DNA of 64,000 bases from IMG/VR virus record IMGVR_UViG_3300046517_001303. One strand, given 5' to 3'. The notes beneath the pieces were generated by a model. The model saw only the letters and a program-made list of their open reading frames with translations. It ran no database searches and had not been told where the DNA came from. The position numbers were made by a program, and so were the translations under genes. Shown piece after piece: positions 1-64,000 of the stretch; within the stretch, counting starts at the first letter, position 1; every line of letters starts with the position of its first letter. Source of the DNA: a virus.

Positions 1-236
1 CGGTAAACTCGTCGTGGGTTCAAGGCTTTCGTTTTTTTCCCTCAAGAGAAGACGAAAAAGTCGGAACTCTCTACGTTAGCTTTCATTCCGGTGCAATCTG
101 CGCATATGATAATGTGGGAGCCGATCTGTACGACGAGATGTTCGCCGCGGCTTCAAAAGGCAGATTCGTTCACGCGGTTTTATACAGACGCCCGTACCGG
201 CTGATCCGGGCCGGGTCGAAACGGAGGCGACAATGA
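1..236 (+). CDS. 3' end of upstream phage structural gene (partial, runs off window start)
   Basis: frame open from nt 3 to TGA 234-236; stop overlaps ATG of next gene (ATGA). Confidence 0.35.
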   Translation, partial: VNSSWVQGFRFFPSREDEKVGTLYVSFHSGAICAYDNVGADLYDEMFAAASKGRFVHAVLYRRPYRLIRAGSKRRRQ

Positions 237-466
237 GCGAACTCTGCGATCTGAAGGCGGCGACGGTGGTTGAACTCGCCGCCCGCAAGAAATTCGACGA
301 CTCGGTAATAGCCGCCCGCGACGCCCAGGCTGCGGCCGAAGTCGCCCGGAAAGAACTGAACGCGGCGTCAGAGGCTCGCGAGACCGCCCTGGCCGCGTTC
401 CTGAAATGGCTGCCAACGGAGACCGCGCTGTGCCCGCCTTTACCGTCGGCGACCGAGTCCGTGTGA
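233..466 (+). CDS. hypothetical phage structural protein (77 aa)
   Basis: ORF with RBS aacGGAGGcgacaATG; Ala-rich helical protein. Confidence 0.4.
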   Translation: MSELCDLKAATVVELAARKKFDDSVIAARDAQAAAEVARKELNAASEARETALAAFLKWLPTETALCPPLPSATESV

Positions 467-648
467 TCGACCAGTCCCTCTGGTGCCTCGGCTTCCCCGG
501 TGTAGTCATCACCGTGGACATCCGGTTCGGTCCGCTCCGCTACGGCGTGAAGCCGGACCTGACCGCCGCGAAGTGCGCGTGCCTGTGGTTTTCTGAAGGC
601 CAGCTGGAGAATCTGTCATCGCCATCACCGACTTCTACAACTGCCTGA
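406..648 (+). CDS. hypothetical phage structural protein (80 aa)
   Basis: ORF overlapping previous by ~60 nt in another frame; lies in the head-tail joining region. Confidence 0.35.
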   Translation: MAANGDRAVPAFTVGDRVRVIDQSLWCLGFPGVVITVDIRFGPLRYGVKPDLTAAKCACLWFSEGQLENLSSPSPTSTTA

Positions 649-965
649 TGGATGTCTATTCTTCAGACAATCCGCGTGCCCTCTCGGGCGGCATGAAGGT
701 GGTTCCGGTCCTGAAAATCGCGTCGGTGCCGTGCCGGATTCAGGACGAGTCGGCGGGCCAGGAAATCATGGCCGACGGGAAGACGATCAAGATTTCGCAC
801 CTGATTTTCACAGCGTACACGGGGATGGTGAACGGCGACACGGTGGTTGAAACTTCACCCGGCTCTGAGGGCCGGCGGTTTCGCTACCTCGGTCCCAAAA
901 CGCGACGGGCCATCGGTAACATTCCGGCGTTCACGGTCCTACTGTTTCAGGAGATGCAAAATTAA
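648..965 (+). CDS. hypothetical phage head-tail joining/completion-type protein (105 aa)
   Basis: ATGA overlap with previous ORF; placement between head genes and the tail genes. Confidence 0.4.
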   Translation: MDVYSSDNPRALSGGMKVVPVLKIASVPCRIQDESAGQEIMADGKTIKISHLIFTAYTGMVNGDTVVETSPGSEGRRFRYLGPKTRRAIGNIPAFTVLLFQEMQN

Positions 966-1284
966 CGACGCCTATATCGGTGAGCCGACGGCTGCGTGGC
1001 AGCAAAAGGTTCTGGCGTCGATTGCGGAGAAAATGGTGCAAAAAAAGAACATCGAGCCGGACGCGTTCAGCGCGGAACGGTTGAAAGAAATCCAGGCTAT
1101 TGCCGACGCGCCAGTGCGAATCGCCCACAAGCCGGCTGAAGGCCCGCAGTATACCTTCGGCAACGCCGAAGTGTCGTTCGGCGTCCAGACCCAAGCTGAG
1201 TTTGTGGCGTTCGTGAACTGGCTATACGGCGACCGCGCCAAGCCTTTGGAAGCGGTCGAATCTGACCATCCGCGAGTCCTTTAA
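847..1284 (+). CDS. hypothetical phage structural protein (start uncertain)
   Basis: coding-looking C-terminal ~110 aa (INDAYIGEPTAAWQQ...); no ATG/GTG/TTG near the stop of the preceding gene, so the true start or recoding is unclear. Confidence 0.3.
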   Translation: MKLHPALRAGGFATSVPKRDGPSVTFRRSRSYCFRRCKINDAYIGEPTAAWQQKVLASIAEKMVQKKNIEPDAFSAERLKEIQAIADAPVRIAHKPAEGPQYTFGNAEVSFGVQTQAEFVAFVNWLYGDRAKPLEAVESDHPRVL

Positions 1285-1709
1285 TGCCCGTAGCGCCCGC
1301 ACCCACGATGCTGCAAGCAATCGAGGTTCTTTACAACTCGATTGGCGGGGGCCTGCCGACTCTCTGGCTGGACGAGATTCCGGAGAACCAAGGATATCCG
1401 CGGGCCACCCTGACCGACGGTGGCCGGGTGCCGACCCTAGATTCCTACGCTGACGGATCGCCGACTGAGGTCTTCGGGACGTTTTCGATCATGTTCAAGG
1501 TCGAAGACGATAGCGATGTGGTGGAGGCTCTGGCGGTCACGCTCATGACTGCGTTCACCCCGCAAGCCATCCAGCTGACGTTCGACCCGTTGGCGGTCAT
1601 GATGCGGGTGAACGACGTGGTGACGGGAACGGGCGAGCGGTCGCCGGACGACAAGCCGATTTATGAAGCGAAGATCGACTATCGGGTGGAACTAAGCCCA
1701 CCGTACTGA
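1284..1709 (+). CDS. hypothetical tail-completion-type protein (141 aa)
   Basis: ATG overlaps previous stop; placement immediately before putative major tail gene. Confidence 0.4.
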   Translation: MPVAPAPTMLQAIEVLYNSIGGGLPTLWLDEIPENQGYPRATLTDGGRVPTLDSYADGSPTEVFGTFSIMFKVEDDSDVVEALAVTLMTAFTPQAIQLTFDPLAVMMRVNDVVTGTGERSPDDKPIYEAKIDYRVELSPPY

Positions 1710-1716
1710 GGCCCTT

Positions 1717-2226
1717 ATGGCATCCAATACTCGTGCGATTTTCAATATCGCCGCGAGCTACCAGTACAAGGCCAGCTCTGGGAACGCGAACGCTCCCGGC
1801 ACGCTTGGCCCGCAGGCGGTCAATGTGCCCGTCACTGGCGGCACCGGATCGTCCAAAGGGTACGACGGCGGCGGCACGTTGACTATTGCCGCGGCTGGTG
1901 CGTACACGCTGGACCTGGCCGCTTTTGTGGACTCGCTCAACCTGCCGGTCTCGTGGACGTCGCTGACGTACCTCATGATCGAACACGCTTCGACCAGCCT
2001 GGCGGTTCTCGGCATCGACTTGAACGGTGCGGCAGTGGACGCGATGCCGGGCCTGCGCGGGTCGTCCATGCTTCCGGGCCAAGGATGCGTGCCGTTCTAC
2101 AACCAGGTGACTAGCGGCAGCACGGTCGCTGGCCGTTCGGTGACTGGTCCTAACTCTCGGATTGTGATTCAAAATCTCGACCCCGCGAATGCCGCGACGG
2201 TCAACATCCTCGTAATGGGGAACTAA
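1717..2226 (+). CDS. putative major tail protein (169 aa)
   Basis: Gly/Ser/Thr-rich beta-type protein sitting upstream of the chaperone and tape-measure genes. Confidence 0.4.
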   Translation: MASNTRAIFNIAASYQYKASSGNANAPGTLGPQAVNVPVTGGTGSSKGYDGGGTLTIAAAGAYTLDLAAFVDSLNLPVSWTSLTYLMIEHASTSLAVLGIDLNGAAVDAMPGLRGSSMLPGQGCVPFYNQVTSGSTVAGRSVTGPNSRIVIQNLDPANAATVNILVMGN

Positions 2227-2227
2227 C

Positions 2228-2647
2228 ATGGCTCGCGGTGAAAGCGGCTACGTTCGCTCAGCAGTCCAAGTGACCGTCGGCGGCAACTACTCGCTCGGCG
2301 GCGGGCCGGCCGGATACACTGGCGGCGTCACCTACCAGTTCTTCACTAAGCTGCGTGAGAACGACTACCAGCAGCAGCGGCAGGACACGTTCGACGGGAT
2401 CGCCGGCTCACGCTCGACCGGCGTCGGCGGGCGCACCAGTCGCAAGGTCAACATGACCATCTACTACAAGGGCGCGACATACCCGCCGGACTTCGAGCAG
2501 TTCGAGGTCGTGCTGATCGCCATGCAGTTCGGCGGCGGGCTGATCCGGCAAGAGGTCATCATCCTGGAATCCTTCAAACAGACCGGCGACGTCGAGAAGG
2601 CGCTCGAATACACCGTCACCGGCGAATCGGACGACGTGTTCAACTAA
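2228..2647 (+). CDS. tail-associated protein, tandem paralog A (139 aa)
   Basis: shares ...YQFFTKLRE...YYKG.TYPPDFE.FE...FGGG...E.F.Q.GDV..AL.Y.V.GE.D..F with the next ORF. Confidence 0.5.
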   Translation: MARGESGYVRSAVQVTVGGNYSLGGGPAGYTGGVTYQFFTKLRENDYQQQRQDTFDGIAGSRSTGVGGRTSRKVNMTIYYKGATYPPDFEQFEVVLIAMQFGGGLIRQEVIILESFKQTGDVEKALEYTVTGESDDVFN

Positions 2648-3063
2648 TGCCGATCACCCGCGGCGAACCTGGATACGCGAATGCTCAAGTCACGGTCTGG
2701 CTCCCGGCCAACTACTACGGGGCCGGGATCGCTGGCTTCGAGCCGTTGGAATCTTTCCAGTTTTTTACAAAACTGCGCGAGTCGGAATTCACTCGGCCGA
2801 GGTACGACCTGTCCGACGGCGGCGCGTACAAGCAAGGGGCCGGCTCTTCGGCGTCGCGCCGGGTGAGCATGACGCTTTACTACAAAGGAAACATTTACCC
2901 GCCCGATTTTGAGAAATACGAGTTCTTGCTCTTTCAGATCAACTTCGGTGGAGGCCAGGCCCGGTTTTGCGTTCTCATGATCGAGACCTTTCGACAGGTC
3001 GGGGACGTGGATCAGGCCCTTCAGTATTCCGTCATCGGGGAGACAGACGGCATCTTTGCTTAG
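2647..3063 (+). CDS. tail-associated protein, tandem paralog B (138 aa)
   Basis: paralog of 2228-2647 (about 45% identity by eye); ATGA-type junction. Confidence 0.5.
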   Translation: MPITRGEPGYANAQVTVWLPANYYGAGIAGFEPLESFQFFTKLRESEFTRPRYDLSDGGAYKQGAGSSASRRVSMTLYYKGNIYPPDFEKYEFLLFQINFGGGQARFCVLMIETFRQVGDVDQALQYSVIGETDGIFA

Positions 3064-3502
3064 GAGACTCATGCGGAAGACGGCAACAATCGTGCGGACG
3101 GTCGGCGACCAGGCGGTCGTCATTACTTTCAAGCGGCTAACAGTGAAGCAGGAGGAAGAGTATTCCAACTGGCTCCGCAAGCTGATCCTCAAACGCGCTC
3201 GCGAGGCCCTGCAAGCGACCTGTCCGTCGTCGGTGTGGCCGGACGCGCTCGGCAAGATCGCCAAGGAAATCTCCGGTTCATCCTGCTCGCTGACGGGCAT
3301 CGACGGAATCCAGAACGCCTGCTCCGGCGACGGGATGAAGAAGTTCCTGATGCTGGCGGCGCAGGAAGACCACCCGGAGATCGACGACGAGTCGGTGGCC
3401 GAGATGATCTTGGAAGACTTCAAGGCGTGCGTGGATGTGGTCCAGGAGCTTTTGCCCATCGGCATCGCCAAGCTCGAAGAGGCGTCAGACGAATCAAAAT
3501 AG
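3056..3502 (+). CDS. tail assembly chaperone (G-like, 148 aa)
   Basis: acidic helical protein immediately upstream of the tape-measure gene; ends at TCA AAA TAG with a coding -1 frame continuing downstream. Confidence 0.5.
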   Translation: MLRRLMRKTATIVRTVGDQAVVITFKRLTVKQEEEYSNWLRKLILKRAREALQATCPSSVWPDALGKIAKEISGSSCSLTGIDGIQNACSGDGMKKFLMLAAQEDHPEIDDESVAEMILEDFKACVDVVQELLPIGIAKLEEASDESK

Positions 3503-3768
3503 TTGGGGAGGAGTGGCCACCGCTCCTCCCGACCGAAGAAATCCGGCGGCTTCTGGGCGGCGAGCCGTGGTGCTTCCCGCCGGCCGTCGTCGGCGACATC
3601 GACCGCGACTCCGTGTTCGACACGTTCATCACGGAAGAGGTCGCGAAGAGAAACGAAGAGAAGGTGGCCGCGTCGCACCGGGAAATCTTCTTCGCTCACG
3701 GTCGCCGGATCGGCGACACCTGGCTCCAGACTGAGGCCGCATGGCAGCAACACTGCAAGGCGTACTGA
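3056..3768 (+). CDS. tail assembly chaperone G-T type fusion via putative -1 programmed frameshift near 3494-3502
   Basis: -1 frame downstream of the stop encodes a plausible protein (IVGEEWPPLLPTEEIRRLLGGEPWCFPPAVVGDIDRDSVFDTFITEEV...) ending just inside the tape-measure gene; A-run at the junction. Confidence 0.4.
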
Positions 3769-5018
3769 ACCAGATTGCCCAGCAGAACGGCAAGATAGCG
3801 ACCATCCTCGCCAATCAAGCCTCCGCTGCGAGTGTTGGCGGATTCGGGAACGTCACTAAATCTGGAAACATCTCCGCGAATGCTCCTGGAGCTGTTGCGG
3901 CCGGAAATGCGGCGGCTGCCGCGATCTCCGGCCCGGTCGGCGTTGCCGCAGAAGCCATCGGGATGCTCAAACGTTCCGTTGAAGAGCTGGTTTCGGCGGC
4001 TCAGCGGTTCTCGGTCGCGGCCCTCGCATCGGTGGCGGCATACAAGCCGTTCCAAGTTTACCTGTTCACCCGCCGGCTTATGGACCTGTCGGCCGTGTTC
4101 GGTTCGATTCTTCTTCCCGTCCTGCATCAAGCGATCAGTGTTCTCCGGTCCGTCGCCGATTATCTCTACAACTTGCCGCCAGGATTCCGCGCTGTCGTCC
4201 GCGCGGTCGGGACGGCCGCAGTGATTCTCGGAGTGATTGGCACGGCCATTGCCGCCGTCACCGCTGTAGCGGTCCCTCTTGTTGTTGTGATGGGGACGAT
4301 TCTCGGACCGATTGCAGAATTATCAGTCGGCATTGCCGCCTTCCTCTCTGCAACAGCCGGCGGCAATCGCCTTCTCCAGACGGCATGGACGCTGGTCGAA
4401 AAACTGTTCGCCGGCATCTACGAGATGGTGCAAGCCGTGTGGTCGTTTACCGAGCCGATTCGCGCCATTGTGGCCGATGCGTTCTCTGGACTCGCCGACG
4501 CTTTTTCAGACCTCCTGGACGCCATCGAGCCGATTGCGGCCGTTCTTATCAAAATCGTTGGTGGAGTCCTGATCGCTCTCGCCTACGTTATCGGCGCGAT
4601 TGCGACGGCGGTCGTCCGACTTGTGCAAGTTCTCGTGTATTTTACCAACGCCATAATTTTCCTGGTCGGGTGGCTGTTGAAGCTGGTCGGGTTCCATCTG
4701 CCCGACGTCGCCAAAAGCACTGGCTCGGCGTTCGGCCTGGCAGCACAGGGCGGGCATATCACCTCCGACGTAGCCGGGATGAAGACGAAGCTCGAAGAGA
4801 CGATCCTGGCCAATACCGGCCGCGAGAGGGACGATCCGGCCACACGCACGGCGAAAGCAACAGAGACGCTTGTCCAAGACGTGAAGGCGATCCGCGGGAA
4901 GATGGACAAGGACGACAAGAAAGACGACGCGGTGAGCGGAAGGCACTACAGCCCAGGGCATCCCAATAGTCCGGCCTATTACATAGGCCACATCATCGGC
5001 GAAATTTTCGGACACTAA
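3741..5018 (+). CDS. tail tape measure protein (425 aa)
   Basis: Ala/Gly-rich with long hydrophobic helices (AAVILGVIGTAIAAVTAVAVPLVVVMG...); position after the chaperone pair. Confidence 0.6.
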   Translation: MAATLQGVLNQIAQQNGKIATILANQASAASVGGFGNVTKSGNISANAPGAVAAGNAAAAAISGPVGVAAEAIGMLKRSVEELVSAAQRFSVAALASVAAYKPFQVYLFTRRLMDLSAVFGSILLPVLHQAISVLRSVADYLYNLPPGFRAVVRAVGTAAVILGVIGTAIAAVTAVAVPLVVVMGTILGPIAELSVGIAAFLSATAGGNRLLQTAWTLVEKLFAGIYEMVQAVWSFTEPIRAIVADAFSGLADAFSDLLDAIEPIAAVLIKIVGGVLIALAYVIGAIATAVVRLVQVLVYFTNAIIFLVGWLLKLVGFHLPDVAKSTGSAFGLAAQGGHITSDVAGMKTKLEETILANTGRERDDPATRTAKATETLVQDVKAIRGKMDKDDKKDDAVSGRHYSPGHPNSPAYYIGHIIGEIFGH

Positions 5019-5019
5019 T

Positions 5020-6210
5020 ATGCCTGTTGATGTCAGATTTCCAGGTGATATTCGGCTTCCCTATGCCGACCAGTACCAGTCGCAGGTGCCGCCGCTACCG
5101 CTCCCGCCGCTGGCCGATTTCTACAACGTCGAGTTTGGCCGCATCCCGTGCCGGCACGATTGGCTGCCGCCGACTGGTCAGTTTGGCGGTCAAACGAATT
5201 CCCTCACCTATGGCCTGCGGGTGCGAACGGCCGACTATCAGCTGGCGCTCCAGTACGTTCTCGGGTGGGCGCGAAAGGGTGGCCCGAACGGCAACTTCAT
5301 TCGCGTACTGCCAATCACCGACCCCGACAACTTCGGCATGGCCGCGACCGAAGTGAGTATCCGCGGTTACGAAACGCCGTCCGGAATGATTAAGTTGGAA
5401 ATTCTAAAGACCGACGGCGGCGTGGACGGTCCAGCTCCCGGCAATCTCGGGGTCTACAACAACCTGCTCTCGTCGTTTTTCGACGCCACCAACCTGCCAG
5501 CTTTTCCACCTCAGAGCCGGCCCAATGAATCCTTGCGCGATGTTTACAAGTATGTCATTCTGAATGTAAAGTTTGAACACGTCATGTACTGGATCGCCAG
5601 CGACGACGTTATCAACAGCTACAGCGTTCAGGCCGGCGGCGATTGCGCCGAAAGGCAGAGATTCATGATCTGGAACTACATTCCTGGCATCGAGTACGTC
5701 AGTCTCGATAGCAATACACTATTCTGGACGGAAGGCCCGCAGCCCGGCAATACGGTCGGCAAGGGGGCGGGATTCGTTCGATCTACCGGCGAACTCAAGG
5801 GCACATGGTATGGAATCCCAGCGGAATCTCTGGTGATTCTGCTCCAGAAATGGACCGGGACTGGCGCATTTCCACCGGACCCGAATGCCGCGTTTGGAAA
5901 CGGCTATCCTATGAACGGCAAGACTAACCTTGCCCCGTTTTCTGTTGACATAACAAACTTGAACGGGTTCATCACGTTCCAGTCAGATACTCTGCTCTGG
6001 CAGCCGCCGCGGACAGTCATTCGTCCGAACGTGCTTGGGTTCCGAACCTATGACGTCGAAATCAGTTTGACTCACCGGCCGGAGCAGTGGAATAAATTCC
6101 TGCACTGGCCGACCGGAAAATACTTTACTGCGCGCTATTCGCCCAAGCCTCCAGATGTGCCGCGGCCGGTGTATCAGCAGACTCAGTTTGCCGAAGGATT
6201 CACTGGATAA
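5020..6210 (+). CDS. tail protein (distal-tail/baseplate-type, 396 aa)
   Basis: gene following the tape-measure gene; no recognisable enzymatic motif. Confidence 0.45.
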   Translation: MPVDVRFPGDIRLPYADQYQSQVPPLPLPPLADFYNVEFGRIPCRHDWLPPTGQFGGQTNSLTYGLRVRTADYQLALQYVLGWARKGGPNGNFIRVLPITDPDNFGMAATEVSIRGYETPSGMIKLEILKTDGGVDGPAPGNLGVYNNLLSSFFDATNLPAFPPQSRPNESLRDVYKYVILNVKFEHVMYWIASDDVINSYSVQAGGDCAERQRFMIWNYIPGIEYVSLDSNTLFWTEGPQPGNTVGKGAGFVRSTGELKGTWYGIPAESLVILLQKWTGTGAFPPDPNAAFGNGYPMNGKTNLAPFSVDITNLNGFITFQSDTLLWQPPRTVIRPNVLGFRTYDVEISLTHRPEQWNKFLHWPTGKYFTARYSPKPPDVPRPVYQQTQFAEGFTG

Positions 6211-7784
6211 TGGCCGAATCCGTCAACCCGCTTTTGCCAGACGGGCGATTGTCTCGGTCGGGACTTCGCCGGGTGGGCGATTCTACGACTCGGCAAGAGT
6301 CTATCTTTGGCGGGATGCCGCGGCTCAATATTGGCCCCGGCGAGTCGGTCATCCAAGGCCCGGCCGACTCTTGGTGGATTCGGATCGACGAAGTCGGAAC
6401 CAACGGTCAGTACGGAGCCACTGAGGTCGCCCGTCAAACCGGCCAGGCCGTGGGCACGTCCGACCAGCCGCCGGGCGACGCCAGGACATGGACGCTGACC
6501 GATAACCCGGCGCAAGAAGTCAACCTTAGTACAGACGTGGCGGTCAACTCGATCCACCGGGCCTGGAACTCCGGCGAGCAGGGGGTGATTGAGTTTGACG
6601 CCAGCGCCGGCGGGTCGCCCACGGCCATCGTCCTGGTCCTGGATCAGATCGCGGCCCAGACGCACACGCCCGGCTCCGGGTGCGGCTCTGGGTCTGGCGA
6701 CTGCCCGGAGGTCTACCACCGCGGGATCACGCAGACCTATGACTCCGACTGCGACCAGTGGATTGACGGCCAGTGCATCTACGTCATTGAGATACTCGGT
6801 CGCCGTCTAGAGGTTGGCCGGCGATACCTTGCCGCCGCCGACAATAACATCGGCAACTTCACTCAAGCCGAACTTGCGCCGGTGGACGGCCACCACTGCA
6901 CAATGGGGTCGGGATCGGACATTCCGATCTACATGGTGGACCTGGGCACGCCATCACGCACGATCTTGGTGGGTGCCGAAGTCGGCATTATCTGCGGGTC
7001 CGGGTCGGGCCAAGGCGGCGACACCAACCACCTCATCGTCTATCACGGCCAGGTCCAGAGATGGGAATCGGACAGCTGCACCTGGACCACTATCGACTCC
7101 GATATCTATGTCGCAGAGATTCATGGATGCCCGCTCTTCGGCCAGCGGTACATTGGGACATTCGACCGAATGGTCTCGACTTCGAGTGGGTCGGGCGGCT
7201 CCCACCATCCATGTATTTCGCTCTACCTGGTGGACCGCAAGAAAGACCCTTTGCTGGGCGTCTCCGACATCGTCTGTACTGGCGGACGGCTGAAAATCTA
7301 TGTTTGGCAGCAGGTCGATAACTGCGGCGACGTGCAGTCGGTGTACTCGCACGACGCAGGCTGTTGCGAATGCACCGGCAGCGGCTCTGGCAGCGGCTCC
7401 GGGTCCGGGTCTGGCTCAGGCGGCGGGATTGCAGCGTGCGGATGCGACCCGGCCCCGGCGACCTGGCACGTCACGGTCGCTGGCGTGGTCAACAATGGCC
7501 CCTGCTCGGTCAACAACTGCACCGACTACAACGGCGCTCACTCACTTACATGGACTGGCGGCAATCAGTGGACCGAAAATCAGACTGTCGGCTGCGGTCT
7601 CCAGATCGGCACGCTCAACACGCTCACTTGTGACGGCACCGACTGGATATTGACCTTCGGACCATATGCGACCTACAAACTCGCCAAGGCGTCCTGGAAT
7701 TGCGCCGGCAGCAACGTGATGTCGCTGGTCGGCAGCGGTTCGGAGTGTGCGGGCTGGCCAGCGACGGTTACAGTAACTCCATGA
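6210..7784 (+). CDS. putative tail fiber / receptor-binding protein, Cys-rich modules joined by GS-repeat linkers (524 aa)
   Basis: GSGCGSGSGDC, CGSGSGQGGD, TSSGSGGSHH and a 17-residue GSGSGSGSGSGSGSGGG run; many Cys pairs. Confidence 0.45.
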   Translation: MAESVNPLLPDGRLSRSGLRRVGDSTTRQESIFGGMPRLNIGPGESVIQGPADSWWIRIDEVGTNGQYGATEVARQTGQAVGTSDQPPGDARTWTLTDNPAQEVNLSTDVAVNSIHRAWNSGEQGVIEFDASAGGSPTAIVLVLDQIAAQTHTPGSGCGSGSGDCPEVYHRGITQTYDSDCDQWIDGQCIYVIEILGRRLEVGRRYLAAADNNIGNFTQAELAPVDGHHCTMGSGSDIPIYMVDLGTPSRTILVGAEVGIICGSGSGQGGDTNHLIVYHGQVQRWESDSCTWTTIDSDIYVAEIHGCPLFGQRYIGTFDRMVSTSSGSGGSHHPCISLYLVDRKKDPLLGVSDIVCTGGRLKIYVWQQVDNCGDVQSVYSHDAGCCECTGSGSGSGSGSGSGSGGGIAACGCDPAPATWHVTVAGVVNNGPCSVNNCTDYNGAHSLTWTGGNQWTENQTVGCGLQIGTLNTLTCDGTDWILTFGPYATYKLAKASWNCAGSNVMSLVGSGSECAGWPATVTVTP

Positions 7785-8974
7785 CGACGCTCACCATTCT
7801 CCCGAAGTGCCGGCACCGCGGGCCGGAAGTGCGAAACGGCCGGCACGCCTGCCACAGCGACAAGCTGATCCAGGCGTCTATCGGCGCTGGTCCCAACGAC
7901 ACTAAATGGATCGACGCCGCTGCTTATTGCCCAATCTGCCCATACCGGGACGTTCCGAAGACCGTCCCGCAACCGATCACCCACACGCCCGAACCGGCTC
8001 CACGTCAGCGCCCGTGCCTCTACGAAGGCCCGGTCATCGACTGGTGTCAAACCTGCAATCCGGCCGCGGCCGATCTGCGCCATATTCGGGACTGTTCCAT
8101 CCACGACCGCTGCGCCCGGCACCACCTGCACCTGACCTCGGACGTCAAAATCTGTTCCAGGTGCGACGATTATACAGTCATCGACCCCTCCACCTTCACG
8201 CGCCGGCACCTGCTCTACCACATTTACCCGGTCCGGAATTCAACTTGGCGGCGGAACCTGGACGCCTTGATCCAACGGCTTCCACTCTTTACCGGCCGTC
8301 GGGTCATGGCCATCGCGACCGATCCGCCAATTCCCATTCCTTACCGGCACGGGACTGGCCCGCCGCCGGACAACGCTCGCATCCCGCTTACGAGCGAACC
8401 GCCGGAAGCGGTCGAGTCCTACATGGCCGGCCACGACATTGAGTTTATCCGCTGCGTGAACGACCCGAACCTGCGCGAAGTGGCGACCTTCCTGCCGCTC
8501 TTCTCGCGCGTCAGCGACCTCGTATCGCCGTCGGACGTGACGCTCTACGCCCACGCGAAAGGCTCGACTCGCGCACCCGGCCATCCGGCCCACGAATGGA
8601 CCGACGTTCTTACGGAAGCCATGCTGGATTATTGGCCCGTAGTGGCCCGTGTTCTTGGCCGCACGCCGCTGGCCGGCTGTTTCCTCAAGCGCGGCGCGGG
8701 CTGGCGAGCAGAGCAGTCGCGATCCGACTGGCACTACAGCGGTTCGTGGTTCTGGTTCCGGAACGTGGACCTGTTCTCGCTCCCGGACTGGCCCAAGATC
8801 GACCAGTTCTGGTCAGGCATCGAGCCGTATCCATCGCAGCATTTTCATCACTCCGATGCCGGAGTCGTCTTCCATGAAGGCCAGGTTCCGCAAGTAAATC
8901 TCTATAACGGCCGTTATTGGGAAGGCACTGTGCGGCCGGAGTGGAATAAATGGAAAGAGGCTCACCGTGCATGA
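7781..8974 (+). CDS. hypothetical protein with N-terminal Cys/His-rich zinc-binding region (about 397 aa)
   Basis: track ORF 7700-8974; likely start at MTTLTILPK (ATGA overlap with fiber gene); CxxC/HxxC clusters in the first 150 aa. Confidence 0.4.
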   Translation: MTTLTILPKCRHRGPEVRNGRHACHSDKLIQASIGAGPNDTKWIDAAAYCPICPYRDVPKTVPQPITHTPEPAPRQRPCLYEGPVIDWCQTCNPAAADLRHIRDCSIHDRCARHHLHLTSDVKICSRCDDYTVIDPSTFTRRHLLYHIYPVRNSTWRRNLDALIQRLPLFTGRRVMAIATDPPIPIPYRHGTGPPPDNARIPLTSEPPEAVESYMAGHDIEFIRCVNDPNLREVATFLPLFSRVSDLVSPSDVTLYAHAKGSTRAPGHPAHEWTDVLTEAMLDYWPVVARVLGRTPLAGCFLKRGAGWRAEQSRSDWHYSGSWFWFRNVDLFSLPDWPKIDQFWSGIEPYPSQHFHHSDAGVVFHEGQVPQVNLYNGRYWEGTVRPEWNKWKEAHRA

Positions 8975-9464
8975 CGCGGCCTACCAGTGGGTTCGCCACA
9001 TGGCGGCGATGTTGCCGCCGCGCCGGCGCGTGCTGGAGTTCGGCGCGCGGGACGTGAACGGCTCGTGCCGGCCGATCTTCGCCGGCGCGTGCCACGTCGG
9101 CGTTGATCGCCTTCCCGGCCCCGGCGTTGACATTGTCGCCGACGCCGGCACATGGAAGCCGTCCCCGGACTTTCAGCCGTTCGACACCGTCGTCTGCTTG
9201 GAAACTCTCGAACACGCCGACAATGCCGCGGCTGTTTGCGCCAACGCCTTTGCGATCCTGAGACCATCCGGCGTCGCCATCTTCACGGCCGCGGCCCTGG
9301 CCCGCGAGCCGCACTCGGCAGTAGACGGTGGGCCTTTACGCGATGGAGAGTTTTACCGTAATCTTTCAGTACCCGACCTTCGAGACTATCTATCTGCGTT
9401 CGGGTGCGTTCTCATCGACGACTCGGTGTCCGGCGATATTTACGCCTTGGCGGTGAAGACATGA
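8967..9464 (+). CDS. class I SAM-dependent methyltransferase
   Basis: motif I VLEFGARDVNGS and motif VVCLETLEHADN typical of methyltransferase type 11; GTG start overlapping the upstream stop. Confidence 0.7.
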   Translation: MHDAAYQWVRHMAAMLPPRRRVLEFGARDVNGSCRPIFAGACHVGVDRLPGPGVDIVADAGTWKPSPDFQPFDTVVCLETLEHADNAAAVCANAFAILRPSGVAIFTAAALAREPHSAVDGGPLRDGEFYRNLSVPDLRDYLSAFGCVLIDDSVSGDIYALAVKT

Positions 9465-10075
9465 ACAGCAATCCATTCCGGCATTGGGTAATCGACGGCT
9501 GGGCCGACGTGTCCAATGTGGTTTTGCCGGTCCCAGAGTGGCCGCACTGGATTCGCTACCATTCCGCGTTCGAGCAGAAGCGAACGTGCGAGCGTCCAGA
9601 CCTCTTGCCATCCCGCCTTCGCTCTTTGATCGACCTCATGCGGTCGGCGGAAACGGGTGAAGAGATCGAAAAGATGACGCAGATGTACGGCATTGGGGCC
9701 GACCAGGACTTGCGCGGCGGCGGCTTGCACGTTACCGATCCGGGCGGGTTTCTCGGCGTCCACCTGGACTACCAGATTCATCCGCTCCGAAATTTAGAAC
9801 GGCGTCTGAACGCCGTCTTATTCCTGAACCCTCTCTGGGATAATTCCTGGGGCGGCGCGCTGGAGCTTTGGAACAGCGACGCCAGCCGGGCGGTCGTCAA
9901 AATCTACCCCGCCCCTGGCCGGCTGGTCCTATTCGAGTGCGGCGACGAGTCGTATCACGGCGTCCCCGCGCCGCTGGCGTGCCCCGAAGGCGTGTGCCGG
10001 GCGACCATCGCGACGGCGTTTCTGTCCGCGCCGCGCGGCCGGCGACGGGCGCTATTCGTCCCCGTCCGGGTGTGA
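9461..10075 (+). CDS. 2OG-Fe(II) oxygenase superfamily protein
   Basis: HxD...H facial triad candidates (GVHLDYQ ... SYHGV) and a WGG..ELW core; ATGA overlap with the methyltransferase gene. Confidence 0.6.
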   Translation: MNSNPFRHWVIDGWADVSNVVLPVPEWPHWIRYHSAFEQKRTCERPDLLPSRLRSLIDLMRSAETGEEIEKMTQMYGIGADQDLRGGGLHVTDPGGFLGVHLDYQIHPLRNLERRLNAVLFLNPLWDNSWGGALELWNSDASRAVVKIYPAPGRLVLFECGDESYHGVPAPLACPEGVCRATIATAFLSAPRGRRRALFVPVRV

Positions 10076-10321
10076 CAACCACTCCCTTATTCTCTTGGCC
10101 AGTTTCGCGGACGGCTTTCGGTTACCGCTCTCCACGTCGCACAGATAGGGCGCAGACACGCCGAGCGTCTTACCCATCTCCCGCAGAGTTTTTCCGCGCA
10201 TCTTCCGCACGATCTTGAGGCCCTCGCCGAACCCCAGCCTCAGCCGGACGGCGGCGGCATCTTCGACCTCTTGACACATCCGGGTCAGGACCGATTCGAC
10301 GGTGGATTTTTTTGTTCTCAT
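10052..10321 (-). CDS. XRE-family HTH transcriptional regulator (Cro/CI-like, 89 aa)
   Basis: LREMGKTLGVSAPYLCDVESGNRKPS is a classic HTH_3 signature; divergent from the rightward promoter. Confidence 0.75.
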   Translation of the reverse strand: MRTKKSTVESVLTRMCQEVEDAAAVRLRLGFGEGLKIVRKMRGKTLREMGKTLGVSAPYLCDVESGNRKPSAKLAKRIREWLSHPDGDE

Positions 10322-10334
10322 GTTAGCGTTCTAC

Positions 10335-10363
10335 TTGACAAACGCCAAAAAGTCAATAGTATT
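10335..10363 (+). promoter_or_regulatory. sigma70-like promoter TTGACA-N16-TAGTAT overlapping inverted repeat TTGAC-N12-GTCAA
   Basis: ttgacaaacgccaaaaagtcaatagtat; lies between the repressor gene and rightward genes. Confidence 0.35.
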
Positions 10364-10399
10364 ACGTCGGGACGCTGAAGATTCTCCAAGGAGCCAATC

Positions 10400-10567
10400 A
10401 TGACCGAAGAGATGTTTCCGACGCCGACCACTATTCCGGTGAAGAAGAAGTACGTCACCGGCATCTGGTGGAAGACGTCCTTCCAGAAACCGAACCGCGG
10501 CGGCGGCAGCGGCTCGAATAAGTCGAAGCGGATGCGGCAGAGCATCCGAAAAGGACCGCCAGCATGA
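10400..10567 (+). CDS. small basic protein (55 aa)
   Basis: strong RBS AAGGAG 7 nt upstream of the ATG; not in ORF track (<60 aa). Confidence 0.4.
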   Translation: MTEEMFPTPTTIPVKKKYVTGIWWKTSFQKPNRGGGSGSNKSKRMRQSIRKGPPA

Positions 10568-10674
10568 CCCGGATCATCGGTGACACGCTGCTCATGGTCT
10601 ACCCGCTGACCTACGGTCGCGCTCGGCTTGGCATTGGACCGGTCGGGACGCTGTGGTTCGACGAGGAATGGTGA
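10564..10674 (+). CDS. micro-ORF (36 aa)
   Basis: ATGA overlap with the previous small ORF. Confidence 0.2.
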   Translation: MTRIIGDTLLMVYPLTYGRARLGIGPVGTLWFDEEW

Positions 10675-10811
10675 TTCCCGGACCACGCCAGCGCCGTGCG
10701 TGCTATGGAGGCGTGGGACGGAACAGAGCCTTGCGGGTGGGATCGCCATCCCCACACCAACCGTTATCGGCCGGATGGCGACCCGGCCAGAGAGTACACA
10801 AGGGAGCAATA

Positions 10812-11597
10812 ATGGACGACCCGCAATTCGACCAAGACCACATCTATGAGCGCGAGATCATGCCGATCATCGACTCCGCCGCTCAGAAGTGCAAACTGCT
10901 CGGCATCCCGATGATCGCCGTCTTCTGCACCGGCATGAAGGGCAACGCGGTCCATCTGCGGACGACCACGACTGGTCGCGACGGATGGGCACCGAGCTGC
11001 TTCCACGCCATCCTGGACGTGATCCACGACGACAAGCCGCATGGCGATATGTGGGTGGCGTTCGGCCTAAACCCTGACACGAAGCGGTTCGGCATCCTGG
11101 CGGTCGGCGAAACCGAAGACGATACGCAGGCCGCGGCCGACAGCAGCAGCGAGAAATACGACGTTCCGGAAGTCAAGCTCTTCAACATCGGCCCCGATCC
11201 GACCGTCGCGGCAGAAGAGACCGCACAGTGGATGATGAGCCACGGATTGTCGCGGGCCAAGGCGAAAGAGGCAATGGCCGCTGTTTCCGTGAGGCTGCTC
11301 GAACTTGTCGCCGATCACAAGCCGAGGAAAATCGGCGCGTGGGCGGCAGGGGTGATCGACGGCCGGACCGTGACCGCGGTCGCAATTGGCACCTGCCGCG
11401 AGCAGGTCGAAGCTCGTGCCCTCCAGGCCGGGTTCCCGGACGCCGATATTCTCGACCTGAGCGGCGGCGAGGCCAAGGACGCCGCTGAAAAAATCCTCTG
11501 GTGGCTGGCCGATCACGGTTTCACGAGAGTCGAAGCGAAGCCGGTCGCACTGGACTTCGGCAAGCAAATGGCGACCCTGGCCCTGAAAGCGTCTTGA
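10812..11597 (+). CDS. hypothetical protein (261 aa)
   Basis: internal start MDDPQFDQ with RBS AAGGGAGcaataATG; upstream part of track ORF 10653-11597 looks non-coding. Confidence 0.5.
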   Translation: MDDPQFDQDHIYEREIMPIIDSAAQKCKLLGIPMIAVFCTGMKGNAVHLRTTTTGRDGWAPSCFHAILDVIHDDKPHGDMWVAFGLNPDTKRFGILAVGETEDDTQAAADSSSEKYDVPEVKLFNIGPDPTVAAEETAQWMMSHGLSRAKAKEAMAAVSVRLLELVADHKPRKIGAWAAGVIDGRTVTAVAIGTCREQVEARALQAGFPDADILDLSGGEAKDAAEKILWWLADHGFTRVEAKPVALDFGKQMATLALKAS

Positions 11598-11645
11598 TTG
11601 TCTACTCGCATCCAGGTAAGATAGGTTCGTCTGCATCGAACCTGG

Positions 11646-12182
11646 ATGCGAGGGACGGTTATGGCGGACATCGGTGGCGGCTGGACCTTCACTCCTGACG
11701 ACCCGCAAACGTACACGCTCACCAACGGCCCGAACCCATTCGCGCCGGAGCCGGGCGCACTTCTCACAACATTCAGTACCACTCGCTTAACCATCCCACC
11801 GTACCTGACCGTCGAGTGTTTCATCTTCACGGCCCCGATCCCGGCCGGCGGCACAGCGGCCGATCAGCGTCAGCTGATTGAGAATTGCCTCTTCGACAAA
11901 AAAACGTCGCTGCAACTGAGCCTCGTCAATGGCGGAACGGTGACAGCCGGGACCGGCGGGTGGGAGTGGCTTCAGGGCCGACTTTCCGCTCCGAAGTCTG
12001 ATACGCGGCAGACGACCGCGTTCGCGCTGAAATCCACGAACACCGGCGCGCCGAATGCGCTCGAAATCCTGATCGGCTGTACGGCGTCGTACTTGCACGT
12101 TAATGTCGGCGATTTGGCGGCGATTGACGCAACGACATTGGTCACGAACGGGTTGATTTCGTGCCTGACCCCACCGAGCTAA
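11646..12182 (+). CDS. hypothetical protein (178 aa)
   Basis: ORF with Gly/Thr-rich beta-type composition; alternative start MADIGGGW at ~11661. Confidence 0.4.
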   Translation: MRGTVMADIGGGWTFTPDDPQTYTLTNGPNPFAPEPGALLTTFSTTRLTIPPYLTVECFIFTAPIPAGGTAADQRQLIENCLFDKKTSLQLSLVNGGTVTAGTGGWEWLQGRLSAPKSDTRQTTAFALKSTNTGAPNALEILIGCTASYLHVNVGDLAAIDATTLVTNGLISCLTPPS

Positions 12183-12379
12183 CGCCGGAACCTTCCGTTA
12201 AGACGGAATTGATGTCAGCGATCCGCCGCGACATGGATCGCCTCACTCACATGTACCACGACGCCCGGCCGGAGGATCGGGCGCAAGTGGACGCGGCCCT
12301 GGCGCGGGAGCCAATCGGTCGCCGCTTACTCTTGAATCCGTGGCTTGTCGCGTTTTTGCAAGCACGGAGCCGCCCATGA
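12161..12379 (+). CDS. hypothetical protein (72 aa)
   Basis: ORF overlapping neighbours by short stretches. Confidence 0.3.
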   Translation: MPDPTELTPEPSVKTELMSAIRRDMDRLTHMYHDARPEDRAQVDAALAREPIGRRLLLNPWLVAFLQARSRP

Positions 12380-12626
12380 GAGTCACATGGAATCTCTCAT
12401 TGTCGCCCTGGTCGCACTCGTAATCTCGATCCTGTCGTTCATCTTGTCGGCAGCGGTCGCCGGATATATTCTGTGGCTGCGGAAGAAGAGACGCCCACGC
12501 AAGTCAAACGAAAGCGAACAGGAGTATCGGGAGTTTGAGAGAGACTGGTACGATTCCGACTACTGGTGGTCCGGCGGTCGCCGGCCCCGTTACGATAGCG
12601 ACAGCGACGAACCAAGGGAGTCATGA
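12345..12626 (+). CDS. small membrane protein, holin candidate
   Basis: one strong TM helix (LIVALVALVISILSFILSAAVAGYILWL) followed by charged tail; start may be internal MESLIV. Confidence 0.35.
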   Translation: MSRFCKHGAAHESHMESLIVALVALVISILSFILSAAVAGYILWLRKKRRPRKSNESEQEYREFERDWYDSDYWWSGGRRPRYDSDSDEPRES

Positions 12627-13096
12627 TGCCTGCAATCGCGACCCGCACCGAAGGCGACGATGACCGTCCCCGTCCAGCCGACTCTCACGTCGGGCCACCG
12701 CAAGCCATCGCAACAATCACGACAGCGCCGACTCCGAGCGGCCTGGCAGGATTCGGGGAGAGATTCGGCCCGTGGGCGCAAATGGGTATCGCCGGGGCGG
12801 GGCTGATCTTCTTTTACATGATCCTCAGCTCGCAGATTCACTCGGGCCAACAGCAACACAAAGACACGATGGACCTCGTGATTCGCACGCTGGACAGGGT
12901 CGAAAACAACCAGCAATCGAACCAGACGCAGTTCACGGCAATGCAGGTCGAGATGCGGTCGCGGCTGGCCGACAGCGACCGGAAGCACGAAGACCTCGTG
13001 AAAGAAATTAAAGCGGTCGGCGAGAAGAACGCGGAAGCGATGAACAAGAACACCGAAGCCATTCAAAAACTGCTCACTAAAATGCCGGGCAATTAG
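12623..13096 (+). CDS. membrane-anchored coiled-coil protein (spanin/holin-associated candidate)
   Basis: TM segment MGIAGAGLIFFYMILS followed by Q/E/K-rich helix. Confidence 0.4.
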   Translation: MMPAIATRTEGDDDRPRPADSHVGPPQAIATITTAPTPSGLAGFGERFGPWAQMGIAGAGLIFFYMILSSQIHSGQQQHKDTMDLVIRTLDRVENNQQSNQTQFTAMQVEMRSRLADSDRKHEDLVKEIKAVGEKNAEAMNKNTEAIQKLLTKMPGN

Positions 13097-13144
13097 CGGC
13101 ACAAGAAGTGCTGTATAGCTGCTATCACTTCGAGGAGTACCGTT

Positions 13145-13396
13145 ATGATCGGAATCGACACCATCGTCTATGTGATCGTCGGCCTTCTCGTGGGCGGGCT
13201 GATCCTCGCGCTGTTATGGTGGCTGGTCAACTACTGCGAGCAGCAGTTCCCCGGCGCTCCGCTTTTGTTCAAAGTGATCCGGATCGTCTTCGTCATTCTC
13301 GTGGTGCTGCTGCTCATCAGCATCTTGCTCCACTTGATCGGCGTGCCACTGATTCGCTTTGGACCTCCGGCTGGCAATGGGCTGGGGCGCGGATGA
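13145..13396 (+). CDS. small two-TM membrane protein, holin candidate (83 aa)
   Basis: IVYVIVGLLVGGLILALLWWLV and IVFVILVVLLLISILLHLIGV hydrophobic helices. Confidence 0.45.
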   Translation: MIGIDTIVYVIVGLLVGGLILALLWWLVNYCEQQFPGAPLLFKVIRIVFVILVVLLLISILLHLIGVPLIRFGPPAGNGLGRG

Positions 13397-13629
13397 TTAT
13401 TCTGCCAACCGAATCGGAAATCGCGAAGTTCGCACCGCCGCAGCTCGGTCGTCCCGACGATTTTCTCTTCGAGGACGACCGCGGTCTGCCGTGCGTCCGG
13501 AAGCCTGTCGGACTTTCCGGATGGCCTCTTCTTCCAGAAGGGTCGGCGAACACAGAAGTTTCACCAGTTCCAGACTCTTTTCCATTGGATGCTCCTGTAG
13601 CCTTACTTCCGTCAGCGCCGCTTCTATAA
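13393..13629 (+). CDS. hypothetical protein (78 aa, internal start of track ORF 13108-13629)
   Basis: ATGA overlap with previous gene at ~13393; weak. Confidence 0.25.
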   Translation: MIILPTESEIAKFAPPQLGRPDDFLFEDDRGLPCVRKPVGLSGWPLLPEGSANTEVSPVPDSFPLDAPVALLPSAPLL

Positions 13630-13666
13630 TCTTGACAGGTGTTTTCCCCTTCAAGGAGAGATTTTC

Positions 13667-14293
13667 ATGAAGTTTGCGCTACGGAACCTATCGCCAGAAA
13701 TCAAGATCGCCGTCCTGGGCCTAGCCGCTCTGCTGGTGTTCGCGACCCTTGGCCGCGGCGAAGACGCCCTGGCCGCGGCCAACGCCGAGCGGGCTGCACG
13801 CGGGCTGCCGCCGTTCCAGTACGACCCCGGTCTGGCTGCGGCGGCGGAAGCCGCGGCGACCTACCGGGCCAGCTACGGGATCGCGGGCCACACAGCGAAC
13901 GACTTCCAATTCCTACCCGCCGGCGCATCGGCCCCGGCCGCAGGCTGTGCGGCGTGGCCGGACGGCATGGGTTTCGGTTCCTGCTGCCTGCACGAATCAT
14001 GGACATACGCAGGTGCGGCAACGGTTCGCGGCCGGAACGGACTCCTGTTCCACCACCTGTTCGTGAGCCACCAGGCGAGCGCCGGCCAGCCACAAAAACT
14101 GCCGGCCCCAAAGCCGGTCCCGCCCGCGGTCACTCCGCCAGTGGCCAGCACATGTGGTGCCGCGACGGCGTGCGGGTCAATGACCGTTCGCCACACGCTG
14201 CACGTTCGGGAGCGGATCGCTGTGATTAATCCGCTGATCTATCAGCCGGTGCGGACCTTCTTCCGCGGCCGGTTCGGGCATCGGTGTGGGTGA
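13667..14293 (+). CDS. secreted CAP/SCP-like protein (signal peptide)
   Basis: N-terminal signal peptide; ...ANAERAARGLPPFQYDPGLAAAAEAAATYRA... resembles the CAP/PR-1 fold N-terminal motif. Confidence 0.4.
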   Translation: MKFALRNLSPEIKIAVLGLAALLVFATLGRGEDALAAANAERAARGLPPFQYDPGLAAAAEAAATYRASYGIAGHTANDFQFLPAGASAPAAGCAAWPDGMGFGSCCLHESWTYAGAATVRGRNGLLFHHLFVSHQASAGQPQKLPAPKPVPPAVTPPVASTCGAATACGSMTVRHTLHVRERIAVINPLIYQPVRTFFRGRFGHRCG

Positions 14294-14409
14294 GCGAGAC
14301 AAAGGTGTAATCACTAACACTTCGTCCCACGTCGTCGAATGTAGGTGTGATCGGTTCGACGGGATGGCTTTGGCCGGAACGTGGGCGGTTTTCCACCAGA
14401 GGCAACGCA

Positions 14410-14871
14410 ATGCGAACCCTTCTCGCGGCCCTTGCTCTCATCCTGACGCCGGCTGTTGCGTGGTCGCAAAACCACGGCCAGTGTCCGTGTCATGCCGGCG
14501 GCGGGCAATGCGTCTGCCAACCCGCGTCACGGTGCCCGAACTGCCCGCCGCAGGGCCGTGCCGCTCCGGCTTACCGCACGGTCGGATACGACAGCCGATT
14601 AGTCCAGGTCCAGCCTGGCGTGCGGGTGGTCTTAGCCTGCGCTCCGCCGTTGCGGGTGGATGTGATCCAGCAGGCACCAGTGCTACAGATTCGCGTCGAT
14701 CAGCCACGGATGTATGTGGTCGAGACCCCGATATTCATCGAGCCGCCAGTTTTTCTGCCAGAAGTTCGGTACTCTGTTCCGCAGACCACGGTGATTCGCC
14801 AGCGGACATACACCCCGCCGGTGTACCAGCTTCCGAGCTATAGTCGCACTGTCATTCGCTGCCGGACGTGA
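14410..14871 (+). CDS. secreted Cys-rich protein (signal peptide)
   Basis: MRTLLAALALILTPAVAWSQ signal peptide then CPCHAGGGQCVCQPASRCPNCPP; likely internal start of track ORF 14347-14871. Confidence 0.4.
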   Translation: MRTLLAALALILTPAVAWSQNHGQCPCHAGGGQCVCQPASRCPNCPPQGRAAPAYRTVGYDSRLVQVQPGVRVVLACAPPLRVDVIQQAPVLQIRVDQPRMYVVETPIFIEPPVFLPEVRYSVPQTTVIRQRTYTPPVYQLPSYSRTVIRCRT

Positions 14872-15066
14872 GGCAACTGACCGGCCCGGTCGGGCCAACG
14901 GTGAGTCATGATTCAAATCAACATCGAAAAGATGCTATACTGGCCCTACTGGTGTCGGTGCAAGGGCCGGGTCGTTTTTCACTTGGGGCGGATCGTTGAC
15001 TCGACCGCTCCCTTCGTGAAAGTTCCCCACCGACACATTTCCAACCCCCCTGATCTGGAGATCGCA

Positions 15067-15378
15067 ATGTTGACCGAGCAAACGTTCCTCGCCTCCGTGA
15101 CGTTCGCCGACTCGAAAGGCAAGCCGGCCAAAGTGGACGGCGCGCCGGTTTGGGCCACGGACAATTCTGACGTTCTGACCATCGCCCCCGCGGCCGATGG
15201 CATGTCCTGCCAGGTGACTTCGAGCATCATCGCCGGCGCGGCGAAGCTGAAGGTTTCTGCCGACGCCGACCTGGGCGCTGGCGTGGTCCTGATCGAAGGC
15301 ACCCTGGACGTGACTGTTGACGCTCGTCCGGCGACCAGCGTGGTCATCACCGCTGGCCCTGCGACCGATACGCCGTGA
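15067..15378 (+). CDS. bacterial Ig-like (Big_2-type) domain protein
   Basis: ...VTFADSKGKPAKVDGAPVWATDNSDVLTIAPAADGMSCQVTSSIIAGAAKLKVSAD... typical Big_2 beta-sandwich pattern. Confidence 0.45.
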   Translation: MLTEQTFLASVTFADSKGKPAKVDGAPVWATDNSDVLTIAPAADGMSCQVTSSIIAGAAKLKVSADADLGAGVVLIEGTLDVTVDARPATSVVITAGPATDTP

Positions 15379-15470
15379 CCTTTCGGGGCGGCGGTTGGGT
15401 GATGCTTGTGGGAAGTGTTCACCCGCTGCGTGTTGGGATCGCCGCCCCGAGATTCCTCTGAGGTACAACT

Positions 15471-15731
15471 ATGCACTACCGCAATGGCCGCGAGGCCAAA
15501 AACGGCGACAAGGTCGTATCTCTGGCCGGTTACGGGACCGGCCCGGTCAACATCAACGCGATTGGCATCCTCTACGACGCGGTGCCGGGAAACGACTACT
15601 GCAACGGCAGCATCGCCTCGATCCTTGGTGGTCCCGTGGTAGGCGCGTGCCTGTGCGATTGCCTGCACCTGGACGACGTGGCCGCACTGATCGTGGAAAA
15701 AGGACTCCACAAGCGACCCCCTGGCAAATGA
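15471..15731 (+). CDS. hypothetical protein (86 aa)
   Basis: RBS GAGGtacaactATG. Confidence 0.4.
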   Translation: MHYRNGREAKNGDKVVSLAGYGTGPVNINAIGILYDAVPGNDYCNGSIASILGGPVVGACLCDCLHLDDVAALIVEKGLHKRPPGK

Positions 15732-15740
15732 GGTCAACTC

Positions 15741-15968
15741 ATGTCTGACCGCCGATCTTCTGACCGCGATCCACCCATCGAAGTCCACGAGCGGTCGATG
15801 CTGCCGGTGCCGAGTTATGGCTGTCATCCGCCGCACGACGATCCGCTCGACCCGTTCTCGGACGACGACAGCAACAACGACGACGACACGGCCGACATTG
15901 AAGCGGCCTTGGAGAAACACGTCTTCGACCCAGCCCGCGTCGTCGTCTTGCCGGAGGGCCTTGAGTGA
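15741..15968 (+). CDS. acidic hypothetical protein (75 aa)
   Basis: ORF; Asp-rich. Confidence 0.35.
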   Translation: MSDRRSSDRDPPIEVHERSMLPVPSYGCHPPHDDPLDPFSDDDSNNDDDTADIEAALEKHVFDPARVVVLPEGLE

Positions 15969-16147
15969 GCGACGTTACGATCTATCAAGACCCGGAACTG
16001 ACCAAAGCCGCCGACGACTTCCTTGAAGGGATAAAGGGCGACTCTTGCGGAAGCGTCAATGGCGTACCGTTGTTCGTGGAATGGGTATTACGTCACGCTT
16101 TTGAGCGTGGCGTCGCATGGCAGCAATCGCGGGAGGCCCAAAAGTGA
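15965..16147 (+). CDS. hypothetical protein (60 aa)
   Basis: ATGA-type overlap with previous. Confidence 0.3.
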   Translation: MSDVTIYQDPELTKAADDFLEGIKGDSCGSVNGVPLFVEWVLRHAFERGVAWQQSREAQK

Positions 16148-16383
16148 CTTACATCATCGTATGCGGCGTGATCTTCGCCGCGTTCATCCTCACCGTGTTG
16201 TTCTTCGGCACGGCCAGCGACGACAAGAAGAACGCCTACCGTACCGAGCAGGCCAACAGCATACTGAGGCACCAGAACCGGATGCTGCTTGCGGAACTAG
16301 ATCGGCGTCGATATTATCCCGTTCCCGGAGACACCAGCCCTGTGGTTCTGGGGCCGTTCGGCAAGCCGGAGGACATTAAGTGA
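16117..16383 (+). CDS. small membrane protein
   Basis: TM helix TYIIVCGVIFAAFILTVLFFG. Confidence 0.3.
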   Translation: MAAIAGGPKVTYIIVCGVIFAAFILTVLFFGTASDDKKNAYRTEQANSILRHQNRMLLAELDRRRYYPVPGDTSPVVLGPFGKPEDIK

Positions 16384-16661
16384 CCCGCCTCTTTTCTCTC
16401 GTCGCCGTCGTCCTACTCGCGGCCCCGCTGTCGGCGCAGGACGACACATCCGATATTCAAGCAGAAATCATCGCACGGCAAGCCGCCGTGATCGCGCAGC
16501 AGCAAGTCGTGATCGACGGACTCCGGGCCGAGATTGCCGCTCTGAAACAGCCCATCGCTGCGGCCGGCGATTGTGGCCAGGCGGCATCGCAGGCTCAGAC
16601 GACCGGCGGGCGACTTCGATTGTTCGGTCGGCTTCGCGGACGACTCGGCGCATGTCAATAA
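16380..16661 (+). CDS. secreted coiled-coil protein (signal peptide)
   Basis: MTRLFSLVAVVLLAAPLSAQ signal peptide. Confidence 0.4.
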   Translation: MTRLFSLVAVVLLAAPLSAQDDTSDIQAEIIARQAAVIAQQQVVIDGLRAEIAALKQPIAAAGDCGQAASQAQTTGGRLRLFGRLRGRLGACQ

Positions 16662-16677
16662 TCCCTAAAGGTGAAAC

Positions 16678-18015
16678 TTGAAAAAGCGATTGTCTCTCTA
16701 CGCCGCTCTGCTCATCGGCACGCTGACGATCATCACGGGCGCGGCCGTCAGCCAGCCTCCCACCCCGCAACAGCAGATGGAGGCCAACCAGAAGATCATC
16801 CAAGACCTTCAGCAGCAACTCGCTGCGATGAAGGTCAATGCTCAGCAGCCGCCCGCCGCCCAGCCGCTTCCCAAAGGTCCAGCTCCGGCTCCAGCTGCAC
16901 CGCTGAAGGCCGGCATCAACGCCAAGACCGGCCTTCCGTTCCCACGCGGGGCCGTCAAGTCGCCACGCTACGTCCTGCAAGCCGCCCCAACGCACCGCGT
17001 CTCTCAAGCCGCACCTACTCAATTTGCTATCGTTCCAAAGCAATTGAGTATGTGGTACAACGGCACATATGGCGACTGCGTTACCGCCCAAGAGGCGTTT
17101 GCAAAGGCCGCGTGGTCGATCCAGTGCGGCCTGCCGGAGCTGTTCGTTCCCGATGCCGAAGTCAAGCGGTGGGCCAGCAAGTACGGGTTCCTCAATGGCG
17201 CAAATCTAACTGATGTGATGGACCAGATGGCCAAGGACGGCTTCAACGTCGGCGGCGTGAACTACAAGGACGGCAAGTATTCTGGCGTAGACTATAGCAA
17301 CGAGAGCGTACTCCAGAATGCGATCTTCACTGGACCCGTGAATATCGCCATCGACGCCAACGCCCTTCCGTCCGGCGCTGGCAACAACATGGGCTGGTAC
17401 TCGCTGGGCGGCGGGAACTTCCCCAACACCGACCACTGCGTCGCCCTCTGCGGCTACGGACCTGCCGAGTACCTTTACCAGCAGCTAGGGCTGGCCTGTC
17501 CGTCCGCGCTCGCCGGCAAGAAGGGGTATCTCTTGTTCACATGGAACACGATTGGATTCGTGTCTCATGAATGGATCATGGGAACGGTGGTCGAAGCGTG
17601 GGTCCGCAATCCGACGACACCTGGACAGACGCCGCCCGCTCCGCCAGCGACCGTGGCCGTTCCGAATGTTGTCGGGAAGACGTTGAAGGACGCCCAGGCG
17701 ATCATCATCGCGGCCGGCCTGAATTATGCCGGCCCGACGCCAGATGCGACGCTGGCGATCAGCGAGTCGCCGCCAGCTGGGACTCAGGTCGCGACCGGCT
17801 CGACGGTGACGGTGGTCGGCTCGGTCGTGCCGATCCCGCCGGTGCCGGGCAATATTACGATCACGCTGACCCAGGAGCAGGTGCAGTCGGTGATCGAACA
17901 GGCGGGGGCGATAGTGATTACCCCGACCACGACGATCCAGGAAGTTCTCGACAAGATCAACCGCGCCAAGGCTAAGGCCGCAACACTACCGGGTCCGAAA
18001 CCACTCGTCCCATAA
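16678..18015 (+). CDS. secreted papain-like cysteine peptidase with C-terminal PASTA domain; candidate endolysin
   Basis: signal peptide; catalytic-looking GDCVTAQEAF (Cys) and NTDHCVALCGYG (His); C-terminal VPNVVGKTLKDAQAIIIAAGLNYAG...TQVATGSTVTV is a PASTA-like fold; lies in the lysis block. Confidence 0.5.
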   Translation: MKKRLSLYAALLIGTLTIITGAAVSQPPTPQQQMEANQKIIQDLQQQLAAMKVNAQQPPAAQPLPKGPAPAPAAPLKAGINAKTGLPFPRGAVKSPRYVLQAAPTHRVSQAAPTQFAIVPKQLSMWYNGTYGDCVTAQEAFAKAAWSIQCGLPELFVPDAEVKRWASKYGFLNGANLTDVMDQMAKDGFNVGGVNYKDGKYSGVDYSNESVLQNAIFTGPVNIAIDANALPSGAGNNMGWYSLGGGNFPNTDHCVALCGYGPAEYLYQQLGLACPSALAGKKGYLLFTWNTIGFVSHEWIMGTVVEAWVRNPTTPGQTPPAPPATVAVPNVVGKTLKDAQAIIIAAGLNYAGPTPDATLAISESPPAGTQVATGSTVTVVGSVVPIPPVPGNITITLTQEQVQSVIEQAGAIVITPTTTIQEVLDKINRAKAKAATLPGPKPLVP

Positions 18016-18024
18016 GGAGCCATC

Positions 18025-18306
18025 GTGAAGCTGATTCAAACCGTCCACATGCGATCTGTGCTGCGTCGGATGCGGCGTGACGCGGCGACCCCGGAAGACG
18101 CCCGCGCGATCGACATCGCGCTGGGCGACGTCGATGTGTTCAACGCGCTGACCGAAGCCGTCAACGACGACGCCGCCTCCCCTGTGAAGATGACCGTCGG
18201 CGTGCCGCCACGCGGCGGGCTGATCGACATCCTCAACTGGCTCATCGCCAATATGCCCGCCATCCTCGCGTTCATTCAGGAAATTCTGAAGCTATTCGGA
18301 CTGTGA
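18025..18306 (+). CDS. hypothetical protein (93 aa)
   Basis: GTG start directly after upstream stop. Confidence 0.4.
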   Translation: MKLIQTVHMRSVLRRMRRDAATPEDARAIDIALGDVDVFNALTEAVNDDAASPVKMTVGVPPRGGLIDILNWLIANMPAILAFIQEILKLFGL

Positions 18307-18409
18307 GCCACTTGTAGTGGACGGGGGAGCCACGCAGGGGAGAGGGCGTGGCCGACCCGTGATTTGCCCCTTATTCGTGAGGGGAGGTGATCCTATCTAC
18401 GACCCACCG

Positions 18410-19279
18410 CTACCTCGGTGGGACCGTGCCGGCCGGCCTTGCTGTGAGTGCAAGTCCGGCCGGTTTTTCATGCGCCCTCTCCCGCCCCAGCTTCACGGCC
18501 GCTGCGGACAGGGCTGCGTTGGCGTCGGCGAGGGTGGGGGCATGTTTGGCGGTCATTTGCTCCCCACCGATTTCGACCACCGGTAACTCCAGCAAATCGT
18601 AAAGGTCGATACCGATGAACCAGGGCGACTGTGGCTCGGGTCGTCCTGGCATCCAGTTCCACACGTTGCCGGCATCGCATTCAAGCTGGATCGGCCGCTT
18701 CCCCACGAGTTCCACCCGCGTCAGCGGTGCCGCCCAGAACACGGCCGATGCGATGCCCTCGGTGGTGCCGGTGCCGTGGCAAGCGGGGCACGTCGGCCAC
18801 GGCTCGCCACCTTGCAGGACACAAAAGCAGGTGCCCCCGAACAGCGTCCGCAGGTCACAGCGGATGAGGTCGGGGAAGCCGCGGGCGAAGGCACAGCGGA
18901 ATTCGCCATCCATGACGATGTGGAAGTCTTGTAAATCTCCAAGACATGAGACCGTGTTAACTCCGAACGTTCTGGAAAGCCAAACAGGCCAGTGCCGCTC
19001 CAGCAACGCCCGTTCTCGGCTGCGGAGATCGACCGGGCCAAGAAATGTTGCCCCCCATGCGATTCGTTGTGGCATTTTAATCCGGGCCACGTTCTCGTGG
19101 AATTCACGGTCCAATCTCGCCAACTCCACGCCGACCCTCACGAATTCTGCGAGGTCACACCACTGCTCGCCAACTTCCGGCAGTCGGTCCGCCAGCACGA
19201 GCCGGATGTCATCCCGGTGCGGCTCGTCCAAGATCGCCAGCATCAGGGCGTTGGCGGTGTCATCGGCGAAGTCGGTCAA
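18410..19279 (-). CDS. TIGR02996-like domain protein (Gemmata repeat-companion family)
   Basis: N-terminal ...DDIRLVLADRLPEVGEQWCDLAEF... Confidence 0.55.
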   Translation of the reverse strand: MTDFADDTANALMLAILDEPHRDDIRLVLADRLPEVGEQWCDLAEFVRVGVELARLDREFHENVARIKMPQRIAWGATFLGPVDLRSRERALLERHWPVWLSRTFGVNTVSCLGDLQDFHIVMDGEFRCAFARGFPDLIRCDLRTLFGGTCFCVLQGGEPWPTCPACHGTGTTEGIASAVFWAAPLTRVELVGKRPIQLECDAGNVWNWMPGRPEPQSPWFIGIDLYDLLELPVVEIGGEQMTAKHAPTLADANAALSAAAVKLGRERAHEKPAGLALTARPAGTVPPR

Positions 19280-19896
19280 GTCGTCGCAGCCTCCGTCTCG
19301 GGTTCGCCGCAGATGTCCCGTAACGACGCCTCTTTCAGCTTGAGTCTGCCGAGTTGGCCCACAGCCGCTTCAAACGAACCAGGCGGGATGAATTTCCCCG
19401 TAGGCTTAGCAGGCACATGCAGCATCTCGGCTATCTCGCCCCGTACCCGCCGCAACTCGTCGGCCGCGGATTGCACCGCAAGGTATGCCTTGCAGAAAGC
19501 GTTTTCGGCGGCTTGGCGGGTGGGGAACTCTACACAATCGCCAACGTCTGGCCTTCCCCCCATCGCTCTCCAAAGATTGCGGGGCAGGCAGTTGGCCGAT
19601 GCTTTCCCGATAACGCTCCATTCATCATCCTTTGTGTCGTCGTCATTCCAACGGTTCCACCACCACGGTTTTGGGTCTTCCCAACTTCGTTTCGTGAACG
19701 TCGGCCGCTTCCGGTTCGACGCGAGCCATCGCAGGCCCGGTGCCCGCGGGTCGCCGGTATCCTCGCACCATTCTGCGAACAGGTCGCGGGTAACGTGATC
19801 GTCGGGATTTTTGTCAAGCATCGCCACGAAGGCAGTCTCGTCGGTCATGACGTGGCCTCCGTGGGGCCGGGTGGGAGCGGCAACGGGCCGTACCAC
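19276..19896 (-). CDS. TIGR02996-like domain protein
   Basis: MTDETAFVAMLDKNPDDHVTRDLFAEWCEDTGDPRAPGLRWL...; C-terminal ...FPTRQAAENAFCKAYL module. Confidence 0.55.
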   Translation of the reverse strand: MVRPVAAPTRPHGGHVMTDETAFVAMLDKNPDDHVTRDLFAEWCEDTGDPRAPGLRWLASNRKRPTFTKRSWEDPKPWWWNRWNDDDTKDDEWSVIGKASANCLPRNLWRAMGGRPDVGDCVEFPTRQAAENAFCKAYLAVQSAADELRRVRGEIAEMLHVPAKPTGKFIPPGSFEAAVGQLGRLKLKEASLRDICGEPETEAATT

Positions 19897-20405
19897 TCGC
19901 CGCCGGCATCTTCAGGAGCAAGAATGCCGTCGCTATGCAGAGCCATTTCGGGGATGCGAACGGCCAAGCCGCCACCGGGCCAGTTGGCGACTTGGACGAT
20001 CCGAGTGTTAAGCCGTTCGCGTTTCCACCAGTACCACGCCGGCACCGTGGGAGCGGCCGTCGTCCACGCCGGGGCAAGAGCCGGGGCCGCGAGGGCGGCG
20101 TCGATCTTGGCGAGTAGTTTGGCGTGCCTGTTATCGTCCCCGTATTCGCACGATGCGGCCACGTTGACGTATCCTTTGCACTCTTCCAGTAGTTTCCGCA
20201 GGTCCGGGGATGACGGGGCCACTGCCTTCATCGCCAGTAGTTCCGGGTTCTTGCGGTTGATGTCGTCAAGGCACAGACGGCAGAGAAGCAGGCCACCGTT
20301 CGTAGTTCGGACGCGGACATATTCGATTGTCCCGGTGTGGTCGATGGTGCCACACGCTTCACACTTCGGTTCGGTCATCGTCACTCCTCTGTTGGGGCCG
20401 GTCAT
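19845..20405 (-). CDS. hypothetical zinc-ribbon protein
   Basis: CEACGTIDHTGT...CRLC near N-terminus; likely start MTEPKCEAC at ~20378. Confidence 0.4.
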   Translation of the reverse strand: MTGPNRGVTMTEPKCEACGTIDHTGTIEYVRVRTTNGGLLLCRLCLDDINRKNPELLAMKAVAPSSPDLRKLLEECKGYVNVAASCEYGDDNRHAKLLAKIDAALAAPALAPAWTTAAPTVPAWYWWKRERLNTRIVQVANWPGGGLAVRIPEMALHSDGILAPEDAGGEWYGPLPLPPGPTEATS

Positions 20406-20476
20406 ATCAATGTACTGTCTTGATATCCATATTCAAGTCTACGTCCATAAAAATCGACAAAATCTTCTCGCCGATC

Positions 20477-20505
20477 TTGACAATCACCATCGACCTTGAT
20501 ATGGT
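20477..20505 (+). promoter_or_regulatory. sigma70-like promoter TTGACA-N17-TATGGT
   Basis: in AT-richer divergent intergenic region 20406-20537. Confidence 0.35.
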
Positions 20506-20537
20506 ATGGGGGACGAGACACACTGGAGAACACAAAC

Positions 20538-20780
20538 ATGACATCCATTAAATTGTCGCCTGAAGATTTCGTCCGACTGTGGCAGGAAGCGGCGACGCTG
20601 AACGAGGTCTGCAAGAAGGGGAAGATCAATAAGGGGGCGGCGAGGCAGCGAGCGGTCATGTATCGGCGCAAGGGTGTCCCGCTGAAGATGTTCGCGAGAT
20701 GCGGCGGCAATGGCCGGCTCCCGAACGACTGGAAGGGTCTGGCAAGACTCGCCAAGTCGGTCGCAGTCGTGGTAGAATGA
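20538..20780 (+). CDS. hypothetical protein (80 aa)
   Basis: internal start MTSIKLSPEDF of track ORF 20496-20780; RBS GGAGaacacaaacATG. Confidence 0.4.
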   Translation: MTSIKLSPEDFVRLWQEAATLNEVCKKGKINKGAARQRAVMYRRKGVPLKMFARCGGNGRLPNDWKGLARLAKSVAVVVE

Positions 20781-20814
20781 GAGAAGGATTTCTCACATTC
20801 TACCCGGAGCCGGA

Positions 20815-21070
20815 GATGGGCCTGATCTTGAGCCGGAAGAGGGGCGAGCGGATTTTCATCGGCGACGGGGTCGTCATCACGGTCGCCGAGGTCGCCTACG
20901 GCCGGGTCCGGCTGGAGATCGAGTGCGACCGCAACGTCAAGATCGTTCGCGAAGAGACGACGTCGCCAGCGACGCGCGAGGAGTTCGAGCGGAAGATTTT
21001 CTTCTGGAAGAAGGATAGCTATGCCCTTCGTGCCGCTGACGCCGGAAGAAGCGAGGAGAGCGTGCCTTAG
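20815..21070 (+). CDS. csrA: CsrA/RsmA-like RNA-binding protein
   Basis: MGLILSRKRGERIFIGDGVVITVAEVAYGRVRLEIECDRNVKIVREE matches the CsrA fold (MLILTRK.GE...IGD.I.I.V...G..VR.GI.AP..V.I.REE); C-terminal extension. Confidence 0.6.
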
Positions 21071-21227
21071 CAAGCAGCACAGCCCGCCCGGCCACATCGT
21101 CATCACGAAGGCGACGAAGTGGCGGTGCCCAGATTGCGGCCACGAGGTCGTGATCTATCCGTCCCAGCCTTCACACAGCTCGGACGGCGGACTGGACTGG
21201 ATAGGCGTGGATGGCGAGATCGGTTGA
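21021..21227 (+). CDS. zinc-ribbon protein (68 aa)
   Basis: WRCPDCGHE. Confidence 0.3.
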   Translation: MPFVPLTPEEARRACLSKQHSPPGHIVITKATKWRCPDCGHEVVIYPSQPSHSSDGGLDWIGVDGEIG

Positions 21228-21242
21228 CCCAGGAGTGCAAAG

Positions 21243-21548
21243 ATGCAGATTACGATTGACGTGGAACAAGTGGCGACGCTGGCGACGGACTGGTTCAGTG
21301 CGAACCCGTGGCGGCTGATGATCGCATATGCGATCCTGACGGCTCCGTTCGGTATCCGACTGGCCCGCAGTCTGATCCGTGAGCTATACGCAGACTTGAG
21401 AACCAATAACGGGAATGGTTTCGATGGCGCTCACGTTCCGCTGCTGTTCATTGTCGCTCCGCTTCTGGCCGTGAGCGGCGGGATTTCATTTCCGTTCTAC
21501 GCTGTGTGGCGGCTACTGCGAGCTGGTCTAGGACCAATACCATCATGA
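21243..21548 (+). CDS. membrane protein (101 aa)
   Basis: hydrophobic helices WRLMIAYAILTAPFGI, LLFIVAPLLAVSGGISF. Confidence 0.4.
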   Translation: MQITIDVEQVATLATDWFSANPWRLMIAYAILTAPFGIRLARSLIRELYADLRTNNGNGFDGAHVPLLFIVAPLLAVSGGISFPFYAVWRLLRAGLGPIPS

Positions 21549-21790
21549 TCTGCAACGTCTGCAAGGGGATGAAGGTGGTGCCGCTGTCCAAACGACAGCG
21601 GCATCTGAAGCGCCCGTGCGAGGTCTGCGCCGGCACGGGCGAGGTCGCCGACCCACCGACTGCGCCGGTGGACGTGCAGAAGGCGAAAGAAGAACTCGCG
21701 GCGGTCGAGCCTTTGAAGCCGCAGCCCGTGGTCGTAGACTTCGCGTCCATCATGCGGGCGCTGGGCGGCTGGGCGACGCCGCGAGATTGA
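21545..21790 (+). CDS. zinc-finger protein (81 aa)
   Basis: CNVCKG ... CEVCAGTG; ATGA overlap. Confidence 0.35.
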   Translation: MICNVCKGMKVVPLSKRQRHLKRPCEVCAGTGEVADPPTAPVDVQKAKEELAAVEPLKPQPVVVDFASIMRALGGWATPRD

Positions 21791-21798
21791 CCTTGACG

Positions 21799-23070
21799 AT
21801 GCGTGTCTTTCCGTATATAGTGAACGGAAAGACAGATACCATTCTGGAGACGACCGTGACAACTGCCCTCGCTGAGCGTACCGAAGCCCCCACCAGTTTG
21901 ATCCGCCTGGCGCTGGAGCAGGGCGTATCCGCCGACCACCTGAAGGGTCTTTTCGACCTTCAATACCGACACGAGCGGAACGTCGCCGAGAGCGAGTTCG
22001 CCCGTGCCCTGACGCTGTTCCAGTCGAAGATGACGGCTGTCGTTCGGGGTCGGGACGTGGACGGGAAGTTCAAGTACGCCACGTTCGAGGCGATGATGGC
22101 CGCGGCGTCGCCGCACCTGAAAGAGTGCGGGATCGTCGTAACCTTCGACACGGCCCCGGTTGACAAGGACAAGCTGCTGATAATCTGCAAGATTCGGGTC
22201 GGCATCCACTGTGAGCCGACGTCGGTGATTGTGCCGTTCCCGCCCGGCAACAAGGCGATCAACGCCGCGCAGATTGTTGGGCAGGCCATCGGCTACGGCA
22301 AGCGGTACTCGTTCGCCGCCGCCCTCAACATCCCAACGATGGACGAAGACGACGCGGTCGATCACAAAGCCGAGGTTCTGGCGGCGCTGGCCGCGGCGAA
22401 GACGGCCGACGAGATCGACACGCTGGGCGTCGAGTTCAAGAAGATCGCCGACAAGTTTACCTCCGACGAGCAGGCCGAGATCAAGCTGGCGGCGGTGGCG
22501 GCGCGGGAGCGAGTGAAGATCGCCGGCGCGGCCGAACGGGTCCAAGTCGGGGCCGCAGCGTTCAACAACGGCGAACGGGTTCCGGACAGCGTGAAAGACG
22601 ACGTGAAGATTCTGATGGACCAGAACGCGATTCTCGGCCCGTCCGTCGTCGTATCGCCTGACAACGGCCACGCCGAGTCGGTCCAGGTCGTGACGCCGGC
22701 CCCGGACCAGACGGTCGAGTCGCCGACCGCGGCGATTATCGACGCCATCAATGGCGCGGCTCCGGACGGCAAAGTCCTACACGGAGCGATCCAGGCCGCG
22801 ATGTACGCGGCTGCTAATGACGCGGCCGATTCAGTTTCGACCGTGAACATGCTGGACAAGACCGCCAAGATCGAAGACGCAGCCATCATCGAGGCGCGGC
22901 TCCTGAAGTCGATCATCGGCTCCGAAACGGCCGAAGACATTGGCGCGGCCATCGCCGACTGCACGGCAAACAAGACAAACCTGGACACTGCGGCCATTGG
23001 CCGGCTCTCGTTCGCCATCCGCGACCGGAAGGCGGCGCTCGAAAAAAAGTTGACTGGCCGGAAGGCATGA
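21799..23070 (+). CDS. ERF-family single-strand annealing protein (SSAP)
   Basis: GQAIGYGKRYSFAAALNIPTMDEDDAV resembles the ERF core (G..TYARRYAL....GI..DDDG); upstream 5' part of track ORF 21616-23070 looks non-coding. Confidence 0.5.
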   Translation: MRVFPYIVNGKTDTILETTVTTALAERTEAPTSLIRLALEQGVSADHLKGLFDLQYRHERNVAESEFARALTLFQSKMTAVVRGRDVDGKFKYATFEAMMAAASPHLKECGIVVTFDTAPVDKDKLLIICKIRVGIHCEPTSVIVPFPPGNKAINAAQIVGQAIGYGKRYSFAAALNIPTMDEDDAVDHKAEVLAALAAAKTADEIDTLGVEFKKIADKFTSDEQAEIKLAAVAARERVKIAGAAERVQVGAAAFNNGERVPDSVKDDVKILMDQNAILGPSVVVSPDNGHAESVQVVTPAPDQTVESPTAAIIDAINGAAPDGKVLHGAIQAAMYAAANDAADSVSTVNMLDKTAKIEDAAIIEARLLKSIIGSETAEDIGAAIADCTANKTNLDTAAIGRLSFAIRDRKAALEKKLTGRKA

Positions 23071-23204
23071 TCGACTTGTGCATACGATGGGGAACACCGA
23101 TTGTCTGGCAGGTTGCGTGGGACACATTACAATATCCCCCGACCTGGATCACCGCACTGTGGGAAGTTCAGACCTTGCTCACAGAACTTCAAAGGACGTG
23201 ACGA

Positions 23205-23693
23205 ATGGCTGTTGATTGGAGTCAATATGGCGACGGCGTGGCCGGTACGCCGGACGGGGAATACTACTTCCTCATCGAGAAGGCCGAGACGAAGGAAGCG
23301 AAGGGGATGAACATCGTCACGGCCAAGCTGATGATCCTGGGCGGCGACTTCGACGGGAACGGCCTGGACAAGACCTGGTTCGTCAAAGACGGCGACAGCA
23401 TGAAGCGGTTCGCGGCCGACCTGAAGAGCCTCGGCTTCACGACCGACGTGTGGTGGGACACCGAGCTGGCCAAGACCAACCGGCCGGCGGCAGCGGCCAA
23501 GTTCCAGACCTACATGGAACACGCCCTGACGTGCCTGGCCGGGATGAAGTTCAAGGGCAAGAAGGTCGTCGCCAAGCAGAACGACAAAGAGTACGTCAAC
23601 ATCTACATCGAAAGCCGCGGCACCGACGACGGCAAGCCGGCCGTGATCGACGTGGCGACCGCGAAGAGCATCGCCGAAAAGCCGGCGTTCTGA
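23205..23693 (+). CDS. hypothetical protein, possible phage ssDNA-binding partner of the SSAP (DUF669-like size and position)
   Basis: 162 aa gene right after the ERF gene. Confidence 0.3.
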   Translation: MAVDWSQYGDGVAGTPDGEYYFLIEKAETKEAKGMNIVTAKLMILGGDFDGNGLDKTWFVKDGDSMKRFAADLKSLGFTTDVWWDTELAKTNRPAAAAKFQTYMEHALTCLAGMKFKGKKVVAKQNDKEYVNIYIESRGTDDGKPAVIDVATAKSIAEKPAF

Positions 23694-23987
23694 TCCACCA
23701 CCGACGACCTCTCAGCGTCGGCTACAAGCCCGTGTCCGGCCGGGCGTGGGAAGCCGGACAACATTCAGTGTAGCGTCAGCCGCCGGCCCCGCACGGGGAA
23801 GCGGTTACTAACCACGGCGCTGGCCCTGTGGGACGAAAAGGCCAGCAACTCACGCGCGGCGGGAATCGGCCTTGTGAGTCCAGGCGCGTACGAAGCCTGG
23901 AAGCCACGAATATCGCCTCGGAAGCGAGAATAAGTGGAGCGATTCCCGCCGCGTCTTTTTCCAAGGAGCATCTAACTAGGAGCTAAT

Positions 23988-24851
23988 GTGAGTCAGGGAA
24001 ACGTGAATCCGAAAGACTTTCCACTCGCCGGATGCGGCATCGTTGTCGCCGTCCTGGCTGTCGTCGGCTTTCTCTTCGCCTGGGCCTTCTGCTGGGTCAC
24101 GGTCCCGAAAGGCGAGACGGGCGTGATGTCTTGGTTCGGCCAGGTCCAGAACAGCCAACTCGATCCCGGCCCGCATCTGGTGTCGCCGTTCAAGACGGTG
24201 TACCGAATGAAAACGCAGACGCAAAAGATCGAAGAACCGGCGACGGTGCCGACCAAAGGCGGCTTGCCCGTCCAGATCAAAGCCGTTCTGCTGTACCACT
24301 TGGACCCGGCGAAGGCTGGATTAATGGCCCGCGAGGTCGGCGACACCGATTATGAAGGAAAAGTCGTCGAGCCGTACTTCAAGAACGCTGTCCGTGATGC
24401 CACGGCCGAGTTCACGCCGGAAGCACTCTACACCGTCGAGCGGCAAAAGGTTGAGACGAAGGTGTTCGATCATCTGCAAAAGGTCGTCGCCGACCGCGGC
24501 ATCATCATCGAGTCGGTGATGATCCTGGACCCCGTGCTTCCGGACGTGGTCGCCGAGCGGATCAAAGCGAAGGTCGGGGCCGAGCAAGACGTGCAGCGAA
24601 TGGAGTTCGTCCTAAAGCAAAAAGAGCTGGAGGCGAAGACGAAGGTGGTCGAAGCCAACGGCATCGCCGAAGCTCAAAAGATTATCAAACAGGATTTGAC
24701 CCATGAGTATTTGGTCTACTTATGGATTCAAGCCTTGTCCGAAGGGGCGAAGCACAACAACGCGGTGATCTATGTCCCGACCGGCAGCGACGGGATGCCG
24801 ATCTTCAACTCGGTCATCAAGCCGAAAGCGGCGAGCGCCGAGAAGCAGTAA
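23988..24851 (+). CDS. SPFH/band-7 (prohibitin/HflC-like) family membrane protein
   Basis: N-terminal TM anchor plus SPFH core; Ala/Glu/Lys-rich C-terminal helix; GTG start with AGGAG RBS. Confidence 0.7.
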   Translation: MSQGNVNPKDFPLAGCGIVVAVLAVVGFLFAWAFCWVTVPKGETGVMSWFGQVQNSQLDPGPHLVSPFKTVYRMKTQTQKIEEPATVPTKGGLPVQIKAVLLYHLDPAKAGLMAREVGDTDYEGKVVEPYFKNAVRDATAEFTPEALYTVERQKVETKVFDHLQKVVADRGIIIESVMILDPVLPDVVAERIKAKVGAEQDVQRMEFVLKQKELEAKTKVVEANGIAEAQKIIKQDLTHEYLVYLWIQALSEGAKHNNAVIYVPTGSDGMPIFNSVIKPKAASAEKQ

Positions 24852-24856
24852 CGTGG

Positions 24857-24927
24857 CGGTGGCTGGTGAAAAGGTATCACGTCCGTCCGATGAACGGACA
24901 TTACAGGTTCGATTCCTGTGCCACCGA
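24857..24927 (+). tRNA. tRNA-like gene (cloverleaf with anticodon GAU = Ile, atypical anticodon loop CCGATGA lacking U33)
   Basis: acceptor CGGTGGC/GCCACCG, D-arm GTGA-AAAGGTA-TCAC, anticodon stem TCCGT/ACGGA, T-arm ACAGG-TTCGATT-CCTGT. Confidence 0.45.
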
Positions 24928-24929
24928 AT

Positions 24930-25043
24930 GGGGCCTTGTGCTGTGTGCAACTGGTAGACGTGACCTGGCCCCGCAAGGGTGATCGGGTGCCCCGTAAAAC
25001 GGGACTAATGGCTCCAGGTTCAAATCCTGGTCACAAGGCCCCA
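24930..25043 (+). ncRNA. tRNA-like / Y-RNA-like structured element (11-bp terminal helix plus canonical T-arm; no full cloverleaf)
   Basis: GGGGCCTTGTG...CACAAGGCCCC terminal pairing, T-arm CCAGG-TTCAAAT-CCTGG, internal GNRA-type hairpins (CCCGCAAGGG, CCCGTAAAACGGG). Confidence 0.3.
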
Positions 25044-25065
25044 ATATTCAGGACCGGAGCTGACG

Positions 25066-25746
25066 ATGGGCATGTTCGACACGATCATCTGCCGCTGGCC
25101 GCTGCCGGGGACGCCGCCGGCCTTCATCAAGCCGGACCACTCGTTCCAAACGAAGAGTCTGAACTGTCTGCTGGACCAGTACGAGATCACCAGTGACGGC
25201 CGGCTGACGTATAAGGGCGAGCCGGTCGAGTTCCACGGCGAGATTCAGTTCTACACGTCGAACATCTCCGGCGGCAGCTCGTTTGGCGTCTACACCCGCG
25301 ACGGTGAAGATGCGGAAAGTGTCGAATACCTGGCCCGGTTCAGCTGTGGCCAACTGATGGAGATTACGCTCGTCGAGCATACCCGCGAGCCGGCGCTGCC
25401 GATCTCGAAGATGCGTGCGGCCCAATACCAGAATCCGTCGCCGAAAGAGATTGCCGAAGACCAGCGGCGTCGGAACGAGAAACTCAAGTCCCGCGTCATG
25501 TGGGTGGCCTGGGGCGGCAAGCCGGCGTCCGAAGGCTACGCTGGGGTCGTGGTGGCCGAGAACGGCAAAGAGTGGGTGGTGCAGCAGTCTCCGCCGGACG
25601 GCAAGTTCGAGATCATCGACCGTCGCCTGCGCGACTCGATCCTGTTCGACTCGCTGGCCGCGGCCGAGTGCCGCGACGCCGAACGCAAGGCCGAGCGGGA
25701 CAAAGAGAAGGCCGAGTACGAGGCGATGCTGAAGGAGCGAACATGA
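25066..25746 (+). CDS. hypothetical protein (226 aa)
   Basis: ORF; Lys/Glu-rich C-terminal tail. Confidence 0.5.
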   Translation: MGMFDTIICRWPLPGTPPAFIKPDHSFQTKSLNCLLDQYEITSDGRLTYKGEPVEFHGEIQFYTSNISGGSSFGVYTRDGEDAESVEYLARFSCGQLMEITLVEHTREPALPISKMRAAQYQNPSPKEIAEDQRRRNEKLKSRVMWVAWGGKPASEGYAGVVVAENGKEWVVQQSPPDGKFEIIDRRLRDSILFDSLAAAECRDAERKAERDKEKAEYEAMLKERT

Positions 25747-25886
25747 ACCTGCGCGAACTGATCTCGAAAATCCGCGACAAGGACGAGTCTGAAGTCATTG
25801 AGGCGCTAATCTCTGCGATTGAGTTCATCGAAGAAGAAGAGGATATTGTCGATCTGTTGGTGTTCAAGTGGGGCGAACCCGAATGA
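25743..25886 (+). CDS. small acidic protein (47 aa)
   Basis: ATGA overlap both sides. Confidence 0.3.
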   Translation: MNLRELISKIRDKDESEVIEALISAIEFIEEEEDIVDLLVFKWGEPE

Positions 25887-26311
25887 AAGGCGAGCCGCCA
25901 ATCTTGATCGACTCGCGAGAACAAACGCCTTGGTCGTTCCCGTGCGAGACCTTGAGAGGCACGCTCCACGAAGGCGACTACACTCTGATCGGCACCGACC
26001 GCTACATCGCCATCGAGCGCAAGAGCCTTGGCGACCTGGTTCAAACCGTGATCCAGGGATGGGTTCGGTTCCGCAAAGAACTCAACCGCCTCTCCGGCTA
26101 CGACATCGCCGTGATCGCGGTCGAGGCTAACATTGGCGACGTGCTGGCGCACAAGTACGAGAGCGACGCTAACCCGCTCTCGGTGATCGGCCGGTGCCAC
26201 GATTGCCTTATAGATCATGGCGTCCCGGTCCTGTTCTGGGGTCCAAAGGCCGAGGCGGAAGTGACGGCGTACCGGCTGCTGCGGTTGGCGTGGGGGAGAT
26301 ATGGGTCATGA
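25883..26311 (+). CDS. ERCC4-type (XPF/Mus81/Hef-like) structure-specific nuclease
   Basis: GDYTLIGTDRYIAIERKSLGDLVQTV carries the ERCC4 signature D...ERK...DL. Confidence 0.5.
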   Translation: MKGEPPILIDSREQTPWSFPCETLRGTLHEGDYTLIGTDRYIAIERKSLGDLVQTVIQGWVRFRKELNRLSGYDIAVIAVEANIGDVLAHKYESDANPLSVIGRCHDCLIDHGVPVLFWGPKAEAEVTAYRLLRLAWGRYGS

Positions 26312-26646
26312 AGATGACATTTGGAAAGTACAAAAGCAAAGAGATAGACACGATTCCAACCAGTTATCTTCATTGGGTAATCAGTAACGTTCAGCACTTA
26401 AACACTGATATTCGCAGAGAAATTCACGAAGTCCTGAGCGACCGCAATGAAGACATCCAAGACGGGCCGTATTATGCGCCGCCGCCAGGCAGGGGCAATG
26501 ATCCACGACAGTATATCGCAGAGATAGCCGACCGATGGTATCGTCTCTTAGCGCTGGCATACCACCCAGACCGTGGTGGCAATGTCGAGATGATGCAGAA
26601 GATCAACGACGACATGGATCGCATAAAAGATATTCTAAACAATTAG
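26308..26646 (+). CDS. DUF3820-like domain fused to a DnaJ-type J domain
   Basis: N-terminal FGKYKSKEIDTIPTSYLHWVISN (DUF3820-like); C-terminal YRLLALAYHPDRGGN...MQKINDDMDRIKDIL (J-domain HPD motif). Confidence 0.5.
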   Translation: MKMTFGKYKSKEIDTIPTSYLHWVISNVQHLNTDIRREIHEVLSDRNEDIQDGPYYAPPPGRGNDPRQYIAEIADRWYRLLALAYHPDRGGNVEMMQKINDDMDRIKDILNN

Positions 26647-26656
26647 GAGCCGGCGC

Positions 26657-27100
26657 GTGATCGACTGGACCACCTACGCCGAGTCATTCGCCGCGTTCAA
26701 GACGCCGCCATTGGGACGTCTGTTCAACGGCATCATGACGCTGACCCTGCCGGACGGTGGCCATCGGACGTTCCGAATCAAGACGCAGTACGCCGACAGC
26801 TGGATGCCCGGCAAGCGGACCATCGGCATCCTGGTCGGCCCGGACAATTGCACGGACTACGAAATGTTCGGATTCGTAGAGACGGAAGGTATCAGGATAT
26901 TCAAGCGAATCCTTGGCACCGGCGACGAGGCGTCCGCCTACAAGAGATACGCCGACGTTCTGTGGCGGATGGCCGGCGGCGAGGCGATTCCAGGCTACGA
27001 GGTTCTCGAAAGCCGTCACTGCCTTCGCTGCAACCGTCTTTTGACTGATGAAGAGTCGATCATGACCGGCCTGGGTCCAACTTGTCGGGGGCGAGAATGA
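26657..27100 (+). CDS. hypothetical protein (147 aa)
   Basis: GTG start with AGGAG RBS; C-terminal CLRCN...GPTCRGR. Confidence 0.45.
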   Translation: MIDWTTYAESFAAFKTPPLGRLFNGIMTLTLPDGGHRTFRIKTQYADSWMPGKRTIGILVGPDNCTDYEMFGFVETEGIRIFKRILGTGDEASAYKRYADVLWRMAGGEAIPGYEVLESRHCLRCNRLLTDEESIMTGLGPTCRGRE

Positions 27101-27348
27101 GCGTCAAGCACATTGATCTTGGCAGTCAGGCGGCGAGCATCATTCCCGTCCGCCTGAGAGGCGTGACGGCAGCGCAGAAGCCGGACGAGCTGATCGCCGC
27201 CGACCGGGTCATCATGATCTTCAGCTGCCCGTCGGTCGATGACGTGATGCTGGGCTGCGAGATTCATTCTCGCGAATACGCGAACGACGTGATCGAGATG
27301 ATCGCGCGGGCCAGGGACTATGTGTTCGGAGAAAAGAATGAAGCATGA
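27082..27348 (+). CDS. hypothetical protein (88 aa)
   Basis: ORF. Confidence 0.35.
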   Translation: MSGARMSVKHIDLGSQAASIIPVRLRGVTAAQKPDELIAADRVIMIFSCPSVDDVMLGCEIHSREYANDVIEMIARARDYVFGEKNEA

Positions 27349-27670
27349 CATCATGGACTTGCTGGCCGACATCGCCATCAGCATGAACGACCCGACGCCG
27401 CCGCGCGACGATCTGAGCGTCTCGCCCGGCGAATCGACCTTCGATGCCTACAGCAATTTCGACCACGAGATGCAGCCGGGAGCCGAAGACCGTCTCAAGG
27501 CTGGCGAGATCGGTGCGCACTCGGCGTACAATTTCTACGGCCGGCTGTGGCACAAGGACGGCCTGTATCACGAAGAAGTCTGGCAACGACGTTGCCCGCT
27601 CGAAGTCATAATCCGCCCAAGCCTCGCCGAGCTAATCAGCGACGTCAACGACAAGTACGGACACGAATAA
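27320..27670 (+). CDS. hypothetical protein (116 aa)
   Basis: ORF. Confidence 0.35.
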   Translation: MCSEKRMKHDIMDLLADIAISMNDPTPPRDDLSVSPGESTFDAYSNFDHEMQPGAEDRLKAGEIGAHSAYNFYGRLWHKDGLYHEEVWQRRCPLEVIIRPSLAELISDVNDKYGHE

Positions 27671-28020
27671 TGACCGACGAAGACGCATTCCAGCTGGCAC
27701 TCGACGCCGACCCGTCCAATCACGCCACGCGGCTGGTCTTCGCAGACTGGCTTGAGGAACAAGGCGATTGGCGCGCCGAAGGATACAGATGGATGGGCGC
27801 GAATGAGAAATGGCCGTGCCCGCCAGAACGAAGCAAAAGTAATGGCTGGTACTCCGAAAATCGCTGGCATTTTTGGGACCAGCCTTTTTACAAAACAGAA
27901 GACTATATTCTGTGCCACTGCGATGGAATAGCGAAAGGCAAATGGGAGCAGTGGGAATTCGATACGCGCCGCGAATGCGAAGAAGCAATCTGCCGAGCCG
28001 TTGCGCTCGTGACCGTATAA
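27670..28020 (+). CDS. TIGR02996-like domain protein (116 aa)
   Basis: MTDEDAFQLALDADPSNHATRLVFADWLEEQGDWRAEGYRWMGANEK ... C-terminal WEFDTRRECEEAICRAVAL. Confidence 0.6.
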   Translation: MTDEDAFQLALDADPSNHATRLVFADWLEEQGDWRAEGYRWMGANEKWPCPPERSKSNGWYSENRWHFWDQPFYKTEDYILCHCDGIAKGKWEQWEFDTRRECEEAICRAVALVTV

Positions 28021-28066
28021 TGTTTCTATTCTCGTCAAGCTGGGATCGAGCCAGCAGGGGACCATC

Positions 28067-30208
28067 ATGTCTGAAGAAATCACCGGCTGCGTCGTCAAAC
28101 TTTTCTTCCAAGGCCCGGCGTTCTGCGCCGGCCGACTGCTGCCGTCTGGCGGCTCGACCGAAATCGCCTTCTCCGGCAAAATCTACGTCTGCGAAGATCA
28201 GATCGTCACGTTCCGAGGCGAGTGGGTCATCCACACTAAGTACGGCCGTCAGTTTGAGGTGAAGTCGATTGTCAGCCATCGGGAGATCGACGCCAATGGG
28301 CTGGTGTCGTGGCTGGAGCGTCGCGGGCGCGGCCACGGGATCGGGTTCGTGAAGGCCAAGAAGATCGTCGCCGAGTTCTATCCGACGTTCAAAGACACGC
28401 TTTTGAATCAGCCGGAGCTGATCGCCAATTTTGCTGGCGTCCCGGTCAAGGGCGTCCAGGAGATCGCGTCGTACTATGGCGACCACGAAGACGAAATCCG
28501 GTCCTACGCCGATCTGGCGGCGCTGGGCCTGACCGACTTCCTCTGCAACACGCTCTGGGCGAAGTACAAGGGTGCGTCGCTGGCCTTGATTCGCGACAAC
28601 CCGTACCGGTTGGCGGACGAGGTCAACGGGATCGGGTTCGCCAAGGCCGACGAGATTGCGAAGAACGTTGGGATCGCCGGCACTCACCCGGCCCGGATTC
28701 GGGCGGCGGTCCTGCACGCAATCCAGATGAACCAGGACAACGGCTCGACCTGCATCGACCTGGACAAACTGGTCGAGATGGCCGCGAAACTTCTGGGGTC
28801 GGACGAGAACGTGGCGACCGGGGTGGCGACGTATGTGGCGGACGGCGACATCGCCCAGATCGGCGACAGGTACGCGATTCCGTCCACCGCCATGTGCGAG
28901 CGTAACATCGCCGACTTCCTGGCCCGCATGAACACACCGCGGACGTGGGTAAAGGATATCGAGGCGGGGATCGCAAAACACGGCGACTTCCTGGACGACG
29001 ATCAGAAGGCCGCAGTGCGGCTGGCCCTTACCCGCGGCGTTTGCATCATCACTGGCCCGGCCGGGTCCGGCAAGACGACCGTGGTCAACACCATCGTCAA
29101 GATTCTGAACGATGTCTACATCCACGCCTCCCTCTGTGCGCCAACGGGGAAGGCCGCGCGACGGATGGAAGAGATCATTGGCCAGAATGCGTTCACGATC
29201 CACCGCCTGCTCGCTTACCAGCCGCCGAACGTCTGGAACCATAACCGCGACAACCCGCTCCCCGACGACGTCATTATTTGCGACGAAGTCAGTATGAACG
29301 ATAGCTTCCTGTCGTGGAACCTGATGCAGTCGGTGCGGCCGAGCGCGGCCATGATCCTGGTGGGCGATCACAACCAGCTGCCGCCGGTCGGACCGGGCGC
29401 GTTCTTGCGTGACGCCATTCAGCATAAGCTGGTGCCGGTGGCCGATCTGCACCAGGTCCACCGGAACGCCGGCGCTCTGCGACAGAATAGTGCGGCCGTG
29501 CTGGACGGCAAACTGGCCCCGACCGCACCGCGGCTGCCGAACGGCAAGCCGGAGTGGGTGGTCCTGGACAACCATGTGAGCGAGTCCACGCTGTTGCCCA
29601 TGCTCGACAACCTGTTCCTGGACGCGATCCCGGCCCTGGGTTACGACCCGGTCCTGGACGTGCAGTTCATGTCGCCCCGGCGCAAGGGCGTGTCGCTCTG
29701 CTCGGAGATGTTGAGCGAGCGGTTCCAGGTTCTCCACCAGAAGCGGCTGGGCCGCAGCATCGCGCCGACGCCGCCGAAGCGGCGGGCGATCCTGTACGAA
29801 GGCGACAAGGTGATCCAGACCAAGAACAACTACAACCTGGACGTGATGAACGGGACGCTGGGGATCGTGGTGGAGGCGGGCGACAAGTTGAAGATCAAGT
29901 TCGACACGATGGACGAGCCGCTGACGATCCCGAACGAATGCAAGGGCGACATCGACCTGGCGTACTGGCTCACCGTCCACAAGATGCAAGGCGCTCAGTG
30001 CCCCGTGGCGGTCGTACTCTGCTGGGGCGCTCACCTGGGCGGCTACGACGCCCCTATGCTCCACCGTAATCTTGTCTATACTGCACTGACCAGGGCCAGA
30101 GAGTGTACGTTCCTCGTCGGTGACAGCAAAGGTGTAAAGGTCGCGCTGTCGCGCAAGGTCGAGAACCAGCGGCTCACGCTGCTGCCGGTGTTTGCGAGGA
30201 AAAAATGA
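28067..30208 (+). CDS. RecD2/TraA-like SF1 DNA helicase with N-terminal helix-hairpin-helix modules
   Basis: Walker A ITGPAGSGKTT, motif Ia CAPTGKAARRM, Walker B VIICDEVSMN, HhH repeats GIGFVKAKKIV / GIGFAKADEI, C-terminal SH3-like VIQTKNNYNLDVMNG. Confidence 0.8.
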   Translation: MSEEITGCVVKLFFQGPAFCAGRLLPSGGSTEIAFSGKIYVCEDQIVTFRGEWVIHTKYGRQFEVKSIVSHREIDANGLVSWLERRGRGHGIGFVKAKKIVAEFYPTFKDTLLNQPELIANFAGVPVKGVQEIASYYGDHEDEIRSYADLAALGLTDFLCNTLWAKYKGASLALIRDNPYRLADEVNGIGFAKADEIAKNVGIAGTHPARIRAAVLHAIQMNQDNGSTCIDLDKLVEMAAKLLGSDENVATGVATYVADGDIAQIGDRYAIPSTAMCERNIADFLARMNTPRTWVKDIEAGIAKHGDFLDDDQKAAVRLALTRGVCIITGPAGSGKTTVVNTIVKILNDVYIHASLCAPTGKAARRMEEIIGQNAFTIHRLLAYQPPNVWNHNRDNPLPDDVIICDEVSMNDSFLSWNLMQSVRPSAAMILVGDHNQLPPVGPGAFLRDAIQHKLVPVADLHQVHRNAGALRQNSAAVLDGKLAPTAPRLPNGKPEWVVLDNHVSESTLLPMLDNLFLDAIPALGYDPVLDVQFMSPRRKGVSLCSEMLSERFQVLHQKRLGRSIAPTPPKRRAILYEGDKVIQTKNNYNLDVMNGTLGIVVEAGDKLKIKFDTMDEPLTIPNECKGDIDLAYWLTVHKMQGAQCPVAVVLCWGAHLGGYDAPMLHRNLVYTALTRARECTFLVGDSKGVKVALSRKVENQRLTLLPVFARKK

Positions 30209-30435
30209 GATACCTGACGTGGATGAAAGATGCGAACGGAGAAGGTTTTTGGGAAAGAATGATCGAATACCCCTTCCCGCCGCATAAGGGACTAATCGTT
30301 GGCGGAGTAGGGAAGATCAAGAAAGTGTGCGTGTGCCAGGGAGGTCTTGACGGGACGGGAGAAGTTACTGTCCAGTTGCGGACTGATGACGGCAGTGTCA
30401 ATCTCGAAAAGTATGGGTGGAAGTGGCGAGAATGA
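30205..30435 (+). CDS. hypothetical protein (76 aa)
   Basis: ATGA overlap with the helicase gene. Confidence 0.35.
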   Translation: MRYLTWMKDANGEGFWERMIEYPFPPHKGLIVGGVGKIKKVCVCQGGLDGTGEVTVQLRTDDGSVNLEKYGWKWRE

Positions 30436-30767
30436 GCGTTACTCAGTGTCCCCGGTGCGGCCAGCAGTCAGTCGCGTTTGATACCCGCGCCGGCGTTTTC
30501 ATGTGTCACATGATCGACTGCCGCATCTGGTTCAAGCCAGAGCCGGAAGTCCTGTCGCCGTCGTGGACGCATAACACCGTGTACGTCGTCGGCTCAGAGG
30601 AAGAACATTTCATCTGCGACCGGGTCTATTTCGATCTGGAGGCGGCGAAGGCGTACTGCGACGAGCAAGACAAAAGAGACTACCCAAAACTCCGCTGGTC
30701 CGTGATGGCCGCTCCGATTGGCGGCGACTGGCTCCAGTGGGAACACGTCTACCCGAGGGCGAAATGA
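30432..30767 (+). CDS. zinc-ribbon protein (about 111 aa)
   Basis: MSVTQCPRCGQQ ... CHMIDC. Confidence 0.4.
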   Translation: MSVTQCPRCGQQSVAFDTRAGVFMCHMIDCRIWFKPEPEVLSPSWTHNTVYVVGSEEEHFICDRVYFDLEAAKAYCDEQDKRDYPKLRWSVMAAPIGGDWLQWEHVYPRAK

Positions 30768-30973
30768 AGAAAGTCCTATGCCAGAAGTGCGGCCAATACG
30801 CCGTAGAGATCGACGTTGAAGAGCCGGAGGGGCCGTACATGTTCATCCAGTTCGGCCGTGACCTTACCGACTACGAGTTCGGTCAGGCGAAAGACATCGC
30901 GAGCCAGTTTTCGGACTTGGTCCAAGGGACGACGATCATCTGTAGTCGGCAAAATTTCGCGCGAACCTCTTGA
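30764..30973 (+). CDS. zinc-ribbon protein (69 aa)
   Basis: MKKVLCQKCGQYA; ATGA overlap. Confidence 0.4.
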   Translation: MKKVLCQKCGQYAVEIDVEEPEGPYMFIQFGRDLTDYEFGQAKDIASQFSDLVQGTTIICSRQNFARTS

Positions 30974-31000
30974 CTTTCGCCGCTGTCCTTGTAGAGTAGA
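30971..31000 (+). promoter_or_regulatory. sigma70-like promoter TTGACT-N16-TAGAGT driving the ncRNA cluster
   Basis: ttgactttcgccgctgtccttgtagagt immediately after the last CDS. Confidence 0.4.
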
Positions 31001-31905
31001 CTGAGGTTCGGGTCGCAGCTAATCGTTACCGGTGTTGTGTTCGGTTAGCGATTCTCATCCGAACCTTTTAGGAAGTCGTGGTCCGCCGGTTCGATTCCGG
31101 AACTTCCTCTCCGTATGCAACACTTTGCCCGGTGTATCTTCGCAGTGAAGATAAGGGCCGCAGCAGACGGTTATCATCCGATGAGTCGGGCGAATGCCCA
31201 AGGAGCCACCACGGACCAGCCATTCTATTGAAACAACTGATATACGCGGGCCGAATTCGTAGGGTTATCACCCCTAATGATGTCACCCTACAAAACAAAC
31301 TTGTCCGCGTTACTTGAAACACTGAAATTCCGCGAGCCGAAGTCAGACGATTATCTTTGCAAAAAGACTGCGGGTTCGATTCCCGTCCCCTGAACGGGGC
31401 TGGCATTGGCGAGCCAAAACCGTCCGACAAATTTGTTCGCGGAGTAATCTTTGCGGGCCGACAGGTATTCGGTTATCACTTGGTTGTGACGCCGAAAGGC
31501 AATCTCCGAATCCAAAACCTTGTCCGCAATTTTGAGCTTTCTCGGGCCGATGCGATTTGGTTATCCTAAGCCGCAGGTCGCTGGGCGCGATTCCCAGCCC
31601 TTCCCGTTTATGTGGGGAGGTAGCTCAGAAGTAGAGCAGCGGCCTCGCCGAAAGGCGATCTCCGAATCTAACCCTTGTCCGAGAATTTTCGCTGTTGGGC
31701 TAGTGCCCGTCATGGCCTCATAAGCCAAGATTTGGTTAGTGCGATCCTAACAACAGCGACTACGGGCCGAACGTGGTTGTGTTCTCACTTGATATGAGCC
31801 ATCCTGGGTTCGACTCCCAGCATGATCGAAAGATCATGGAGTGTTGTGGAAACACGGTAAACCGCAACTGCATAACTTGCCCGTATTTATCCTGTAACTC
31901 CTTTA
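31001..31905 (+). ncRNA. cluster of tRNA-like / Y-RNA-like non-coding RNA modules (about 4 units) upstream of rsr
   Basis: no ORF >60 aa on the coding strand; four T-arm mimics (ccGGTTCGATTCCgg ~31088, gcGGGTTCGATTCCCgt ~31370, CTGGGCGCGATTCCCAG ~31580, CTGGGTTCGACTCCCAG ~31803); canonical D-arm TAGCTCAGAAGTAGAGCA ~31621; GNRA hairpins GCCGAAAGGC x2, CATGATCGAAAGATCATG; repeated TTGTCCG(A) blocks; GGTCCG at ~31080. Confidence 0.45.
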
Positions 31906-31924
31906 CAACACCAAGGAGCCTCTG

Positions 31925-33541
31925 ATGACGCTTGCAAAGCATCTCTCCGTCCGCGCCACCCCACAGACTGAGCCGATTCCCGGCAAGCCGATGGTCCCAA
32001 ACTCGGCCGGCGGCTACTCGTTCCAGGTCACGGATTGGGATCGGTTAGACCGATTCCTGATCCTGGGCAGCGCCGGCGGCACCTACTACGTCAGCGAGCG
32101 CAAGCTGACCATCGACAACGCCAAGTGCGTACTCGACTGCGCCAAGGAAGACGCTGCGCGCACGGTCAACCAGATCGTGGCGATCTCGGAAGCCGGTCGT
32201 GCGCCCAAGAACGACCCGGCGATCTTCGCCCTGGCCCTGCTCGCGTCGCAGGGTTCGGCCGAGACCAAGGCGTTGGCCCTGGAGGCGATGCCGAAGGTCT
32301 GCCGCATCGGCACGCACCTGTTCCAGTTCGCTGCCGCCTGCAACGAGCTGCGCGGCTGGGGCCGCGGCCTGCGCCGAGCCATCGGTGCGTGGTACACGGA
32401 CAAGGACGCCAAGGACGTCGCATACCAATGTGCGAAGTACCAGAGCCGGGATGGCTGGAGCCACCGCGACTTGCTGCGGCTGTGCCATGTGAAGCCGGTC
32501 CAGTTTTCGCCGCCGAAGCCGGACGAGCCGGACCGGGCGAAGGTTCTGAATTGGGTCGTCAAGGGATGGCCTTCGGTCGGCGAAACTCCGCACGACCGAG
32601 ACGCCCTGAAGACCATCTGGGCCTTCGAGAAGGCGAAGAAGGCGACCGACGCCAAGGAAGTGGCGAAGTTGATCGCCGACTACAACCTGCCGCGCGAGTG
32701 CGTGCCGACGCAGTTCTTGAACGAGCTGCCGGTGTGGGACGCCCTGTTGCAGAAGATGCCGATGACGGCGATGATCCGCAACCTGGCGACCATGACGCGG
32801 CTGGGCCTGATCGCCCCGCTGTCGGAGGCGATGAAGAAGGTCGTGGCCGAGCTGGGCAGCGTGGAGCGGCTGAAGAAGGCCCGCGTCCACCCGTTGTCCC
32901 TGCTGGTCGCACTGAAGACCTACGCCCAGGGCCGCGGCGACAAGAGCGACAAGACGTGGGTGCCGGTCCAGAAGGTCGTGGACGCTCTGGACGACGCTTT
33001 CTACTTGGCGTTCGACGCCGTGGAGCCGACGAACAAGCGGTGGATGTTGGGCCTGGACGTGTCCGGCTCGATGGGCGCGGCGATCTGCAATTCGCCCGTC
33101 ACCTGCTGCGAGGCGGCGACGGCGATCTCGCTGGTCACGACTCGGATTGAACCGTGGACCTTCACGGGCCGATTCAACACCGGCTTCCAGACCTGCCCGT
33201 TCACGGCGAAGACACGACTGGACGAGGCGCTGCGGTACACGCGGGACATCAACGGCGGCGGCACCGACTGCTCAATGCCGATGCTGTACGCGACGCAGAA
33301 CAAGATTCCGGTCGATGTATTCGTCGTTATAACGGACTCGGAAACGTATGCGGGACGCGCCCAGCCGCCGCAGGTACTCAACGAGTACCGGCAGCGGATG
33401 GGAATCCCGGCGAAGATGATCGTGGTCGGTATGACCTCAACAGGATTTACCGTCGCTGATGTGAACGATCCAGGCTCGCTCGATATCGTCGGCATGGATA
33501 CCGGCGTGCCGACCGTGATGAACCAGTTCGTTGCAGGCTGA
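31925..33541 (+). CDS. rsr: Ro60/Rsr ortholog (TROVE domain + vWA domain)
   Basis: N-terminal SAGGYSFQVTDWDRLDRFLILGSAGGTYYVSERK (TROVE signature), C-terminal vWA MIDAS LGLDVSGSMG; 538 aa. Confidence 0.8.
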   Translation: MTLAKHLSVRATPQTEPIPGKPMVPNSAGGYSFQVTDWDRLDRFLILGSAGGTYYVSERKLTIDNAKCVLDCAKEDAARTVNQIVAISEAGRAPKNDPAIFALALLASQGSAETKALALEAMPKVCRIGTHLFQFAAACNELRGWGRGLRRAIGAWYTDKDAKDVAYQCAKYQSRDGWSHRDLLRLCHVKPVQFSPPKPDEPDRAKVLNWVVKGWPSVGETPHDRDALKTIWAFEKAKKATDAKEVAKLIADYNLPRECVPTQFLNELPVWDALLQKMPMTAMIRNLATMTRLGLIAPLSEAMKKVVAELGSVERLKKARVHPLSLLVALKTYAQGRGDKSDKTWVPVQKVVDALDDAFYLAFDAVEPTNKRWMLGLDVSGSMGAAICNSPVTCCEAATAISLVTTRIEPWTFTGRFNTGFQTCPFTAKTRLDEALRYTRDINGGGTDCSMPMLYATQNKIPVDVFVVITDSETYAGRAQPPQVLNEYRQRMGIPAKMIVVGMTSTGFTVADVNDPGSLDIVGMDTGVPTVMNQFVAG

Positions 33542-33649
33542 CTAGACACCCCCAATTTCTTGGGGGTGTTTTCATATCTTGACTTTCGACAATAATCTCA
33601 TAAGATAGCTTCGCGAAGAGCGATCCTTTTCACTTCAGGAGCATAGGGT

Positions 33650-33931
33650 ATGGCGAAGACTTTGGAACTGTACTTCTACAGCGACGGATGCGACACGCGG
33701 GTAACGAACAAGCAGCCGGTGTTGAATGGCGGCTCGATTGGCGACGCGGATGAATCGGTCGGGATGGAACTGTGTGCCGATGGACAAAAAGTGTTCGGCG
33801 TCCCAGAACTCAACGAATTCCAAATCGTCCGGATGCGGCTGGCGGTCGAAACGATGGAGATCGGCGAATACGAGATCGCCGCCACGTTCAAAGAGTTCGC
33901 GCCGGCCAAGAGGCGGACTCGCAAAGCGTAG
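33650..33931 (+). CDS. hypothetical protein (93 aa)
   Basis: RBS cAGGAGcatagggtATG. Confidence 0.4.
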   Translation: MAKTLELYFYSDGCDTRVTNKQPVLNGGSIGDADESVGMELCADGQKVFGVPELNEFQIVRMRLAVETMEIGEYEIAATFKEFAPAKRRTRKA

Positions 33932-33975
33932 TCGTGGAGGCTACGCGAAGATTCATTTCCTTCCAGGAGACCTGT

Positions 33976-34203
33976 ATGATTGGCGAGATGTGTGTGATCG
34001 ACCGTACCGGCGACACCAAGGTCGTGTGGAATTCCGACAGCCCCGACGAGGTCGAGACGGCCAAGGCCACGTTCGACCGGCTGCGGAAGAAGGGCTACAT
34101 CGCCTATCGCGTAAAGCGTAACGGCGATCCCGGCGAAGTGATGGCCGAGTTCGACCCGGCCGCGGAAAGCATCATCCTGGCCCCGGCCGTCGCAGGAGGC
34201 TAG
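33976..34203 (+). CDS. hypothetical protein (about 75 aa)
   Basis: internal start MIGEMCVIDRTGDTKVVWNSD with RBS GGAGacctgtATG. Confidence 0.35.
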   Translation: MIGEMCVIDRTGDTKVVWNSDSPDEVETAKATFDRLRKKGYIAYRVKRNGDPGEVMAEFDPAAESIILAPAVAGG

Positions 34204-34206
34204 ACC

Positions 34207-34791
34207 GTGATGGCGACGATATCTTACAGAGGCATCACCGGAAGTGTCACCAACGATACTTCGACCATCATCTGGAACTCGTGGGCCGGCACGTCGGCAA
34301 CTAGCACGTCCAGCACAATCTGGACGAGTTGGATCGAGACGACGGCCACCACCAATACGTCTGGCATCCCGCAATGGATTCAGGCACCTGCCGAGTCTCC
34401 AGAGCAGCGCCAGTCGCGAGCCGATGCGGAAGCCGCCCGGCGAGTCGCACAGCAAGCGGCCTGGGCGGAGCAGATGGAGAAGGAAAAGGCCGCGAACGAG
34501 CGAGCCGAGAAGCTGCTCCTGTCGAACTTGACCGGCCGTCAGCGCCGTCAGTATCAGAAGAACAAGACCTTTACCGTGAAAGGCCGGGACGGCAACCGCT
34601 ATCGGATCAACCCGAAGTGGGCTGGCCACGTCGAGCGGCTGAACGACCGGTTCAAGCCGGTCGAGCGGTTCTGCATCCACCCGGTCGATCAGGTGCCGGT
34701 GCCGGACAACCAGCTGGTGGCCAAGCTGATGCTGGAGACCGACCCGGCCCGGTTCCGCCAGATCGCGAACGTGACGCAACTGGCGGCGTGA
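34207..34791 (+). CDS. hypothetical protein (194 aa), Ser/Thr/Trp-rich N-terminal repeats
   Basis: repeats IWNSWAGTSATSTSSTIWTSWIETTATT. Confidence 0.4.
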   Translation: MMATISYRGITGSVTNDTSTIIWNSWAGTSATSTSSTIWTSWIETTATTNTSGIPQWIQAPAESPEQRQSRADAEAARRVAQQAAWAEQMEKEKAANERAEKLLLSNLTGRQRRQYQKNKTFTVKGRDGNRYRINPKWAGHVERLNDRFKPVERFCIHPVDQVPVPDNQLVAKLMLETDPARFRQIANVTQLAA

Positions 34792-34882
34792 GACCCCGCG
34801 GGGAGCCGGGGCCAGAAAAGAGCTGCGAGCGAAGCTACTCCGTGAAAGCCGGAGACAGCGAGCGGACGACTGGCCCTGGCTT

Positions 34883-35311
34883 TTGAAAATTGGCGTCTGC
34901 CGATTGGAAGGACAATCTTACGATAAAGCCGGAATCGTTATACTCCGAAATACACTTTGCCGTCCCCCATCAACATGCGGGCCTCAGTGCGGAGTTGGCG
35001 GCTACTCTGGCTTGTTCGCGGACACTAAATGGACCAGAGCCTTGTGCTATGCACGGCAATCCATAGCCGGCTATCGAATCCGGCCAGACGCTAATAATAT
35101 GAATCAACCCGATCCTGTTCCGAACGAACATACGCCCTTGTGGCACCTGGTCATCAAGGACATGGACGCTCGCGACACGGTCGGCCTGATGAAATACGGC
35201 ACCAGGCTCCGGCCGCACAACGGCCGCGACATGCTTCGCGACGCTTATGAAGAGGCGCTGGACTTGGCCGTTTACCTTCGCGGCGTGATATTTGAACGGG
35301 ATGGAGAATAA
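34883..35311 (+). CDS. hypothetical protein (likely internal start ~35099, MNQPDPVPNEH...)
   Basis: C-terminal 70 aa looks coding; N-terminal part of track ORF doubtful. Confidence 0.3.
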   Translation: MKIGVCRLEGQSYDKAGIVILRNTLCRPPSTCGPQCGVGGYSGLFADTKWTRALCYARQSIAGYRIRPDANNMNQPDPVPNEHTPLWHLVIKDMDARDTVGLMKYGTRLRPHNGRDMLRDAYEEALDLAVYLRGVIFERDGE

Positions 35312-35314
35312 GCC

Positions 35315-35551
35315 ATGCTGAAAGAAATCCTGGATCGAATCCTTCCCGAGCAAAGTAGCGACCGGTACTGGCTGCTGATCTGGGCGATGATCTTTTCGCT
35401 CGTCGCCGTGGTAGCGATCTCCGTCTCTACCTCGTGCAGCCTGAGCGCTTACTACAATCGCAACCGGCCGGTGACGCCACAGGAAGACATCCAGAACGAG
35501 CTGGAGAACTGGACGGTCCACTTCGAGAAGAAGTCGCCGTACAAGAAATGA
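35315..35551 (+). CDS. small membrane protein (78 aa)
   Basis: TM helix YWLLIWAMIFSLVAVVAISV. Confidence 0.4.
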   Translation: MLKEILDRILPEQSSDRYWLLIWAMIFSLVAVVAISVSTSCSLSAYYNRNRPVTPQEDIQNELENWTVHFEKKSPYKK

Positions 35552-35557
35552 GTTATC

Positions 35558-35797
35558 ATGGAAAAACCTATTTCCCAAGAAGACCTTGATATGTTCTGTT
35601 CGGCGCGGACGTCATTGGATGATATTCACGCGGCGGGGTGGACATCTTACGGATCGTCGTCTGGTTCTTGGTGGTTTCGGCACGAAGACGGCCGGCGGTT
35701 TTTGCCACACTGGATACTCCAGATTGAAGAAATGGCCGAGAGGCGGGGAGAAGAGCGAATCCGTGCCCAAATTCGTCACGCGATGGGAATGAAGTGA
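35558..35797 (+). CDS. hypothetical protein (79 aa)
   Basis: ORF. Confidence 0.4.
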   Translation: MEKPISQEDLDMFCSARTSLDDIHAAGWTSYGSSSGSWWFRHEDGRRFLPHWILQIEEMAERRGEERIRAQIRHAMGMK

Positions 35798-36099
35798 AGG
35801 ACGCCGACGCCGCGTACCTGCGCCAAGTGGTGTACGAGGCGGCTGAGAACCAGGCCGGCTGGCTAATGCCGCTGGACGCCAAGGACAAGCACGGCCGACC
35901 GCTGCATCCCTGGGCCATCGTCTACGAGCGACTCACGGCCTGCGAAGACGGGCTGGCGTACCACGCGGCCTGCGAGCAGAGGGTTCACGACCTGTACGCT
36001 GAGATCGGCCGGCTGGAGGCCGAGGTGTCGCGACTGACCCGAATGATCCACAACGGCCCGGCCGACTACGAGTGGCCGACGCGCCCGGAGGCGAAATGA
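35794..36099 (+). CDS. hypothetical protein (101 aa)
   Basis: ATGA-type overlap. Confidence 0.4.
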   Translation: MKDADAAYLRQVVYEAAENQAGWLMPLDAKDKHGRPLHPWAIVYERLTACEDGLAYHAACEQRVHDLYAEIGRLEAEVSRLTRMIHNGPADYEWPTRPEAK

Positions 36100-36332
36100 C
36101 CAAGAGCCAGACGGTATGCGACGCCTGCGGGCGAGATATCACTCGCGTCTCCCACGACGTTCGCCAAGGCTATCGAATTGCTTTGATTAATCAGCAAGTC
36201 GAAGCCGATCCGACCTGGTTTCCAGATACGTCCGGACCGTGGCTTAACCACGACCGGCACTTTTGCGACCCGATTTGCTTGCGAGTCTGGATGGAGAAGG
36301 AGCTGAAAAAATGCAAGGTGGAGGCGAAATGA
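36096..36332 (+). CDS. zinc-finger protein (about 78 aa)
   Basis: CDACGRDI ... HFCDPIC. Confidence 0.35.
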   Translation: MTKSQTVCDACGRDITRVSHDVRQGYRIALINQQVEADPTWFPDTSGPWLNHDRHFCDPICLRVWMEKELKKCKVEAK

Positions 36333-36529
36333 GTGCCGGCGGCGAACGACAACCTGGGAACTGCAAGGCGCACAACCGCCCCTGTTGCTACGAGTGCCTC
36401 CAGAAGAGCGCGGCGTGGATCATGCAAGGGCTGATCGACTTCGCCGGCCCGCCACTGCCGACCCAAAAAACGAAGTGGGAAAACGAGGTTTCCAGGGCGA
36501 TGATGTTTATCATAGAGGCTTCGATATGA
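36329..36529 (+). CDS. hypothetical Cys-rich protein (66 aa)
   Basis: CKAHNRPCCYEC. Confidence 0.3.
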   Translation: MSAGGERQPGNCKAHNRPCCYECLQKSAAWIMQGLIDFAGPPLPTQKTKWENEVSRAMMFIIEASI

Positions 36530-37098
36530 ACGACGAGCCACGGGTCTCGCTACCGCCAGGCGCAATGATACCGACGCGATCCGTCGCCGATTTGGAAGCC
36601 GAGATCACTAGGCTGAACACGCGACTTGATCTGGAGATCGGCAGCGCCGATATTCTTCGCAAAGATCGCGACAATCTTGCCGAAGAGATCAACCGCCTTC
36701 ACGACAGCATTATCAGCCTCTCCATCCACGGAGAAGATGACGATGGAAAATATTTATCAGTCCCGGAAATGAGCGTTGCGATGTTGCGCAAGCACAAGGG
36801 CGACCTGGAGGCCGAGATCGCGGCCCTGAAGATGTCGCTCGCCGGGCGCGACAAGGCCATCGAGTTGCTCAACAAGGGCATGGAGAGCCAGTGCGAGGAA
36901 ATGGACCGGCTCAAACAGAGTAATCGAAAGTTGCGATTGGCGCTAGATGTAGCCCAAAAGTCGATTCGGAACGTCCGCGACAACTACGACCACGAGGAAT
37001 ACACGTCGCAGCACCGCGACGGCTACGGCGGCAAGTGCCGTATGTGCGAGGCCGAAAACGCGATGACTGAAATTGCCGGGCTGCTGGAAGTAAGATAA
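36526..37098 (+). CDS. coiled-coil protein (190 aa)
   Basis: heptad-rich LEAEITRLNTRLDLEI..., C-terminal CRMCEAE. Confidence 0.45.
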   Translation: MNDEPRVSLPPGAMIPTRSVADLEAEITRLNTRLDLEIGSADILRKDRDNLAEEINRLHDSIISLSIHGEDDDGKYLSVPEMSVAMLRKHKGDLEAEIAALKMSLAGRDKAIELLNKGMESQCEEMDRLKQSNRKLRLALDVAQKSIRNVRDNYDHEEYTSQHRDGYGGKCRMCEAENAMTEIAGLLEVR

Positions 37099-37112
37099 AG
37101 CGAGGGTAGCCC

Positions 37113-37301
37113 ATGCCGAATCCGTGTAACACAATCACCGCCTGCAAAGGGAAGCGCCAGTACACGTCGAGAAAGGCCAAGATGGTCGCAAGCCGCATGA
37201 CCAAAGAGCTGGGCTACAAGATGAACTGGTATCGCTGCCGCCAGTGCGGATGCCACCACGTTGGGACCGCAAATGCGAAAAGTGTTCTCGGAAGCCATTG
37301 A
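37113..37301 (+). CDS. zinc-finger protein (62 aa)
   Basis: CNTITACKG ... CRQCGCHH. Confidence 0.35.
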   Translation: MPNPCNTITACKGKRQYTSRKAKMVASRMTKELGYKMNWYRCRQCGCHHVGTANAKSVLGSH

Positions 37302-37659
37302 ACAAGGCCGCGAGGTTCGCGCCCGTATCCCGTACTCGACGCTTCCCGGCGACCGATATGGGGCGTTCAAGGTCGCGTGCCCGACTGGCGCGATCCTGAC
37401 GATCATTGCCTGCTCTGGCGACCAGTGGGTCTCCGAGGGGATGCCGGGCGAGCCGTGGGACCATGTGAGCGTCAGCCTGCCCGGACGCACGCCGACCTGG
37501 GCCGAGATGTGCTGGGTTAAGGACGAGTTCTTCGAGGCCGAAGAGTGCGTTATGCAGCTGCACCCGCCGAAGAGTCAGTACGTTGACTGTCACCGCCATA
37601 CGCTACACCTGTGGAAACCGACCGTGCCGATCCCGATGCCGCCGAGGGAGTGCGTGTGA
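37261..37659 (+). CDS. hypothetical protein (about 130 aa)
   Basis: ORF; start could be MRKVFSE at ~37273. Confidence 0.4.
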   Translation: MGPQMRKVFSEAIEQGREVRARIPYSTLPGDRYGAFKVACPTGAILTIIACSGDQWVSEGMPGEPWDHVSVSLPGRTPTWAEMCWVKDEFFEAEECVMQLHPPKSQYVDCHRHTLHLWKPTVPIPMPPRECV

Positions 37660-37928
37660 AAGACGGACCATCTAAGATCGAGCTGACCGTCTGCGACGAG
37701 TGCCGCTTTTGCGACCACGTCGGCTGGAAGCGAAACCACACCGAGATCAGCGTCGCCGGCTATGGCTGCACGCACCCAGAGGTAATCGCGCACACGATGC
37801 CGCAGTATTCGTACCGCGTGTTCGGGGCGAAACCGGAGCAGTGGGTCCAGTTTGTGGCGCTGGAAATGGTGGGCCGCTCGCCGATCCCGCACGGCAACTG
37901 CCCATTCATGGAGAAAACCGATGTCTGA
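37656..37928 (+). CDS. hypothetical Cys-rich protein (about 90 aa)
   Basis: GTGA overlap, RBS GAGGGAG; CDECRFCDH. Confidence 0.35.
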   Translation: MKDGPSKIELTVCDECRFCDHVGWKRNHTEISVAGYGCTHPEVIAHTMPQYSYRVFGAKPEQWVQFVALEMVGRSPIPHGNCPFMEKTDV

Positions 37929-38349
37929 CCCAAATCAAAGCGTCGAGAGCATGGTCGCGGAGATGAATGAGCGACTGCCTCTGAACAGTAAAAAGCCGAT
38001 GGTGATCTGGTCGGGGACCGAGCCGCTGAAGCAGCAGGGCCGATTCCGCATTGTGGACCGCGGCCCGGCGCGCCCGGAGCGGCCGGACGACGTCCCGTTC
38101 GGCCTGGAGCAGTGCCTCGGCTGCAACTTCATGAAGCAGAAGGTCTGGGGACCGGTTAAGGGCCACTACGACGGCTCCGCCGGCCACGCCATGAACGCGC
38201 TGACGCACGCTCTGGGCCTGCTGTTGAGCGTGGACCCGAAGAAGCTGGACCTGAATCATCCACTATACTGTGAGCAGAATCTCAGTGTTGCCGAAGGGCG
38301 TGAGTCGCGTGGGTGCGACTGCGACCGGCCGGCAGACCCGACGGGGTGA
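37921..38349 (+). CDS. hypothetical protein (142 aa)
   Basis: ATGtcTGA overlap. Confidence 0.4.
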   Translation: MSDPNQSVESMVAEMNERLPLNSKKPMVIWSGTEPLKQQGRFRIVDRGPARPERPDDVPFGLEQCLGCNFMKQKVWGPVKGHYDGSAGHAMNALTHALGLLLSVDPKKLDLNHPLYCEQNLSVAEGRESRGCDCDRPADPTG

Positions 38350-38354
38350 TACAA

Positions 38355-38615
38355 ATGAATATGATCGCGACCGTACTAAACGCTGTCCCCGGCAAAGTGG
38401 AGCTGATTCCGATTCCCGACAGCGAACCCGTGCAGTTGGGCGTCGCCGACTTCAGCAAAAAGCACAACACTGACGTCCACGCCGAAGACTTCGTCGAGTA
38501 CGTCTACTTGTGCGACCGGCCAGACGGGCACCACGTTCTCGTGATCGGCGAGGTCGGCATCCGGCTCACGAAAGAGCAGATGGTCGAGTTGGAGCGATTC
38601 TTCAAAGAGACGTAA
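38355..38615 (+). CDS. hypothetical protein (86 aa)
   Basis: ORF. Confidence 0.4.
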   Translation: MNMIATVLNAVPGKVELIPIPDSEPVQLGVADFSKKHNTDVHAEDFVEYVYLCDRPDGHHVLVIGEVGIRLTKEQMVELERFFKET

Positions 38616-39346
38616 TGACCATCCTCACCGATCCGATGTACCAAGCCATGATCCGCTGTGTGATCTCCGCGCCGGACGATGACGGCCCGCGGCTTGTGAT
38701 GGCGGACTGGCTTGAGGAGCAGGGCGACAGCGACCGCGCGGAATTCATTCGTGTCCAGTGCGAGTTGGCGACGATGGGGCCGTCGATTGATATCCCCACA
38801 GACTCAAAACTGCGAAATCACAGAATATTAACCGAACTTCTGAATGATCCCGAGTGCGTCAAAGCTAACTCGCTTCGCGATCTCGAACGGCATCTGTGGG
38901 TACACAATTGCTCGAAGTGGTTTCTCGACCACCCTTTCTGCACGGCACTCGCTCGGCGGGACGCCTGCAATAATCCCTGCCACGGGTTCCCGACGAGAGG
39001 GTTTATCTCGGCCATCGCCTCCTCGTGGGGGCATTGGGCTGTCCACGCCGACCAAATCCTGGCCGCGCAGCCGGTGACGGAAGTCGAGATCGTCGGCCCG
39101 GTGCCGATCCATCTGGTCGCGGGTGGTCGGTTCAGGCGGCTCGGCGGGCCGCGGACGTGGCGAATTAGGAACGAGACGGCGGATTTTAACTACGGCGAGA
39201 CGGCTTACGCGATTGTGGACACGCTCCTGCGGAAAGAGTGGCCGTCGGTGAAAAAGTGGCGTGGTGGACCGGATACGTTTGCGACGGAAGAGGATGAAGG
39301 GGTCATGCCCAGGTTCGCCTCGTCCACGCTGCCGATAGAGGAATAA
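38615..39346 (+). CDS. TIGR02996-like domain protein (243 aa)
   Basis: ...DDDGPRLVMADWLEEQGDSDRAEFIRVQCELA... Confidence 0.55.
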   Translation: MTILTDPMYQAMIRCVISAPDDDGPRLVMADWLEEQGDSDRAEFIRVQCELATMGPSIDIPTDSKLRNHRILTELLNDPECVKANSLRDLERHLWVHNCSKWFLDHPFCTALARRDACNNPCHGFPTRGFISAIASSWGHWAVHADQILAAQPVTEVEIVGPVPIHLVAGGRFRRLGGPRTWRIRNETADFNYGETAYAIVDTLLRKEWPSVKKWRGGPDTFATEEDEGVMPRFASSTLPIEE

Positions 39347-39696
39347 CGCCCGTCGCGGGAAAATTTTTTGCCGGGGACTTGAAAATCGCGCCAGAAGTCA
39401 TAGACTGTACTACGGCTAAGCAAACTCGTGAGACCAGGGGCGAGTGTAATGCCCGTCCCTGGTCCTCATTTCTACGAAACGCTTGGCCGGTGACTCCTCA
39501 ACACGGTAGTTTGTTTAGCCACAACCCACCGTGACGTACAAGCGAGCAAAGCGACATCGTCCGAGGTGCGCTCGCACCTGAAATCGGCACGTCGTCTCGC
39601 GGCCAAGGAGGCGGATCATTAGCCACGGCCTTGTCTGCCGAGGCGTCCGCCAGTCAGTGGCAAGAGCCATCCGCATAGGCTGCGGAGTCCGTCGCG

Positions 39697-41742
39697 ATGC
39701 TCAGCAAGGACCAAATTCTCTCGTATTTCTCCAGTGTCGGCTCGCCGTTCGAGAGCGGCTGGTTTCCGATCAACTGCCCATGTCACGACGATAAGCACGC
39801 GAGCGCCAGTGGCGTCTACGACGACACCGGGTTCTCGTTCAAGTGCCACTGCTGCGGCGCGAAGACCCAGGAGGTGGTCGCCGAACTCGGCCTCAGTATG
39901 TCCGACGTGCGGCCATCGGGCAGTAGTGCATTCCGGGGGTCGAAGAAACCGGGCGGCTTCTCGCCTAAGCCGAAGCCGCAAAAGATGTCGGTGGAAGACG
40001 TTACGGCGATTGCTGAGGCCGCGGTCGGCGACGACGAGCCGATTGAGCAGCTGGCCAGCATTCTTCATGTTCGTCCGGAAGCACTGAAGGCGCTTGGGGT
40101 TGGGTATATCGAGCATGGCCGTTACCCAAGCGGCGAGGCGGAGGAGCCGTACTGGACCTTCCCCGAGCGCGACGACCAGGGCCAGATCGTCGGGGTGAAC
40201 AAGCGGTACAAGCGGGGCAAGAAGCTGCACATTAAGGGTAGCGCCCGCGGGCTGATCTATGCGCCTGGCGTCCTGGACAGCGACCCGGACCTGATCCTGT
40301 GCCCGGAGGGCGGTTCCGACGTGGCGGCGTGCGGGTCGATGGGGATCGCGGCGGTCGGCCGGCCTGGGAACGACAGCGGCGTCGAAATGCTGGCCAACTT
40401 CCTGGCCCCGCACATCTACCAGAAGTCGCAGAAGGAACCCAAGATCGTCATCATGGGCGAGTGGGACCAGAAGGAACCTTCAGAGCAACACCCGAACGGA
40501 CTCTGGCCAGGCCGGGACGGCGCGATCAAGACGGCCGAGGCTCTCACTAAACGGTTAGGGATCACCGTTTACTGGTGCATGACTCCGAAGGGGAACTTAC
40601 CCAAACAGCCCAAAGACCTCAGATCGACAATCAGTGATCGGTACGGCTACCGGTCCGAGGAATACTACCGCGCGCTCGGCGCGCGCCTGACAGATGCCAT
40701 TCTGGCAGAGATGGTTCCTGTCCAGACTGCCCAGATTACCCATATTGAAGAGGAAGCCGGTAGTAAGCCTACGGAATTTGTGGACATTTTGGCTTCTGGA
40801 CCCCAAATCCACTACCATTCCGACGATTGCGATCATCATGGTGATGATTACTCGGTAGCGGAAATGTCCATAAATTCCGTAGGGATTCTACTACCGTCTC
40901 AGCGCGAGCAGGAATGGGACGGCACCCGCCTAGACACGACCAAAGACCTCTGTGAAATTGACGACGACGCCAGGTTCGACAAGATGGAGTTTTGCCAGAG
41001 CGGGATCACGGCCATCCTTCAGGGGTGCAACCGGATGGCCGGCAGGCTCACCAACGCCAAGCTGGGCTGCGAGAAGATCGTTTCCTGTCCAGCCTGCGCC
41101 TGCCGGGCGCGGATCGCCAAGTACGAGTATGCCTCCGAATGTTTCTCGGTCGCGATGGCGGCAGGCGCGACCATCTCCTACCGGTACGTCAAGCCGGAAC
41201 ACGTCGTCACGGTCCATAAAGCCGTGCGCCGGGCCGGCTACGAGTACAAGGACATCGAGCTATCCAACGGCGCTGTTCTCATTATGATCGCCCCCCGGAC
41301 CGAAAACGGCGTCGTTCTGGCCCACAAAAAGCTGCCGGCCGGCTTCACCAGCACCGACATCCCGTACAAGCTCCTGCGGATGGGTGTCGCGAACATGAAC
41401 GTCTCGGTCTCGACGCCGGTTTCTTCGTCGCGCGGCTGGGAGTACGAGCCGCCGCCGAAGGAAAAGAACTGGAAGATGAAGAAGATCGCGTCGGTTTCCT
41501 TCGCCAAAGTCACCTGGAAGTTCCAGGACTACCTGGAAAACCTGGATTACGATAAGCTGCGCGGCGAGAAAATGGAGCGATCTGTCACGGGAACAATCCC
41601 GAGGCACTGGACCCAGGAAATGGTCGATACAGCCATCGAGTGGATGGCGATGGGTAAGGACATACCCGACGACTGGCACCGGCCAAATCTCTCCGATCTT
41701 GGCGAAGCCTTCGTCGCCGGGTGGACACGGGAGGCAGCATGA
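39697..41742 (+). CDS. DNA primase (zinc-binding domain + TOPRIM) with large C-terminal domain
   Basis: CPCHDDKHASASG...FKCHCCGA zinc finger; TOPRIM LILCPEGGSDVAACGSMGIAAVGRPGND...IMGEWD. Confidence 0.75.
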   Translation: MLSKDQILSYFSSVGSPFESGWFPINCPCHDDKHASASGVYDDTGFSFKCHCCGAKTQEVVAELGLSMSDVRPSGSSAFRGSKKPGGFSPKPKPQKMSVEDVTAIAEAAVGDDEPIEQLASILHVRPEALKALGVGYIEHGRYPSGEAEEPYWTFPERDDQGQIVGVNKRYKRGKKLHIKGSARGLIYAPGVLDSDPDLILCPEGGSDVAACGSMGIAAVGRPGNDSGVEMLANFLAPHIYQKSQKEPKIVIMGEWDQKEPSEQHPNGLWPGRDGAIKTAEALTKRLGITVYWCMTPKGNLPKQPKDLRSTISDRYGYRSEEYYRALGARLTDAILAEMVPVQTAQITHIEEEAGSKPTEFVDILASGPQIHYHSDDCDHHGDDYSVAEMSINSVGILLPSQREQEWDGTRLDTTKDLCEIDDDARFDKMEFCQSGITAILQGCNRMAGRLTNAKLGCEKIVSCPACACRARIAKYEYASECFSVAMAAGATISYRYVKPEHVVTVHKAVRRAGYEYKDIELSNGAVLIMIAPRTENGVVLAHKKLPAGFTSTDIPYKLLRMGVANMNVSVSTPVSSSRGWEYEPPPKEKNWKMKKIASVSFAKVTWKFQDYLENLDYDKLRGEKMERSVTGTIPRHWTQEMVDTAIEWMAMGKDIPDDWHRPNLSDLGEAFVAGWTREAA

Positions 41743-42038
41743 AAGAGCGACCGGCAAAACTGAGAAAGCACGATACCGCCGACTACGAGTGCATTGGCAC
41801 TTACCCTCGCAGCGTCACGCTCGACCGGCTCCGCGAGGCCGTTATCGCGGCGGGCGTGCCGATGGAACAAGAGACAAATGGCCATTACGAAGACGCCTTT
41901 GCCTACGAGAAACCCGGATCGTGGCCCGACGAGAAGTGGGAGCGATTCCTGAAAGCACTGAGAAACTGGCGCAACTACAAGCCGGAGAAGTTCGGCGTCT
42001 TCGCAACCTTCCGGGACGACGTCGATGCCAAACCCTAA
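41739..42038 (+). CDS. hypothetical protein (99 aa)
   Basis: ATGA overlap with the primase gene. Confidence 0.4.
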   Translation: MKERPAKLRKHDTADYECIGTYPRSVTLDRLREAVIAAGVPMEQETNGHYEDAFAYEKPGSWPDEKWERFLKALRNWRNYKPEKFGVFATFRDDVDAKP

Positions 42039-42273
42039 TCTCTTCGACGACGACGAGCCGGAGGTCCACTACGAGGTCGGCACCGTCACCAATTGCACCC
42101 CCGAGACGCTGCTGGCCTTTCTGCGCCAAGTCTGGCGGGATGGCCAGCGGTCGCCCACTCTGGCCGAATGCAAGAAGAAGTTCAGCGGCATCCTGGCCCC
42201 GATGTTCATGGGATGGGAACTAGAGAAACGCGGTCTTCTCAAAGACGGGAAGCCGAAGATGGAGGATGAATGA
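42025..42273 (+). CDS. hypothetical protein (82 aa)
   Basis: ORF. Confidence 0.35.
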   Translation: MPNPNLFDDDEPEVHYEVGTVTNCTPETLLAFLRQVWRDGQRSPTLAECKKKFSGILAPMFMGWELEKRGLLKDGKPKMEDE

Positions 42274-42467
42274 CTTGCGCCCGATGCAAGGCCGACGAGA
42301 CTCTTATCGAATCGCTGATTCCAGGTGAACCTTACGGCCTCGGCCTGAAGACAGAATTCATCTGCGCCGGCTGCGCTCGCGAGAAGATGGGGCTGCCGCG
42401 AGAGCGTCCACCAGAAAAACCCAAAAAATCTAAAAAGAAACAGATTAAACAAAAGTTGATGTTTTAA
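42270..42467 (+). CDS. zinc-ribbon protein (65 aa)
   Basis: CARCKADE ... CAGCAREK; ATGA overlap. Confidence 0.35.
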   Translation: MTCARCKADETLIESLIPGEPYGLGLKTEFICAGCAREKMGLPRERPPEKPKKSKKKQIKQKLMF

Positions 42468-42468
42468 T

Positions 42469-42867
42469 ATGAAACCGATCCCAGGCCACGATCTCTACGT
42501 TACCCTGACACTGGACACGCTCTTCCTCCCCGACTCCCACCCGCCCTCTATCTTCTACGCGCCATCGCCCTCCAGCCAGTTGGACGCCTACCAGCCGCTC
42601 ACGCCTGCCTTTTGGGCCTGGCTGCGCCAGCGGGTCGCCAACGCCTCACGCACCAACCCGGCCGCGGTCGCCTCCACCAGCGCGATCCGCGAGTCGCTCC
42701 AGGAGTACGTTACCCTGCGCTACACGTCTTCCGAACTGGCTGCCGCGACGCCGGCCATCCTCGAACCGCCCTACTCGCCGTCCGACCTCGCAGCCCTCAC
42801 CACTCTCACTCCATCTCACCCATTCGTCCATACCAAGACCATGACGGCGTGGCTTCCGCGGACCTGA
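42469..42867 (+). CDS. hypothetical Pro/Ser/Thr-rich protein (132 aa)
   Basis: ORF. Confidence 0.4.
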   Translation: MKPIPGHDLYVTLTLDTLFLPDSHPPSIFYAPSPSSQLDAYQPLTPAFWAWLRQRVANASRTNPAAVASTSAIRESLQEYVTLRYTSSELAAATPAILEPPYSPSDLAALTTLTPSHPFVHTKTMTAWLPRT

Positions 42868-42886
42868 AAATATTTTCCATTTCCTC

Positions 42887-42914
42887 TTGACTTTGTGACG
42901 CAAGTTCGTAAAGT
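42887..42914 (+). promoter_or_regulatory. sigma70-like promoter TTGACT-N16-TAAAGT with GTGACG/TGACGTCA operator-like repeats
   Basis: shares a ~25-nt block (TTTCCATTTCC.CTTG) with the region upstream of the sigma-factor gene at ~47725. Confidence 0.35.
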
Positions 42915-42945
42915 GACGTCATGAGCGTATCTAATCGGAGACGAA

Positions 42946-43155
42946 ATGGCAAAACAAAAAACCTCTTATCGGGTTCCGAAGGGGATGGTAAGGATCAGCA
43001 CCTACATCCCCGAGCCGACGCTCGAAAAGCTGTGGAAGAGCGTTGGCCATTTGTCGTCTAATGGCCGGCGGGTGACAATGTCATCGGCACTGACTGCGAT
43101 CATCGAAGAGTATCACGCTCGACTCCCAGGAGGGAAAAATGTCAGCAAACAGTAA
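42946..43155 (+). CDS. ribbon-helix-helix (CopG/Arc/ParG-like) DNA-binding protein
   Basis: MVRISTYIPEPTLEKLWKSV... beta-strand then two helices; 69 aa. Confidence 0.45.
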   Translation: MAKQKTSYRVPKGMVRISTYIPEPTLEKLWKSVGHLSSNGRRVTMSSALTAIIEEYHARLPGGKNVSKQ

Positions 43156-44203
43156 CGGCATCGCTCTCAGTGAAGTTCTCGGCATCTCGAACCGGATGCA
43201 GTTTCACGGGGACGCCAATCTAGGAAACGATTTGCCTTCGCCGCTCGACCTCGGCGAGTCGCTCTCGCTCGTTTCCAATCGGACGGTCGAGCTGTCCACC
43301 GATTTCGCGACCCGCATCTTGCAGTTGAACGAATTCGTGGTCAACGACTCGGCGGTGGACCGAAACCTTCGCGACAACCACGTCGAGTATCTCGTGTCCT
43401 GTATGCAGCGCGGCCTGTTCCGGCCGGAGTGGGTGTCGGTTATCACCTGCGAGTGCGAAGAGGCTATCGACCCAAACCCGCCCTTCTCCGAATACCGGAT
43501 GAACGGCCAGCACTGCGCCTGGGCGCGTATCGAGTACGCTCGACTGACCGGCAACTCCGAGTACCGTTGTGCCGTGCGGCACATGAAGTACAAGGCGAAG
43601 ACCATCGCCGACATGCGGGTTCTCTACACGTCCATCGACCGTGGAGCGCCCCGCACCGCCGGCAACGTCATCAACGCACACTTGGCCGGCACCCCCGGTT
43701 TCGTCGGCGTGCCGAAGCGGATGATTACCCTCCTGGCCTCTGGCTTGGCTCACTGGCTGGAAGTCCCCGGCTCTGGCATCCTGCTCGACCCGGACACGAA
43801 GGCCGTCTACATGCAGCAGAAGTACCGCGACCTCACGCTCGCGGTGAAAGAATGGATGATGGACAAGGTCCGGACGGACAAGACGGTCCTGCCGATCTTC
43901 CAGCGTGCCCCGGTCGCCGGCGCTCTTTTCGACACGTTCAACAAGTTGCCGTCCCGTGCCCACGAGTTCTGGGACGTGGTGGCTACCGGCATCGGTGTCG
44001 CGCAAGTCAGCGATCCGCGATACCGGCTCCGTGAGCGGCTCCGTACCTCGTCTCTTCGCGCCAAGGGGTTCAACCGGCGCGAGAAGTCGGACGCGGAAGA
44101 CATGTACTCGTGGTGCATCAACGCCTGGAACAACTGGCGGGCCGGGAAAGAAGTGACGGCACTCAAGGGCGCTCACGCGGGCGTGCGACCGAAGGCGAAG
44201 TAG
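43139..44203 (+). CDS. hypothetical protein, possibly ParB/nuclease-like partner of the RHH protein (354 aa)
   Basis: gene pairing with RHH gene; no motif I can assign with confidence. Confidence 0.35.
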   Translation: MSANSNGIALSEVLGISNRMQFHGDANLGNDLPSPLDLGESLSLVSNRTVELSTDFATRILQLNEFVVNDSAVDRNLRDNHVEYLVSCMQRGLFRPEWVSVITCECEEAIDPNPPFSEYRMNGQHCAWARIEYARLTGNSEYRCAVRHMKYKAKTIADMRVLYTSIDRGAPRTAGNVINAHLAGTPGFVGVPKRMITLLASGLAHWLEVPGSGILLDPDTKAVYMQQKYRDLTLAVKEWMMDKVRTDKTVLPIFQRAPVAGALFDTFNKLPSRAHEFWDVVATGIGVAQVSDPRYRLRERLRTSSLRAKGFNRREKSDAEDMYSWCINAWNNWRAGKEVTALKGAHAGVRPKAK

Positions 44204-44212
44204 GAGGCTCTT

Positions 44213-44404
44213 ATGGAAGTCTGGACGTGCAAGATCGGCGGTCATGCCGATGTTCCCAGCGGCGGCGACTTCCCGATGCGTCAGGCCATCAAGAAAGCCT
44301 ACCGCGAATTGACCGGGAAAGACTGCGAATTCCTGTTCAGCGGGTGGGGCGGGAGCCTGACGGAAATCGAAGCCGAGGTGATTCGCCGCCAAGATAGCCA
44401 GTAA
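44213..44404 (+). CDS. hypothetical protein (63 aa)
   Basis: RBS GGAGgctcttATG. Confidence 0.3.
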   Translation: MEVWTCKIGGHADVPSGGDFPMRQAIKKAYRELTGKDCEFLFSGWGGSLTEIEAEVIRRQDSQ

Positions 44405-44421
44405 CCTCAAGGAGACTCTTT

Positions 44422-46203
44422 GTGTCTATGGCCACAGGCCCGCCGATTGTTCACGACCGAGATGCGGTCATGGACATCTCCACATGGCCGCTGTCCAAAT
44501 GGATCGAATTTCTGATCTTTACCCGTCAGATTTTTGAACCGGTCGGGAAAATGCTGCTACAGCTCCCCGAAGACGTCCAGCGTTCGATTCTGTCTAACAC
44601 GGGCCTGCTGCCGCCCGAATCCGCAGCGCCACCATTAACCCAAGAGGAGCCTTATTCAATGGCCATCGGCGAGAAGACGAAATCCGCCAAGGACGTGACG
44701 ATCAGCCGCGCGCCGGTTCTTCAGATCACGGTCCCCGAAAAAATGCCGCTGCGTGAAGCCGCGGACTGGCTGATCCGCAAGGACCAGCAGGAAGACAAAA
44801 AGGTCGCGGTCTACCACGAGATCGACGCCTTCCCGCTCGACGGGGCGGTCGCGTTCCGCGACGCGCTGGCCGAAATCTACGGCTTCGTGGAGGGTGCCGA
44901 CATCCCTGGTGGGTTCTTCGAGCCGGACCAGCCGCCGATCATGGTCGGTGTACCAACCGGTCAGGACACCATGCGGCAGGTGCCGTGGGGCCGGATCGTG
45001 ATCCCTGGCGTCGCCGGCTTCCTGGAGACCTCGCTCCGAGTCAACCCGATGCCGAAGTTCGTCATCAATGGCGAGACCAAGCAGCGGCATTTGCCGGAGA
45101 TCGAAGCCATCGTGAAGGCGACCAAGGATCGGCTCGCGACTCACTCGGTCTATCGCGGCAAGGCGATCCGGCTGGACCTCTCGTGGCTGCGAGAGCCGAA
45201 CCCGGCGAAGATTTTCTCGCCGACCGGCCACGCTCCGCGATTCACCATCCCCATCGACAAGATTCGGGAAGACGAGTTGGTCTTTTCGGGGCCGGTGCAG
45301 AGCGACGTGGACCTGGGCCTGTTCACGCCAATCGAACATTCCGGCCTCTGTCGCGAACACAAGATTCCGCTCAAGCGCGGTATCCTGCTTTCCGGCGAGT
45401 ACGGGGTGGGCAAGACGCTCCTGTCTTCAGTCACCGCCAAGAAGGCCGTGACCAACGGCTGGACGTTCATCTACCTGACGAACGCGCTCGACATGGCCCA
45501 GGGGTTCCGGTTCGCGGCGATGTACGCTCCGGCGGTACTCTTCGTGGAAGACGGCGACCGGGTGGTCGGCGGCGACGACCGAACGGAAGACATCGACGCG
45601 GTCCTGAACGCCTTCGACGGCGTGGACACGAAGAACGTGGAGATCATCACGGTCATCACGACCAACCACCTGGAGAAGATGAACCAGGCGATCCTGCGGC
45701 CGGGCCGCTGCGATACTCTGATCCAGATCACTCGCCCCGACGCTGCGGCGGCGATCCGTTTGGTCTTGCTCTACGGTCGCGGTCTGTTCGACCCGACCAC
45801 CGACTTCCCGAAGATCGGCGATGCGCTGGCCAACCACCTGCCGGCCGAAATCCGGGAGGCGGTCGAGCGTGCGAAGCTGGCGGCGGTCCGCCGGGTTCGC
45901 GGCCCCATCGAGGGCAAGGTCCGCGAGCAGGACGTTCTGTCGGCCGTCCACGCGATGAGCCACCAGCACGATCTGCTCCAGCCGAAGTCCACGGACCCAC
46001 GCGGCATCCTGGAGCGGGTGGGCGATGCGTTCGGCGAGCGGGTTGGCGATGCGGTCGCGGATGGGTTCGACAAGGCGACGGCAACGCTGCTGAACGGGCT
46101 TCAGCAGATCGGATACAAAGCCAACGATATGCGAGGCGCTGCCGACCGGATGGACGACGACGAAGACGTGATGGTCCTGGCCGGCACCAACGGCCACGGC
46201 TAA
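44422..46203 (+). CDS. AAA-family ATPase with ~300-aa N-terminal domain of unknown function
   Basis: Walker A GEYGVGKT, Walker B VLFVEDGD, sensor/arginine-finger region ITTNHLEKMNQAILRPGRCD. Confidence 0.65.
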   Translation: MSMATGPPIVHDRDAVMDISTWPLSKWIEFLIFTRQIFEPVGKMLLQLPEDVQRSILSNTGLLPPESAAPPLTQEEPYSMAIGEKTKSAKDVTISRAPVLQITVPEKMPLREAADWLIRKDQQEDKKVAVYHEIDAFPLDGAVAFRDALAEIYGFVEGADIPGGFFEPDQPPIMVGVPTGQDTMRQVPWGRIVIPGVAGFLETSLRVNPMPKFVINGETKQRHLPEIEAIVKATKDRLATHSVYRGKAIRLDLSWLREPNPAKIFSPTGHAPRFTIPIDKIREDELVFSGPVQSDVDLGLFTPIEHSGLCREHKIPLKRGILLSGEYGVGKTLLSSVTAKKAVTNGWTFIYLTNALDMAQGFRFAAMYAPAVLFVEDGDRVVGGDDRTEDIDAVLNAFDGVDTKNVEIITVITTNHLEKMNQAILRPGRCDTLIQITRPDAAAAIRLVLLYGRGLFDPTTDFPKIGDALANHLPAEIREAVERAKLAAVRRVRGPIEGKVREQDVLSAVHAMSHQHDLLQPKSTDPRGILERVGDAFGERVGDAVADGFDKATATLLNGLQQIGYKANDMRGAADRMDDDEDVMVLAGTNGHG

Positions 46204-46251
46204 ACTTGTTCACTCAAGCGGCGGGGACATCCACCCGCCTTTGAGGTTCCC

Positions 46252-46962
46252 ATGCGGTCAGACATGGCCAAGGTAGTCGTCGAGCGACCTCGCACTGGCG
46301 GGGACGGTGGACGCTCCATTCCAATCAAGGGTTACAAGAAACGCATCTCTCGCGATCTCGACGGCGTCAAGCAAGAGTCGATGAAAAAGCCATACGGATA
46401 CAACACAAAGAATCTCAACGAGCATCTCGGACCCCTTCGCCGATTCCTTCGCTCCCGTGTTGGCCGTCCTTGGGACTCTGTTTACTCTGAAATCTGTGAA
46501 CATATTCGGATCACCAGTGCGGTTCAGTCTCACGTTCGCGACCACGTTGATATGGACGTGGAGAAGAACGTGGTCATGGTCGGCCGCGAGCCTCGCACTG
46601 TGATCGGCAACCACCCGATCTATCGCGAGTTCTACGTCTACAAAGGCATCCTTCGCTTCCGCCCACACAAAGCCTACAGGCGATCCTCACGTCGTCCAAA
46701 GCCGATTGAGATCAACGGCAAGCAGTACCATCTTGTCAACGACGTCTGGTTTGAGGTCTCGCTCGCCCCGATCCCAAGCGACATCAAAATCTCCTACTGG
46801 CATCGCGTCGATGGGGACGTCCTGTTTCGTACCACCGTGACTGTGAATGACTGCCGGAAGCGTTATGGCCGTGACGTGTACGCGGTCGCCAAGCGCTCGC
46901 TCAACGGCAAAGAGATCAAGAAACTCGGACTCAGGGAGATTCTCAATGGCATCCGTTCGTGA
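46252..46962 (+). CDS. hypothetical basic protein (236 aa)
   Basis: ORF. Confidence 0.45.
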   Translation: MRSDMAKVVVERPRTGGDGGRSIPIKGYKKRISRDLDGVKQESMKKPYGYNTKNLNEHLGPLRRFLRSRVGRPWDSVYSEICEHIRITSAVQSHVRDHVDMDVEKNVVMVGREPRTVIGNHPIYREFYVYKGILRFRPHKAYRRSSRRPKPIEINGKQYHLVNDVWFEVSLAPIPSDIKISYWHRVDGDVLFRTTVTVNDCRKRYGRDVYAVAKRSLNGKEIKKLGLREILNGIRS

Positions 46963-47464
46963 GCCGCGCCGCTTCGAGTCCGCCATGCCCTCGGTGATGG
47001 CCCTGGTCAACCAGGTCCGGCGCGAGAGGTTTCCCATCCTGGACGGCGTGACGCTCACCGTGGACTTTGCCTTCGCGCCGACCAAGGACGGCGTGCCGAC
47101 CTCGGCCGACCTGACCCACCAGGGCCACACCGCTGCCGCCCTTATCCGGATCACGCCGCTCAAAGATCGCGTCTCTGGCCTGGCCGACGCAATCCTGCGC
47201 ATCTCTTCCTCTTGGTGGGAGGCCCACTCGGAGCCGGAGCGGATCGCCCTCATCAACCACGAACTCAAGCACCTGATCCCGAATGGCGAGCGCGACTCGC
47301 ACGACCGGCCGATCCTCAAGATGCGAAAGCACGACTACCACTGTGCCGGGTTCATCGACGCCATCGAGGAAGACCAGGAGCATTCGCCGGACCTGCAAAA
47401 CCTGGCCGCGGTGAACAAACTGCTCCGCGAGCGCAACCTGCTTCAAGGTCAATTCTGGGGCTAA
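46949..47464 (+). CDS. HExxH-motif putative zinc metallopeptidase (SprT-like)
   Basis: IALINHELKHL; internal start MASVREP overlapping the upstream gene end. Confidence 0.4.
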   Translation, partial: ASVREPRRFESAMPSVMALVNQVRRERFPILDGVTLTVDFAFAPTKDGVPTSADLTHQGHTAAALIRITPLKDRVSGLADAILRISSSWWEAHSEPERIALINHELKHLIPNGERDSHDRPILKMRKHDYHCAGFIDAIEEDQEHSPDLQNLAAVNKLLRERNLLQGQFWG

Positions 47465-47466
47465 TC

Positions 47467-47703
47467 ATGCCAAAGGCGAAATGCACGCCCTACTACTGGT
47501 GTGCCCACATGACCTCCGTCATGACGGAGGCGAACCGGGCCGGCATCAACCCCGTGGTCGTCACCAACCTTGCCGGCAAGTCGCGCATGGTCGCGGTCGC
47601 CTTCAAACGCACGGCTCGCGACCGCGGCCTCTGTCTCAACTTCTGTCCGTTCTGCGGCGTGAAGATCGCGCCATCAGCCAAGAAATTCTATCCTCCGGCC
47701 TGA
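47467..47703 (+). CDS. zinc-ribbon protein (79 aa)
   Basis: CTPYYWC ... CPFCGVK. Confidence 0.35.
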   Translation: MPKAKCTPYYWCAHMTSVMTEANRAGINPVVVTNLAGKSRMVAVAFKRTARDRGLCLNFCPFCGVKIAPSAKKFYPPA

Positions 47704-47818
47704 AAATTCGCGCCGGCGCATAATCCAAAAATCTTTCCATTTCCGCTTGTTTTCACGTCCTTTACTCCATAAACTCTTGCCAGACTCTTCGTCTTCTCAC
47801 GGACCTGAGAGGATCACC

Positions 47819-48490
47819 ATGCTCGCGCAGAAGTCCCTCTTCGACGCTGTCCCGCGTCTTTCTCCCGCCCAGGCTGACGGCCTGGCTCGATCCGTCACTC
47901 GATACGTCCACAAGGGCGCGAACTACTGGTCTCGACGCTTCAAGAAGGATGGACCCTGCGACGACTTACACGAGGAGTTCGTGTCGGCAGGCTGGCTTGG
48001 GGTGGCCAAAGCACTCTCAACCTTTGATCCGTCCTACCCTCATCCAACCATCCCTGGTCGCACTATTCGTTTCACGACTTACTGTTGCCGATCTGTTGAC
48101 AATTCGATGCGGGCGTTCGCCAAGCAGCTCGGCTCGCACCTGGCCCGTCACGGGGTCACACGCTCGCTCTCGACCGTGGTCAACCCGAACTCCGAGTGCC
48201 CGATCACGCTGGCCGACGACGTCCCGGCCCGCCTTTCCCCCTCTACCTGGAACGACGAAGACTGGTCGCGCATCGCCTGCCACTTGAAGCCGGTCCAGGT
48301 CCGTGCCCTCCACCTCCGGTTCGTCCGCGGCCTCAAGATTCGCGAGATCGCCCTGCTCCTGCCGCCGGCCAAGGGCCGCACGGAACCCTTAACCAAACAG
48401 GGCGTCGCCGACCTGATCGACGACGCCCTGTTCCGTCTCCGCGCTGTTCCGTGGGTTCGCGAGGCAGCTGGCCGAATGGCCTTGACGTGA
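47819..48490 (+). CDS. sigma-70 family (ECF-like) RNA polymerase sigma factor
   Basis: region-2-like HEEFVSAGWLGVAKALSTFDP and region-4 HTH LHLRFVRGLKIREIALLL...; internal start MLAQKS with RBS GAGAGGatcaccATG. Confidence 0.55.
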   Translation: MLAQKSLFDAVPRLSPAQADGLARSVTRYVHKGANYWSRRFKKDGPCDDLHEEFVSAGWLGVAKALSTFDPSYPHPTIPGRTIRFTTYCCRSVDNSMRAFAKQLGSHLARHGVTRSLSTVVNPNSECPITLADDVPARLSPSTWNDEDWSRIACHLKPVQVRALHLRFVRGLKIREIALLLPPAKGRTEPLTKQGVADLIDDALFRLRAVPWVREAAGRMALT

Positions 48491-48901
48491 CTAATCGTCT
48501 TTGATCTTCAGCATCGCGCGGCACAGCGCCTCTTCGGCTTCCCTTCTGGTGCGGAACGTGAAGAACCAATGGTCGCACTTCAATCCCATCTTCCGAATAA
48601 TCTTCGAGCTGATCCCGTGGTTTCGCTTTGCCAGCGGAAACTTAGACCCGTGTCGATAGCTCCACTTTTGGGGCTTTCCGCCGTTAGCCCATTGCCACTT
48701 ATCCAGACGAAACTCGTCTGACATCCACGGCGTCCCTCAGCCGCGCCACAGCTCAGGCCGTTTCCCATTCGCGCCCATCCACCGATATCCCTTGGCTCGC
48801 CAGTCTCCTTGTTCCTCAAGCCAATCGGCGAACACTAACCTCGGCCCATCGTCATACGGCCTGGCGTCAATCGCTCGTTGAAATGCTTCTTCGTCCGTCA
48901 T
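48491..48901 (-). pseudogene. TIGR02996-like gene interrupted by an in-frame TGA (at ~48737-48739)
   Basis: upstream half MTDEEAFQRAIDARPYDDGPRLVFADWLEEQGDWRAKGYRWMGANGKRPELWRG-stop, continuing in frame ...MSDEFRLDKWQW...FTFRTRREAEEALCRAMLKIKDD (track ORF 48491-48724). Confidence 0.45.
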
Positions 48902-48905
48902 TGCT

Positions 48906-48920
48906 CTTGACCGGTCAAGC
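48906..48920. repeat. junction palindrome CTTGACCGGTCAAGC (copy 1)
   Basis: 4 nt 5' of pseudogene start codon; its TTGACC is the -35 of a rightward promoter. Confidence 0.6.
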
Positions 48921-48935
48921 CGGCCCCTCTATGAT
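48907..48935 (+). promoter_or_regulatory. sigma70-like promoter TTGACC-N17-TATGAT whose -35 is one half of a junction-palindrome copy
   Basis: ttgaccggtcaagccggcccctctatgat. Confidence 0.4.
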
Positions 48936-48964
48936 TTCAATACCACCCTTACCTGGAGACCACC

Positions 48965-49141
48965 ATGCCAGCGAAGAAGAAAGTCAAAGAGAACCGGCGC
49001 ACCCTCGCGGCCCAGCTGCTCGGCCATTTTGGCGGGCTTCACGGCGGGCCAGCTCGCGCCGAAAAGTTGTCCAAAGAACGTAGAGTCGAAATTGCGAAAA
49101 TGGGCAATGCGGCATCAAAGCGTTCACGAGGCGTCGAGTAG
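48965..49141 (+). CDS. small basic protein (58 aa)
   Basis: MPAKKKVKENRRTLAAQLLGHFGG...; RBS GGAGaccaccATG; not in track (<60 aa). Confidence 0.35.
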   Translation: MPAKKKVKENRRTLAAQLLGHFGGLHGGPARAEKLSKERRVEIAKMGNAASKRSRGVE

Positions 49142-49327
49142 CCACTCTGGGCATTCGCCAGTTCGCTCTCGGTGAATCTTCGCGGCCGTATGAACGGTCA
49201 TCTCTTTCCCGTCCACGGGGTCCATGATCCTGGGGTCGCCGAACACTTTCTTGTCCGGCTCGGTGGCTTCGCGCCAACCGCGCTCGACCAGCCACAGGTA
49301 CGTTTTCCAGCCCCACCTGGTCGCCAT
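49124..49327 (-). CDS. hypothetical protein (about 67 aa, internal start MATRWGW)
   Basis: ATGA overlap with upstream gene. Confidence 0.35.
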   Translation of the reverse strand: MATRWGWKTYLWLVERGWREATEPDKKVFGDPRIMDPVDGKEMTVHTAAKIHRERTGECPEWLLDAS

Positions 49328-49662
49328 CACTTCGCCCCTCGCTTGCCGAATTCCAAACAGAACGCATCTTCGGCTTCTCGGCGGGTGTCGAAATGCCAAA
49401 AGCTAGTCCCCGGAAATATTCCGAGATGCTTGATGGCGGAAGGGCGTGAGACACAATTGGTAGAATCTTTATCATCGCATCCGCCGTGCCATGAGTACGC
49501 GACGAAGCTATCATCGGGTCGCATTTGGTGCGACCCCAGCCATCGCATCCCAGCCGCCCTCGCGTCGTCCTGCTCTTCGAGCCAGTCCGCAAACACCAAT
49601 CTCGTGTCGTGGCTGTCAATATTGGCGTCAAGCGCCTTCTGAAAAGCATCCTCGTCCACCAT
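49327..49662 (-). CDS. TIGR02996-like domain protein (111 aa)
   Basis: MVDEDAFQKALDANIDSHDTRLVFADWLEEQDDARAAGMRW ... WHFDTRREAEDAFCLEF; upstream part of track ORF is GC-frame noise. Confidence 0.55.
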   Translation of the reverse strand: MVDEDAFQKALDANIDSHDTRLVFADWLEEQDDARAAGMRWLGSHQMRPDDSFVAYSWHGGCDDKDSTNCVSRPSAIKHLGIFPGTSFWHFDTRREAEDAFCLEFGKRGAK

Positions 49663-50006
49663 CACTTCGTCCCCGTGATCTGAAACACCCGTTGCCGACT
49701 GACCCCGATCTTCTCGCTGATCTCGGCACCGGTCATTCCCTTTTCCCGCATCTCCACCAGTTTTGCCGCCCGCTTCTCGGCCTCGTCCTTCTTCGCCATT
49801 GCGGCCGGCGACTCCCACGCGCCCCTGATCCGCACGCCCCGCATCTCCAGCCACCGCTTCATCGTCTCGCGCGCGCACTCGTACTCTTCAGCCAGGCCCT
49901 TCGCGCTGACCTCGCCGTTCTCATACCGCTCCAAATCCTTCTCGGTTATTTTCATCGCATTTCGGAGCGCCGCCTCGCGCTTCCGCTTCGGTTTCCCGCG
50001 CACCAT
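49662..50006 (-). CDS. DNA-binding protein with two HTH modules (114 aa)
   Basis: GLAEEYECARETMKRWLEMRG and GMTGAEISEKIGVSRQRVFQI. Confidence 0.45.
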   Translation of the reverse strand: MVRGKPKRKREAALRNAMKITEKDLERYENGEVSAKGLAEEYECARETMKRWLEMRGVRIRGAWESPAAMAKKDEAEKRAAKLVEMREKGMTGAEISEKIGVSRQRVFQITGTK

Positions 50007-50137
50007 TCTTGCCCTCTTTCATCAGTTGCCAACACCTTCGACACGTTTGTTCAAGCGTTTTCGCACTGAATCTCTTCCTCGTCTCGCCCGTCACTCGGTC
50101 GATTGGCTCGGCGATGCCCAGGCAGGTACAGAGAACG

Positions 50138-50323
50138 TCACCCAAGTTCCTTGACGAACGCTTCGGCGGCGTCTTTCGACGCAAAGGGCGGCATACCAAT
50201 CGGCTGGTTTCGCCACACGCCGTCGGTTCCAGTGAAGGCCGCGCCGTGGCTTCCTCGCTCGCCGCTGTAGTCGGCGACGATGAACCCATTTCCATACTGC
50301 TCGATTGCATATCTGTCGTCCAT
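50138..50323 (-). CDS. hypothetical protein (about 61 aa)
   Basis: internal start MDDRYAIEQY of track ORF 50138-50374. Confidence 0.35.
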   Translation of the reverse strand: MDDRYAIEQYGNGFIVADYSGERGSHGAAFTGTDGVWRNQPIGMPPFASKDAAEAFVKELG

Positions 50324-50655
50324 TATTCCTCCCGTTCGACGCCGCAGTGGATCGGGCACTCGTGGTTCCGGCACCCTTTAAAGTCGCCGTTGATCTTCTT
50401 GGCTTCCAGGCTCGCCGCCAGCGCCGTCTCATCGCTGACCATGTTCAGCTCGTGAAAGCCCACCAAACTGTAGCCGATCAGCTGCATGAACTGCTCCCAA
50501 TCGTCCTGGGAGAAGTCCATCTGCGTCAAGTCGTTCAAGTTGATCTTGTCCCGCAGATAAAGGACAATGGCGTTGGCCTTGAACCGGACAACGCCGTCGT
50601 CGTCCACCACCATCGGTTGCATCGGGTTTCTCATTTCAATCCCCCTAAACACCAC
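50323..50655 (-). CDS. hypothetical protein (about 105 aa)
   Basis: ORF; ends CRNHECPIHC. Confidence 0.4.
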   Translation of the reverse strand: MVFRGIEMRNPMQPMVVDDDGVVRFKANAIVLYLRDKINLNDLTQMDFSQDDWEQFMQLIGYSLVGFHELNMVSDETALAASLEAKKINGDFKGCRNHECPIHCGVEREE

Positions 50656-51011
50656 TCGTAGTCCTTCAGCATGGCCACGGCGACAGGCTTCACGGTGTAG
50701 CGATAGACGTACTTTTTCTTCCCGCCGGTTCGCCCGCCGCCCATCGCCATCAGCAGGCCCTTCTCGCTCAGGCTCTCCAGCAAGGCCCTGGCCACCGGCA
50801 GCGAGTCGCTGTCGAACATGACGCCGCTCATTCGCTTCTCGTCCGCGATCACGACCTTCAGCCCGTTCCGCTCCTCCGCCGTCAGGTCGGCAATCGGCGT
50901 CGGCTTGATCCGCTTCGGCGCTTTGACATTCAAAAGCCCGTCGTGCCGTTCCGGCTGGCCGCTCTTCACGGCCGTACTCGGCCGCACGCTCCAGGCGATC
51001 TTTTCGTCCAT
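50631..51011 (-). CDS. hypothetical protein, probable winged-helix (126 aa)
   Basis: DSLPVARALLESLSEKGLL. Confidence 0.4.
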   Translation of the reverse strand: MDEKIAWSVRPSTAVKSGQPERHDGLLNVKAPKRIKPTPIADLTAEERNGLKVVIADEKRMSGVMFDSDSLPVARALLESLSEKGLLMAMGGGRTGGKKKYVYRYTVKPVAVAMLKDYEWCLGGLK

Positions 51012-51012
51012 G

Positions 51013-51363
51013 TCACTCCTTGAACTGGTCGTCGCAGAGGTCGTCAGGGACTTCGATGCCCTTCTCTTCCATGATCTTCACCAAGCCGTCCCGCCACATC
51101 TTGCGCACGTCGCTCTCACAGTGGCTCATGGCGTCCGTCCAGGTCGGCCATCGCCCGTGTATCGCATTAAACTTCATCTGATAAGGGAGCGAGTCCCTGT
51201 TGTGCGGCTGGTCCCTCTCGTGTTCCGTGTGGCACCACTCGCACGAACCTGGCGGGCCTGGCAGCATTCTCATGCCGCCGCCCTCAATCGGAGTCTCTTC
51301 GCCGGTCTCCATGTCTACAGAGACGGCGTCACCGACCTTGAACAACTTACTGTTCTTGCTCAT
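51013..51363 (-). CDS. hypothetical protein (116 aa)
   Basis: ORF. Confidence 0.45.
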   Translation of the reverse strand: MSKNSKLFKVGDAVSVDMETGEETPIEGGGMRMLPGPPGSCEWCHTEHERDQPHNRDSLPYQMKFNAIHGRWPTWTDAMSHCESDVRKMWRDGLVKIMEEKGIEVPDDLCDDQFKE

Positions 51364-51562
51364 CCTTTTTCCTCGGATCGGGGTAATACTCTTTACCCAT
51401 GATCGCCAGCGTGTAACGCCATTCGGCTTCGTCGTGGCACGCCTTGCCGCAGCAGCCGATCTCGCGGCCGTACTTCTTCATCCAGTCGAACTCGGCCTTG
51501 CACACGGGGCAGAATAGTTTGCATTGGGAAAACATAAACTGCCCCATGTGCCGTGCGGCCAT
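51347..51562 (-). CDS. zinc-finger protein (71 aa)
   Basis: CKLFCPVCKAE ... CCGKACHDE. Confidence 0.4.
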   Translation of the reverse strand: MAARHMGQFMFSQCKLFCPVCKAEFDWMKKYGREIGCCGKACHDEAEWRYTLAIMGKEYYPDPRKKDEQEQ

Positions 51563-51572
51563 CGCTGCCGCC

Positions 51573-51974
51573 TCACGCCAGAACCACCTTGCCGTTCCGC
51601 AGGACGGCCGACTTCCGGCCGATCATGTTCTTGATCTCGGAGTAGATGACGGTGTCCGGCTGCTTGCTGCTCGTCTGGAACAGGCCCCGGCTCGCGGCGA
51701 CGATCTCGCTCCGCGTCAGGCCCAGCGACCGCCCGGTCAGGATGCCGACGACGGCGGCGTGCGCGCCTTTGTACTTCTTGTGCGAGCCGTTGGGGATCAT
51801 GATCGGATGCGAGACGACCTCTCGCTTCTCCGTCGGCTTCACCTCCGGCACGCTCGCCAGAATCTCGCGCCGCACGCTGGCCGGCACGTCGTCCAGGGCG
51901 TCGCGGAACGCATTGTAGGCGTCCCTCAACTTCTCCAGCTTCATCATCTTGCTGTCGATCTGAACCAAATCCAT
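51573..51974 (-). CDS. hypothetical protein (about 133 aa)
   Basis: internal start MDLVQIDSK with RBS GAGGAGacagtgATG. Confidence 0.4.
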   Translation of the reverse strand: MDLVQIDSKMMKLEKLRDAYNAFRDALDDVPASVRREILASVPEVKPTEKREVVSHPIMIPNGSHKKYKGAHAAVVGILTGRSLGLTRSEIVAASRGLFQTSSKQPDTVIYSEIKNMIGRKSAVLRNGKVVLA

Positions 51975-52003
51975 CACTGTCTCCTCGGGTTTAGAAACAA
52001 CCG

Positions 52004-52222
52004 TCATCCTCTCGGATCGACGGAAAACTCGCCATCTTCTCCGTAAACATCCTTGTAAGCGGTCGCACCGAGCCGCATGACTTGTCCAGTCATGTCCCTC
52101 ACCAAGTTTCGCGCCTCGACCATCGCGTCCCACATGGTCTTATCGCGACCGGCGGCTTCCTGGGCCGCTTTATCCAGAGCCTCTTCGGCTTCGACCAGAC
52201 ACCGTATCACTTTCGCGTGCAT
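52004..52222 (-). CDS. hypothetical protein (72 aa)
   Basis: RBS GGAGGAactATG; own promoter TTGACA-N16-TAGAGT upstream. Confidence 0.45.
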   Translation of the reverse strand: MHAKVIRCLVEAEEALDKAAQEAAGRDKTMWDAMVEARNLVRDMTGQVMRLGATAYKDVYGEDGEFSVDPRG

Positions 52223-52283
52223 AGTTCCTCCTACTCTACGAACTCGAAGCCATTTGTCAAGGGGGCGTTCCGCTTTTCCCGTC

Positions 52284-52298
52284 CTTGAACGGTCAAGC
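52284..52298. repeat. junction palindrome CTTGAACGGTCAAGC (copy 2)
   Basis: overlaps stop (TAG) of gene 52298-52705 by 1 nt. Confidence 0.6.
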
Positions 52299-52705
52299 TA
52301 CTCGTCGGCGAAGAACTCCTCCTTGATCTTTTTGGCCGTGCAGTAGTGGTGCCAGTCCTGCACCACGCCGTCCGCTCCGATGTTGAACTCGATGTAGTCG
52401 CCGTACTCTCCTGGGATGCAGCTGGGGACGTAGTCCTGCTCGATCCTCTTGACCTCGATCTCGTCGTAGTCGAGCAGGTAGTAGCGACCCTGATCGACCA
52501 CTTTCATGTAGCACTGCGCCGCCGGATGGCCTTTAGAGACCCAGCCCTGAATCTCTCCGCTGTCGATGTTCACGGTCACGTCCCAGACGTCGCCGACCCT
52601 GAACGGGAAGTCGTTCGGGATATCCTCTTCGCCGTACCGCACCGGCACGACCACGCGGATGGCCGACACGTCAATCTCGACAGGCTTGTTCACAGTCAGT
52701 CGCAT
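52298..52705 (-). CDS. hypothetical protein (about 135 aa)
   Basis: internal start MRLTVNKPVEI with RBS GGAGGTaatATG. Confidence 0.45.
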   Translation of the reverse strand: MRLTVNKPVEIDVSAIRVVVPVRYGEEDIPNDFPFRVGDVWDVTVNIDSGEIQGWVSKGHPAAQCYMKVVDQGRYYLLDYDEIEVKRIEQDYVPSCIPGEYGDYIEFNIGADGVVQDWHHYCTAKKIKEEFFADE

Positions 52706-52706
52706 A

Positions 52707-53081
52707 TTACCTCCGCTTTGGGACGACGAAATGCCTCCCGTTGAATACTTTCTTGGTCTCGCCAGACCTATATTTTCGCGTCTTGTAGTCGTATCCGACG
52801 AACTTGTAAAACTCCCAGATGCTCGCAAACGTTCTCAGCCTCTCCCAATCGACATCCTTGAAGAGCCTCTTGCGGAATTCGATCTCGTCTTCCATATGCG
52901 CCGTGAACTGCCGAACCTCGGTCACGTTCGCGTGCGGGTTTCGCATGGACTGGAAGAAGGCGCTGAACGACATCACGGCGCGGTAGAAGCCGTCTTCCCT
53001 TACACCCGGCAGCATGAGGTAGTAGAAGTTCTGTCGGCGTTTACCAAAGAACGTCTCGATGATGAGCATCTTACTGGCCAT
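52707..53081 (-). CDS. hypothetical protein (about 124 aa)
   Basis: internal start MASKMLIIETFF; ATGA overlap. Confidence 0.4.
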   Translation of the reverse strand: MASKMLIIETFFGKRRQNFYYLMLPGVREDGFYRAVMSFSAFFQSMRNPHANVTEVRQFTAHMEDEIEFRKRLFKDVDWERLRTFASIWEFYKFVGYDYKTRKYRSGETKKVFNGRHFVVPKRR

Positions 53082-53410
53082 CACATCTCCACTACTTCCA
53101 CTCGGTCCAGTCCCGCCAACGTTTCTCTCGCGATCTCCCTGGCCTTCTTGTATCTGTTCCCGACCTTTTCCGTGAAGCCAACCAGGACTATGTCCGACAG
53201 GGCCGTTCGTGCCGCCTGCCACTCGTTCATGGCTACTACGACCATCTCCAACCCAGCCTTGTCTGGCCCCGTCAAAAACGGCCGGCCCTCCTTGTCCTTC
53301 ACGACCCAGACGGCCCACCCAAACCCTTCCTGGTTTTTATCCTCCAGCTCAATCGTGAGCGGCAGCACGGGAATCACTTGTCCACCTCGATCTTGACCAT
53401 GTGAATCCAC
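53081..53410 (-). CDS. hypothetical protein (99-109 aa)
   Basis: ORF; alternative GTGA-overlap start at ~53378. Confidence 0.4.
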   Translation of the reverse strand: MDSHGQDRGGQVIPVLPLTIELEDKNQEGFGWAVWVVKDKEGRPFLTGPDKAGLEMVVVAMNEWQAARTALSDIVLVGFTEKVGNRYKKAREIARETLAGLDRVEVVEM

Positions 53411-53757
53411 TTCTTGCCGGACAGCTTTTTCTCCATTGTCTCTAAGTCGCTCGTCGGACAGTCGAGCTTCACGAACTCGCCCTTCTCTCCGTACTGAGTC
53501 TCCATGACCGGGAACAGCAAGTCGGTCGCCCGAATGCCTTCGTCGCGGCTCTTGTCGCTGGCGTCCTTAGCGGCGTACTGATACCAACTCTTCCGGTCCT
53601 TGCCGTCGAACGGGTCCGCGCTCTCGGCGCTGTAGTACCGGAACCGGTACTTTATCGTCCACTTCCCATCATCCACCACCAGCCGCGCCATCCAGTCGCC
53701 GGTCTTGCCGTCGCCGACGAACCAGATGCCGTAGATGTAGGTCTCGTTCTTGTCCAC
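53374..53757 (-). CDS. hypothetical protein (about 127 aa)
   Basis: track start 53781 is a TTG inside the junction palindrome; likelier GTG ~53757 after RBS GGGAGGTGG. Confidence 0.4.
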   Translation of the reverse strand: MDKNETYIYGIWFVGDGKTGDWMARLVVDDGKWTIKYRFRYYSAESADPFDGKDRKSWYQYAAKDASDKSRDEGIRATDLLFPVMETQYGEKGEFVKLDCPTSDLETMEKKLSGKKWIHMVKIEVDK

Positions 53758-53768
53758 CCGCCACCTCC

Positions 53769-53783
53769 CTTGATCGGTCAAGC
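53769..53783. repeat. junction palindrome CTTGATCGGTCAAGC (copy 3)
   Basis: between stop of 53783-54067 and RBS of next gene. Confidence 0.6.
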
Positions 53784-54067
53784 TACCACCGCACCGGCGG
53801 TGGGAACTTTCGGTTCTCTTCCTTCACCTTCTCACCGACGCGCTGGGCCTCTTGGTCTCTGGCGTAGCCTTCCGGCGTAAAGACGTATTCCATGCTCTCG
53901 GCGTAGTGCGTGGTCACGTCCGGGGCTTGTTTGCTCCACTTGATCCAGACAGTGTTGTAACGTTTGTTGACCACTTCCCCGTCGTCGTCGTGCTGGCTCT
54001 CGCCGGGCTTGCGAAAGATCACTTTGTCGCCCTTTTTGAGCCGCTTCGCTTGGCTTTTCAACATCAC
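53783..54067 (-). CDS. hypothetical protein (94 aa)
   Basis: ORF. Confidence 0.45.
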   Translation of the reverse strand: MMLKSQAKRLKKGDKVIFRKPGESQHDDDGEVVNKRYNTVWIKWSKQAPDVTTHYAESMEYVFTPEGYARDQEAQRVGEKVKEENRKFPPPVRW

Positions 54068-54231
54068 TTCCTCCCCCCGATCAGCTTCACCTTCGGAACC
54101 TCAGCCAATCCTGCGCTCGCCCGCAGCCGTTCGTTGATGGCCTTCAGGTTCGCCGCCAGTTCGGCCGTCTGCTTGCGCACCTCTTCGGCCTCTTTGTTCT
54201 CGTCGCCGATCAGCCAGCTCAGAAACTTCAT
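54062..54231 (-). CDS. small coiled-coil protein (55 aa)
   Basis: MKFLSWLIGDENKEAEEVRKQTAELAANLKAINERL...; RBS AGGAGcgtcATG; ATGA overlap; not in track. Confidence 0.3.
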
Positions 54232-54518
54232 GACGCTCCTTGGGTTAGGGTCAGGACGGCCACGCCTTCCACGATCTTCATCCGTCCGCCGAACTCTTCC
54301 CGATTCACATGCGCGACCTCGTCGCGATTAGCGGTGAACACGGGGCCGGAGTAGTATTGCTTACTCCCGTCCACGCAGGCGACGTTGCCGTTCTCGTCCA
54401 CCAGGATGAACACCTTGTACTGCGCGAACGTCGGCGCGGGCTTTGGCGTGAACGCCTGCACGGGCTTTTTTTGCAGGAACAACCACTTTATCTTGCGCTC
54501 CCTTGATCGGTCAAGCAT
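54228..54518 (-). CDS. hypothetical protein (about 96 aa)
   Basis: start ATG immediately 5' of junction palindrome (TAATG overlap with upstream stop); upstream part of track ORF is GC-frame noise. Confidence 0.4.
   Translation of the reverse strand: MLDRSRERKIKWLFLQKKPVQAFTPKPAPTFAQYKVFILVDENGNVACVDGSKQYYSGPVFTANRDEVAHVNREEFGGRMKIVEGVAVLTLTQGAS
54502..54516. repeat. junction palindrome CTTGATCGGTCAAGC (copy 4)
   Basis: 1 nt from stop of 54518-54985; here it encodes codons 2-5 of next gene. Confidence 0.6.
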
Positions 54519-54985
54519 TACCAGCTTGCCCTGTAGTAGAAGTCCCAATTCTCGAACCGCGGATCGTCCAGCACGGCCCGCAACTGCTTCACTGTGCTGC
54601 GCAGGTCCGCGAAGTAGTAGTCGTCCACCTCCGTCGATCCGAAAAAGAACCCGCTTTTCGGCGGCAGCAGATCGTCGGCCCTCTTGCTGTCCGCCAAGAC
54701 CCAATTGCAGATTTTCACCAGCTCTTCCAGCTGCTCGCGCCCGACCTCGCTCAGCTGGCATTCATCCTTGCCGCCCTGCACGTTCTTCACGAACCACCCG
54801 TGGATCGCGTTGGCCTTGCGCCAGTAGGCGACGTTGACACTCACCTCCATACTCGGTGAGCCATCACAGCGGAAGCCTTCCAGCCCGACGGCCGCGGCCA
54901 CCTTGGCGAACACGTCACGCTCCACGCCAGAATGCTTCCAGTCGCCGACGTACTTCTCGGCTTTCAGGTACATGTCCAAACCCAT
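54518..54985 (-). CDS. hypothetical protein (155 aa)
   Basis: ORF. Confidence 0.45.
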   Translation of the reverse strand: MGLDMYLKAEKYVGDWKHSGVERDVFAKVAAAVGLEGFRCDGSPSMEVSVNVAYWRKANAIHGWFVKNVQGGKDECQLSEVGREQLEELVKICNWVLADSKRADDLLPPKSGFFFGSTEVDDYYFADLRSTVKQLRAVLDDPRFENWDFYYRASW

Positions 54986-55012
54986 TTCAGAATCTCCTGT
55001 TTCAGATAATGC

Positions 55013-55027
55013 CTTGATCGGTCAAGC
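55013..55027. repeat. junction palindrome CTTGATCGGTCAAGC (copy 5)
   Basis: stop codon TGA of 55022-55312 lies inside it. Confidence 0.6.
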
Positions 55028-55312
55028 ATCACTCTTCGGGCCGGTCCGCATTGCGTCCCTCAAAACCCGTGTGCCGTATTTCGCCTCGAACACCTCAGTC
55101 TTGTTGTTGTTCCAGTCGCCCACCACATGCAGCATCTCGGCCTTTACCTCCTTGGCCTGTTCCCGCGCCTCGTCCCGCTCTTCCCTCAGTCTCGCCATCG
55201 CCGCGAGAATATCGTTGACCCTCTTGTCGATGATCTCCTTATGGCCCGGCGTCGCCCGCCGATCCCTCAGACAGATGCTCACCAGGCCGTTCACCAGTTG
55301 CGTGTCGTTCAC
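55022..55312 (-). CDS. hypothetical protein (96 aa)
   Basis: ORF. Confidence 0.45.
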   Translation of the reverse strand: MNDTQLVNGLVSICLRDRRATPGHKEIIDKRVNDILAAMARLREERDEAREQAKEVKAEMLHVVGDWNNNKTEVFEAKYGTRVLRDAMRTGPKSDA

Positions 55313-55548
55313 GGTTTATCCTCAATCGGGGTCGGTTCTTTTCCGTAATAGGCGATCATCTCCGGAAGACCGTCAAACACTGGCACTCGCGCAGGGATGT
55401 CCACGATCCTCTGGCGGCAGAACTCCAACAGGTCGCACAGGTGCCCGGCCGCGTCATCCCATCTTTCGCGGCTGTAAAGGCATTCGGATAGTGCGAACAC
55501 CTTTTCTTCAAGAGACAGGATGGGTATGCCTTTGTCGCTGAACTTCAT
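55309..55548 (-). CDS. hypothetical protein (79 aa)
   Basis: ATGA overlap. Confidence 0.4.
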   Translation of the reverse strand: MKFSDKGIPILSLEEKVFALSECLYSRERWDDAAGHLCDLLEFCRQRIVDIPARVPVFDGLPEMIAYYGKEPTPIEDKP

Positions 55549-55563
55549 CGCCGTGGCCCTCCC

Positions 55564-55578
55564 CTTGATCGGTCAAGC
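55564..55578. repeat. junction palindrome CTTGATCGGTCAAGC (copy 6)
   Basis: stop TGA of 55573-55935 inside it. Confidence 0.6.
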
Positions 55579-55935
55579 CCTGAGTGCGGCTCCGACGTCC
55601 GGCATCCCTTGCTCTTCGCACCAGTCGGCCAGCACTAGCCGCACGCCTCGCTCGTTTGGGTGTTCCGCGAACATCGCCCGGAAGTTCTCCGGGATAGCCG
55701 CCTCCAACCGCTCCACCATCGCCTGCGCCTTGGCTCGGTACTGGCCGTACTCGCTCTTCGGGCCGTTGTACCTGCTGTCCAGGTTGCTCCACTCGGCCAG
55801 CACGGCGGGGTCGTCCTTGCGATACATGCTCTTCACTGGCCCTGCGACGACCAACAGCCGCACGGGCCGACGATATTTGCCGCCTCCCGACTTGGGCGCG
55901 GCACAGGTCCGAATCACTATCTGGAACAGGCTCAC
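55573..55935 (-). CDS. protein with C-terminal TIGR02996-like motif (120 aa)
   Basis: ...ERGVRLVLADWCEEQGMPDVGAALRA at C-terminus; GTG start after RBS GGAGGTG. Confidence 0.45.
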   Translation of the reverse strand: MSLFQIVIRTCAAPKSGGGKYRRPVRLLVVAGPVKSMYRKDDPAVLAEWSNLDSRYNGPKSEYGQYRAKAQAMVERLEAAIPENFRAMFAEHPNERGVRLVLADWCEEQGMPDVGAALRA

Positions 55936-55947
55936 AGATCACCTCCG

Positions 55948-55962
55948 CTTGATCGGTCAAGC
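55948..55962. repeat. junction palindrome CTTGATCGGTCAAGC (copy 7)
   Basis: between stop of vWA gene and RBS GGAGGTG of next gene. Confidence 0.6.
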
Positions 55963-55963
55963 G

Positions 55964-56581
55964 TTACGGTACAATCACGATCCCGGCCGGCGGCGGGGGA
56001 ACTTCCCCCACTCCCACGCTCGTCGTCTTGACTGACGCCGACATCCACTTAAAGAACGCTTTCAGCTGGTCCGGCTCCAGGCCGCTCAGCTGCACGACGT
56101 TTTCCGTCAGCCGCTTCAGCATTGCCCCGTCGGCCCCAGGCCCGGCGGCGCAGGCGACGATGTTCATTCGCCGCGCCTTCACCCGGTCCGCGACCGGTTC
56201 CCAATTGTCGGTCGGCTGGCCGTCGGTCATGACGAACACCAGCGGCTTCCAGTCGCCCTTTTGTTTCGGCGTCGTCTTCCGCACCTCGCTGTCCACGCAC
56301 TTTTCCAGAACTTCCAGCGCCGCCCCCAAGTCCGTGGACCCTGACGCATTAAGCGTCGGTTCCACAAACGTCATGACCTCCGTCAAGGGACACACTTGCT
56401 GCGCCCCGTTGCTGAACGTAATCACGCTCAGGTGCGCCGTTTCCAGCGCTTGCGGGTCGCCCCGTAGGTCGCTCAGCAGCGCCTTCAATCCCTGACGGCA
56501 CGCTTCCACCGGCTCGCCGGCCATACTGCCGGAACAGTCGAGCATGAGATAGACAGGCAAACGACGGCCACTGAACTGCAT
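55964..56581 (-). CDS. von Willebrand factor A (vWA) domain protein
   Basis: MIDAS YLMLDCSGSMAG ... TDG; 205 aa. Confidence 0.65.
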   Translation of the reverse strand: MQFSGRRLPVYLMLDCSGSMAGEPVEACRQGLKALLSDLRGDPQALETAHLSVITFSNGAQQVCPLTEVMTFVEPTLNASGSTDLGAALEVLEKCVDSEVRKTTPKQKGDWKPLVFVMTDGQPTDNWEPVADRVKARRMNIVACAAGPGADGAMLKRLTENVVQLSGLEPDQLKAFFKWMSASVKTTSVGVGEVPPPPAGIVIVP

Positions 56582-56602
56582 AGGTTCTCCCAGGTTAGTG
56601 TA

Positions 56603-56617
56603 CTTGATCGGTCAAGC
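56603..56617. repeat. junction palindrome CTTGATCGGTCAAGC (copy 8)
   Basis: abuts stop of 38-aa ORF; 20 nt 5' of vWA start. Confidence 0.6.
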
Positions 56618-56733
56618 TATTCGCCGCGGCGAAAGCCGCCGAAGATGCCGATAACGAATAGCCCCGCGACCACGGCGAAGGCGATGATCGCCGCCACTTG
56701 TGCGGCCGGACTCAGTTGCGCGATGTCGTTCAT
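56617..56733 (-). CDS. membrane micro-protein (38 aa)
   Basis: MNDIAQLSPAAQVAAIIAFAVVAGLFVIGIFGGFRRGE; ATGA overlap with upstream gene; not in track. Confidence 0.3.
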   Translation of the reverse strand: MNDIAQLSPAAQVAAIIAFAVVAGLFVIGIFGGFRRGE

Positions 56734-56987
56734 GATTGCTCCTGTTTGGACGCCTCAATGGCGTCTTCGGTTTGGATGATGTCAATCGCCAGCCCCATCA
56801 CTCGCCGCAGGTACTTCGCGGCGCGGTTCCCTTTTTCACACAGCAGATTGGCATTCAACGCCGTGATGATCTCGTCGGCGTGAATCCTGTTCAGCAGTGC
56901 AGCGTCACGAAACATGGTCATTGCTTCGTTGAACTGCTCCATTTTTCGCTCGTGATGGTCACGCAGGAATACGTCGATCTTCGCCAT
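56730..56987 (-). CDS. hypothetical protein (about 85 aa)
   Basis: internal start MAKIDVFLRDHH with RBS AGGGAacgATG just 3' of a junction palindrome. Confidence 0.4.
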   Translation of the reverse strand: MAKIDVFLRDHHERKMEQFNEAMTMFRDAALLNRIHADEIITALNANLLCEKGNRAAKYLRRVMGLAIDIIQTEDAIEASKQEQS

Positions 56988-56995
56988 CGTTCCCT

Positions 56996-57010
56996 CTTGT
57001 TCGGTCAAGC
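56996..57010. repeat. junction palindrome variant CTTGTTCGGTCAAGC (copy 9)
   Basis: 8 nt 5' of ATG ~56987. Confidence 0.55.
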
Positions 57011-57097
57011 GTGACGGGCGGCTACTCAAGCGAGGGTCCATTACGTCCCGCCCGAACCCCTGCAAATGGATTGCAGCTTTATCCCGTCACGCTTGGC

Positions 57098-57349
57098 TCA
57101 ATTGTCTGATACCGGAGTGTGCTTCTGGTCGTCCGGGGTCGGGTCGTCTGCGCTCAGATGTCCCGACCCTTTGCACGACGTATTGCCGCCGCGGTCGATC
57201 CATCCGAATTTCTTGCCGTGGTACTCGATATCGCCGCCGCAGATTCGGCACGCTGTTTGGTCGCCGATTCGCGGACAGGCCGCGCGGTTTCGCCACTGCC
57301 CGGCCAGCATACTTTTCGCCAGCCGGGCGACGTCTGCTTTTCGTGTCAT
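57098..57349 (-). CDS. zinc-finger protein (83 aa)
   Basis: CPRIGDQTACRICGG ... SCKGSGH. Confidence 0.4.
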   Translation of the reverse strand: MTRKADVARLAKSMLAGQWRNRAACPRIGDQTACRICGGDIEYHGKKFGWIDRGGNTSCKGSGHLSADDPTPDDQKHTPVSDN

Positions 57350-57352
57350 GCT

Positions 57353-58317
57353 TCACGCTCCAATGGTCGCGGCCACTCGTTCGATCTCCGTCCGCTTGAT
57401 CTTGTGGCACCCGGCCACGATGTTCCCCTCCGCGTCGATCTCATCCAGCGCGAAATGCCCCAGATGAATCGTGTGCCCATTCCGTTTGTACTCGCGCCCG
57501 CTCCGCAACAGCGGCAGGATTTTCAGGGCGTGCGCCAGCGGCACTTCCGCGCCCCAGCTGGTTTGAATCACGTCGCCCTTAATGCGCAGCTCAGCGCCGA
57601 TTTCCGCATATCCACGCCAGCTGTACGGGTAGTGAACGTCGCCGCCGTCGAGCCACGCCTGACGGTCCGCGGCGTCTTCCGCGCGCTGCGCGTCGCGCTC
57701 GCGCTCGTACTTTTCCAACCGCTTCGCCTGCCGCGCTGCCTCTTTCACCGCAATTTCGTCACACAGTCGCCGCTCTTCCGCGAGGTCCAGCGTCTTCGGC
57801 ATCTTCAGCCGCCAGCGCAGGCCGAACAGCCGCGAGTATTCGTTAGCATTCCCGATCAGCCGCTCCAGTTCGACCAGATAGCCGGCCTTGTTCGCCTTGG
57901 CGCGGGCGATCTTTCCGACCAGCTCCGGAATGCGCCCTTCCCAGATTTTCCGGTTGTCTTCGTGGGCCTCATCCGACGGGATTACGTCGTGAGCGTACAC
58001 CATTTTGAGGTGACGGCACGCACCTTGCACCCTGCACTTATGGCCGCTCGTGGTGGAGCTGTAGCCGCGCTCGGTGAACAGGACGAATTTTTCGCCCCGC
58101 TTGCTCGTGCAGTGTCGCGCGATAGGGAAGTGTCCGCCGTAGCTGAAGATGGTCGCGCCGGTGAAGTAGAACGTATTGCGCCCATTGCGGGCGTCGCTCT
58201 GGCTCTGGTTCGCCCAAATGTGGGCGACCATGTCATCGCCCCACACATGGCGCTCGCGGCCTTTGCCGCTCGCCCGCTTCGCGTCGTACTCGGCTTTCAT
58301 CGTTTCCAGATTCGCCA
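57353..58317 (-). CDS. hypothetical protein (about 321 aa), largest early-block protein
   Basis: internal start MANLETMKAEYD with RBS GGAGAAaatcATG; no assignable motif. Confidence 0.45.
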
Positions 58318-58416
58318 TGATTTTCTCCGGTTCAGGTCCACTACAAACCCATTCCGTCCCCATCACTCTACGACTTTTTTCCCCGTTGTCAAGGGTGAGA
58401 GTAAAAATTTCTCCCC

Positions 58417-58431
58417 CTTGAGCGGTCAAGC
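58417..58431. repeat. junction palindrome CTTGAGCGGTCAAGC (copy 10)
   Basis: stop TGA of 58426-58965 inside it; preceded by long hairpin 58388-58420. Confidence 0.6.
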
Positions 58432-58965
58432 GTCACGGTAATAGAACATGCTGCTGCCGATGTCGGCCGTGCTATAATCGTCCTTGACCTTGTCGGCCCA
58501 CTTCTCCCAATCAATGCAATCCTCCAGCGGATTGCCCTTCACGTTCGCCAGGTAGCCCAGCTCTTCGGCCTCATTCTTGGCGAACTCCTCGAAATAGCTT
58601 TCGTTCACGAACGCCACGCCGTCGTGCCACCGGCGCAGGTCCATATCCTCTTTCAGCGCCTCTAGCGTCTCCAGCAGTTCTTTTTTGTCGGAGTCGAACT
58701 CTTCCAGCTCGTCCGGCGCTTCGGGCGCTTCCGGCTCTTCCTCGTCCGGGTCGGCTCGCTCTTTCCATTCCTGGTGAGCTTTACGGAATTGCGCCATGTC
58801 GGCGTCGTAGTCGCCCTGCGCGTCGTCGTACTCCGATTGCGCGTTATCGGCGTCGGTCTTCTCGTCGTCCAGCCGCTCAATGATCTTTTGCAAGTCGCGG
58901 CTGTCTAGCACGTTTTCGTATTCGATGTCGCCGATGCAGTCGGCGGTGTCGCGGATGCTCTTCAT
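58426..58965 (-). CDS. highly acidic protein (179 aa)
   Basis: D/E-rich PDEEEPEAPEAPDELEEFD. Confidence 0.45.
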   Translation of the reverse strand: MKSIRDTADCIGDIEYENVLDSRDLQKIIERLDDEKTDADNAQSEYDDAQGDYDADMAQFRKAHQEWKERADPDEEEPEAPEAPDELEEFDSDKKELLETLEALKEDMDLRRWHDGVAFVNESYFEEFAKNEAEELGYLANVKGNPLEDCIDWEKWADKVKDDYSTADIGSSMFYYRDA

Positions 58966-58983
58966 CGCTCACGCTCCTTGGGG

Positions 58984-59124
58984 TCACTTACACACCAGGC
59001 GGGCCGCGCGGCTCGCCTTTCTTCGCCTGTTCCACGGGATACTCGCAATGTGCGCATCCCACCATCGCCGTTGCTCGGCACGTTGCCGCTTTTCGGTGTT
59101 CGACATCTTCTTAGGCCGGCTCAT
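58984..59124 (-). CDS. small basic protein (46 aa)
   Basis: MSRPKKMSNTEKRQRAEQRRWWDAHIAS...; RBS AGGGGAAGacATG 3' of palindrome; not in track. Confidence 0.3.
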   Translation of the reverse strand: MSRPKKMSNTEKRQRAEQRRWWDAHIASIPWNRRRKASRAARLVCK

Positions 59125-59134
59125 GTCTTCCCCT

Positions 59135-59149
59135 CTTGACCGGTCAAGC
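59135..59149. repeat. junction palindrome CTTGACCGGTCAAGC (copy 11)
   Basis: overlaps stop TAG of 59149-59772. Confidence 0.6.
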
Positions 59150-59772
59150 TACATATCCTGCAACGCTTCGCGCAACTCCGTCATCTTGTCGTCGCCCAGC
59201 GCGGCGCGGAGCTTTAGCCCCACCTCCACGCACGCCTTGTAAATCCGCTCGGCTTCGCGCGAATCCACCTCATACCCGAAGTCCCCCGCCCACTCCTCGA
59301 ACCCGCCCGCGTCGATAGCTTCGGCGTCGAGTAGAAGACTGTGAAGGACGTCGGCCAGCTCGGGCGGGGGAAGCGGCTTCACCCATTGCCACTCGCCGGT
59401 CAGTTCCGGATTTTTGCTCACCTTCGCCGTCTTGCCTTTTTCGGCAACGTGATGGAAATACTTATCCCGGTCCAGCGTCATACGCCCGTGAGTGTAGCCA
59501 GGCGCATGGCCGATGCCTTGCATGTAGTCGGTGGTGAGAATGTCGCGATGAGTTAGCGACGTCCACCGGGCCAGCTCGTCCGCGGTCGGCTTCCTGCGCA
59601 GCGTCACGCGCCAATTCAGGCTCAGATTCTTGTCGCCCGCGTTCCGGCTCTGGCTCTGCGGCACGAATACGGCCGTGTAGTCCAGTTCGGGCGCAATCTC
59701 GCGAATCTTGGCGAGCCGATCATACTCGGCTTCCGGTCGCGCCTTCTCTTGCAGCATTTCGTCAGCGGTCAT
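59149..59772 (-). CDS. hypothetical protein (about 207 aa)
   Basis: internal start MTADEMLQEKARPE; track ORF start lies beyond the palindrome. Confidence 0.45.
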   Translation of the reverse strand: MTADEMLQEKARPEAEYDRLAKIREIAPELDYTAVFVPQSQSRNAGDKNLSLNWRVTLRRKPTADELARWTSLTHRDILTTDYMQGIGHAPGYTHGRMTLDRDKYFHHVAEKGKTAKVSKNPELTGEWQWVKPLPPPELADVLHSLLLDAEAIDAGGFEEWAGDFGYEVDSREAERIYKACVEVGLKLRAALGDDKMTELREALQDM

Positions 59773-59782
59773 GGCATACCCT

Positions 59783-59797
59783 CTTGATCGGTCAAGC
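59783..59797. repeat. junction palindrome CTTGATCGGTCAAGC (copy 12)
   Basis: 10 nt 5' of ATG ~59772; 10 nt from tRNA-Tyr 3' end. Confidence 0.6.
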
Positions 59798-59807
59798 ATT
59801 ACCACAG

Positions 59808-59897
59808 TGGGCGCGGCAGGAATTGAACCTGCGATGTTTACCATTTAGGATCAGATTTACAGTCTGACGCTACACAACCAGCAGTAGCCTCACGCCC
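59808..59897 (-). tRNA. tRNA-Tyr (anticodon GUA), type II with long variable arm
   Basis: minus-strand GGGCGTG acceptor / CGCGCCC-A, D-arm GCTA...TAGC, anticodon arm TCAGA-CTGTAAA-TCTGA, T-arm GCAGG-TTCAATT-CCTGC. Confidence 0.6.
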
Positions 59898-60069
59898 ATT
59901 GCCCCGTATCGCCGGGGCCACGCGACAACCTTACGGGGTGATTAGCCCCAGAACATAAGGCACCTCCTGAGAGTATTCGGTTGATCCTCACTCCCCACTT
60001 GCGGACATTGATATACGCTCAGACTTTACGCTTTAGGCGGCGCTCGGGTCCAGTGCATGGTCGGCCCTC

Positions 60070-60438
60070 CTATTCGCTGCGGTCGCTCAGTAAATGAGAA
60101 AATCTCTTCCGCACCTCCTCTGTCTCGAATTGATAAACCCTCACCCGTCGCGCGATATCCCGCACCCGGCAGCAGTCGCGCCATATCTTCGCTTGCCAGT
60201 CGCTTTCCCACTTGCGACCAGGGACGTCGGCTCGTCCGGCTTTGCGGTTTATGGCCATATCCACTAACCACATCAACCGCGCCTGCGCTTCTCCCTTCGT
60301 CATCGCCACGCCGTACCGATCCTCCGGATTTTTGCACTTCTCAAATTCGTTTTGCCTCACGAATTTGCGGTAGTATTTCAGGAGCCGCACCGTCGCGGCT
60401 ATCTGGGCGCGTGTCACCGTTTGGCCAGCGAAGAGCAT
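60070..60438 (-). CDS. hypothetical protein (122 aa)
   Basis: RBS GGGGGAGatATG. Confidence 0.45.
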   Translation of the reverse strand: MLFAGQTVTRAQIAATVRLLKYYRKFVRQNEFEKCKNPEDRYGVAMTKGEAQARLMWLVDMAINRKAGRADVPGRKWESDWQAKIWRDCCRVRDIARRVRVYQFETEEVRKRFSHLLSDRSE

Positions 60439-60446
60439 ATCTCCCC

Positions 60447-60839
60447 CTAGTGCGTTTTAATTCCTGCGGCCTTGAATTCTTCAGACTTGATCGGCGCAAC
60501 CGTGCGCTTTTCAATTGCGAAATCGTAATCACAGAGGTAGACAGTCAGTCGGCCCGCTTTCCATTCCTCTGTATCGCGTTCGCTCAACGTATTTCCGTTG
60601 ACGTCTTCAAATTGATTGAACCCGATACGGTTCGTTTCGCCGTCTTCGTCCGGCAGGAATAGGTCGTCCATCGCCAGCGCGAATTTGTCGCCGATCTTTT
60701 TCACCAGTAGCGCCAGAGTCGGCGCGGTCACGTTGCACGGCTCGTGAACGATTGTCTGCGGCTTGCCCTGACAGCCTTTGTTATATTCCGATACTTCGGC
60801 ACGCTTTTCAATAAACGTGCAAGCGTAAAAGGTTCCCAT
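60447..60839 (-). CDS. hypothetical protein (about 130 aa)
   Basis: internal start MGTFYACTF with RBS GAGGAAcaagtcATG. Confidence 0.4.
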   Translation of the reverse strand: MGTFYACTFIEKRAEVSEYNKGCQGKPQTIVHEPCNVTAPTLALLVKKIGDKFALAMDDLFLPDEDGETNRIGFNQFEDVNGNTLSERDTEEWKAGRLTVYLCDYDFAIEKRTVAPIKSEEFKAAGIKTH

Positions 60840-60870
60840 GACTTGTTCCTCTGGCCGCACTATACGGCCG

Positions 60871-60885
60871 GTTGATCGGTCAAGC
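60871..60885. repeat. junction palindrome variant GTTGATCGGTCAAGC (copy 13)
   Basis: 3 nt from stop of 60888-61353. Confidence 0.55.
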
Positions 60886-60887
60886 TA

Positions 60888-61353
60888 TCACGTTGACGTT
60901 GACACTTCAGCGTCGGGCCATTCGGCGCAGGCGACAGCGTAGCTCGCCACGAACGCCACTAATCCGTCATAGTCTCCCCATCCATTCGCAGGGTTCAGCG
61001 CCTTAAAGCGCTTTGGGTCGCACAGTAGTACGACCAACCCGGCCCGCAGTAATCCTGCCAAGTCTCGCGCCTTAGTAACGCCGATCTCTTCGGGATGCCA
61101 GCACGCCTCATATAGTCCCGCGGCTTTCGCCATTGGCACTAGATTGTGCGTGATGTTGCGCGTGTAGACTTCATCGGCGCAGACTGTCGCCGTCACCGGT
61201 TCGCGGCCAGTGTTCATTGCGTCCCACTCGGCGCGGCTAATCTCAACAGTCGCGCCGTCGCGCCGTATGAAAATAGCTTGGCGAGGTTCGCCCGTTATTT
61301 CGTTGGGCAGTATCGCAATGCGCGGCATGGTCAGCATTACGTCGAGACTCATT
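60888..61353 (-). CDS. hypothetical protein (about 154 aa)
   Basis: track start is a TTG inside the palindrome; likelier MSLDVMLTMP after RBS GAGGTG. Confidence 0.4.
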
Positions 61354-61364
61354 TTGCACCTCAC

Positions 61365-61379
61365 TTGACCGGTCAAGCT
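61365..61379. repeat. junction palindrome CTTGACCGGTCAAGC (copy 14)
   Basis: 11 nt 5' of ATG ~61353. Confidence 0.6.
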
Positions 61380-61403
61380 ATCCTATCACTTTTCGACCCT
61401 TTG

Positions 61404-61988
61404 TCAAGACACAACGTCAGATTTTTCTGGCATCACTTCCGCGTCATCGCTCACGCGATAGACGGGGTATGGGGCGCGGCCCTCATCGAACCAAGAGTGA
61501 TCGAAGCAGTAGGCTTTCGCCTGCCCCTCCTCACTCCCATCTCGCAGGTAGACGGCTCCAGGGGCGCACGGCGAACAGAACGGCCCGCGCGTGTAGTAGG
61601 GCGATTTCAACACGAAGATATCATGGTCGGCCCCGCTCTGGCTCGCCATATATTCGCCATCGTCCAACGTCCACGCGATAGCCTCTTCGCCGAAAGCGGA
61701 CTCGCTCCCGAAGACGTATTCGCATTGCTCGCAAGCATAGTCTGCACACTCGTGCGCATTATGCTTCCATTCTTCCATTGGCGGGATGTTTTGCAGCGCA
61801 TTTTCGTCATCATTGACGTCGCAACAGTCTACGGCCGAATTCCCGCACTTCGGGCAATACGGCGGGCCGTAGTCCGCCTCTGAGCTGTCGGCCCAGCTCT
61901 GGCAGACGTCGTTTGCGGGAATCACGCCGTAGCGGATGCCCGTAGCCTTGTCGATATTCGTTGTCCCCATGCCGTAGTCGATTCCCAT
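61404..61988 (-). CDS. Cys-rich hypothetical protein (194 aa)
   Basis: CPKCGNSAVDCCD ... CADYACEQCEY ... CSPCAPG. Confidence 0.45.
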   Translation of the reverse strand: MGIDYGMGTTNIDKATGIRYGVIPANDVCQSWADSSEADYGPPYCPKCGNSAVDCCDVNDDENALQNIPPMEEWKHNAHECADYACEQCEYVFGSESAFGEEAIAWTLDDGEYMASQSGADHDIFVLKSPYYTRGPFCSPCAPGAVYLRDGSEEGQAKAYCFDHSWFDEGRAPYPVYRVSDDAEVMPEKSDVVS

Positions 61989-62007
61989 AGCGTCCCCAGG
62001 TTAGAGC

Positions 62008-62022
62008 CTTGAACGGTCAAGC
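62008..62022. repeat. junction palindrome CTTGAACGGTCAAGC (copy 15)
   Basis: 19 nt 5' of ATG 61988. Confidence 0.6.
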
Positions 62023-62023
62023 A

Positions 62024-62149
62024 TTACGACCACAGACAATCCCAAGTCCCAAGTAAACCGGCGCACCCGATCCGTATCCACAGCGAGTCATTCTTGGGAA
62101 CGATCTTCACCACTCGCCACAGCTCGCCGTCGAAATAGACAACGGCCAT
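62024..62149 (-). CDS. micro-protein (41 aa)
   Basis: MAVVYFDGELWRVVKIVPKNDSLWIRIGCAGLLGTWDCLWS; stop TAA abuts palindrome; weak RBS. Confidence 0.2.
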   Translation of the reverse strand: MAVVYFDGELWRVVKIVPKNDSLWIRIGCAGLLGTWDCLWS

Positions 62150-62167
62150 TTCGTGATTCTTCACTGT

Positions 62168-62368
62168 TTACCACTCCATATAGCCGCAACGGTCCGTCAG
62201 CCAACGCCATAGCCTGCGCGCCTTCGCTCGCTCCATCGTCCGCCGATACTCCAGCTGGTATCGCGCCCAGCGCTCCACGATAACGCTCTCCCCATCCGGC
62301 TGGAAAGTGTAGTAGCGCAGTTTATCGTGCAAGTCTAAGCGGTAACGCTTCACTACTTTAAGCGCCAT
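62168..62368 (-). CDS. hypothetical basic protein (66 aa)
   Basis: internal start MALKVVKRYRLD; ATGA overlap. Confidence 0.4.
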   Translation of the reverse strand: MALKVVKRYRLDLHDKLRYYTFQPDGESVIVERWARYQLEYRRTMERAKARRLWRWLTDRCGYMEW

Positions 62369-62667
62369 CACCCATCCCCCAAAAGCTTCTTGACGTAGTA
62401 GCAATGGTCCAGCATTGTTTCGACCGCTTGACTCAACGCGGCCCGCGCCGCCGTTGTTTCGGGAACGGTCACAATCTGAACGACGGCGGGCGCAGCTGGA
62501 GCTGGCGGGACGTACATAGGATGCCCCGGACCGATTGGCCCTACCCAACGCCCATTGCCTTGTATCATTCCGTTTTTGTTCTTGCGTATCTGCACGTTGT
62601 TGCAATACTGCAACACCTCACGCGCTTCCGCTTCAGTGTGCGCCAATACGCTCACATATCCGGGCAT
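62368..62667 (-). CDS. hypothetical protein (about 99 aa)
   Basis: track start is TTG of palindrome; likelier MPGYVSV after RBS AGAGGGAtacgtcATG. Confidence 0.4.
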   Translation of the reverse strand: MPGYVSVLAHTEAEAREVLQYCNNVQIRKNKNGMIQGNGRWVGPIGPGHPMYVPPAPAAPAVVQIVTVPETTAARAALSQAVETMLDHCYYVKKLLGDG

Positions 62668-62678
62668 GACGTATCCCT

Positions 62679-62693
62679 CTTGAACGGTCAAGC
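62679..62693. repeat. junction palindrome CTTGAACGGTCAAGC (copy 16)
   Basis: stop TGA of 62688-62858 inside it. Confidence 0.6.
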
Positions 62694-62858
62694 ATTACCG
62701 ATTACCACTTCCCAAGCGGCTTCCGTTTCGCGGATGATAGCCGATTTCAGGATATCGTGCATCTCTTGGGTATGGACTCCGCGGCGGAGCTGGTCGGCGA
62801 GCAACAATAACCTGCGCTCGCATGCGCCTTTGGCGGCTTTCTGGTATTCGTCGTCCAT
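62688..62858 (-). CDS. hypothetical protein (about 56 aa)
   Basis: internal start MDDEYQKAAKG of track ORF 62688-62915. Confidence 0.35.
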   Translation of the reverse strand: MDDEYQKAAKGACERRLLLLADQLRRGVHTQEMHDILKSAIIRETEAAWEVVIGNA

Positions 62859-62860
62859 TG

Positions 62861-63190
62861 TTACTCCAGTGTGATACCATCGCGCTCCAGCTGTTCCACG
62901 ACATCTCCCCAACAACCGGTCGAAAACCGCCCCGTCCTACTGTCGAATAAGACGGTGTACTCGTAAGTATCACCCATATTCAGATAGGTAATACCGTCTT
63001 CGCCGTTGTTCCAACAAAAACCCTCCACGCCGTAGCCGATCTTAAAGCGCTCACCAGCGCGCCTTATCGCCTCACTGGCCGCGTGGGACGGGTGACCTGC
63101 GAACCGATACCATTGCGGGTCCGACTCGTCGCGTAGCTTGCGGTACTGGTCACTCGCGAACCGACGCGCTTTTACGATTAACTCCGCCAT
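62861..63190 (-). CDS. hypothetical protein (109 aa)
   Basis: RBS AGAGGAtacgtcATG. Confidence 0.45.
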   Translation of the reverse strand: MAELIVKARRFASDQYRKLRDESDPQWYRFAGHPSHAASEAIRRAGERFKIGYGVEGFCWNNGEDGITYLNMGDTYEYTVLFDSRTGRFSTGCWGDVVEQLERDGITLE

Positions 63191-63202
63191 GACGTATCCT
63201 CT

Positions 63203-63400
63203 CTAGGCCAGCTGGAAATAGAAGCGCCGCTCACCCTTCACCCGGAACGCGCTCACCTTGCACCCGTCAATCTTCGCCACGCCCACATAGCGTGCGTCCC
63301 TCACCTCTTTATCGCCCAAGACTATCGTCTCAGGGTCGCGCGGATATCGGCGCGAGCTGGTGTAAGCGTACCCATTGCGCAGACGTTTTCCGTTTTCCAC
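63203..63400 (-). CDS. hypothetical protein (65 aa)
   Basis: ORF starting just 3' of a palindrome copy. Confidence 0.4.
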   Translation of the reverse strand: MENGKRLRNGYAYTSSRRYPRDPETIVLGDKEVRDARYVGVAKIDGCKVSAFRVKGERRFYFQLA

Positions 63401-63408
63401 GGTTCACC

Positions 63409-63423
63409 CCTTGAGCGGTCAAG
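63409..63423. repeat. junction palindrome CTTGAGCGGTCAAGC (copy 17)
   Basis: directly 5' of start of 63203-63400. Confidence 0.6.
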
Positions 63424-63425
63424 CG

Positions 63426-63677
63426 CTACGAAACAATGATTTTCCGGCCCTTCGCCACGAACCAGACGGTGCCGTTGTTACTGTAGATAGTCACATACAA
63501 ACGGTACAAACGGCCGTTGTAGTGAATCTTCAACCCGGAATTGAGCCGCGCGCCGTATCCTGTCGCTGTCTGTTGCAAGCCGCGTTGCATCCACGCGGGC
63601 CGGTCTTCGACCAGCTCCGCGCGGTCCGCATAGATATACTGCTCGCGAACCACGTCGGCCGTTGTAAACTGTTTCAT
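63426..63677 (-). CDS. hypothetical protein (about 83 aa)
   Basis: internal start MKQFTTADVV with strong RBS AGAGGTGAtgagATG. Confidence 0.4.
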   Translation of the reverse strand: MKQFTTADVVREQYIYADRAELVEDRPAWMQRGLQQTATGYGARLNSGLKIHYNGRLYRLYVTIYSNNGTVWFVAKGRKIIVS

Positions 63678-63731
63678 CTCATCACCTCTTGAATTGTTCT
63701 TCCCTATCATCCTATTGATTTATCGGCCGTT

Positions 63732-63766
63732 GACAAGGGGGAATGCAAGAATTTTTCCCCCTTGTC
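63732..63766. repeat. 12-bp perfect-stem hairpin GACAAGGGGGAA-(11 nt)-TTCCCCCTTGTC, then palindrome-like CTTGTCAACG
   Basis: one of three CAAGGGGG...CCCCCTTG hairpins (also ~52248-52283, ~58388-58420). Confidence 0.5.
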
Positions 63767-63776
63767 TTGTCAACGT

Positions 63777-64000
63777 TCACTGTTTATATTCGTGGCGCTC
63801 GTCGCGCAGGGCCTCTTGCATCTTGTTCCATTCATCCTTTAATAGAAGATTTTCTAAGTGTTTACCGGCTCGCATCCCCAGCTCGTTTGTCAGGATGCGC
63901 AGCGCGGCCCAGATGTTATCGCAGCTCGTTATCTGGTCGCCGATCTCAGTGAGCTTTTCCAGCGTATCGGAAGTCATTGCGCGTCGCATTGCGTACACTC
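63777..64000 (-). CDS. hypothetical protein (5' end may lie beyond window edge)
   Basis: ORF 63777-63998 begins 2 nt from the window end. Confidence 0.3.
   Translation of the reverse strand, partial: VYAMRRAMTSDTLEKLTEIGDQITSCDNIWAALRILTNELGMRAGKHLENLLLKDEWNKMQEALRDERHEYKQ

Follow-up and report, generated by a model that had tools for sequence, protein, structure and literature searches.

The locus described here raises the question of how a phage of a Gemmata-like planctomycete breaks the envelope of its host at lysis. In the window, i.e. the whole 64-kb stretch of viral DNA analysed, neither a canonical lysozyme, amidase, transglycosylase, M15, M23 or CHAP enzyme nor a canonical holin or spanin family is recognisable with Pfam and PHROGs. 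The best candidate for a lysis enzyme in the window is ORF 16678-18015, although an endolysin role is unproven. We tentatively read its product as an exported, cell wall-targeted cysteine endopeptidase that breaks the host envelope at lysis, which we regard as possible rather than probable. The sequence-only reading had proposed an exported PASTA-bearing cysteine peptidase as endolysin; since profile and structure searches detect both the peptidase and the PASTA fold and the 64 kb contain no canonical lysin, this proposal is left standing, and the window being without another detected lysin, holin or spanin family speaks for it. Terminase, portal and capsid genes were not recognised in the window, and the genome is therefore incomplete. 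Part of it probably lies off the contig, where a canonical lysin or lysis cassette could be encoded; the missing head and packaging genes thus count against a role of the peptidase in lysis.

The features of the block at 12.3-18.3 kb are collected in Table 1. In a Kyte-Doolittle hydropathy scan, by which membrane and export features were detected, ten of the thirteen genes in the block have a hydrophobic segment vs 9/110 elsewhere (p=1.4e-7, Fisher), and this clustering of membrane and secreted genes is not due to chance. The ORFs named in the sequence-only reading sit at its coordinates, and the four proteins with proposed signal peptides (13667-14293, 14410-14871, 16380-16661 and 16678-18015) all show signal-like N-termini; the small membrane proteins are present too, but there are four of them and not three. 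The block is on the strand of the tail-like genes, which lie upstream, and the genes switch strand right after it.

Table 1. Features of the block and domains of the peptidase, with positions in the window
Positions	Strand	Feature	Basis or detail
12387..12626	+	Small protein, single TM (LIVALVALVISILSFILSA), charged tail	Hydropathy peak 2.92
12623..13096	+	157-aa protein, one weak TM (residues 54-72), then polar coiled-coil-like domain	Hydropathy 1.63
13145..13396	+	83-aa protein, two strong TM segments	Hydropathy peaks 2.72 and 3.41
13667..14293	+	CAP/PR-1-like protein, secreted or anchored: N-terminal hydrophobic helix, CAP core, Pro/Cys/Arg-rich tail	
14410..14871	+	Cys-rich protein, signal-like N-terminus (MRTLLAALALILTPAVAWS)	Sequence and hydropathy
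15067..15378	+	Protein earlier called Ig-like	ORF opens at 14908
15471..15731	+	g15471, conserved, 86 aa, travels with peptidase	Homologue loci
16117..16383	+	88-aa protein, one TM segment	Hydropathy 2.84
16380..16661	+	93-aa protein: signal-like N-terminus (MTRLFSLVAVVLLAAPLSA), coiled coil, C-terminal GGRLRLFGRLRGRLG tail	Sequence and hydropathy
16678..16752	+	Peptidase residues 1-25, signal peptide or signal-anchor (MKKRLSLYAALLIGTLTIITGAAVS)	Hydropathy 1.85
16930..17055	+	Peptidase residues 85-126, conserved N-terminal arm (FPRGAVKSPRYVLQAAPTH...)	Alignment
17056..17625	+	Peptidase residues 127-316, C1A-like papain-fold catalytic domain	
17653..17817	+	Peptidase residues 326-380, PASTA domain	Pfam PF03793
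17860..17988	+	Peptidase residues 395-437, small C-terminal helical module (ITLTQEQVQSVIEQAG...)	Alignment
18025..18306	+	93-aa protein, hydrophobic amphipathic C-terminal hairpin (LIDILNWLIANMPAILAFIQEILKLFGL)	Homologue matches

Tape-measure-like and large tail-like genes lie upstream of the peptidase gene, a position that would also suit a virion-associated tail lysin for entry, encoded after the tail genes; the variable C-terminal Ig-like and PKD modules of relatives are like those of tail proteins, and in L111 the peptidase gene lies inside a structural module. We consider this very improbable, since the Sec-type N-terminal signal and the lipobox-like signals seen in the alignment on homologues P0002 and P0004 are incompatible with cytoplasmic virion assembly, and about 7.7 kb with some 19 genes, a methyltransferase and an oxygenase included, separate the last large tail-like gene from the peptidase.

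The ORF of the first small protein opens at TTG 12345, with an ATG at 12387; its product has no significant match in Pfam and PHROG and is holin-like in topology only. The 12623-13096 gene, whose start overlaps the stop of the preceding gene, has only sub-threshold Pfam and PHROG matches, and its topology resembles that of an i-spanin; a lipobox partner ORF or lipobox spanin was sought within the block and not found. The 13145-13396 product has a class II holin-like topology and, as the Cys-rich product of 14410-14871, no family match in Pfam or PHROG. The Ig-like fold suggested for 14908-15378 found no support, with no Pfam match at E<=1 and no significant match among PDB sequences. The genes 16117-16383 and 16380-16661 overlap by 4 nt, and in L003 a peptidase neighbour similar to the 16380-16661 product, ending in GSGRFRIFGRFR (pairwise E=7e-5), is encoded by a gene likewise overlapping that of a TM protein.

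The CAP-like assignment of 13667-14293 is borne out by a partial Pfam match, PR-1/CAP structures and homologues. The CAP match (24.1 bits, cut-off 21.1) is confined to positions 1-44 of the 117 in the profile; the core of about 100 aa (residues 31-136) has a pLDDT mostly of about 90 or higher in the AF2 model, whose best PDB matches are P14a, PR-1, GAPR-1 and Pry1, and among 55 homologues several carry PF00188 and one is named YkwD. In peptidase homologue P0129 the C-terminal domain shares 54% identity with this protein. L012 and L029 have 70% identical copies of g15471 downstream of the peptidase, at a distance of 1-1.5 kb; the last 35 residues of g15471 match the C-terminus of homologue P0019 (E=3.5e-5). 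The 18025-18306 product, whose hairpin motif is also found in L002 and L111, matches the C-termini of P0012, P0004, P0032, P0013, P0002 and P0014 (E 1e-9 to 3e-6), and corresponds in relatives to the C-terminal module of the peptidase itself. Each of these three neighbours is found in relatives fused C-terminally to this catalytic domain, and the genes of the block do constitute a functional unit. The related 45-kb contig L002 repeats the membrane- and secreted-protein-rich pattern; this repeat, the enrichment in the block and the three fused neighbours argue for the lysis role.

Five parts are distinguished in the peptidase: besides the papain-fold catalytic domain and the PASTA domain there are a signal or anchor peptide, a coiled coil and a conserved N-terminal arm. 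Its N-terminal segment is about 50% Gly, Ala, Ser or Thr and could therefore be a SAR-type anchor and not a signal peptide. In the arm, which has a pLDDT of 90-96 in the predicted structure, R90, G91 and P96 show no or almost no variation in the homologue alignment; the alignment of pro-cathepsins with the peptidase is 25-45 positions longer than that of mature enzymes, and the arm resembles a prosegment. Key residues of the catalytic domain are Asn128 (at the position of papain Gln19), Cys134 in GDCVT (nt 17077-17079), Asp252-His253, with His253 in NTDHCVALCGYG (nt 17434-17436), Trp289 and Glu306. Cys134 and His253 are invariant across the two sets of 96 and 103 homologues, and so is the Asn at -6 from the Cys. 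Of the papain/CHAP-like character proposed for the Cys...His pair, the papain part is upheld and the CHAP part falls: the protein is neither CHAP nor NlpC/P60 and has the full C1A architecture. The predicted PASTA-like C-terminal segment passes the gathering cut-off of PF03793 (E=1.4e-8, 35 bits vs 23.2). The helical module at the C-terminus, with predicted helices at 399-408 and 420-436, is shared with homologue P0051. The papain fold with its active site, the invariant Cys/His and the above-threshold PASTA speak for the lysis reading.

A survey of papain-like enzymes places the described peptidoglycan-acting members in the NlpC/P60-CHAP-amidase cluster (PMC10318531), and the solved structures nearest to the peptidase are those of protein-cleaving enzymes (xylellain, cathepsins, Lpg2622 and Cwp84). 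Both points argue against the lysis reading, as does the position of papain's third catalytic residue Asn175, which is not conserved and is aligned with Phe or Tyr. The enzyme might instead be an accessory envelope protease, PASTA-docked and not hydrolysing peptidoglycan; by cutting outer membrane-peptidoglycan tethers or wall-associated or surface-layer proteins it would complement a muralytic enzyme that is unrecognised or encoded off the contig. Spanins and mycobacteriophage LysB complement endolysins, and Cwp84, one of the close structural relatives that are all true proteases, processes an S-layer precursor. In two viral lineages (L017/L018 and L020/L021) a stand-alone form of the peptidase lies 1.2 kb from a canonical lysozyme and clusters with it and with small TM proteins. 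This company places the peptidase among lysis genes and speaks for the lysis reading, but with canonical lysozymes present besides the stand-alone form, a member of this family is not necessarily the primary endolysin, and the same adjacency suits an accessory protease. The latter is also favoured by a Trypsin_2 protease gene overlapping the peptidase start in L110 and by the lack of a lipobox spanin in the block. Given the conservation of the family, it would however need a protein substrate present in Actinomycetota, Acidobacteriota, Bacteroidota, Proteobacteria, Cyanobacteria and Planctomycetota, and its muralytic partner is not detectable in the window. We judge it unlikely.

The catalytic domain has no Pfam, PHROG or NCBIfam model and, with 395 clusters at E<=1e-30, defines a large undescribed family. 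Uncultivated viral contigs carry it, as do bacterial genomes from many phyla, and members at 40-48% identity occur in Acidobacteriota, Actinomycetota, Bacteroidota, Bradyrhizobium, Nostoc and others; it is therefore no planctomycete speciality, contrary to the suggestion of an architecture suited to such a host. Conservation at this level across Gram-positive and Gram-negative phyla fits a universal substrate such as peptidoglycan, in favour of the lysis reading; against it counts that 50,697 isolate phage genomes gave no match. In relatives the domain is fused to PASTA (10/96 close homologues and 1/103 of the other set), PG_binding_1 (two modules in P0236, E=1.6e-25), PG_binding_3 (E=6.4e-11), CAP and Ig-like modules, surface-type PKD and He_PIG modules occurring as well. 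Fusions of this catalytic domain to three unrelated peptidoglycan-binding modules argue for the lysis reading. A signal-like N-terminal segment is present in 67/197 homologues and in 96/197 the start is 15 residues or less from the arm; endolysin families show the same mix of members with and without a signal-like N-terminus, which also speaks for the lysis reading.

Other relatives are found among early, recombination or anti-defence genes, including RecT, CsrA, Acb2/Tad1, Acb3 and MazG. Bacterial copies, in cultured bacteria, are stand-alone genes without signal peptide, with housekeeping-type neighbours in variable contexts that do not look like prophages. Small-TM neighbours are weakly enriched overall (9/26 vs 30/137, p=0.21, not significant) and marginally for signal-peptide-bearing members (4/7 vs 32/159, p=0.04, the window being counted in the set). 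The early, recombination or anti-defence gene contexts, the signal-less bacterial copies and the weak enrichment argue against the lysis reading. In 30 of 112 homologue loci, the window not being one of them, a separate ORF just upstream copies the arm motif (PKRGAFPTP...) in an acidic, apparently disordered product of about 65-75 aa. A non-lysis effector protease, cytoplasmic or exported, could account for these contexts, with roles in host takeover, counter-defence, toxin-antitoxin-like control, superinfection exclusion or surface remodelling; the signal-peptide-plus-PASTA version of the window would then be a secreted 'moron' among secreted accessory proteins. The adjacency to Acb3 and the vicinity of Acb2/Tad1, MazG-like, RecT and CsrA genes suit such an effector, as do the half of the homologues without export signal, the contexts of the bacterial copies, the arm-copying ORF, which looks like part of an inhibitor-enzyme or substrate-enzyme pair, and the CAP-like and Cys-rich secreted proteins of the block, which have no known lysis role. 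It remains doubtful in our view: fusions to three different peptidoglycan-binding domains are hard to square with a cytoplasmic job, the window copy lies among TM proteins on the strand of the tail-like genes, and no integrase was detected in the window, therefore no sign of lysogenic conversion.

Under the preferred reading of a lysis peptidase, Sec would carry the enzyme across the cytoplasmic membrane, and the arm (RGAxPSPRHKL...) would lie over the active-site cleft like a short papain-zymogen prosegment and keep it latent. PASTA would dock it on peptidoglycan stem peptides, and the Cys/His dyad would cleave peptide bonds of the sacculus, either in stem or cross-link peptides or in peptidoglycan-attached proteins. 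The small TM proteins 12387-12626, 13145-13396 and 16117-16383 may time or permit cutting as holins or pinholins do, while the CAP-like protein, g15471 and the 18025-18306 product may be detachable accessory modules of the peptidase system.

With papain C1A enzymes (xylellain, PDB 3OIS; procathepsins L, K and H) the peptidase shares a central helix with the nucleophilic Cys at its N-terminus, an Asp-His pair opening a beta-strand (D158-H159 in papain), a polar residue six positions before the Cys (Asn instead of Gln19), the papain-like motif Y..VDYSNE..LQ.AI..GPV.IAIDA...DHCV.L.GYG and an N-terminal segment aligning with the cleft-running part of the prosegment. It differs in an identity of only 11-18% (PF00112 13.8 bits, below the threshold of 20.7), in the Phe/Tyr at the Asn175 position, for which the invariant Glu306 may stand in, in an arm that is very short and highly conserved compared to a prodomain of about 100 aa, and in being phage-carried and fused to PASTA and other wall-binding modules. 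The CHAP (C51/C104) and NlpC/P60 (C40) endolysins, such as LysK, PlyC and the D29 LysA N4 domain, are likewise clan CA Cys/His enzymes, phage-encoded and modular with wall-binding domains, and represent the known route by which cysteine peptidases serve as lysins (PMC10318531; bioRxiv 10.1101/2025.01.22.634383), but have a minimal single-lobe alpha+beta fold of about 100-140 aa. The pseudomurein endoisopeptidases PeiW, PeiP and PeiR (C71) of methanogen phages are far more distant than C1A, with a transglutaminase-like core, an archaeal substrate and N-terminal binding repeats. PASTA, present as one unit with predicted ligand binding, is shared with PBP2x-type penicillin-binding proteins and PknB/Stk1 kinases, where it is carried by a transpeptidase or kinase and not by a peptidase; a weak NCBIfam match of the peptidase is to the Stk1 PASTA region, and in the literature searched no description of a PASTA-bearing endolysin was found. 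Exported endolysins include the signal-peptide enzyme Lys44 of phage fOg44 and the SAR endolysins P1 Lyz and phage 21 R21, all muramidases. By analogy, the weakly hydrophobic Gly/Ala/Ser/Thr-rich segment of the peptidase would export it via Sec independently of a large-hole holin, and latency would be needed until triggering, which may here, in distinction to those enzymes, come from the prosegment-like arm. Propeptide-like papain inhibitors occur as separate genes in MEROPS I29 (CTLA-2, BCPI), and staphostatins in operons with staphopains; although the arm-copying ORFs have no evident similarity to I29 or staphostatins, their place beside the peptidase would be the layout expected of a trans inhibitor.

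The peptidase encoded by ORF 16678-18015(+) is a 445 amino acid protein with a papain-fold domain and a C-terminal PASTA domain (residues 326-380; PF03793, E=1.4e-8, 35 bits against a gathering cut-off of 23.2, profile positions 1-61 of 64), which bears out the PASTA-like segment proposed in the sequence-only reading. The PASTA region of Stk1 kinases is the sole NCBIfam match of the protein, and the model of the region shows the expected helix at 336-345, with low pLDDT beyond residue 350. In Pfam the catalytic domain is matched by Peptidase_C1 (PF00112) only below threshold: the match is confined to residues 196-263 and scores 13.8 bits, where 20.7 are required. This profile reaches E<=1e-3 in three of the 199 homologues scanned. 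When a profile of the family was compared with the PDB, papain-family chains were matched across the His segment, with dionain-1 first (E=7e-4), followed by actinidin and cathepsins K and L. In the AlphaFold2 model, built from 96 sequences, residues 80-320 have a pLDDT above 90, Cys134 begins the helix 134-149 and His253 begins the strand 253-262. Both residues are invariant in two alignments, of 96 and 103 sequences, which also show conservation of Asp252 and Asn128 (invariant), Trp240, Trp289, Glu306 and several glycines. As modelled, the protein has the two lobes of papain, a helical L domain and a beta-barrel R domain, with the conserved Cys opening the central helix and the conserved His opening a beta-strand. 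The Cys...His pair described earlier as papain/CHAP-like was thus correctly placed, but the fold is cathepsin-like rather than CHAP-like; CHAP or NlpC/P60 identity is ruled out by the fold evidence, and neither profiles nor nearest structures point to it. An exact-sequence look-up of the window peptidase found no record.

On the N-terminal side of the domain lies a conserved arm (residues 85-126; FPRGAxPSPRHKLxAAxPH, pLDDT 90-96). Since zymogen enzymes align with the peptidase over 25-45 positions more than mature forms do, the arm appears to take the place of the prosegment stretch running through the cleft, where it may hold the peptidase latent.

The database search returned 426 relatives sharing a core of about 230 amino acids (residues ~85-316) at 50-80% identity and without Pfam annotation, and when 1.84 billion cluster representatives were searched with the family profile, 747 clusters matched at E<=1e-3, of which 395 reach E<=1e-30. 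The catalytic core has no family model in Pfam, PHROGs or NCBIfam, the catalytic domain is unmatched in 50,697 isolate phage genomes (tblastn), and 12-19 kb of the window has no DNA match among isolate phages (blastn). The family is carried by 27 IMG/VR viral contigs (up to ~80 kb, mostly 33-80 kb), and species-representative genomes contain 112 matches at 40-48% identity, including Acidobacteriota, Actinomycetota (Flexivirga, Actinomadura, Pseudarthrobacter), Bacteroidota, Bradyrhizobium, Phenylobacterium, Nostoc, Gemmatimonadota and Gemmataceae. Because of this wide distribution, the suggestion that the architecture is suited to a planctomycete wall was abandoned. Conservation over Gram-positive and Gram-negative phyla favours a substrate present in all of them, for example the stem peptide.

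Termini were counted on the best 246 relatives, of which 197 had a core located by pattern search; about one third of these 197 have a signal-like N-terminus, about half start directly at the arm, and 92% have a C-terminal extension of at least 60 residues. Accessory domains were sought with Pfam in 96 close and 103 diverse members (counts are close + diverse where two are given). PASTA was found in 10 + 1 members, He_PIG in 1 + 4, PKD in four, and PG_binding_1 (P0236, two repeats, E=1.6e-25), PG_binding_3, CAP, TIG and Big_3_5 in one each. That peptidoglycan-binding modules of three unrelated kinds are joined to the same catalytic domain is the strongest indirect evidence for an enzyme acting on the sacculus or close to it. 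A literature search for the PASTA domain in phage endolysins found no endolysin paper. LAGLIDADG (LAGLIDADG_3) was matched in two members, and the peptidase gene of some members is probably split by an intein. In two homologous proteins, P0150 (1001 aa) and P0163 (669 aa), the catalytic core is matched in two separated stretches.

The ORFs which the sequence-only reading had placed between 12.3 and 18 kb are all present there. A hydrophobic segment is encoded by ten of the 13 genes at 12.3-18.3 kb but by only 9 of the other 110 genes (Fisher p=1.4e-7), and this block is a real envelope-directed cluster. Four of its proteins have transmembrane segments by hydropathy, one more than the three small ones proposed earlier as holin or spanin candidates, but none matches a holin or spanin family of Pfam or PHROGs. 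The CAP-like secreted protein (13667-14293) was confirmed by a partial match to PF00188 (24.1 bits against a cut-off of 21.1), which is also present in its homologues, and by the modelled alpha-beta-alpha sandwich of the CAP/PR-1/SCP fold; a PDB fold search with the model gave P14a (E=4.5e-4), then PR-1, GAPR-1 and Pry1, at modest TM-scores of 0.43-0.49. The fold of the putative Ig-like protein found no confirmation in Pfam or by PDB sequence search, the latter giving nothing significant for this protein, the CAP-like protein or the peptidase homologue P0129.

Because three window neighbours of the peptidase recur in relatives fused to its C-terminal end, the block can be read as a single system whose modules are interchangeable. 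Residues 491-596 of P0129, a domain recognised as CAP in Pfam (E=6.7e-11), share 54% identity with the CAP-like protein; the last 35 residues of the 86 amino acid protein g15471 (15471-15731(+)) match the C-terminus of the homologue P0019; and the hydrophobic C-terminal hairpin of the 18025-18306(+) product, encoded directly after the peptidase, matches the C-termini of six homologues.

The block encodes two proteins combining a transmembrane segment with a polar domain (12623-13096 and 16117-16383) and a coiled-coil protein with a signal peptide (16380-16661). A two-component spanin was rejected, there being no lipobox ORF in the three forward-strand frames of 12.0-18.5 kb and no PHROG spanin match. 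In the window (16117-16383/16380-16661), as in the related locus L003 (11186-11770/11767-12180), the gene of a transmembrane protein overlaps that of a signal-peptide coiled-coil protein by 4 nt beside the peptidase; the pair resembles a spanin pair, but lacks the lipobox. The coiled-coil protein has an Arg-rich C-terminus, GGRLRLFGRLR in the window and GSGRFRIFGRFR in L003, and the idea of a shared C-terminal motif, RLRLFGRLR, was dropped, since it was found again only in L003. Nor has 12623-13096 any detectable similarity to the transmembrane coiled-coil protein of L003. Short Gly/Cys/Arg-rich tails (e.g. GGSCAGGSCGPTPARGRRR, RGRFGHRCG) end 13667-14293, 16380-16661, P0129 and L003 11767-12180, and may be sorting or anchoring signals. 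A methyltransferase and a 2OG-Fe(II) oxygenase (8967-9464 and 9404-10075) lie between the tail-like genes and the block. Promoter and terminator counts at 9-21.5 kb were no better than chance.

Coordinates of features in the window and the basis of their assignment
Feature	Coordinates	Basis
Tape-measure-like ORF	3741-5018	PHROG tape-measure families, best E=1e-6
TM protein, single segment	12345/12387-12626; 16117-16383	hydropathy
TM protein, weaker segment, with coiled-coil-like domain	12623-13096	hydropathy
TM protein, two segments	13145-13396	hydropathy
Predicted signal-like N-terminus	13667-14293; 14410-14871; 16380-16661; 16678-18015	hydropathy
TIGR02996 'repeat-mate' protein	18410-19279(-); 19276-19896(-); 38510-39346(+); 55573-55935(-)	NCBIfam
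ERF recombinase (replication/recombination)	21616-23070	
RecD2-like helicase (replication/recombination)	28067-30208	
Primase-like protein (replication/recombination)	39697-41742	

The window, with a G+C content of ~60%, looks like a tailed-phage genome. The tape-measure-like ORF is followed by three large unannotated ORFs, and besides the replication and recombination genes of the table there are genes for an ERCC4 nuclease and for CsrA, Ro60/TROVE, SPFH, VWA and AAA proteins. No terminase, portal, major capsid or prohead protease was recognised across the 64 kb with Pfam and PHROGs, and the source contig exceeds the window by only 1.4 kb; the head module is therefore probably missing from the contig and the genome incomplete, the alternative being head proteins too divergent for recognition. 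Two of the four TIGR02996 proteins pass the cut-off (best E=6e-20); a third narrowly misses it. TIGR02996 is the 'repeat-mate' domain, first defined in Gemmata obscuriglobus. These four proteins and a chromosomal homologue of the peptidase in Frigoriglobus tundricola make a Gemmataceae host plausible, and the TIGR02996 copies show the acquisition of a host-type paralogous family by the phage. The window also carries a full-length Ro60 orthologue (31925-33541(+); TROVE E=1e-50, Ro60 vWA 4e-57). At Rfam gathering thresholds no Y RNA is present, the only matches being two tRNAs, tRNA-Ile at 24857-24927(+) and tRNA-Tyr at 59807-59897(-). A 'putative phage metallopeptidase' (PF18894) is encoded at 46847-47464(+), 29 kb from the peptidase, and another in the viral locus L024 (12067-12726), 1.4 kb from a stand-alone peptidase.

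The most likely reading of the window peptidase, which we hold tentatively, is that of an exported, wall-docked cysteine endopeptidase used at lysis. In favour of it, the gene is on the tail-like strand, just before the strand switch and among genes for transmembrane proteins, a layout repeated in the related contig L002. No canonical lysozyme or amidase was detected elsewhere in the 64 kb, and no lysin, holin or spanin family is recognisable within the window in Pfam or PHROGs, but the head and packaging module is probably off the contig. The alternative of a virion lysin is given very little credence.

In L017/L018 and L020/L021, loci carrying relatives, the peptidase gene is found among small transmembrane proteins and 1.2 kb from a canonical lysozyme (PF00959, GH24, E=8.5e-18, and a lambda-R-like enzyme, PDB 1AM7, E=3.6e-34), which places the family within lysis clusters. 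Because these loci have a lysozyme of their own, the main muralytic activity does not have to come from the family, and the peptidase might be an accessory envelope protease, which we judge unlikely. In a first set a lysozyme partner accompanied 3/3 minimal and 0/6 extended forms; the rule that this suggested was dropped after a second set (3/8 against 0/11, p about 0.06), leaving a trend only. Small transmembrane neighbours are not significantly enriched over viral loci (p=0.21, crude test) and are therefore not taken as strong evidence; for signal-peptide-bearing members the enrichment is marginal (p=0.04, window included).

Other neighbourhoods differ. Some relatives adjoin Acb3, a DNA methylase, or resolvase, SSB and YopX genes, further ones are in regions with RecT, CsrA, Acb2/Tad1 or MazG-like genes, and in cultured bacteria the gene is stand-alone, without signal peptide and with housekeeping-type neighbours. 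Together with the cathepsin-like fold, these mixed contexts argue for caution on the lysis reading. A non-lytic effector or moron is a possible, if somewhat doubtful, alternative. Single neighbours include Acb3 (a CBASS inhibitor, E=3.4e-43) directly downstream of the peptidase in L012 (11130-11876) and an Acb2/Tad1-hairpin protein 3.4 kb upstream in L114 (4332-4574). Gemmataceae-type phage contigs carry other protease genes beside the family: in L110 the start of the peptidase gene is overlapped by a Trypsin_2 gene (9382-10008), and in L113 a canonical Peptidase_C1 gene (10587-11408) is found 1.4 kb downstream; the latter was rejected as a family paralogue (pairwise E=0.41). An SLT-like assignment of L028 11447-11902 found no support in Pfam or by PDB sequence search.

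Of 112 homologue loci, 31 carry the arm motif (PKRGA[F/I]P[S/T]P..h..A.P[Y/H/F]) a second time, upstream of the peptidase, and in 30 of them this extra copy is a separate ORF (L035, L041, L042, L048, L054-L056, L058, L061-L063, L066-L068, L071-L074, L079, L080, L082, L084, L085, L091, L094, L095, L098-L100 and the viral L026). Most separate copies are small acidic ORFs (~65-75 aa) 150-350 nt upstream, with motifs such as PKRGAFPTPKSEIxxAxPYxPD; the window has none. In L106-L109 (Alphaproteobacteria and Acidobacteriaceae MAG contigs) the upstream copy probably belongs to a tandem peptidase paralogue, since the two arm motifs are ~0.9-1.2 kb apart and tblastn matches are long. The small acidic product could mimic the prosegment and act in trans, as an inhibitor or a substrate, which suggests a new mode of regulation for bacterial papain-like enzymes.

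A broader proposal, which we regard as rather speculative, is that of a new pan-bacterial C1A-fold family targeting the stem peptide. The built-in short prosegment-like arm would confer latency, and in many bacterial genomes the separately encoded acidic arm-mimic peptide would regulate the enzyme. Phages would employ as lysins the exported forms, in which a signal peptide is combined with PASTA, PG_binding or CAP modules, and signal-less forms could act on cytoplasmic wall precursors or be holin-released. If true, no cathepsin-like enzyme would have been seen to hydrolyse peptidoglycan before, and the enzyme with its inhibitor would be a new module. The catalytic domain defines a sizeable family that has escaped Pfam, PHROGs, NCBIfam and the isolate phage genomes searched. 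No isolated planctomycete phage was found in the isolate phage collection or by literature search, and the window peptidase is a concrete, testable candidate for the way in which planctomycete phages breach a Gemmata-type envelope.

Against the lysis reading, the one survey of papain-like enzymes consulted describes peptidoglycan-acting members in the NlpC/P60-CHAP-amidase cluster (PMC10318531). If the window peptidase cuts peptidoglycan, the full cathepsin-like fold would be added to the small CHAP and NlpC/P60 folds of phage lysins and PASTA would join the lysin wall-binding modules, of use in enzybiotic engineering and in the annotation of 'hypothetical' genes in viromes of soil and freshwater. 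Should its substrates be proteins, a proteolytic step in lysis or in the manipulation of the host would be indicated. With respect to papain itself, the invariant Asn128, six residues before the Cys, stands where papain has Gln19 of the oxyanion hole. Asn175, which completes the triad in papain, is replaced in the family by Phe/Tyr (two residues ahead of the conserved Trp289), and the invariant Glu306 is a candidate substitute for it.

Follow-up and report, generated by a model that had tools for sequence, protein, structure and literature searches.

Divergent TIGR02996 proteins of a tailed phage with a likely Gemmataceae host: candidate host-protein-binding adaptors or decoys

We put at about even the chances that a phage with a likely Gemmataceae host uses its TIGR02996 proteins early in infection to bind host proteins, as adaptors or decoys within the host cytoplasm. 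Related phages would deliver the short form of the same unit as tandem beads within portal-fused, toxin-carrying virion proteins, and the host lineage’s own expanded TIGR02996 family, often fused to leucine-rich repeats (LRRs), would have this N-terminal handle in common with the phage proteins. Divergence among the paralogues may then reflect different specificities, and the decayed copies a birth-and-death turnover. The DNA analysed is a 64,000-nt stretch of an IMG/VR virus record (IMGVR_UViG_3300046517_001303; “the window”) that comprises most of a roughly 65-kb tailed phage. The taxonomy of the homologues is the sole guide to its host, which is most likely a Gemmataceae-type planctomycete.

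The window contains seven TIGR02996 loci: five intact genes, one pseudogene and one fused fragment (Table 1). A hidden Markov model of the seven domains, used in a six-frame scan of the whole window, retrieved exactly these loci (E 4e-27 to 2e-18), and the next match had E = 1. Thus, there are seven loci and not the eight genes announced in the title of the original prediction; each of its seven coordinate pairs translates as described there. The NCBIfam model TIGR02996, with a curated whole-protein cut-off of 29.05 bits, matches all seven, and the proposed family membership holds above that cut-off for five. Of the two loci below it, 19276(-) was assigned by alignment and by its C-module profile, and 55573(-) was treated as a fragment. 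The domain is N-terminal in six of the seven, starting at residues 3-19, and C-terminal in 55573(-) (residues 84-118). Three architectures occur: a short two-module form, a long form and the fragment-bearing ORF at 55573(-). The copies are scattered through the window as predicted, including an opposite-strand island of three genes at 18410-20378. None lies inside the structural block (about 0.2-18.3 kb); they adjoin helicase or primase genes or sit in a block of small genes.

Table 1. TIGR02996 loci and associated palindromes in the window.
Feature	Coordinates	Strand	Length (aa)	TIGR02996 (bits)	Other
Short two-module protein	27670..28020	+	116	39.5	C-module E 1.8e-9
Short two-module protein	49327..49662	-	111	42.1	C-module E 1.4e-7
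Short two-module pseudogene	48491..48901	-		48.6 (stop masked)	C-module E 2.9e-9
Short-form derivative	19276..19848	-	190	19.7	C-module E 7.2e-5
Long-form protein	38615..39346	+	243	71.0	Long-core profile E 4e-12
Long-form protein	18410..19279	-	289	29.6	Long-core profile E 1.8e-3
Conserved small protein + truncated TIGR02996 piece	55573..55935	-	120	27.9	
14-bp intercistronic palindrome CTTGACCGGTCAAG	48906..48919	.			Directly upstream of the ATG of pseudogene 48491
Palindrome copy	55948..55961	.			12 nt upstream of the start of 55573(-)
Palindrome copy	55564..55577				TGA stop of 55573(-) inside

Four loci, 27670, 48491, 49327 and 19276, belong to a short subfamily that we define by an N-terminal TIGR02996 variant ending in RAEGYR.(L/M)G, a C-terminal helix with F.TRREAE.A and a protein size of about 105-190 aa (32 aligned sequences). 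They match only positions 1-36 of the 45 in the profile, the remainder being replaced by RAEGYRW(M/L)G and the distinct C-terminal helix. At E<=1e-30 the count is 290 representative clusters. A C-module profile built solely from outside homologues found four window ORFs (E 1.8e-9 to 7e-5), with the next best match in the window at 0.17; this profile establishes that the W.FDTRREAE.A.C block is real and not compositional. The block had been attributed to 27670, 49327 and the pseudogene 48491, which do carry it; 19276 carries it as well and was missing from that list. The block is not universal, because the two long copies (38615 and 18410) and 55573 lack it, and the implication that all copies share both modules is incorrect.

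Among the short copies, 27670(+) lies directly upstream of a RecD2-like helicase gene (28067-30208), and its product is identical to a protein (P0001) encoded on a 65,391-bp contig. The gene at 49327(-) is near the 3' end of a minus-strand gene block and has a GC3 of 0.63 against a genome mean of 0.77; GC3 is below average in all four short copies (z -1.3 to -2.4). The pseudogene, the last gene of the minus-strand block, is interrupted by a single in-frame TGA at codon 55 (48737-48739), downstream of which its C-module is still detectable. In 19276(-), the TIGR02996 N-domain is followed by an internal C-module and a tail of ~60 aa. This protein aligns with the family; its match to the window-derived model (E 1.1e-23) is circular, the copy being included in that model. 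The ATG at 19848 is a likelier start than the GTG at 19896: translation from it begins with MTDETAF, GGAGG precedes it, and it overlaps the stop of the upstream gene by 4 nt.

The long subfamily, defined here by a full TIGR02996 domain including AEFIRVQCELA, an LRRRERELL helix, an RGF(V/I)..(V/I).C core, a PV..V.LT strand and LL..EWP, is represented by 38615(+) and 18410(-). We scored it with a long-core profile (RGF...PV..V.LT) built from outside sequences. The copy at 38615(+), upstream of a primase-like gene (39697-41742), has 624 homologues, many spanning 60-88% of the query. That at 18410(-), the last gene of the opposite-strand island, gives a weak long-core match and bears a Cys-rich insert (CPACHG), and it has full-length homologues of its own (e.g. 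P0198, 34% identity over 96% of the query). The long subfamily is separate and widespread.

The ORF at 55573(-) is probably a fusion remnant. Its N-terminal part is a conserved small protein of about 85 aa, unrelated to TIGR02996, and all six homologues of this part (82-99 aa) lack the TIGR02996 tail. The fragment itself (about 55573-55686) covers profile positions 4-38 of 45. One palindrome precedes this ORF, another overlaps its stop codon and a third precedes the pseudogene. The block from 48.9 to 63.4 kb has 17 such sites, where chance would give 1.08.

The paralogues appear to be old. Synonymous sites have nearly saturated between them (third-position identity 0.31-0.56). Even so, residues 1-45 of the short copies still align clearly, and F, R, FA, W, D, RA, G and R are invariant across the family. 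Because the N-terminal residues are conserved despite such divergence at synonymous sites, the sequences point to old, constrained copies and not to an artefact. The notion that the shared motifs are compositional or low-complexity artefacts in unrelated ORFs has only the window’s high G+C (about 60%), a composition from which many spurious ORFs arise, in its favour. It conflicts with curated-model matches at E values down to 5e-20, with independent outside-only profiles that retrieve the same ORFs and nothing else, and with the hundreds of homologues that share the architecture. We give it practically no chance; the curated model, the six-frame scan and the outside-only profiles refute it.

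The fold was approached through AlphaFold2 (AF2) models of the 116-aa product of 27670(+) (pLDDT 80) and of 38615(+) (pLDDT 76). The former has three N-terminal helices, a small beta element and a C-terminal helix. Nearly all of the best structural matches were to TPR proteins (CDC27, Pex5, a consensus TPR and HOP TPR1), with the best superpositions covering 45-50 residues at 1.2-2 A. The window copies gave no Pfam TPR match at E<=1. In the six copies that have it at the N-terminus, the N-domain is acidic: residues 1-45 include 10-12 D/E and 3-6 K/R. In the models, this acidic unit of ~45 residues has three helices and resembles a TPR repeat, a resemblance from which we predict a protein-binding module and not an enzyme. 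In the short form, the small beta element and the conserved C-terminal helix (F.TRREAE.A) close the domain into a stand-alone protein of 110-150 aa; the long form continues into a long helix and an alpha/beta domain.

We take TIGR02996 (rpt_mate_G_obs) to be an uncharacterised N-terminal domain expanded in Gemmata and its relatives; the “repeat-companion” name presumably derives from the C-terminal LRRs that, according to the model description, accompany it. We found no mention of TIGR02996 in the literature, and no partner, target or phenotype is on record for any member. With 7,817 representative clusters at E<=1e-3, this is a large family, and its genomic matches are mostly from Gemmataceae and Planctomycetota, in agreement with the Gemmata-centred family that had been proposed. 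Many homologues are ordinary chromosomal genes, often LRR-fused. Six of the seven window copies share the N-terminal placement of the domain; all differ in their phage setting and in having neither an LRR nor any other Pfam repeat; LRR matches were confined to some outside homologues and one host tandem array. Among uncultured phages, the family recurs in 24 IMG/VR contigs, where slices of at most 20 kb contain 1-5 copies each. Terminase, portal or replication genes adjoin the copies in further phage-like contigs, of which two measure about 65 kb.

Complete short-form units in tandem within portal-fused or toxin-bearing giant phage proteins are new here. The units occur two to eight to a protein, and their fusion partners are a Mu-type portal, an ADP-ribosyltransferase or a Zeta toxin. 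One such protein (P0242) joins Portal_Mu to three TIGR02996 stretches; another (P0256) joins it to two stretches and an ADP-ribosyltransferase toxin domain. A third (P0241), encoded directly after a portal gene, has five stretches and a Zeta toxin domain, and the largest array (P0246; 3,033 aa, eight stretches) is encoded in a phage packaging region, next to a portal fused to a 2H phosphoesterase. Portal fusions to 2H phosphoesterases have been described, and portal- and MuF-fused domains have been read as virion-packaged injected effectors (Iyer, Burroughs, Anand, de Souza and Aravind 2017, PMC5512222). The giant carriers, P0241, P0242, P0256 and P0246, are encoded in packaging or head regions and rank among the polyvalent proteins, a kind inferred to enter the host with the DNA. 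Planctomycetes and Gemmata have no occurrence in that paper, and among the architectures it describes we found none in which a TPR-like, non-enzymatic unit recurs as many as eight times. The window copies differ from the polyvalent proteins in being single free-standing genes of 111-289 aa. They lie in the early and replication regions and not in the virion module, and injection is therefore not implied for them.

The presence of the unit in portal-fused virion proteins alongside toxin domains suggests a host-directed action, and it lends indirect support to the phage-host interaction role put forward in the original prediction. Nothing points to anti-defence or superinfection exclusion in particular. 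The window copies matched no PADLOC model at E<=0.1, and in both of the host contexts inspected the neighbourhoods are housekeeping and not defence islands.

Several other explanations have to be weighed. The copies might be passenger cargo (morons), host-derived and repeatedly picked up, contributing little or nothing to lytic growth and offering at most a benefit to a lysogen, such as superinfection exclusion. Dispensable cargo would also agree with the low GC3 of the short copies and with the decay of two of the seven; several copies sit at transcription-unit ends or in the small opposite-strand island, and homologues occupy ordinary chromosomal neighbourhoods. Against this stand the age of the paralogues, whose N-domain and C-module are conserved, the multi-copy recurrence of the family in many unrelated phage contigs, and its incorporation into portal-fused virion proteins, which is hard to square with neutral cargo. 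Further, a non-systematic look noticed no integrase or lysogeny module near the copies. On balance, we find cargo unlikely. A role as a helical-repeat scaffold, chaperone or spacer in head assembly, DNA packaging or ejection is, in our estimation, unlikely. TPR-like folds frequently serve as scaffolds, and the fusions to Mu-type portals would suit such a role, as would the carrier that follows a portal gene, the place of MuF in phage Mu. Another phage encodes a long form as a free-standing gene, with the portal gene on one side and a gene adjacent to that of the small terminase on the other. Yet the window copies keep to helicase and primase genes and the small-gene block, the many chromosomal homologues are often LRR-fused, and the portal fusions also bear toxin domains typical of injected effectors.

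The co-occurrence of the units with toxin domains in single polypeptides also allows them to be seen as immunity modules, which would keep the ADP-ribosyltransferase and Zeta domains inactive until delivery or shield the infected cell. Small, multi-copy, divergent binding proteins typify immunity families such as SUKH, which has 21 paralogues in Gemmata (PMC3113570). We think this very improbable. No toxin gene adjoins any of the seven window loci, several units accompany each toxin domain, arrays exist with no recognisable toxin (P0246 and P0243), and the host long forms are fused to LRRs and not paired with toxins.

Adaptors or decoys aimed at host proteins would have precedents elsewhere. 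Multi-copy viral families that mimic host modules include the poxvirus ankyrin/PRANC proteins, the ankyrin, F-box and BTB expansions of giant viruses, and the viral CARD-, PYD- and DED-only decoys. As here, these are divergent paralogues of an interaction module that is expanded in the host lineage too, with some copies decayed; they have no sequence or fold relationship to TIGR02996. A more specific and quite doubtful proposal is that TIGR02996 is the homotypic signalling or assembly handle of planctomycete cytoplasmic LRR sensors. Phage proteins consisting of the handle alone could then titrate or mis-assemble that host system, either through early expression or through injection in tandem arrays that form part of portal-fused polyvalent proteins. 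If this were true, Planctomycetes would prove to have a new immune pathway, and the handle-only proteins would be a bacterial counterpart of the CARD-, PYD- and DED-only decoys.

To our knowledge, the phages of planctomycetes are almost unstudied. A large uncharacterised family now becomes a likely player in phage-host conflict, because phages keep divergent copies of it, possess a two-module short form and build portal-fused, toxin-bearing giants from the unit, of which the short form is the main building block. The 110-aa proteins with confident models and the tandem arrays with conserved linkers provide reagents for a partner search. If the partners are the host TIGR02996-LRR proteins, that search would expose a new host system.

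The phage genome studied here carries seven loci of the TIGR02996 family, each named by its low coordinate; five of them are intact genes, one is a pseudogene and one a fragment. The curated NCBIfam model, with a cut-off of 29.05 bits, matches all seven, five of them above that value. Membership in the family, proposed in the original prediction, is thereby upheld, and the translations of the seven coordinate pairs it listed agree with its description. Its title spoke of eight genes. A six-frame scan of the window with an HMM built from the seven domains returned exactly these seven loci (E 4e-27 to 2e-18) and no eighth copy, the next match having E = 1; the figure of eight is therefore wrong. 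A compositional artefact is excluded as the source of the common motifs.

The family comprises two defined subfamilies, short and long, is associated with planctomycetes and the phages of these bacteria, and occurs in multiple copies, two of which have decayed here. With the 116-aa protein as query for the short form, 171 homologues of 105-190 aa were found, and an alignment that took in 32 of them has three regions: an N-terminal TIGR02996 variant, a variable Trp-rich middle and a C-terminal helix. Invariant in this alignment are F7, R21, F24, A25, W27, D33, R35, A36, G38 and R40 of the N-domain and R100 of the helix, F.TRREAE(D/E)A...A(F). A profile of the C-module built from outside sequences only matches four window ORFs (27670, 48491, 49327 and 19276; E 1.8e-9 to 7e-5) and no other below E 0.17. 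Thus, the C-terminal module that had been ascribed to all copies is real, but only the short form has it. The 48491 pseudogene is interrupted by a single in-frame TGA at codon 55 (48737-48739). For the 19276 gene, the most likely start is the ATG at 19848, which encodes MTDETAF, has GGAGG upstream and overlaps the upstream gene's stop by 4 nt.

The long form is represented by the 243-aa product of 38615, which has 624 homologues. On alignment, these share the full TIGR02996 domain, including AEFIRVQCELA, then an LRRRERELL helix; the core RGF(V/I)..(V/I).C....W..H...I.A.PV..V.LT and an LL..EWP.I motif are also common to them. Some relatives run on into leucine-rich repeats, of which a Pfam search found none in the window copies. 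An outside-only profile of the long core recognizes 38615 (E 4e-12) and, weakly, 18410 (E 1.8e-3); the latter also has full-length homologues.

The 55573 ORF has a different history. Its first ~85 residues, including YQIVIRSCAAPKSGGGKYRRPV, are common to six homologues (82-99 aa), which supports a GTG start at 55935; a TIGR02996 tail is present in none of the six. The tail covers profile positions 4-38 only and is ended by a TGA inside a repeated intercistronic palindrome. The simplest reading is that a deletion joined what had been the 5' end of a TIGR02996 gene to the upstream gene. The 14-bp palindrome, CTTGACCGNTCAAG, has 17 sites (1.08 expected) from 48906 to 63423 and is restricted to the minus-strand small-gene block. 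Mostly it comes directly after the stop codon of the upstream gene or overlaps it; the distance to the next start is typically 8-30 nt, and a GGAGG-like RBS is often present just 3' of the palindrome. It frames two TIGR02996 loci. It resembles a cassette-boundary element, either an operator or a short RNA hairpin, and is reminiscent of the cassette boundaries of T4-type PeSLs.

Judged by codon-level comparison, the window copies are old and constrained. Over their first 135 nt, the short paralogues have nucleotide identities of 0.53-0.74 and third-position identities of 0.31-0.56, and the N-domain motif is kept despite the latter. Identity to paralogues is at most 45% for each copy, no closer than to proteins of unrelated contigs; 27670 is 58% identical to one such protein (P0002). 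These two facts rule out recent duplication or gene conversion. Further, GC3 is below average in all four short-form copies (0.61-0.68 vs 0.77 ± 0.07).

Since a contig of 65,391 bp also encodes the exact 116-aa protein, the window makes up nearly all of the element. Small genes are densely packed in it, and recognizable products include a tape-measure-like protein, an ERF recombinase, an AAA ATPase, a RecD2-like helicase (27670 lies directly before its gene) and a primase-like protein (preceded by 38615). Both 18410 and 48491/49327 sit at the 3' ends of their own units. The third gene of the opposite-strand island, the stop of which overlaps the 19276 start, is not of the TIGR02996 family; its 177-aa product has an N-terminal CxxC...CxxC zinc-ribbon-like motif and no PHROGs or PADLOC match. 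At the end of the structural block lies the gene for a 445-aa protein that may bind the cell wall or be related to lysis; its N-terminus is hydrophobic, its linker is rich in Pro and Gln, and it has a PASTA domain (E 1.4e-8). Upstream of the Ro60 gene is a ~950-bp gap with few ORFs. The YrlA (Y RNA-like) model matches weakly there, its 23.3 bits (E 0.14) falling far short of the gathering score, 69; the phage Ro60 homologue may have a divergent Y-like RNA as its partner.

Features of the window, with TIGR02996 scores for the seven loci
Feature	Position	Strand	Remark
TIGR02996 locus	18410	-	29.6 bits, above cut-off
TIGR02996 locus	19276	-	19.7 bits, below cut-off
TIGR02996 locus	27670	+	39.5 bits, above cut-off
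TIGR02996 locus	38615	+	71.0 bits, above cut-off
TIGR02996 locus	48491	-	48.6 bits with stop masked, above cut-off
TIGR02996 locus	49327	-	42.1 bits, above cut-off
TIGR02996 locus	55573	-	27.9 bits, below cut-off
Strand block	0.2-18.3 kb	+	structural
Strand block	18.4-20.4 kb	-	three genes, two of them TIGR02996
Strand block	20.5-48.5 kb	+	replication and other functions
Strand block	48.5-64 kb	-	small genes
PASTA-domain gene	16678-18015	+	
Zinc-ribbon-like gene	19845-20378	-	
tRNA-Ile(GAT)	24857-24927	+	
ORF-poor gap	30973-31925		
YrlA match	31572-31641		
Ro60 homologue	31925-33541	+	TROVE 1.3e-50, Ro60 vWA 4.2e-57
tRNA-Tyr(GTA)	59807-59897	-	long-arm
Palindrome (low coordinates)	48906, 52284, 53769, 54502, 55013, 55564, 55948, 56603, 56996, 58417, 59135, 59783, 60871, 61364, 62008, 62679, 63410		

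A HMMER scan of 1.84 billion representatives yielded 7,817 proteins at E ≤ 1e-3, 1,346 at ≤ 1e-10 and 290 at ≤ 1e-30. Matches in species genomes are mostly from Gemmataceae, Gemmatales and other Planctomycetota (carriers include Limnoglobus, Fimbriiglobus, Gemmata, Isosphaera and Pirellulaceae), with a few from Myxococcota. Close homologues also occur in several MAG records titled "uncultured Alcaligenaceae bacterium" (L033, L034, L051, L059 and others), labels that look doubtful; the homologue P0006 comes from a MAG so labelled (GCA_964515185.1). Host copies can have ordinary genomic surroundings: P0006 is coupled to a HemN-like gene, and a second host protein, P0182, lies inside a tandem LRR array. 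In IMG/VR, 24 contigs carry the family; together they have 53 ORFs with the domain, and slices of up to 20 kb hold 1-5 copies each. On phage-like contigs, two of them ~65 kb, copies adjoin genes for small terminase, portal, RecD2 helicase or D5 primase. When neighbouring ORFs of ~115 loci were clustered, the one neighbour to recur was terminase-like, in phage loci; the signal of any conserved partner gene was swamped by spurious alternative-frame ORFs in high-GC DNA.

Other searches were largely silent. Pfam, PHROGs and PADLOC gave nothing useful, the sole match being marginal (phrog_18306, E 0.0096), and the family has no match in PADLOC or BFVD. Neither form matched any of 50,697 GenBank phage records by tblastn, nor did the structural region give a blastn match. 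Profile searches of PDB sequences gave no match to the short form, and those to the long form were syntaxins at chance level. A literature search found no paper naming TIGR02996 or the repeat-companion domain.

The TIGR02996 unit is also built into portal- and toxin-fused polyvalent proteins. The top matches of the exhaustive search are giant proteins holding several complete short-form units, their counts confirmed with the curated model: P0241 (1,622 aa) has five units and a Zeta toxin; P0242 (1,658 aa) has three, an N-terminal Portal_Mu and a C-terminal HExxH motif read from the sequence; P0256 (1,605 aa) has two, Portal_Mu and an ADP-ribosyltransferase exotoxin; and P0246 (3,033 aa) has eight N-domain matches and no other recognized domain. 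The P0241 gene, in a phage-like region, is directly downstream of that for P0242 and overlaps its stop, and P0246 is encoded in a packaging region near another Portal_Mu fused to a 2H phosphoesterase. Such giant phage proteins consist largely of TIGR02996 units. The stretches concerned are 5025-14869 of locus L118 (GCA_040384245.1, contig JAWVHA010000523.1) and 10001-19102 and 27734-29102 of locus L120, in which the product of a neighbouring gene joins Portal_Mu to a 2',5' RNA ligase/2H domain. Each array unit retains the "MT(T/S)E(E/D)DF" beginning found in the free-standing genes, with an internal Met at their start position, and a recurring ...PTQ(A/S)SRY-type linker stands before many of the units. 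These features suggest that the arrays arose by in-frame concatenation of gene-sized units, and the linkers are possibly protease processing sites. Domains fused to portal or MuF proteins have been interpreted as virion-packaged proteins that enter with the injected DNA and act on the host (Iyer et al. 2017, PMC5512222), an article in which Planctomycetes and Gemmata have zero occurrences.

What might the free-standing copies do? Structure modelling suggests a TPR-like fold class for the TIGR02996 unit. We give an even chance to a host-directed binding role, in which TIGR02996 proteins would bind host factors early in infection, divergent paralogues would differ in target, and phage copies may imitate the TIGR02996(-LRR) proteins of the host or titrate them. 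That these constrained copies are merely passive cargo strikes us as unlikely. A structural or assembly role, for a family found beside terminase and portal genes, is a doubtful proposition, and we hold it very improbable that the copies are immunity modules neutralizing toxins. Anti-defence, one role suggested in the original prediction, is a candidate with no PADLOC match and no defence neighbourhood in the two host contexts (P0006 and P0182). Two further candidates were set aside. A DNA mimic of the Ocr/ArdA type is not supported, as only the N-domain is acidic and whole-protein pI runs from 4.65 to 9.6; an F-box-like reading, in which an N-terminal handle of 45 aa is combined with LRRs, fails because there is no F-box profile match and the structural matches are TPR proteins.

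The window set is thus a phage-borne, multi-copy variant of a known, uncharacterized domain family. What is new is the contextual link of the TIGR02996 family to injected polyvalent proteins.
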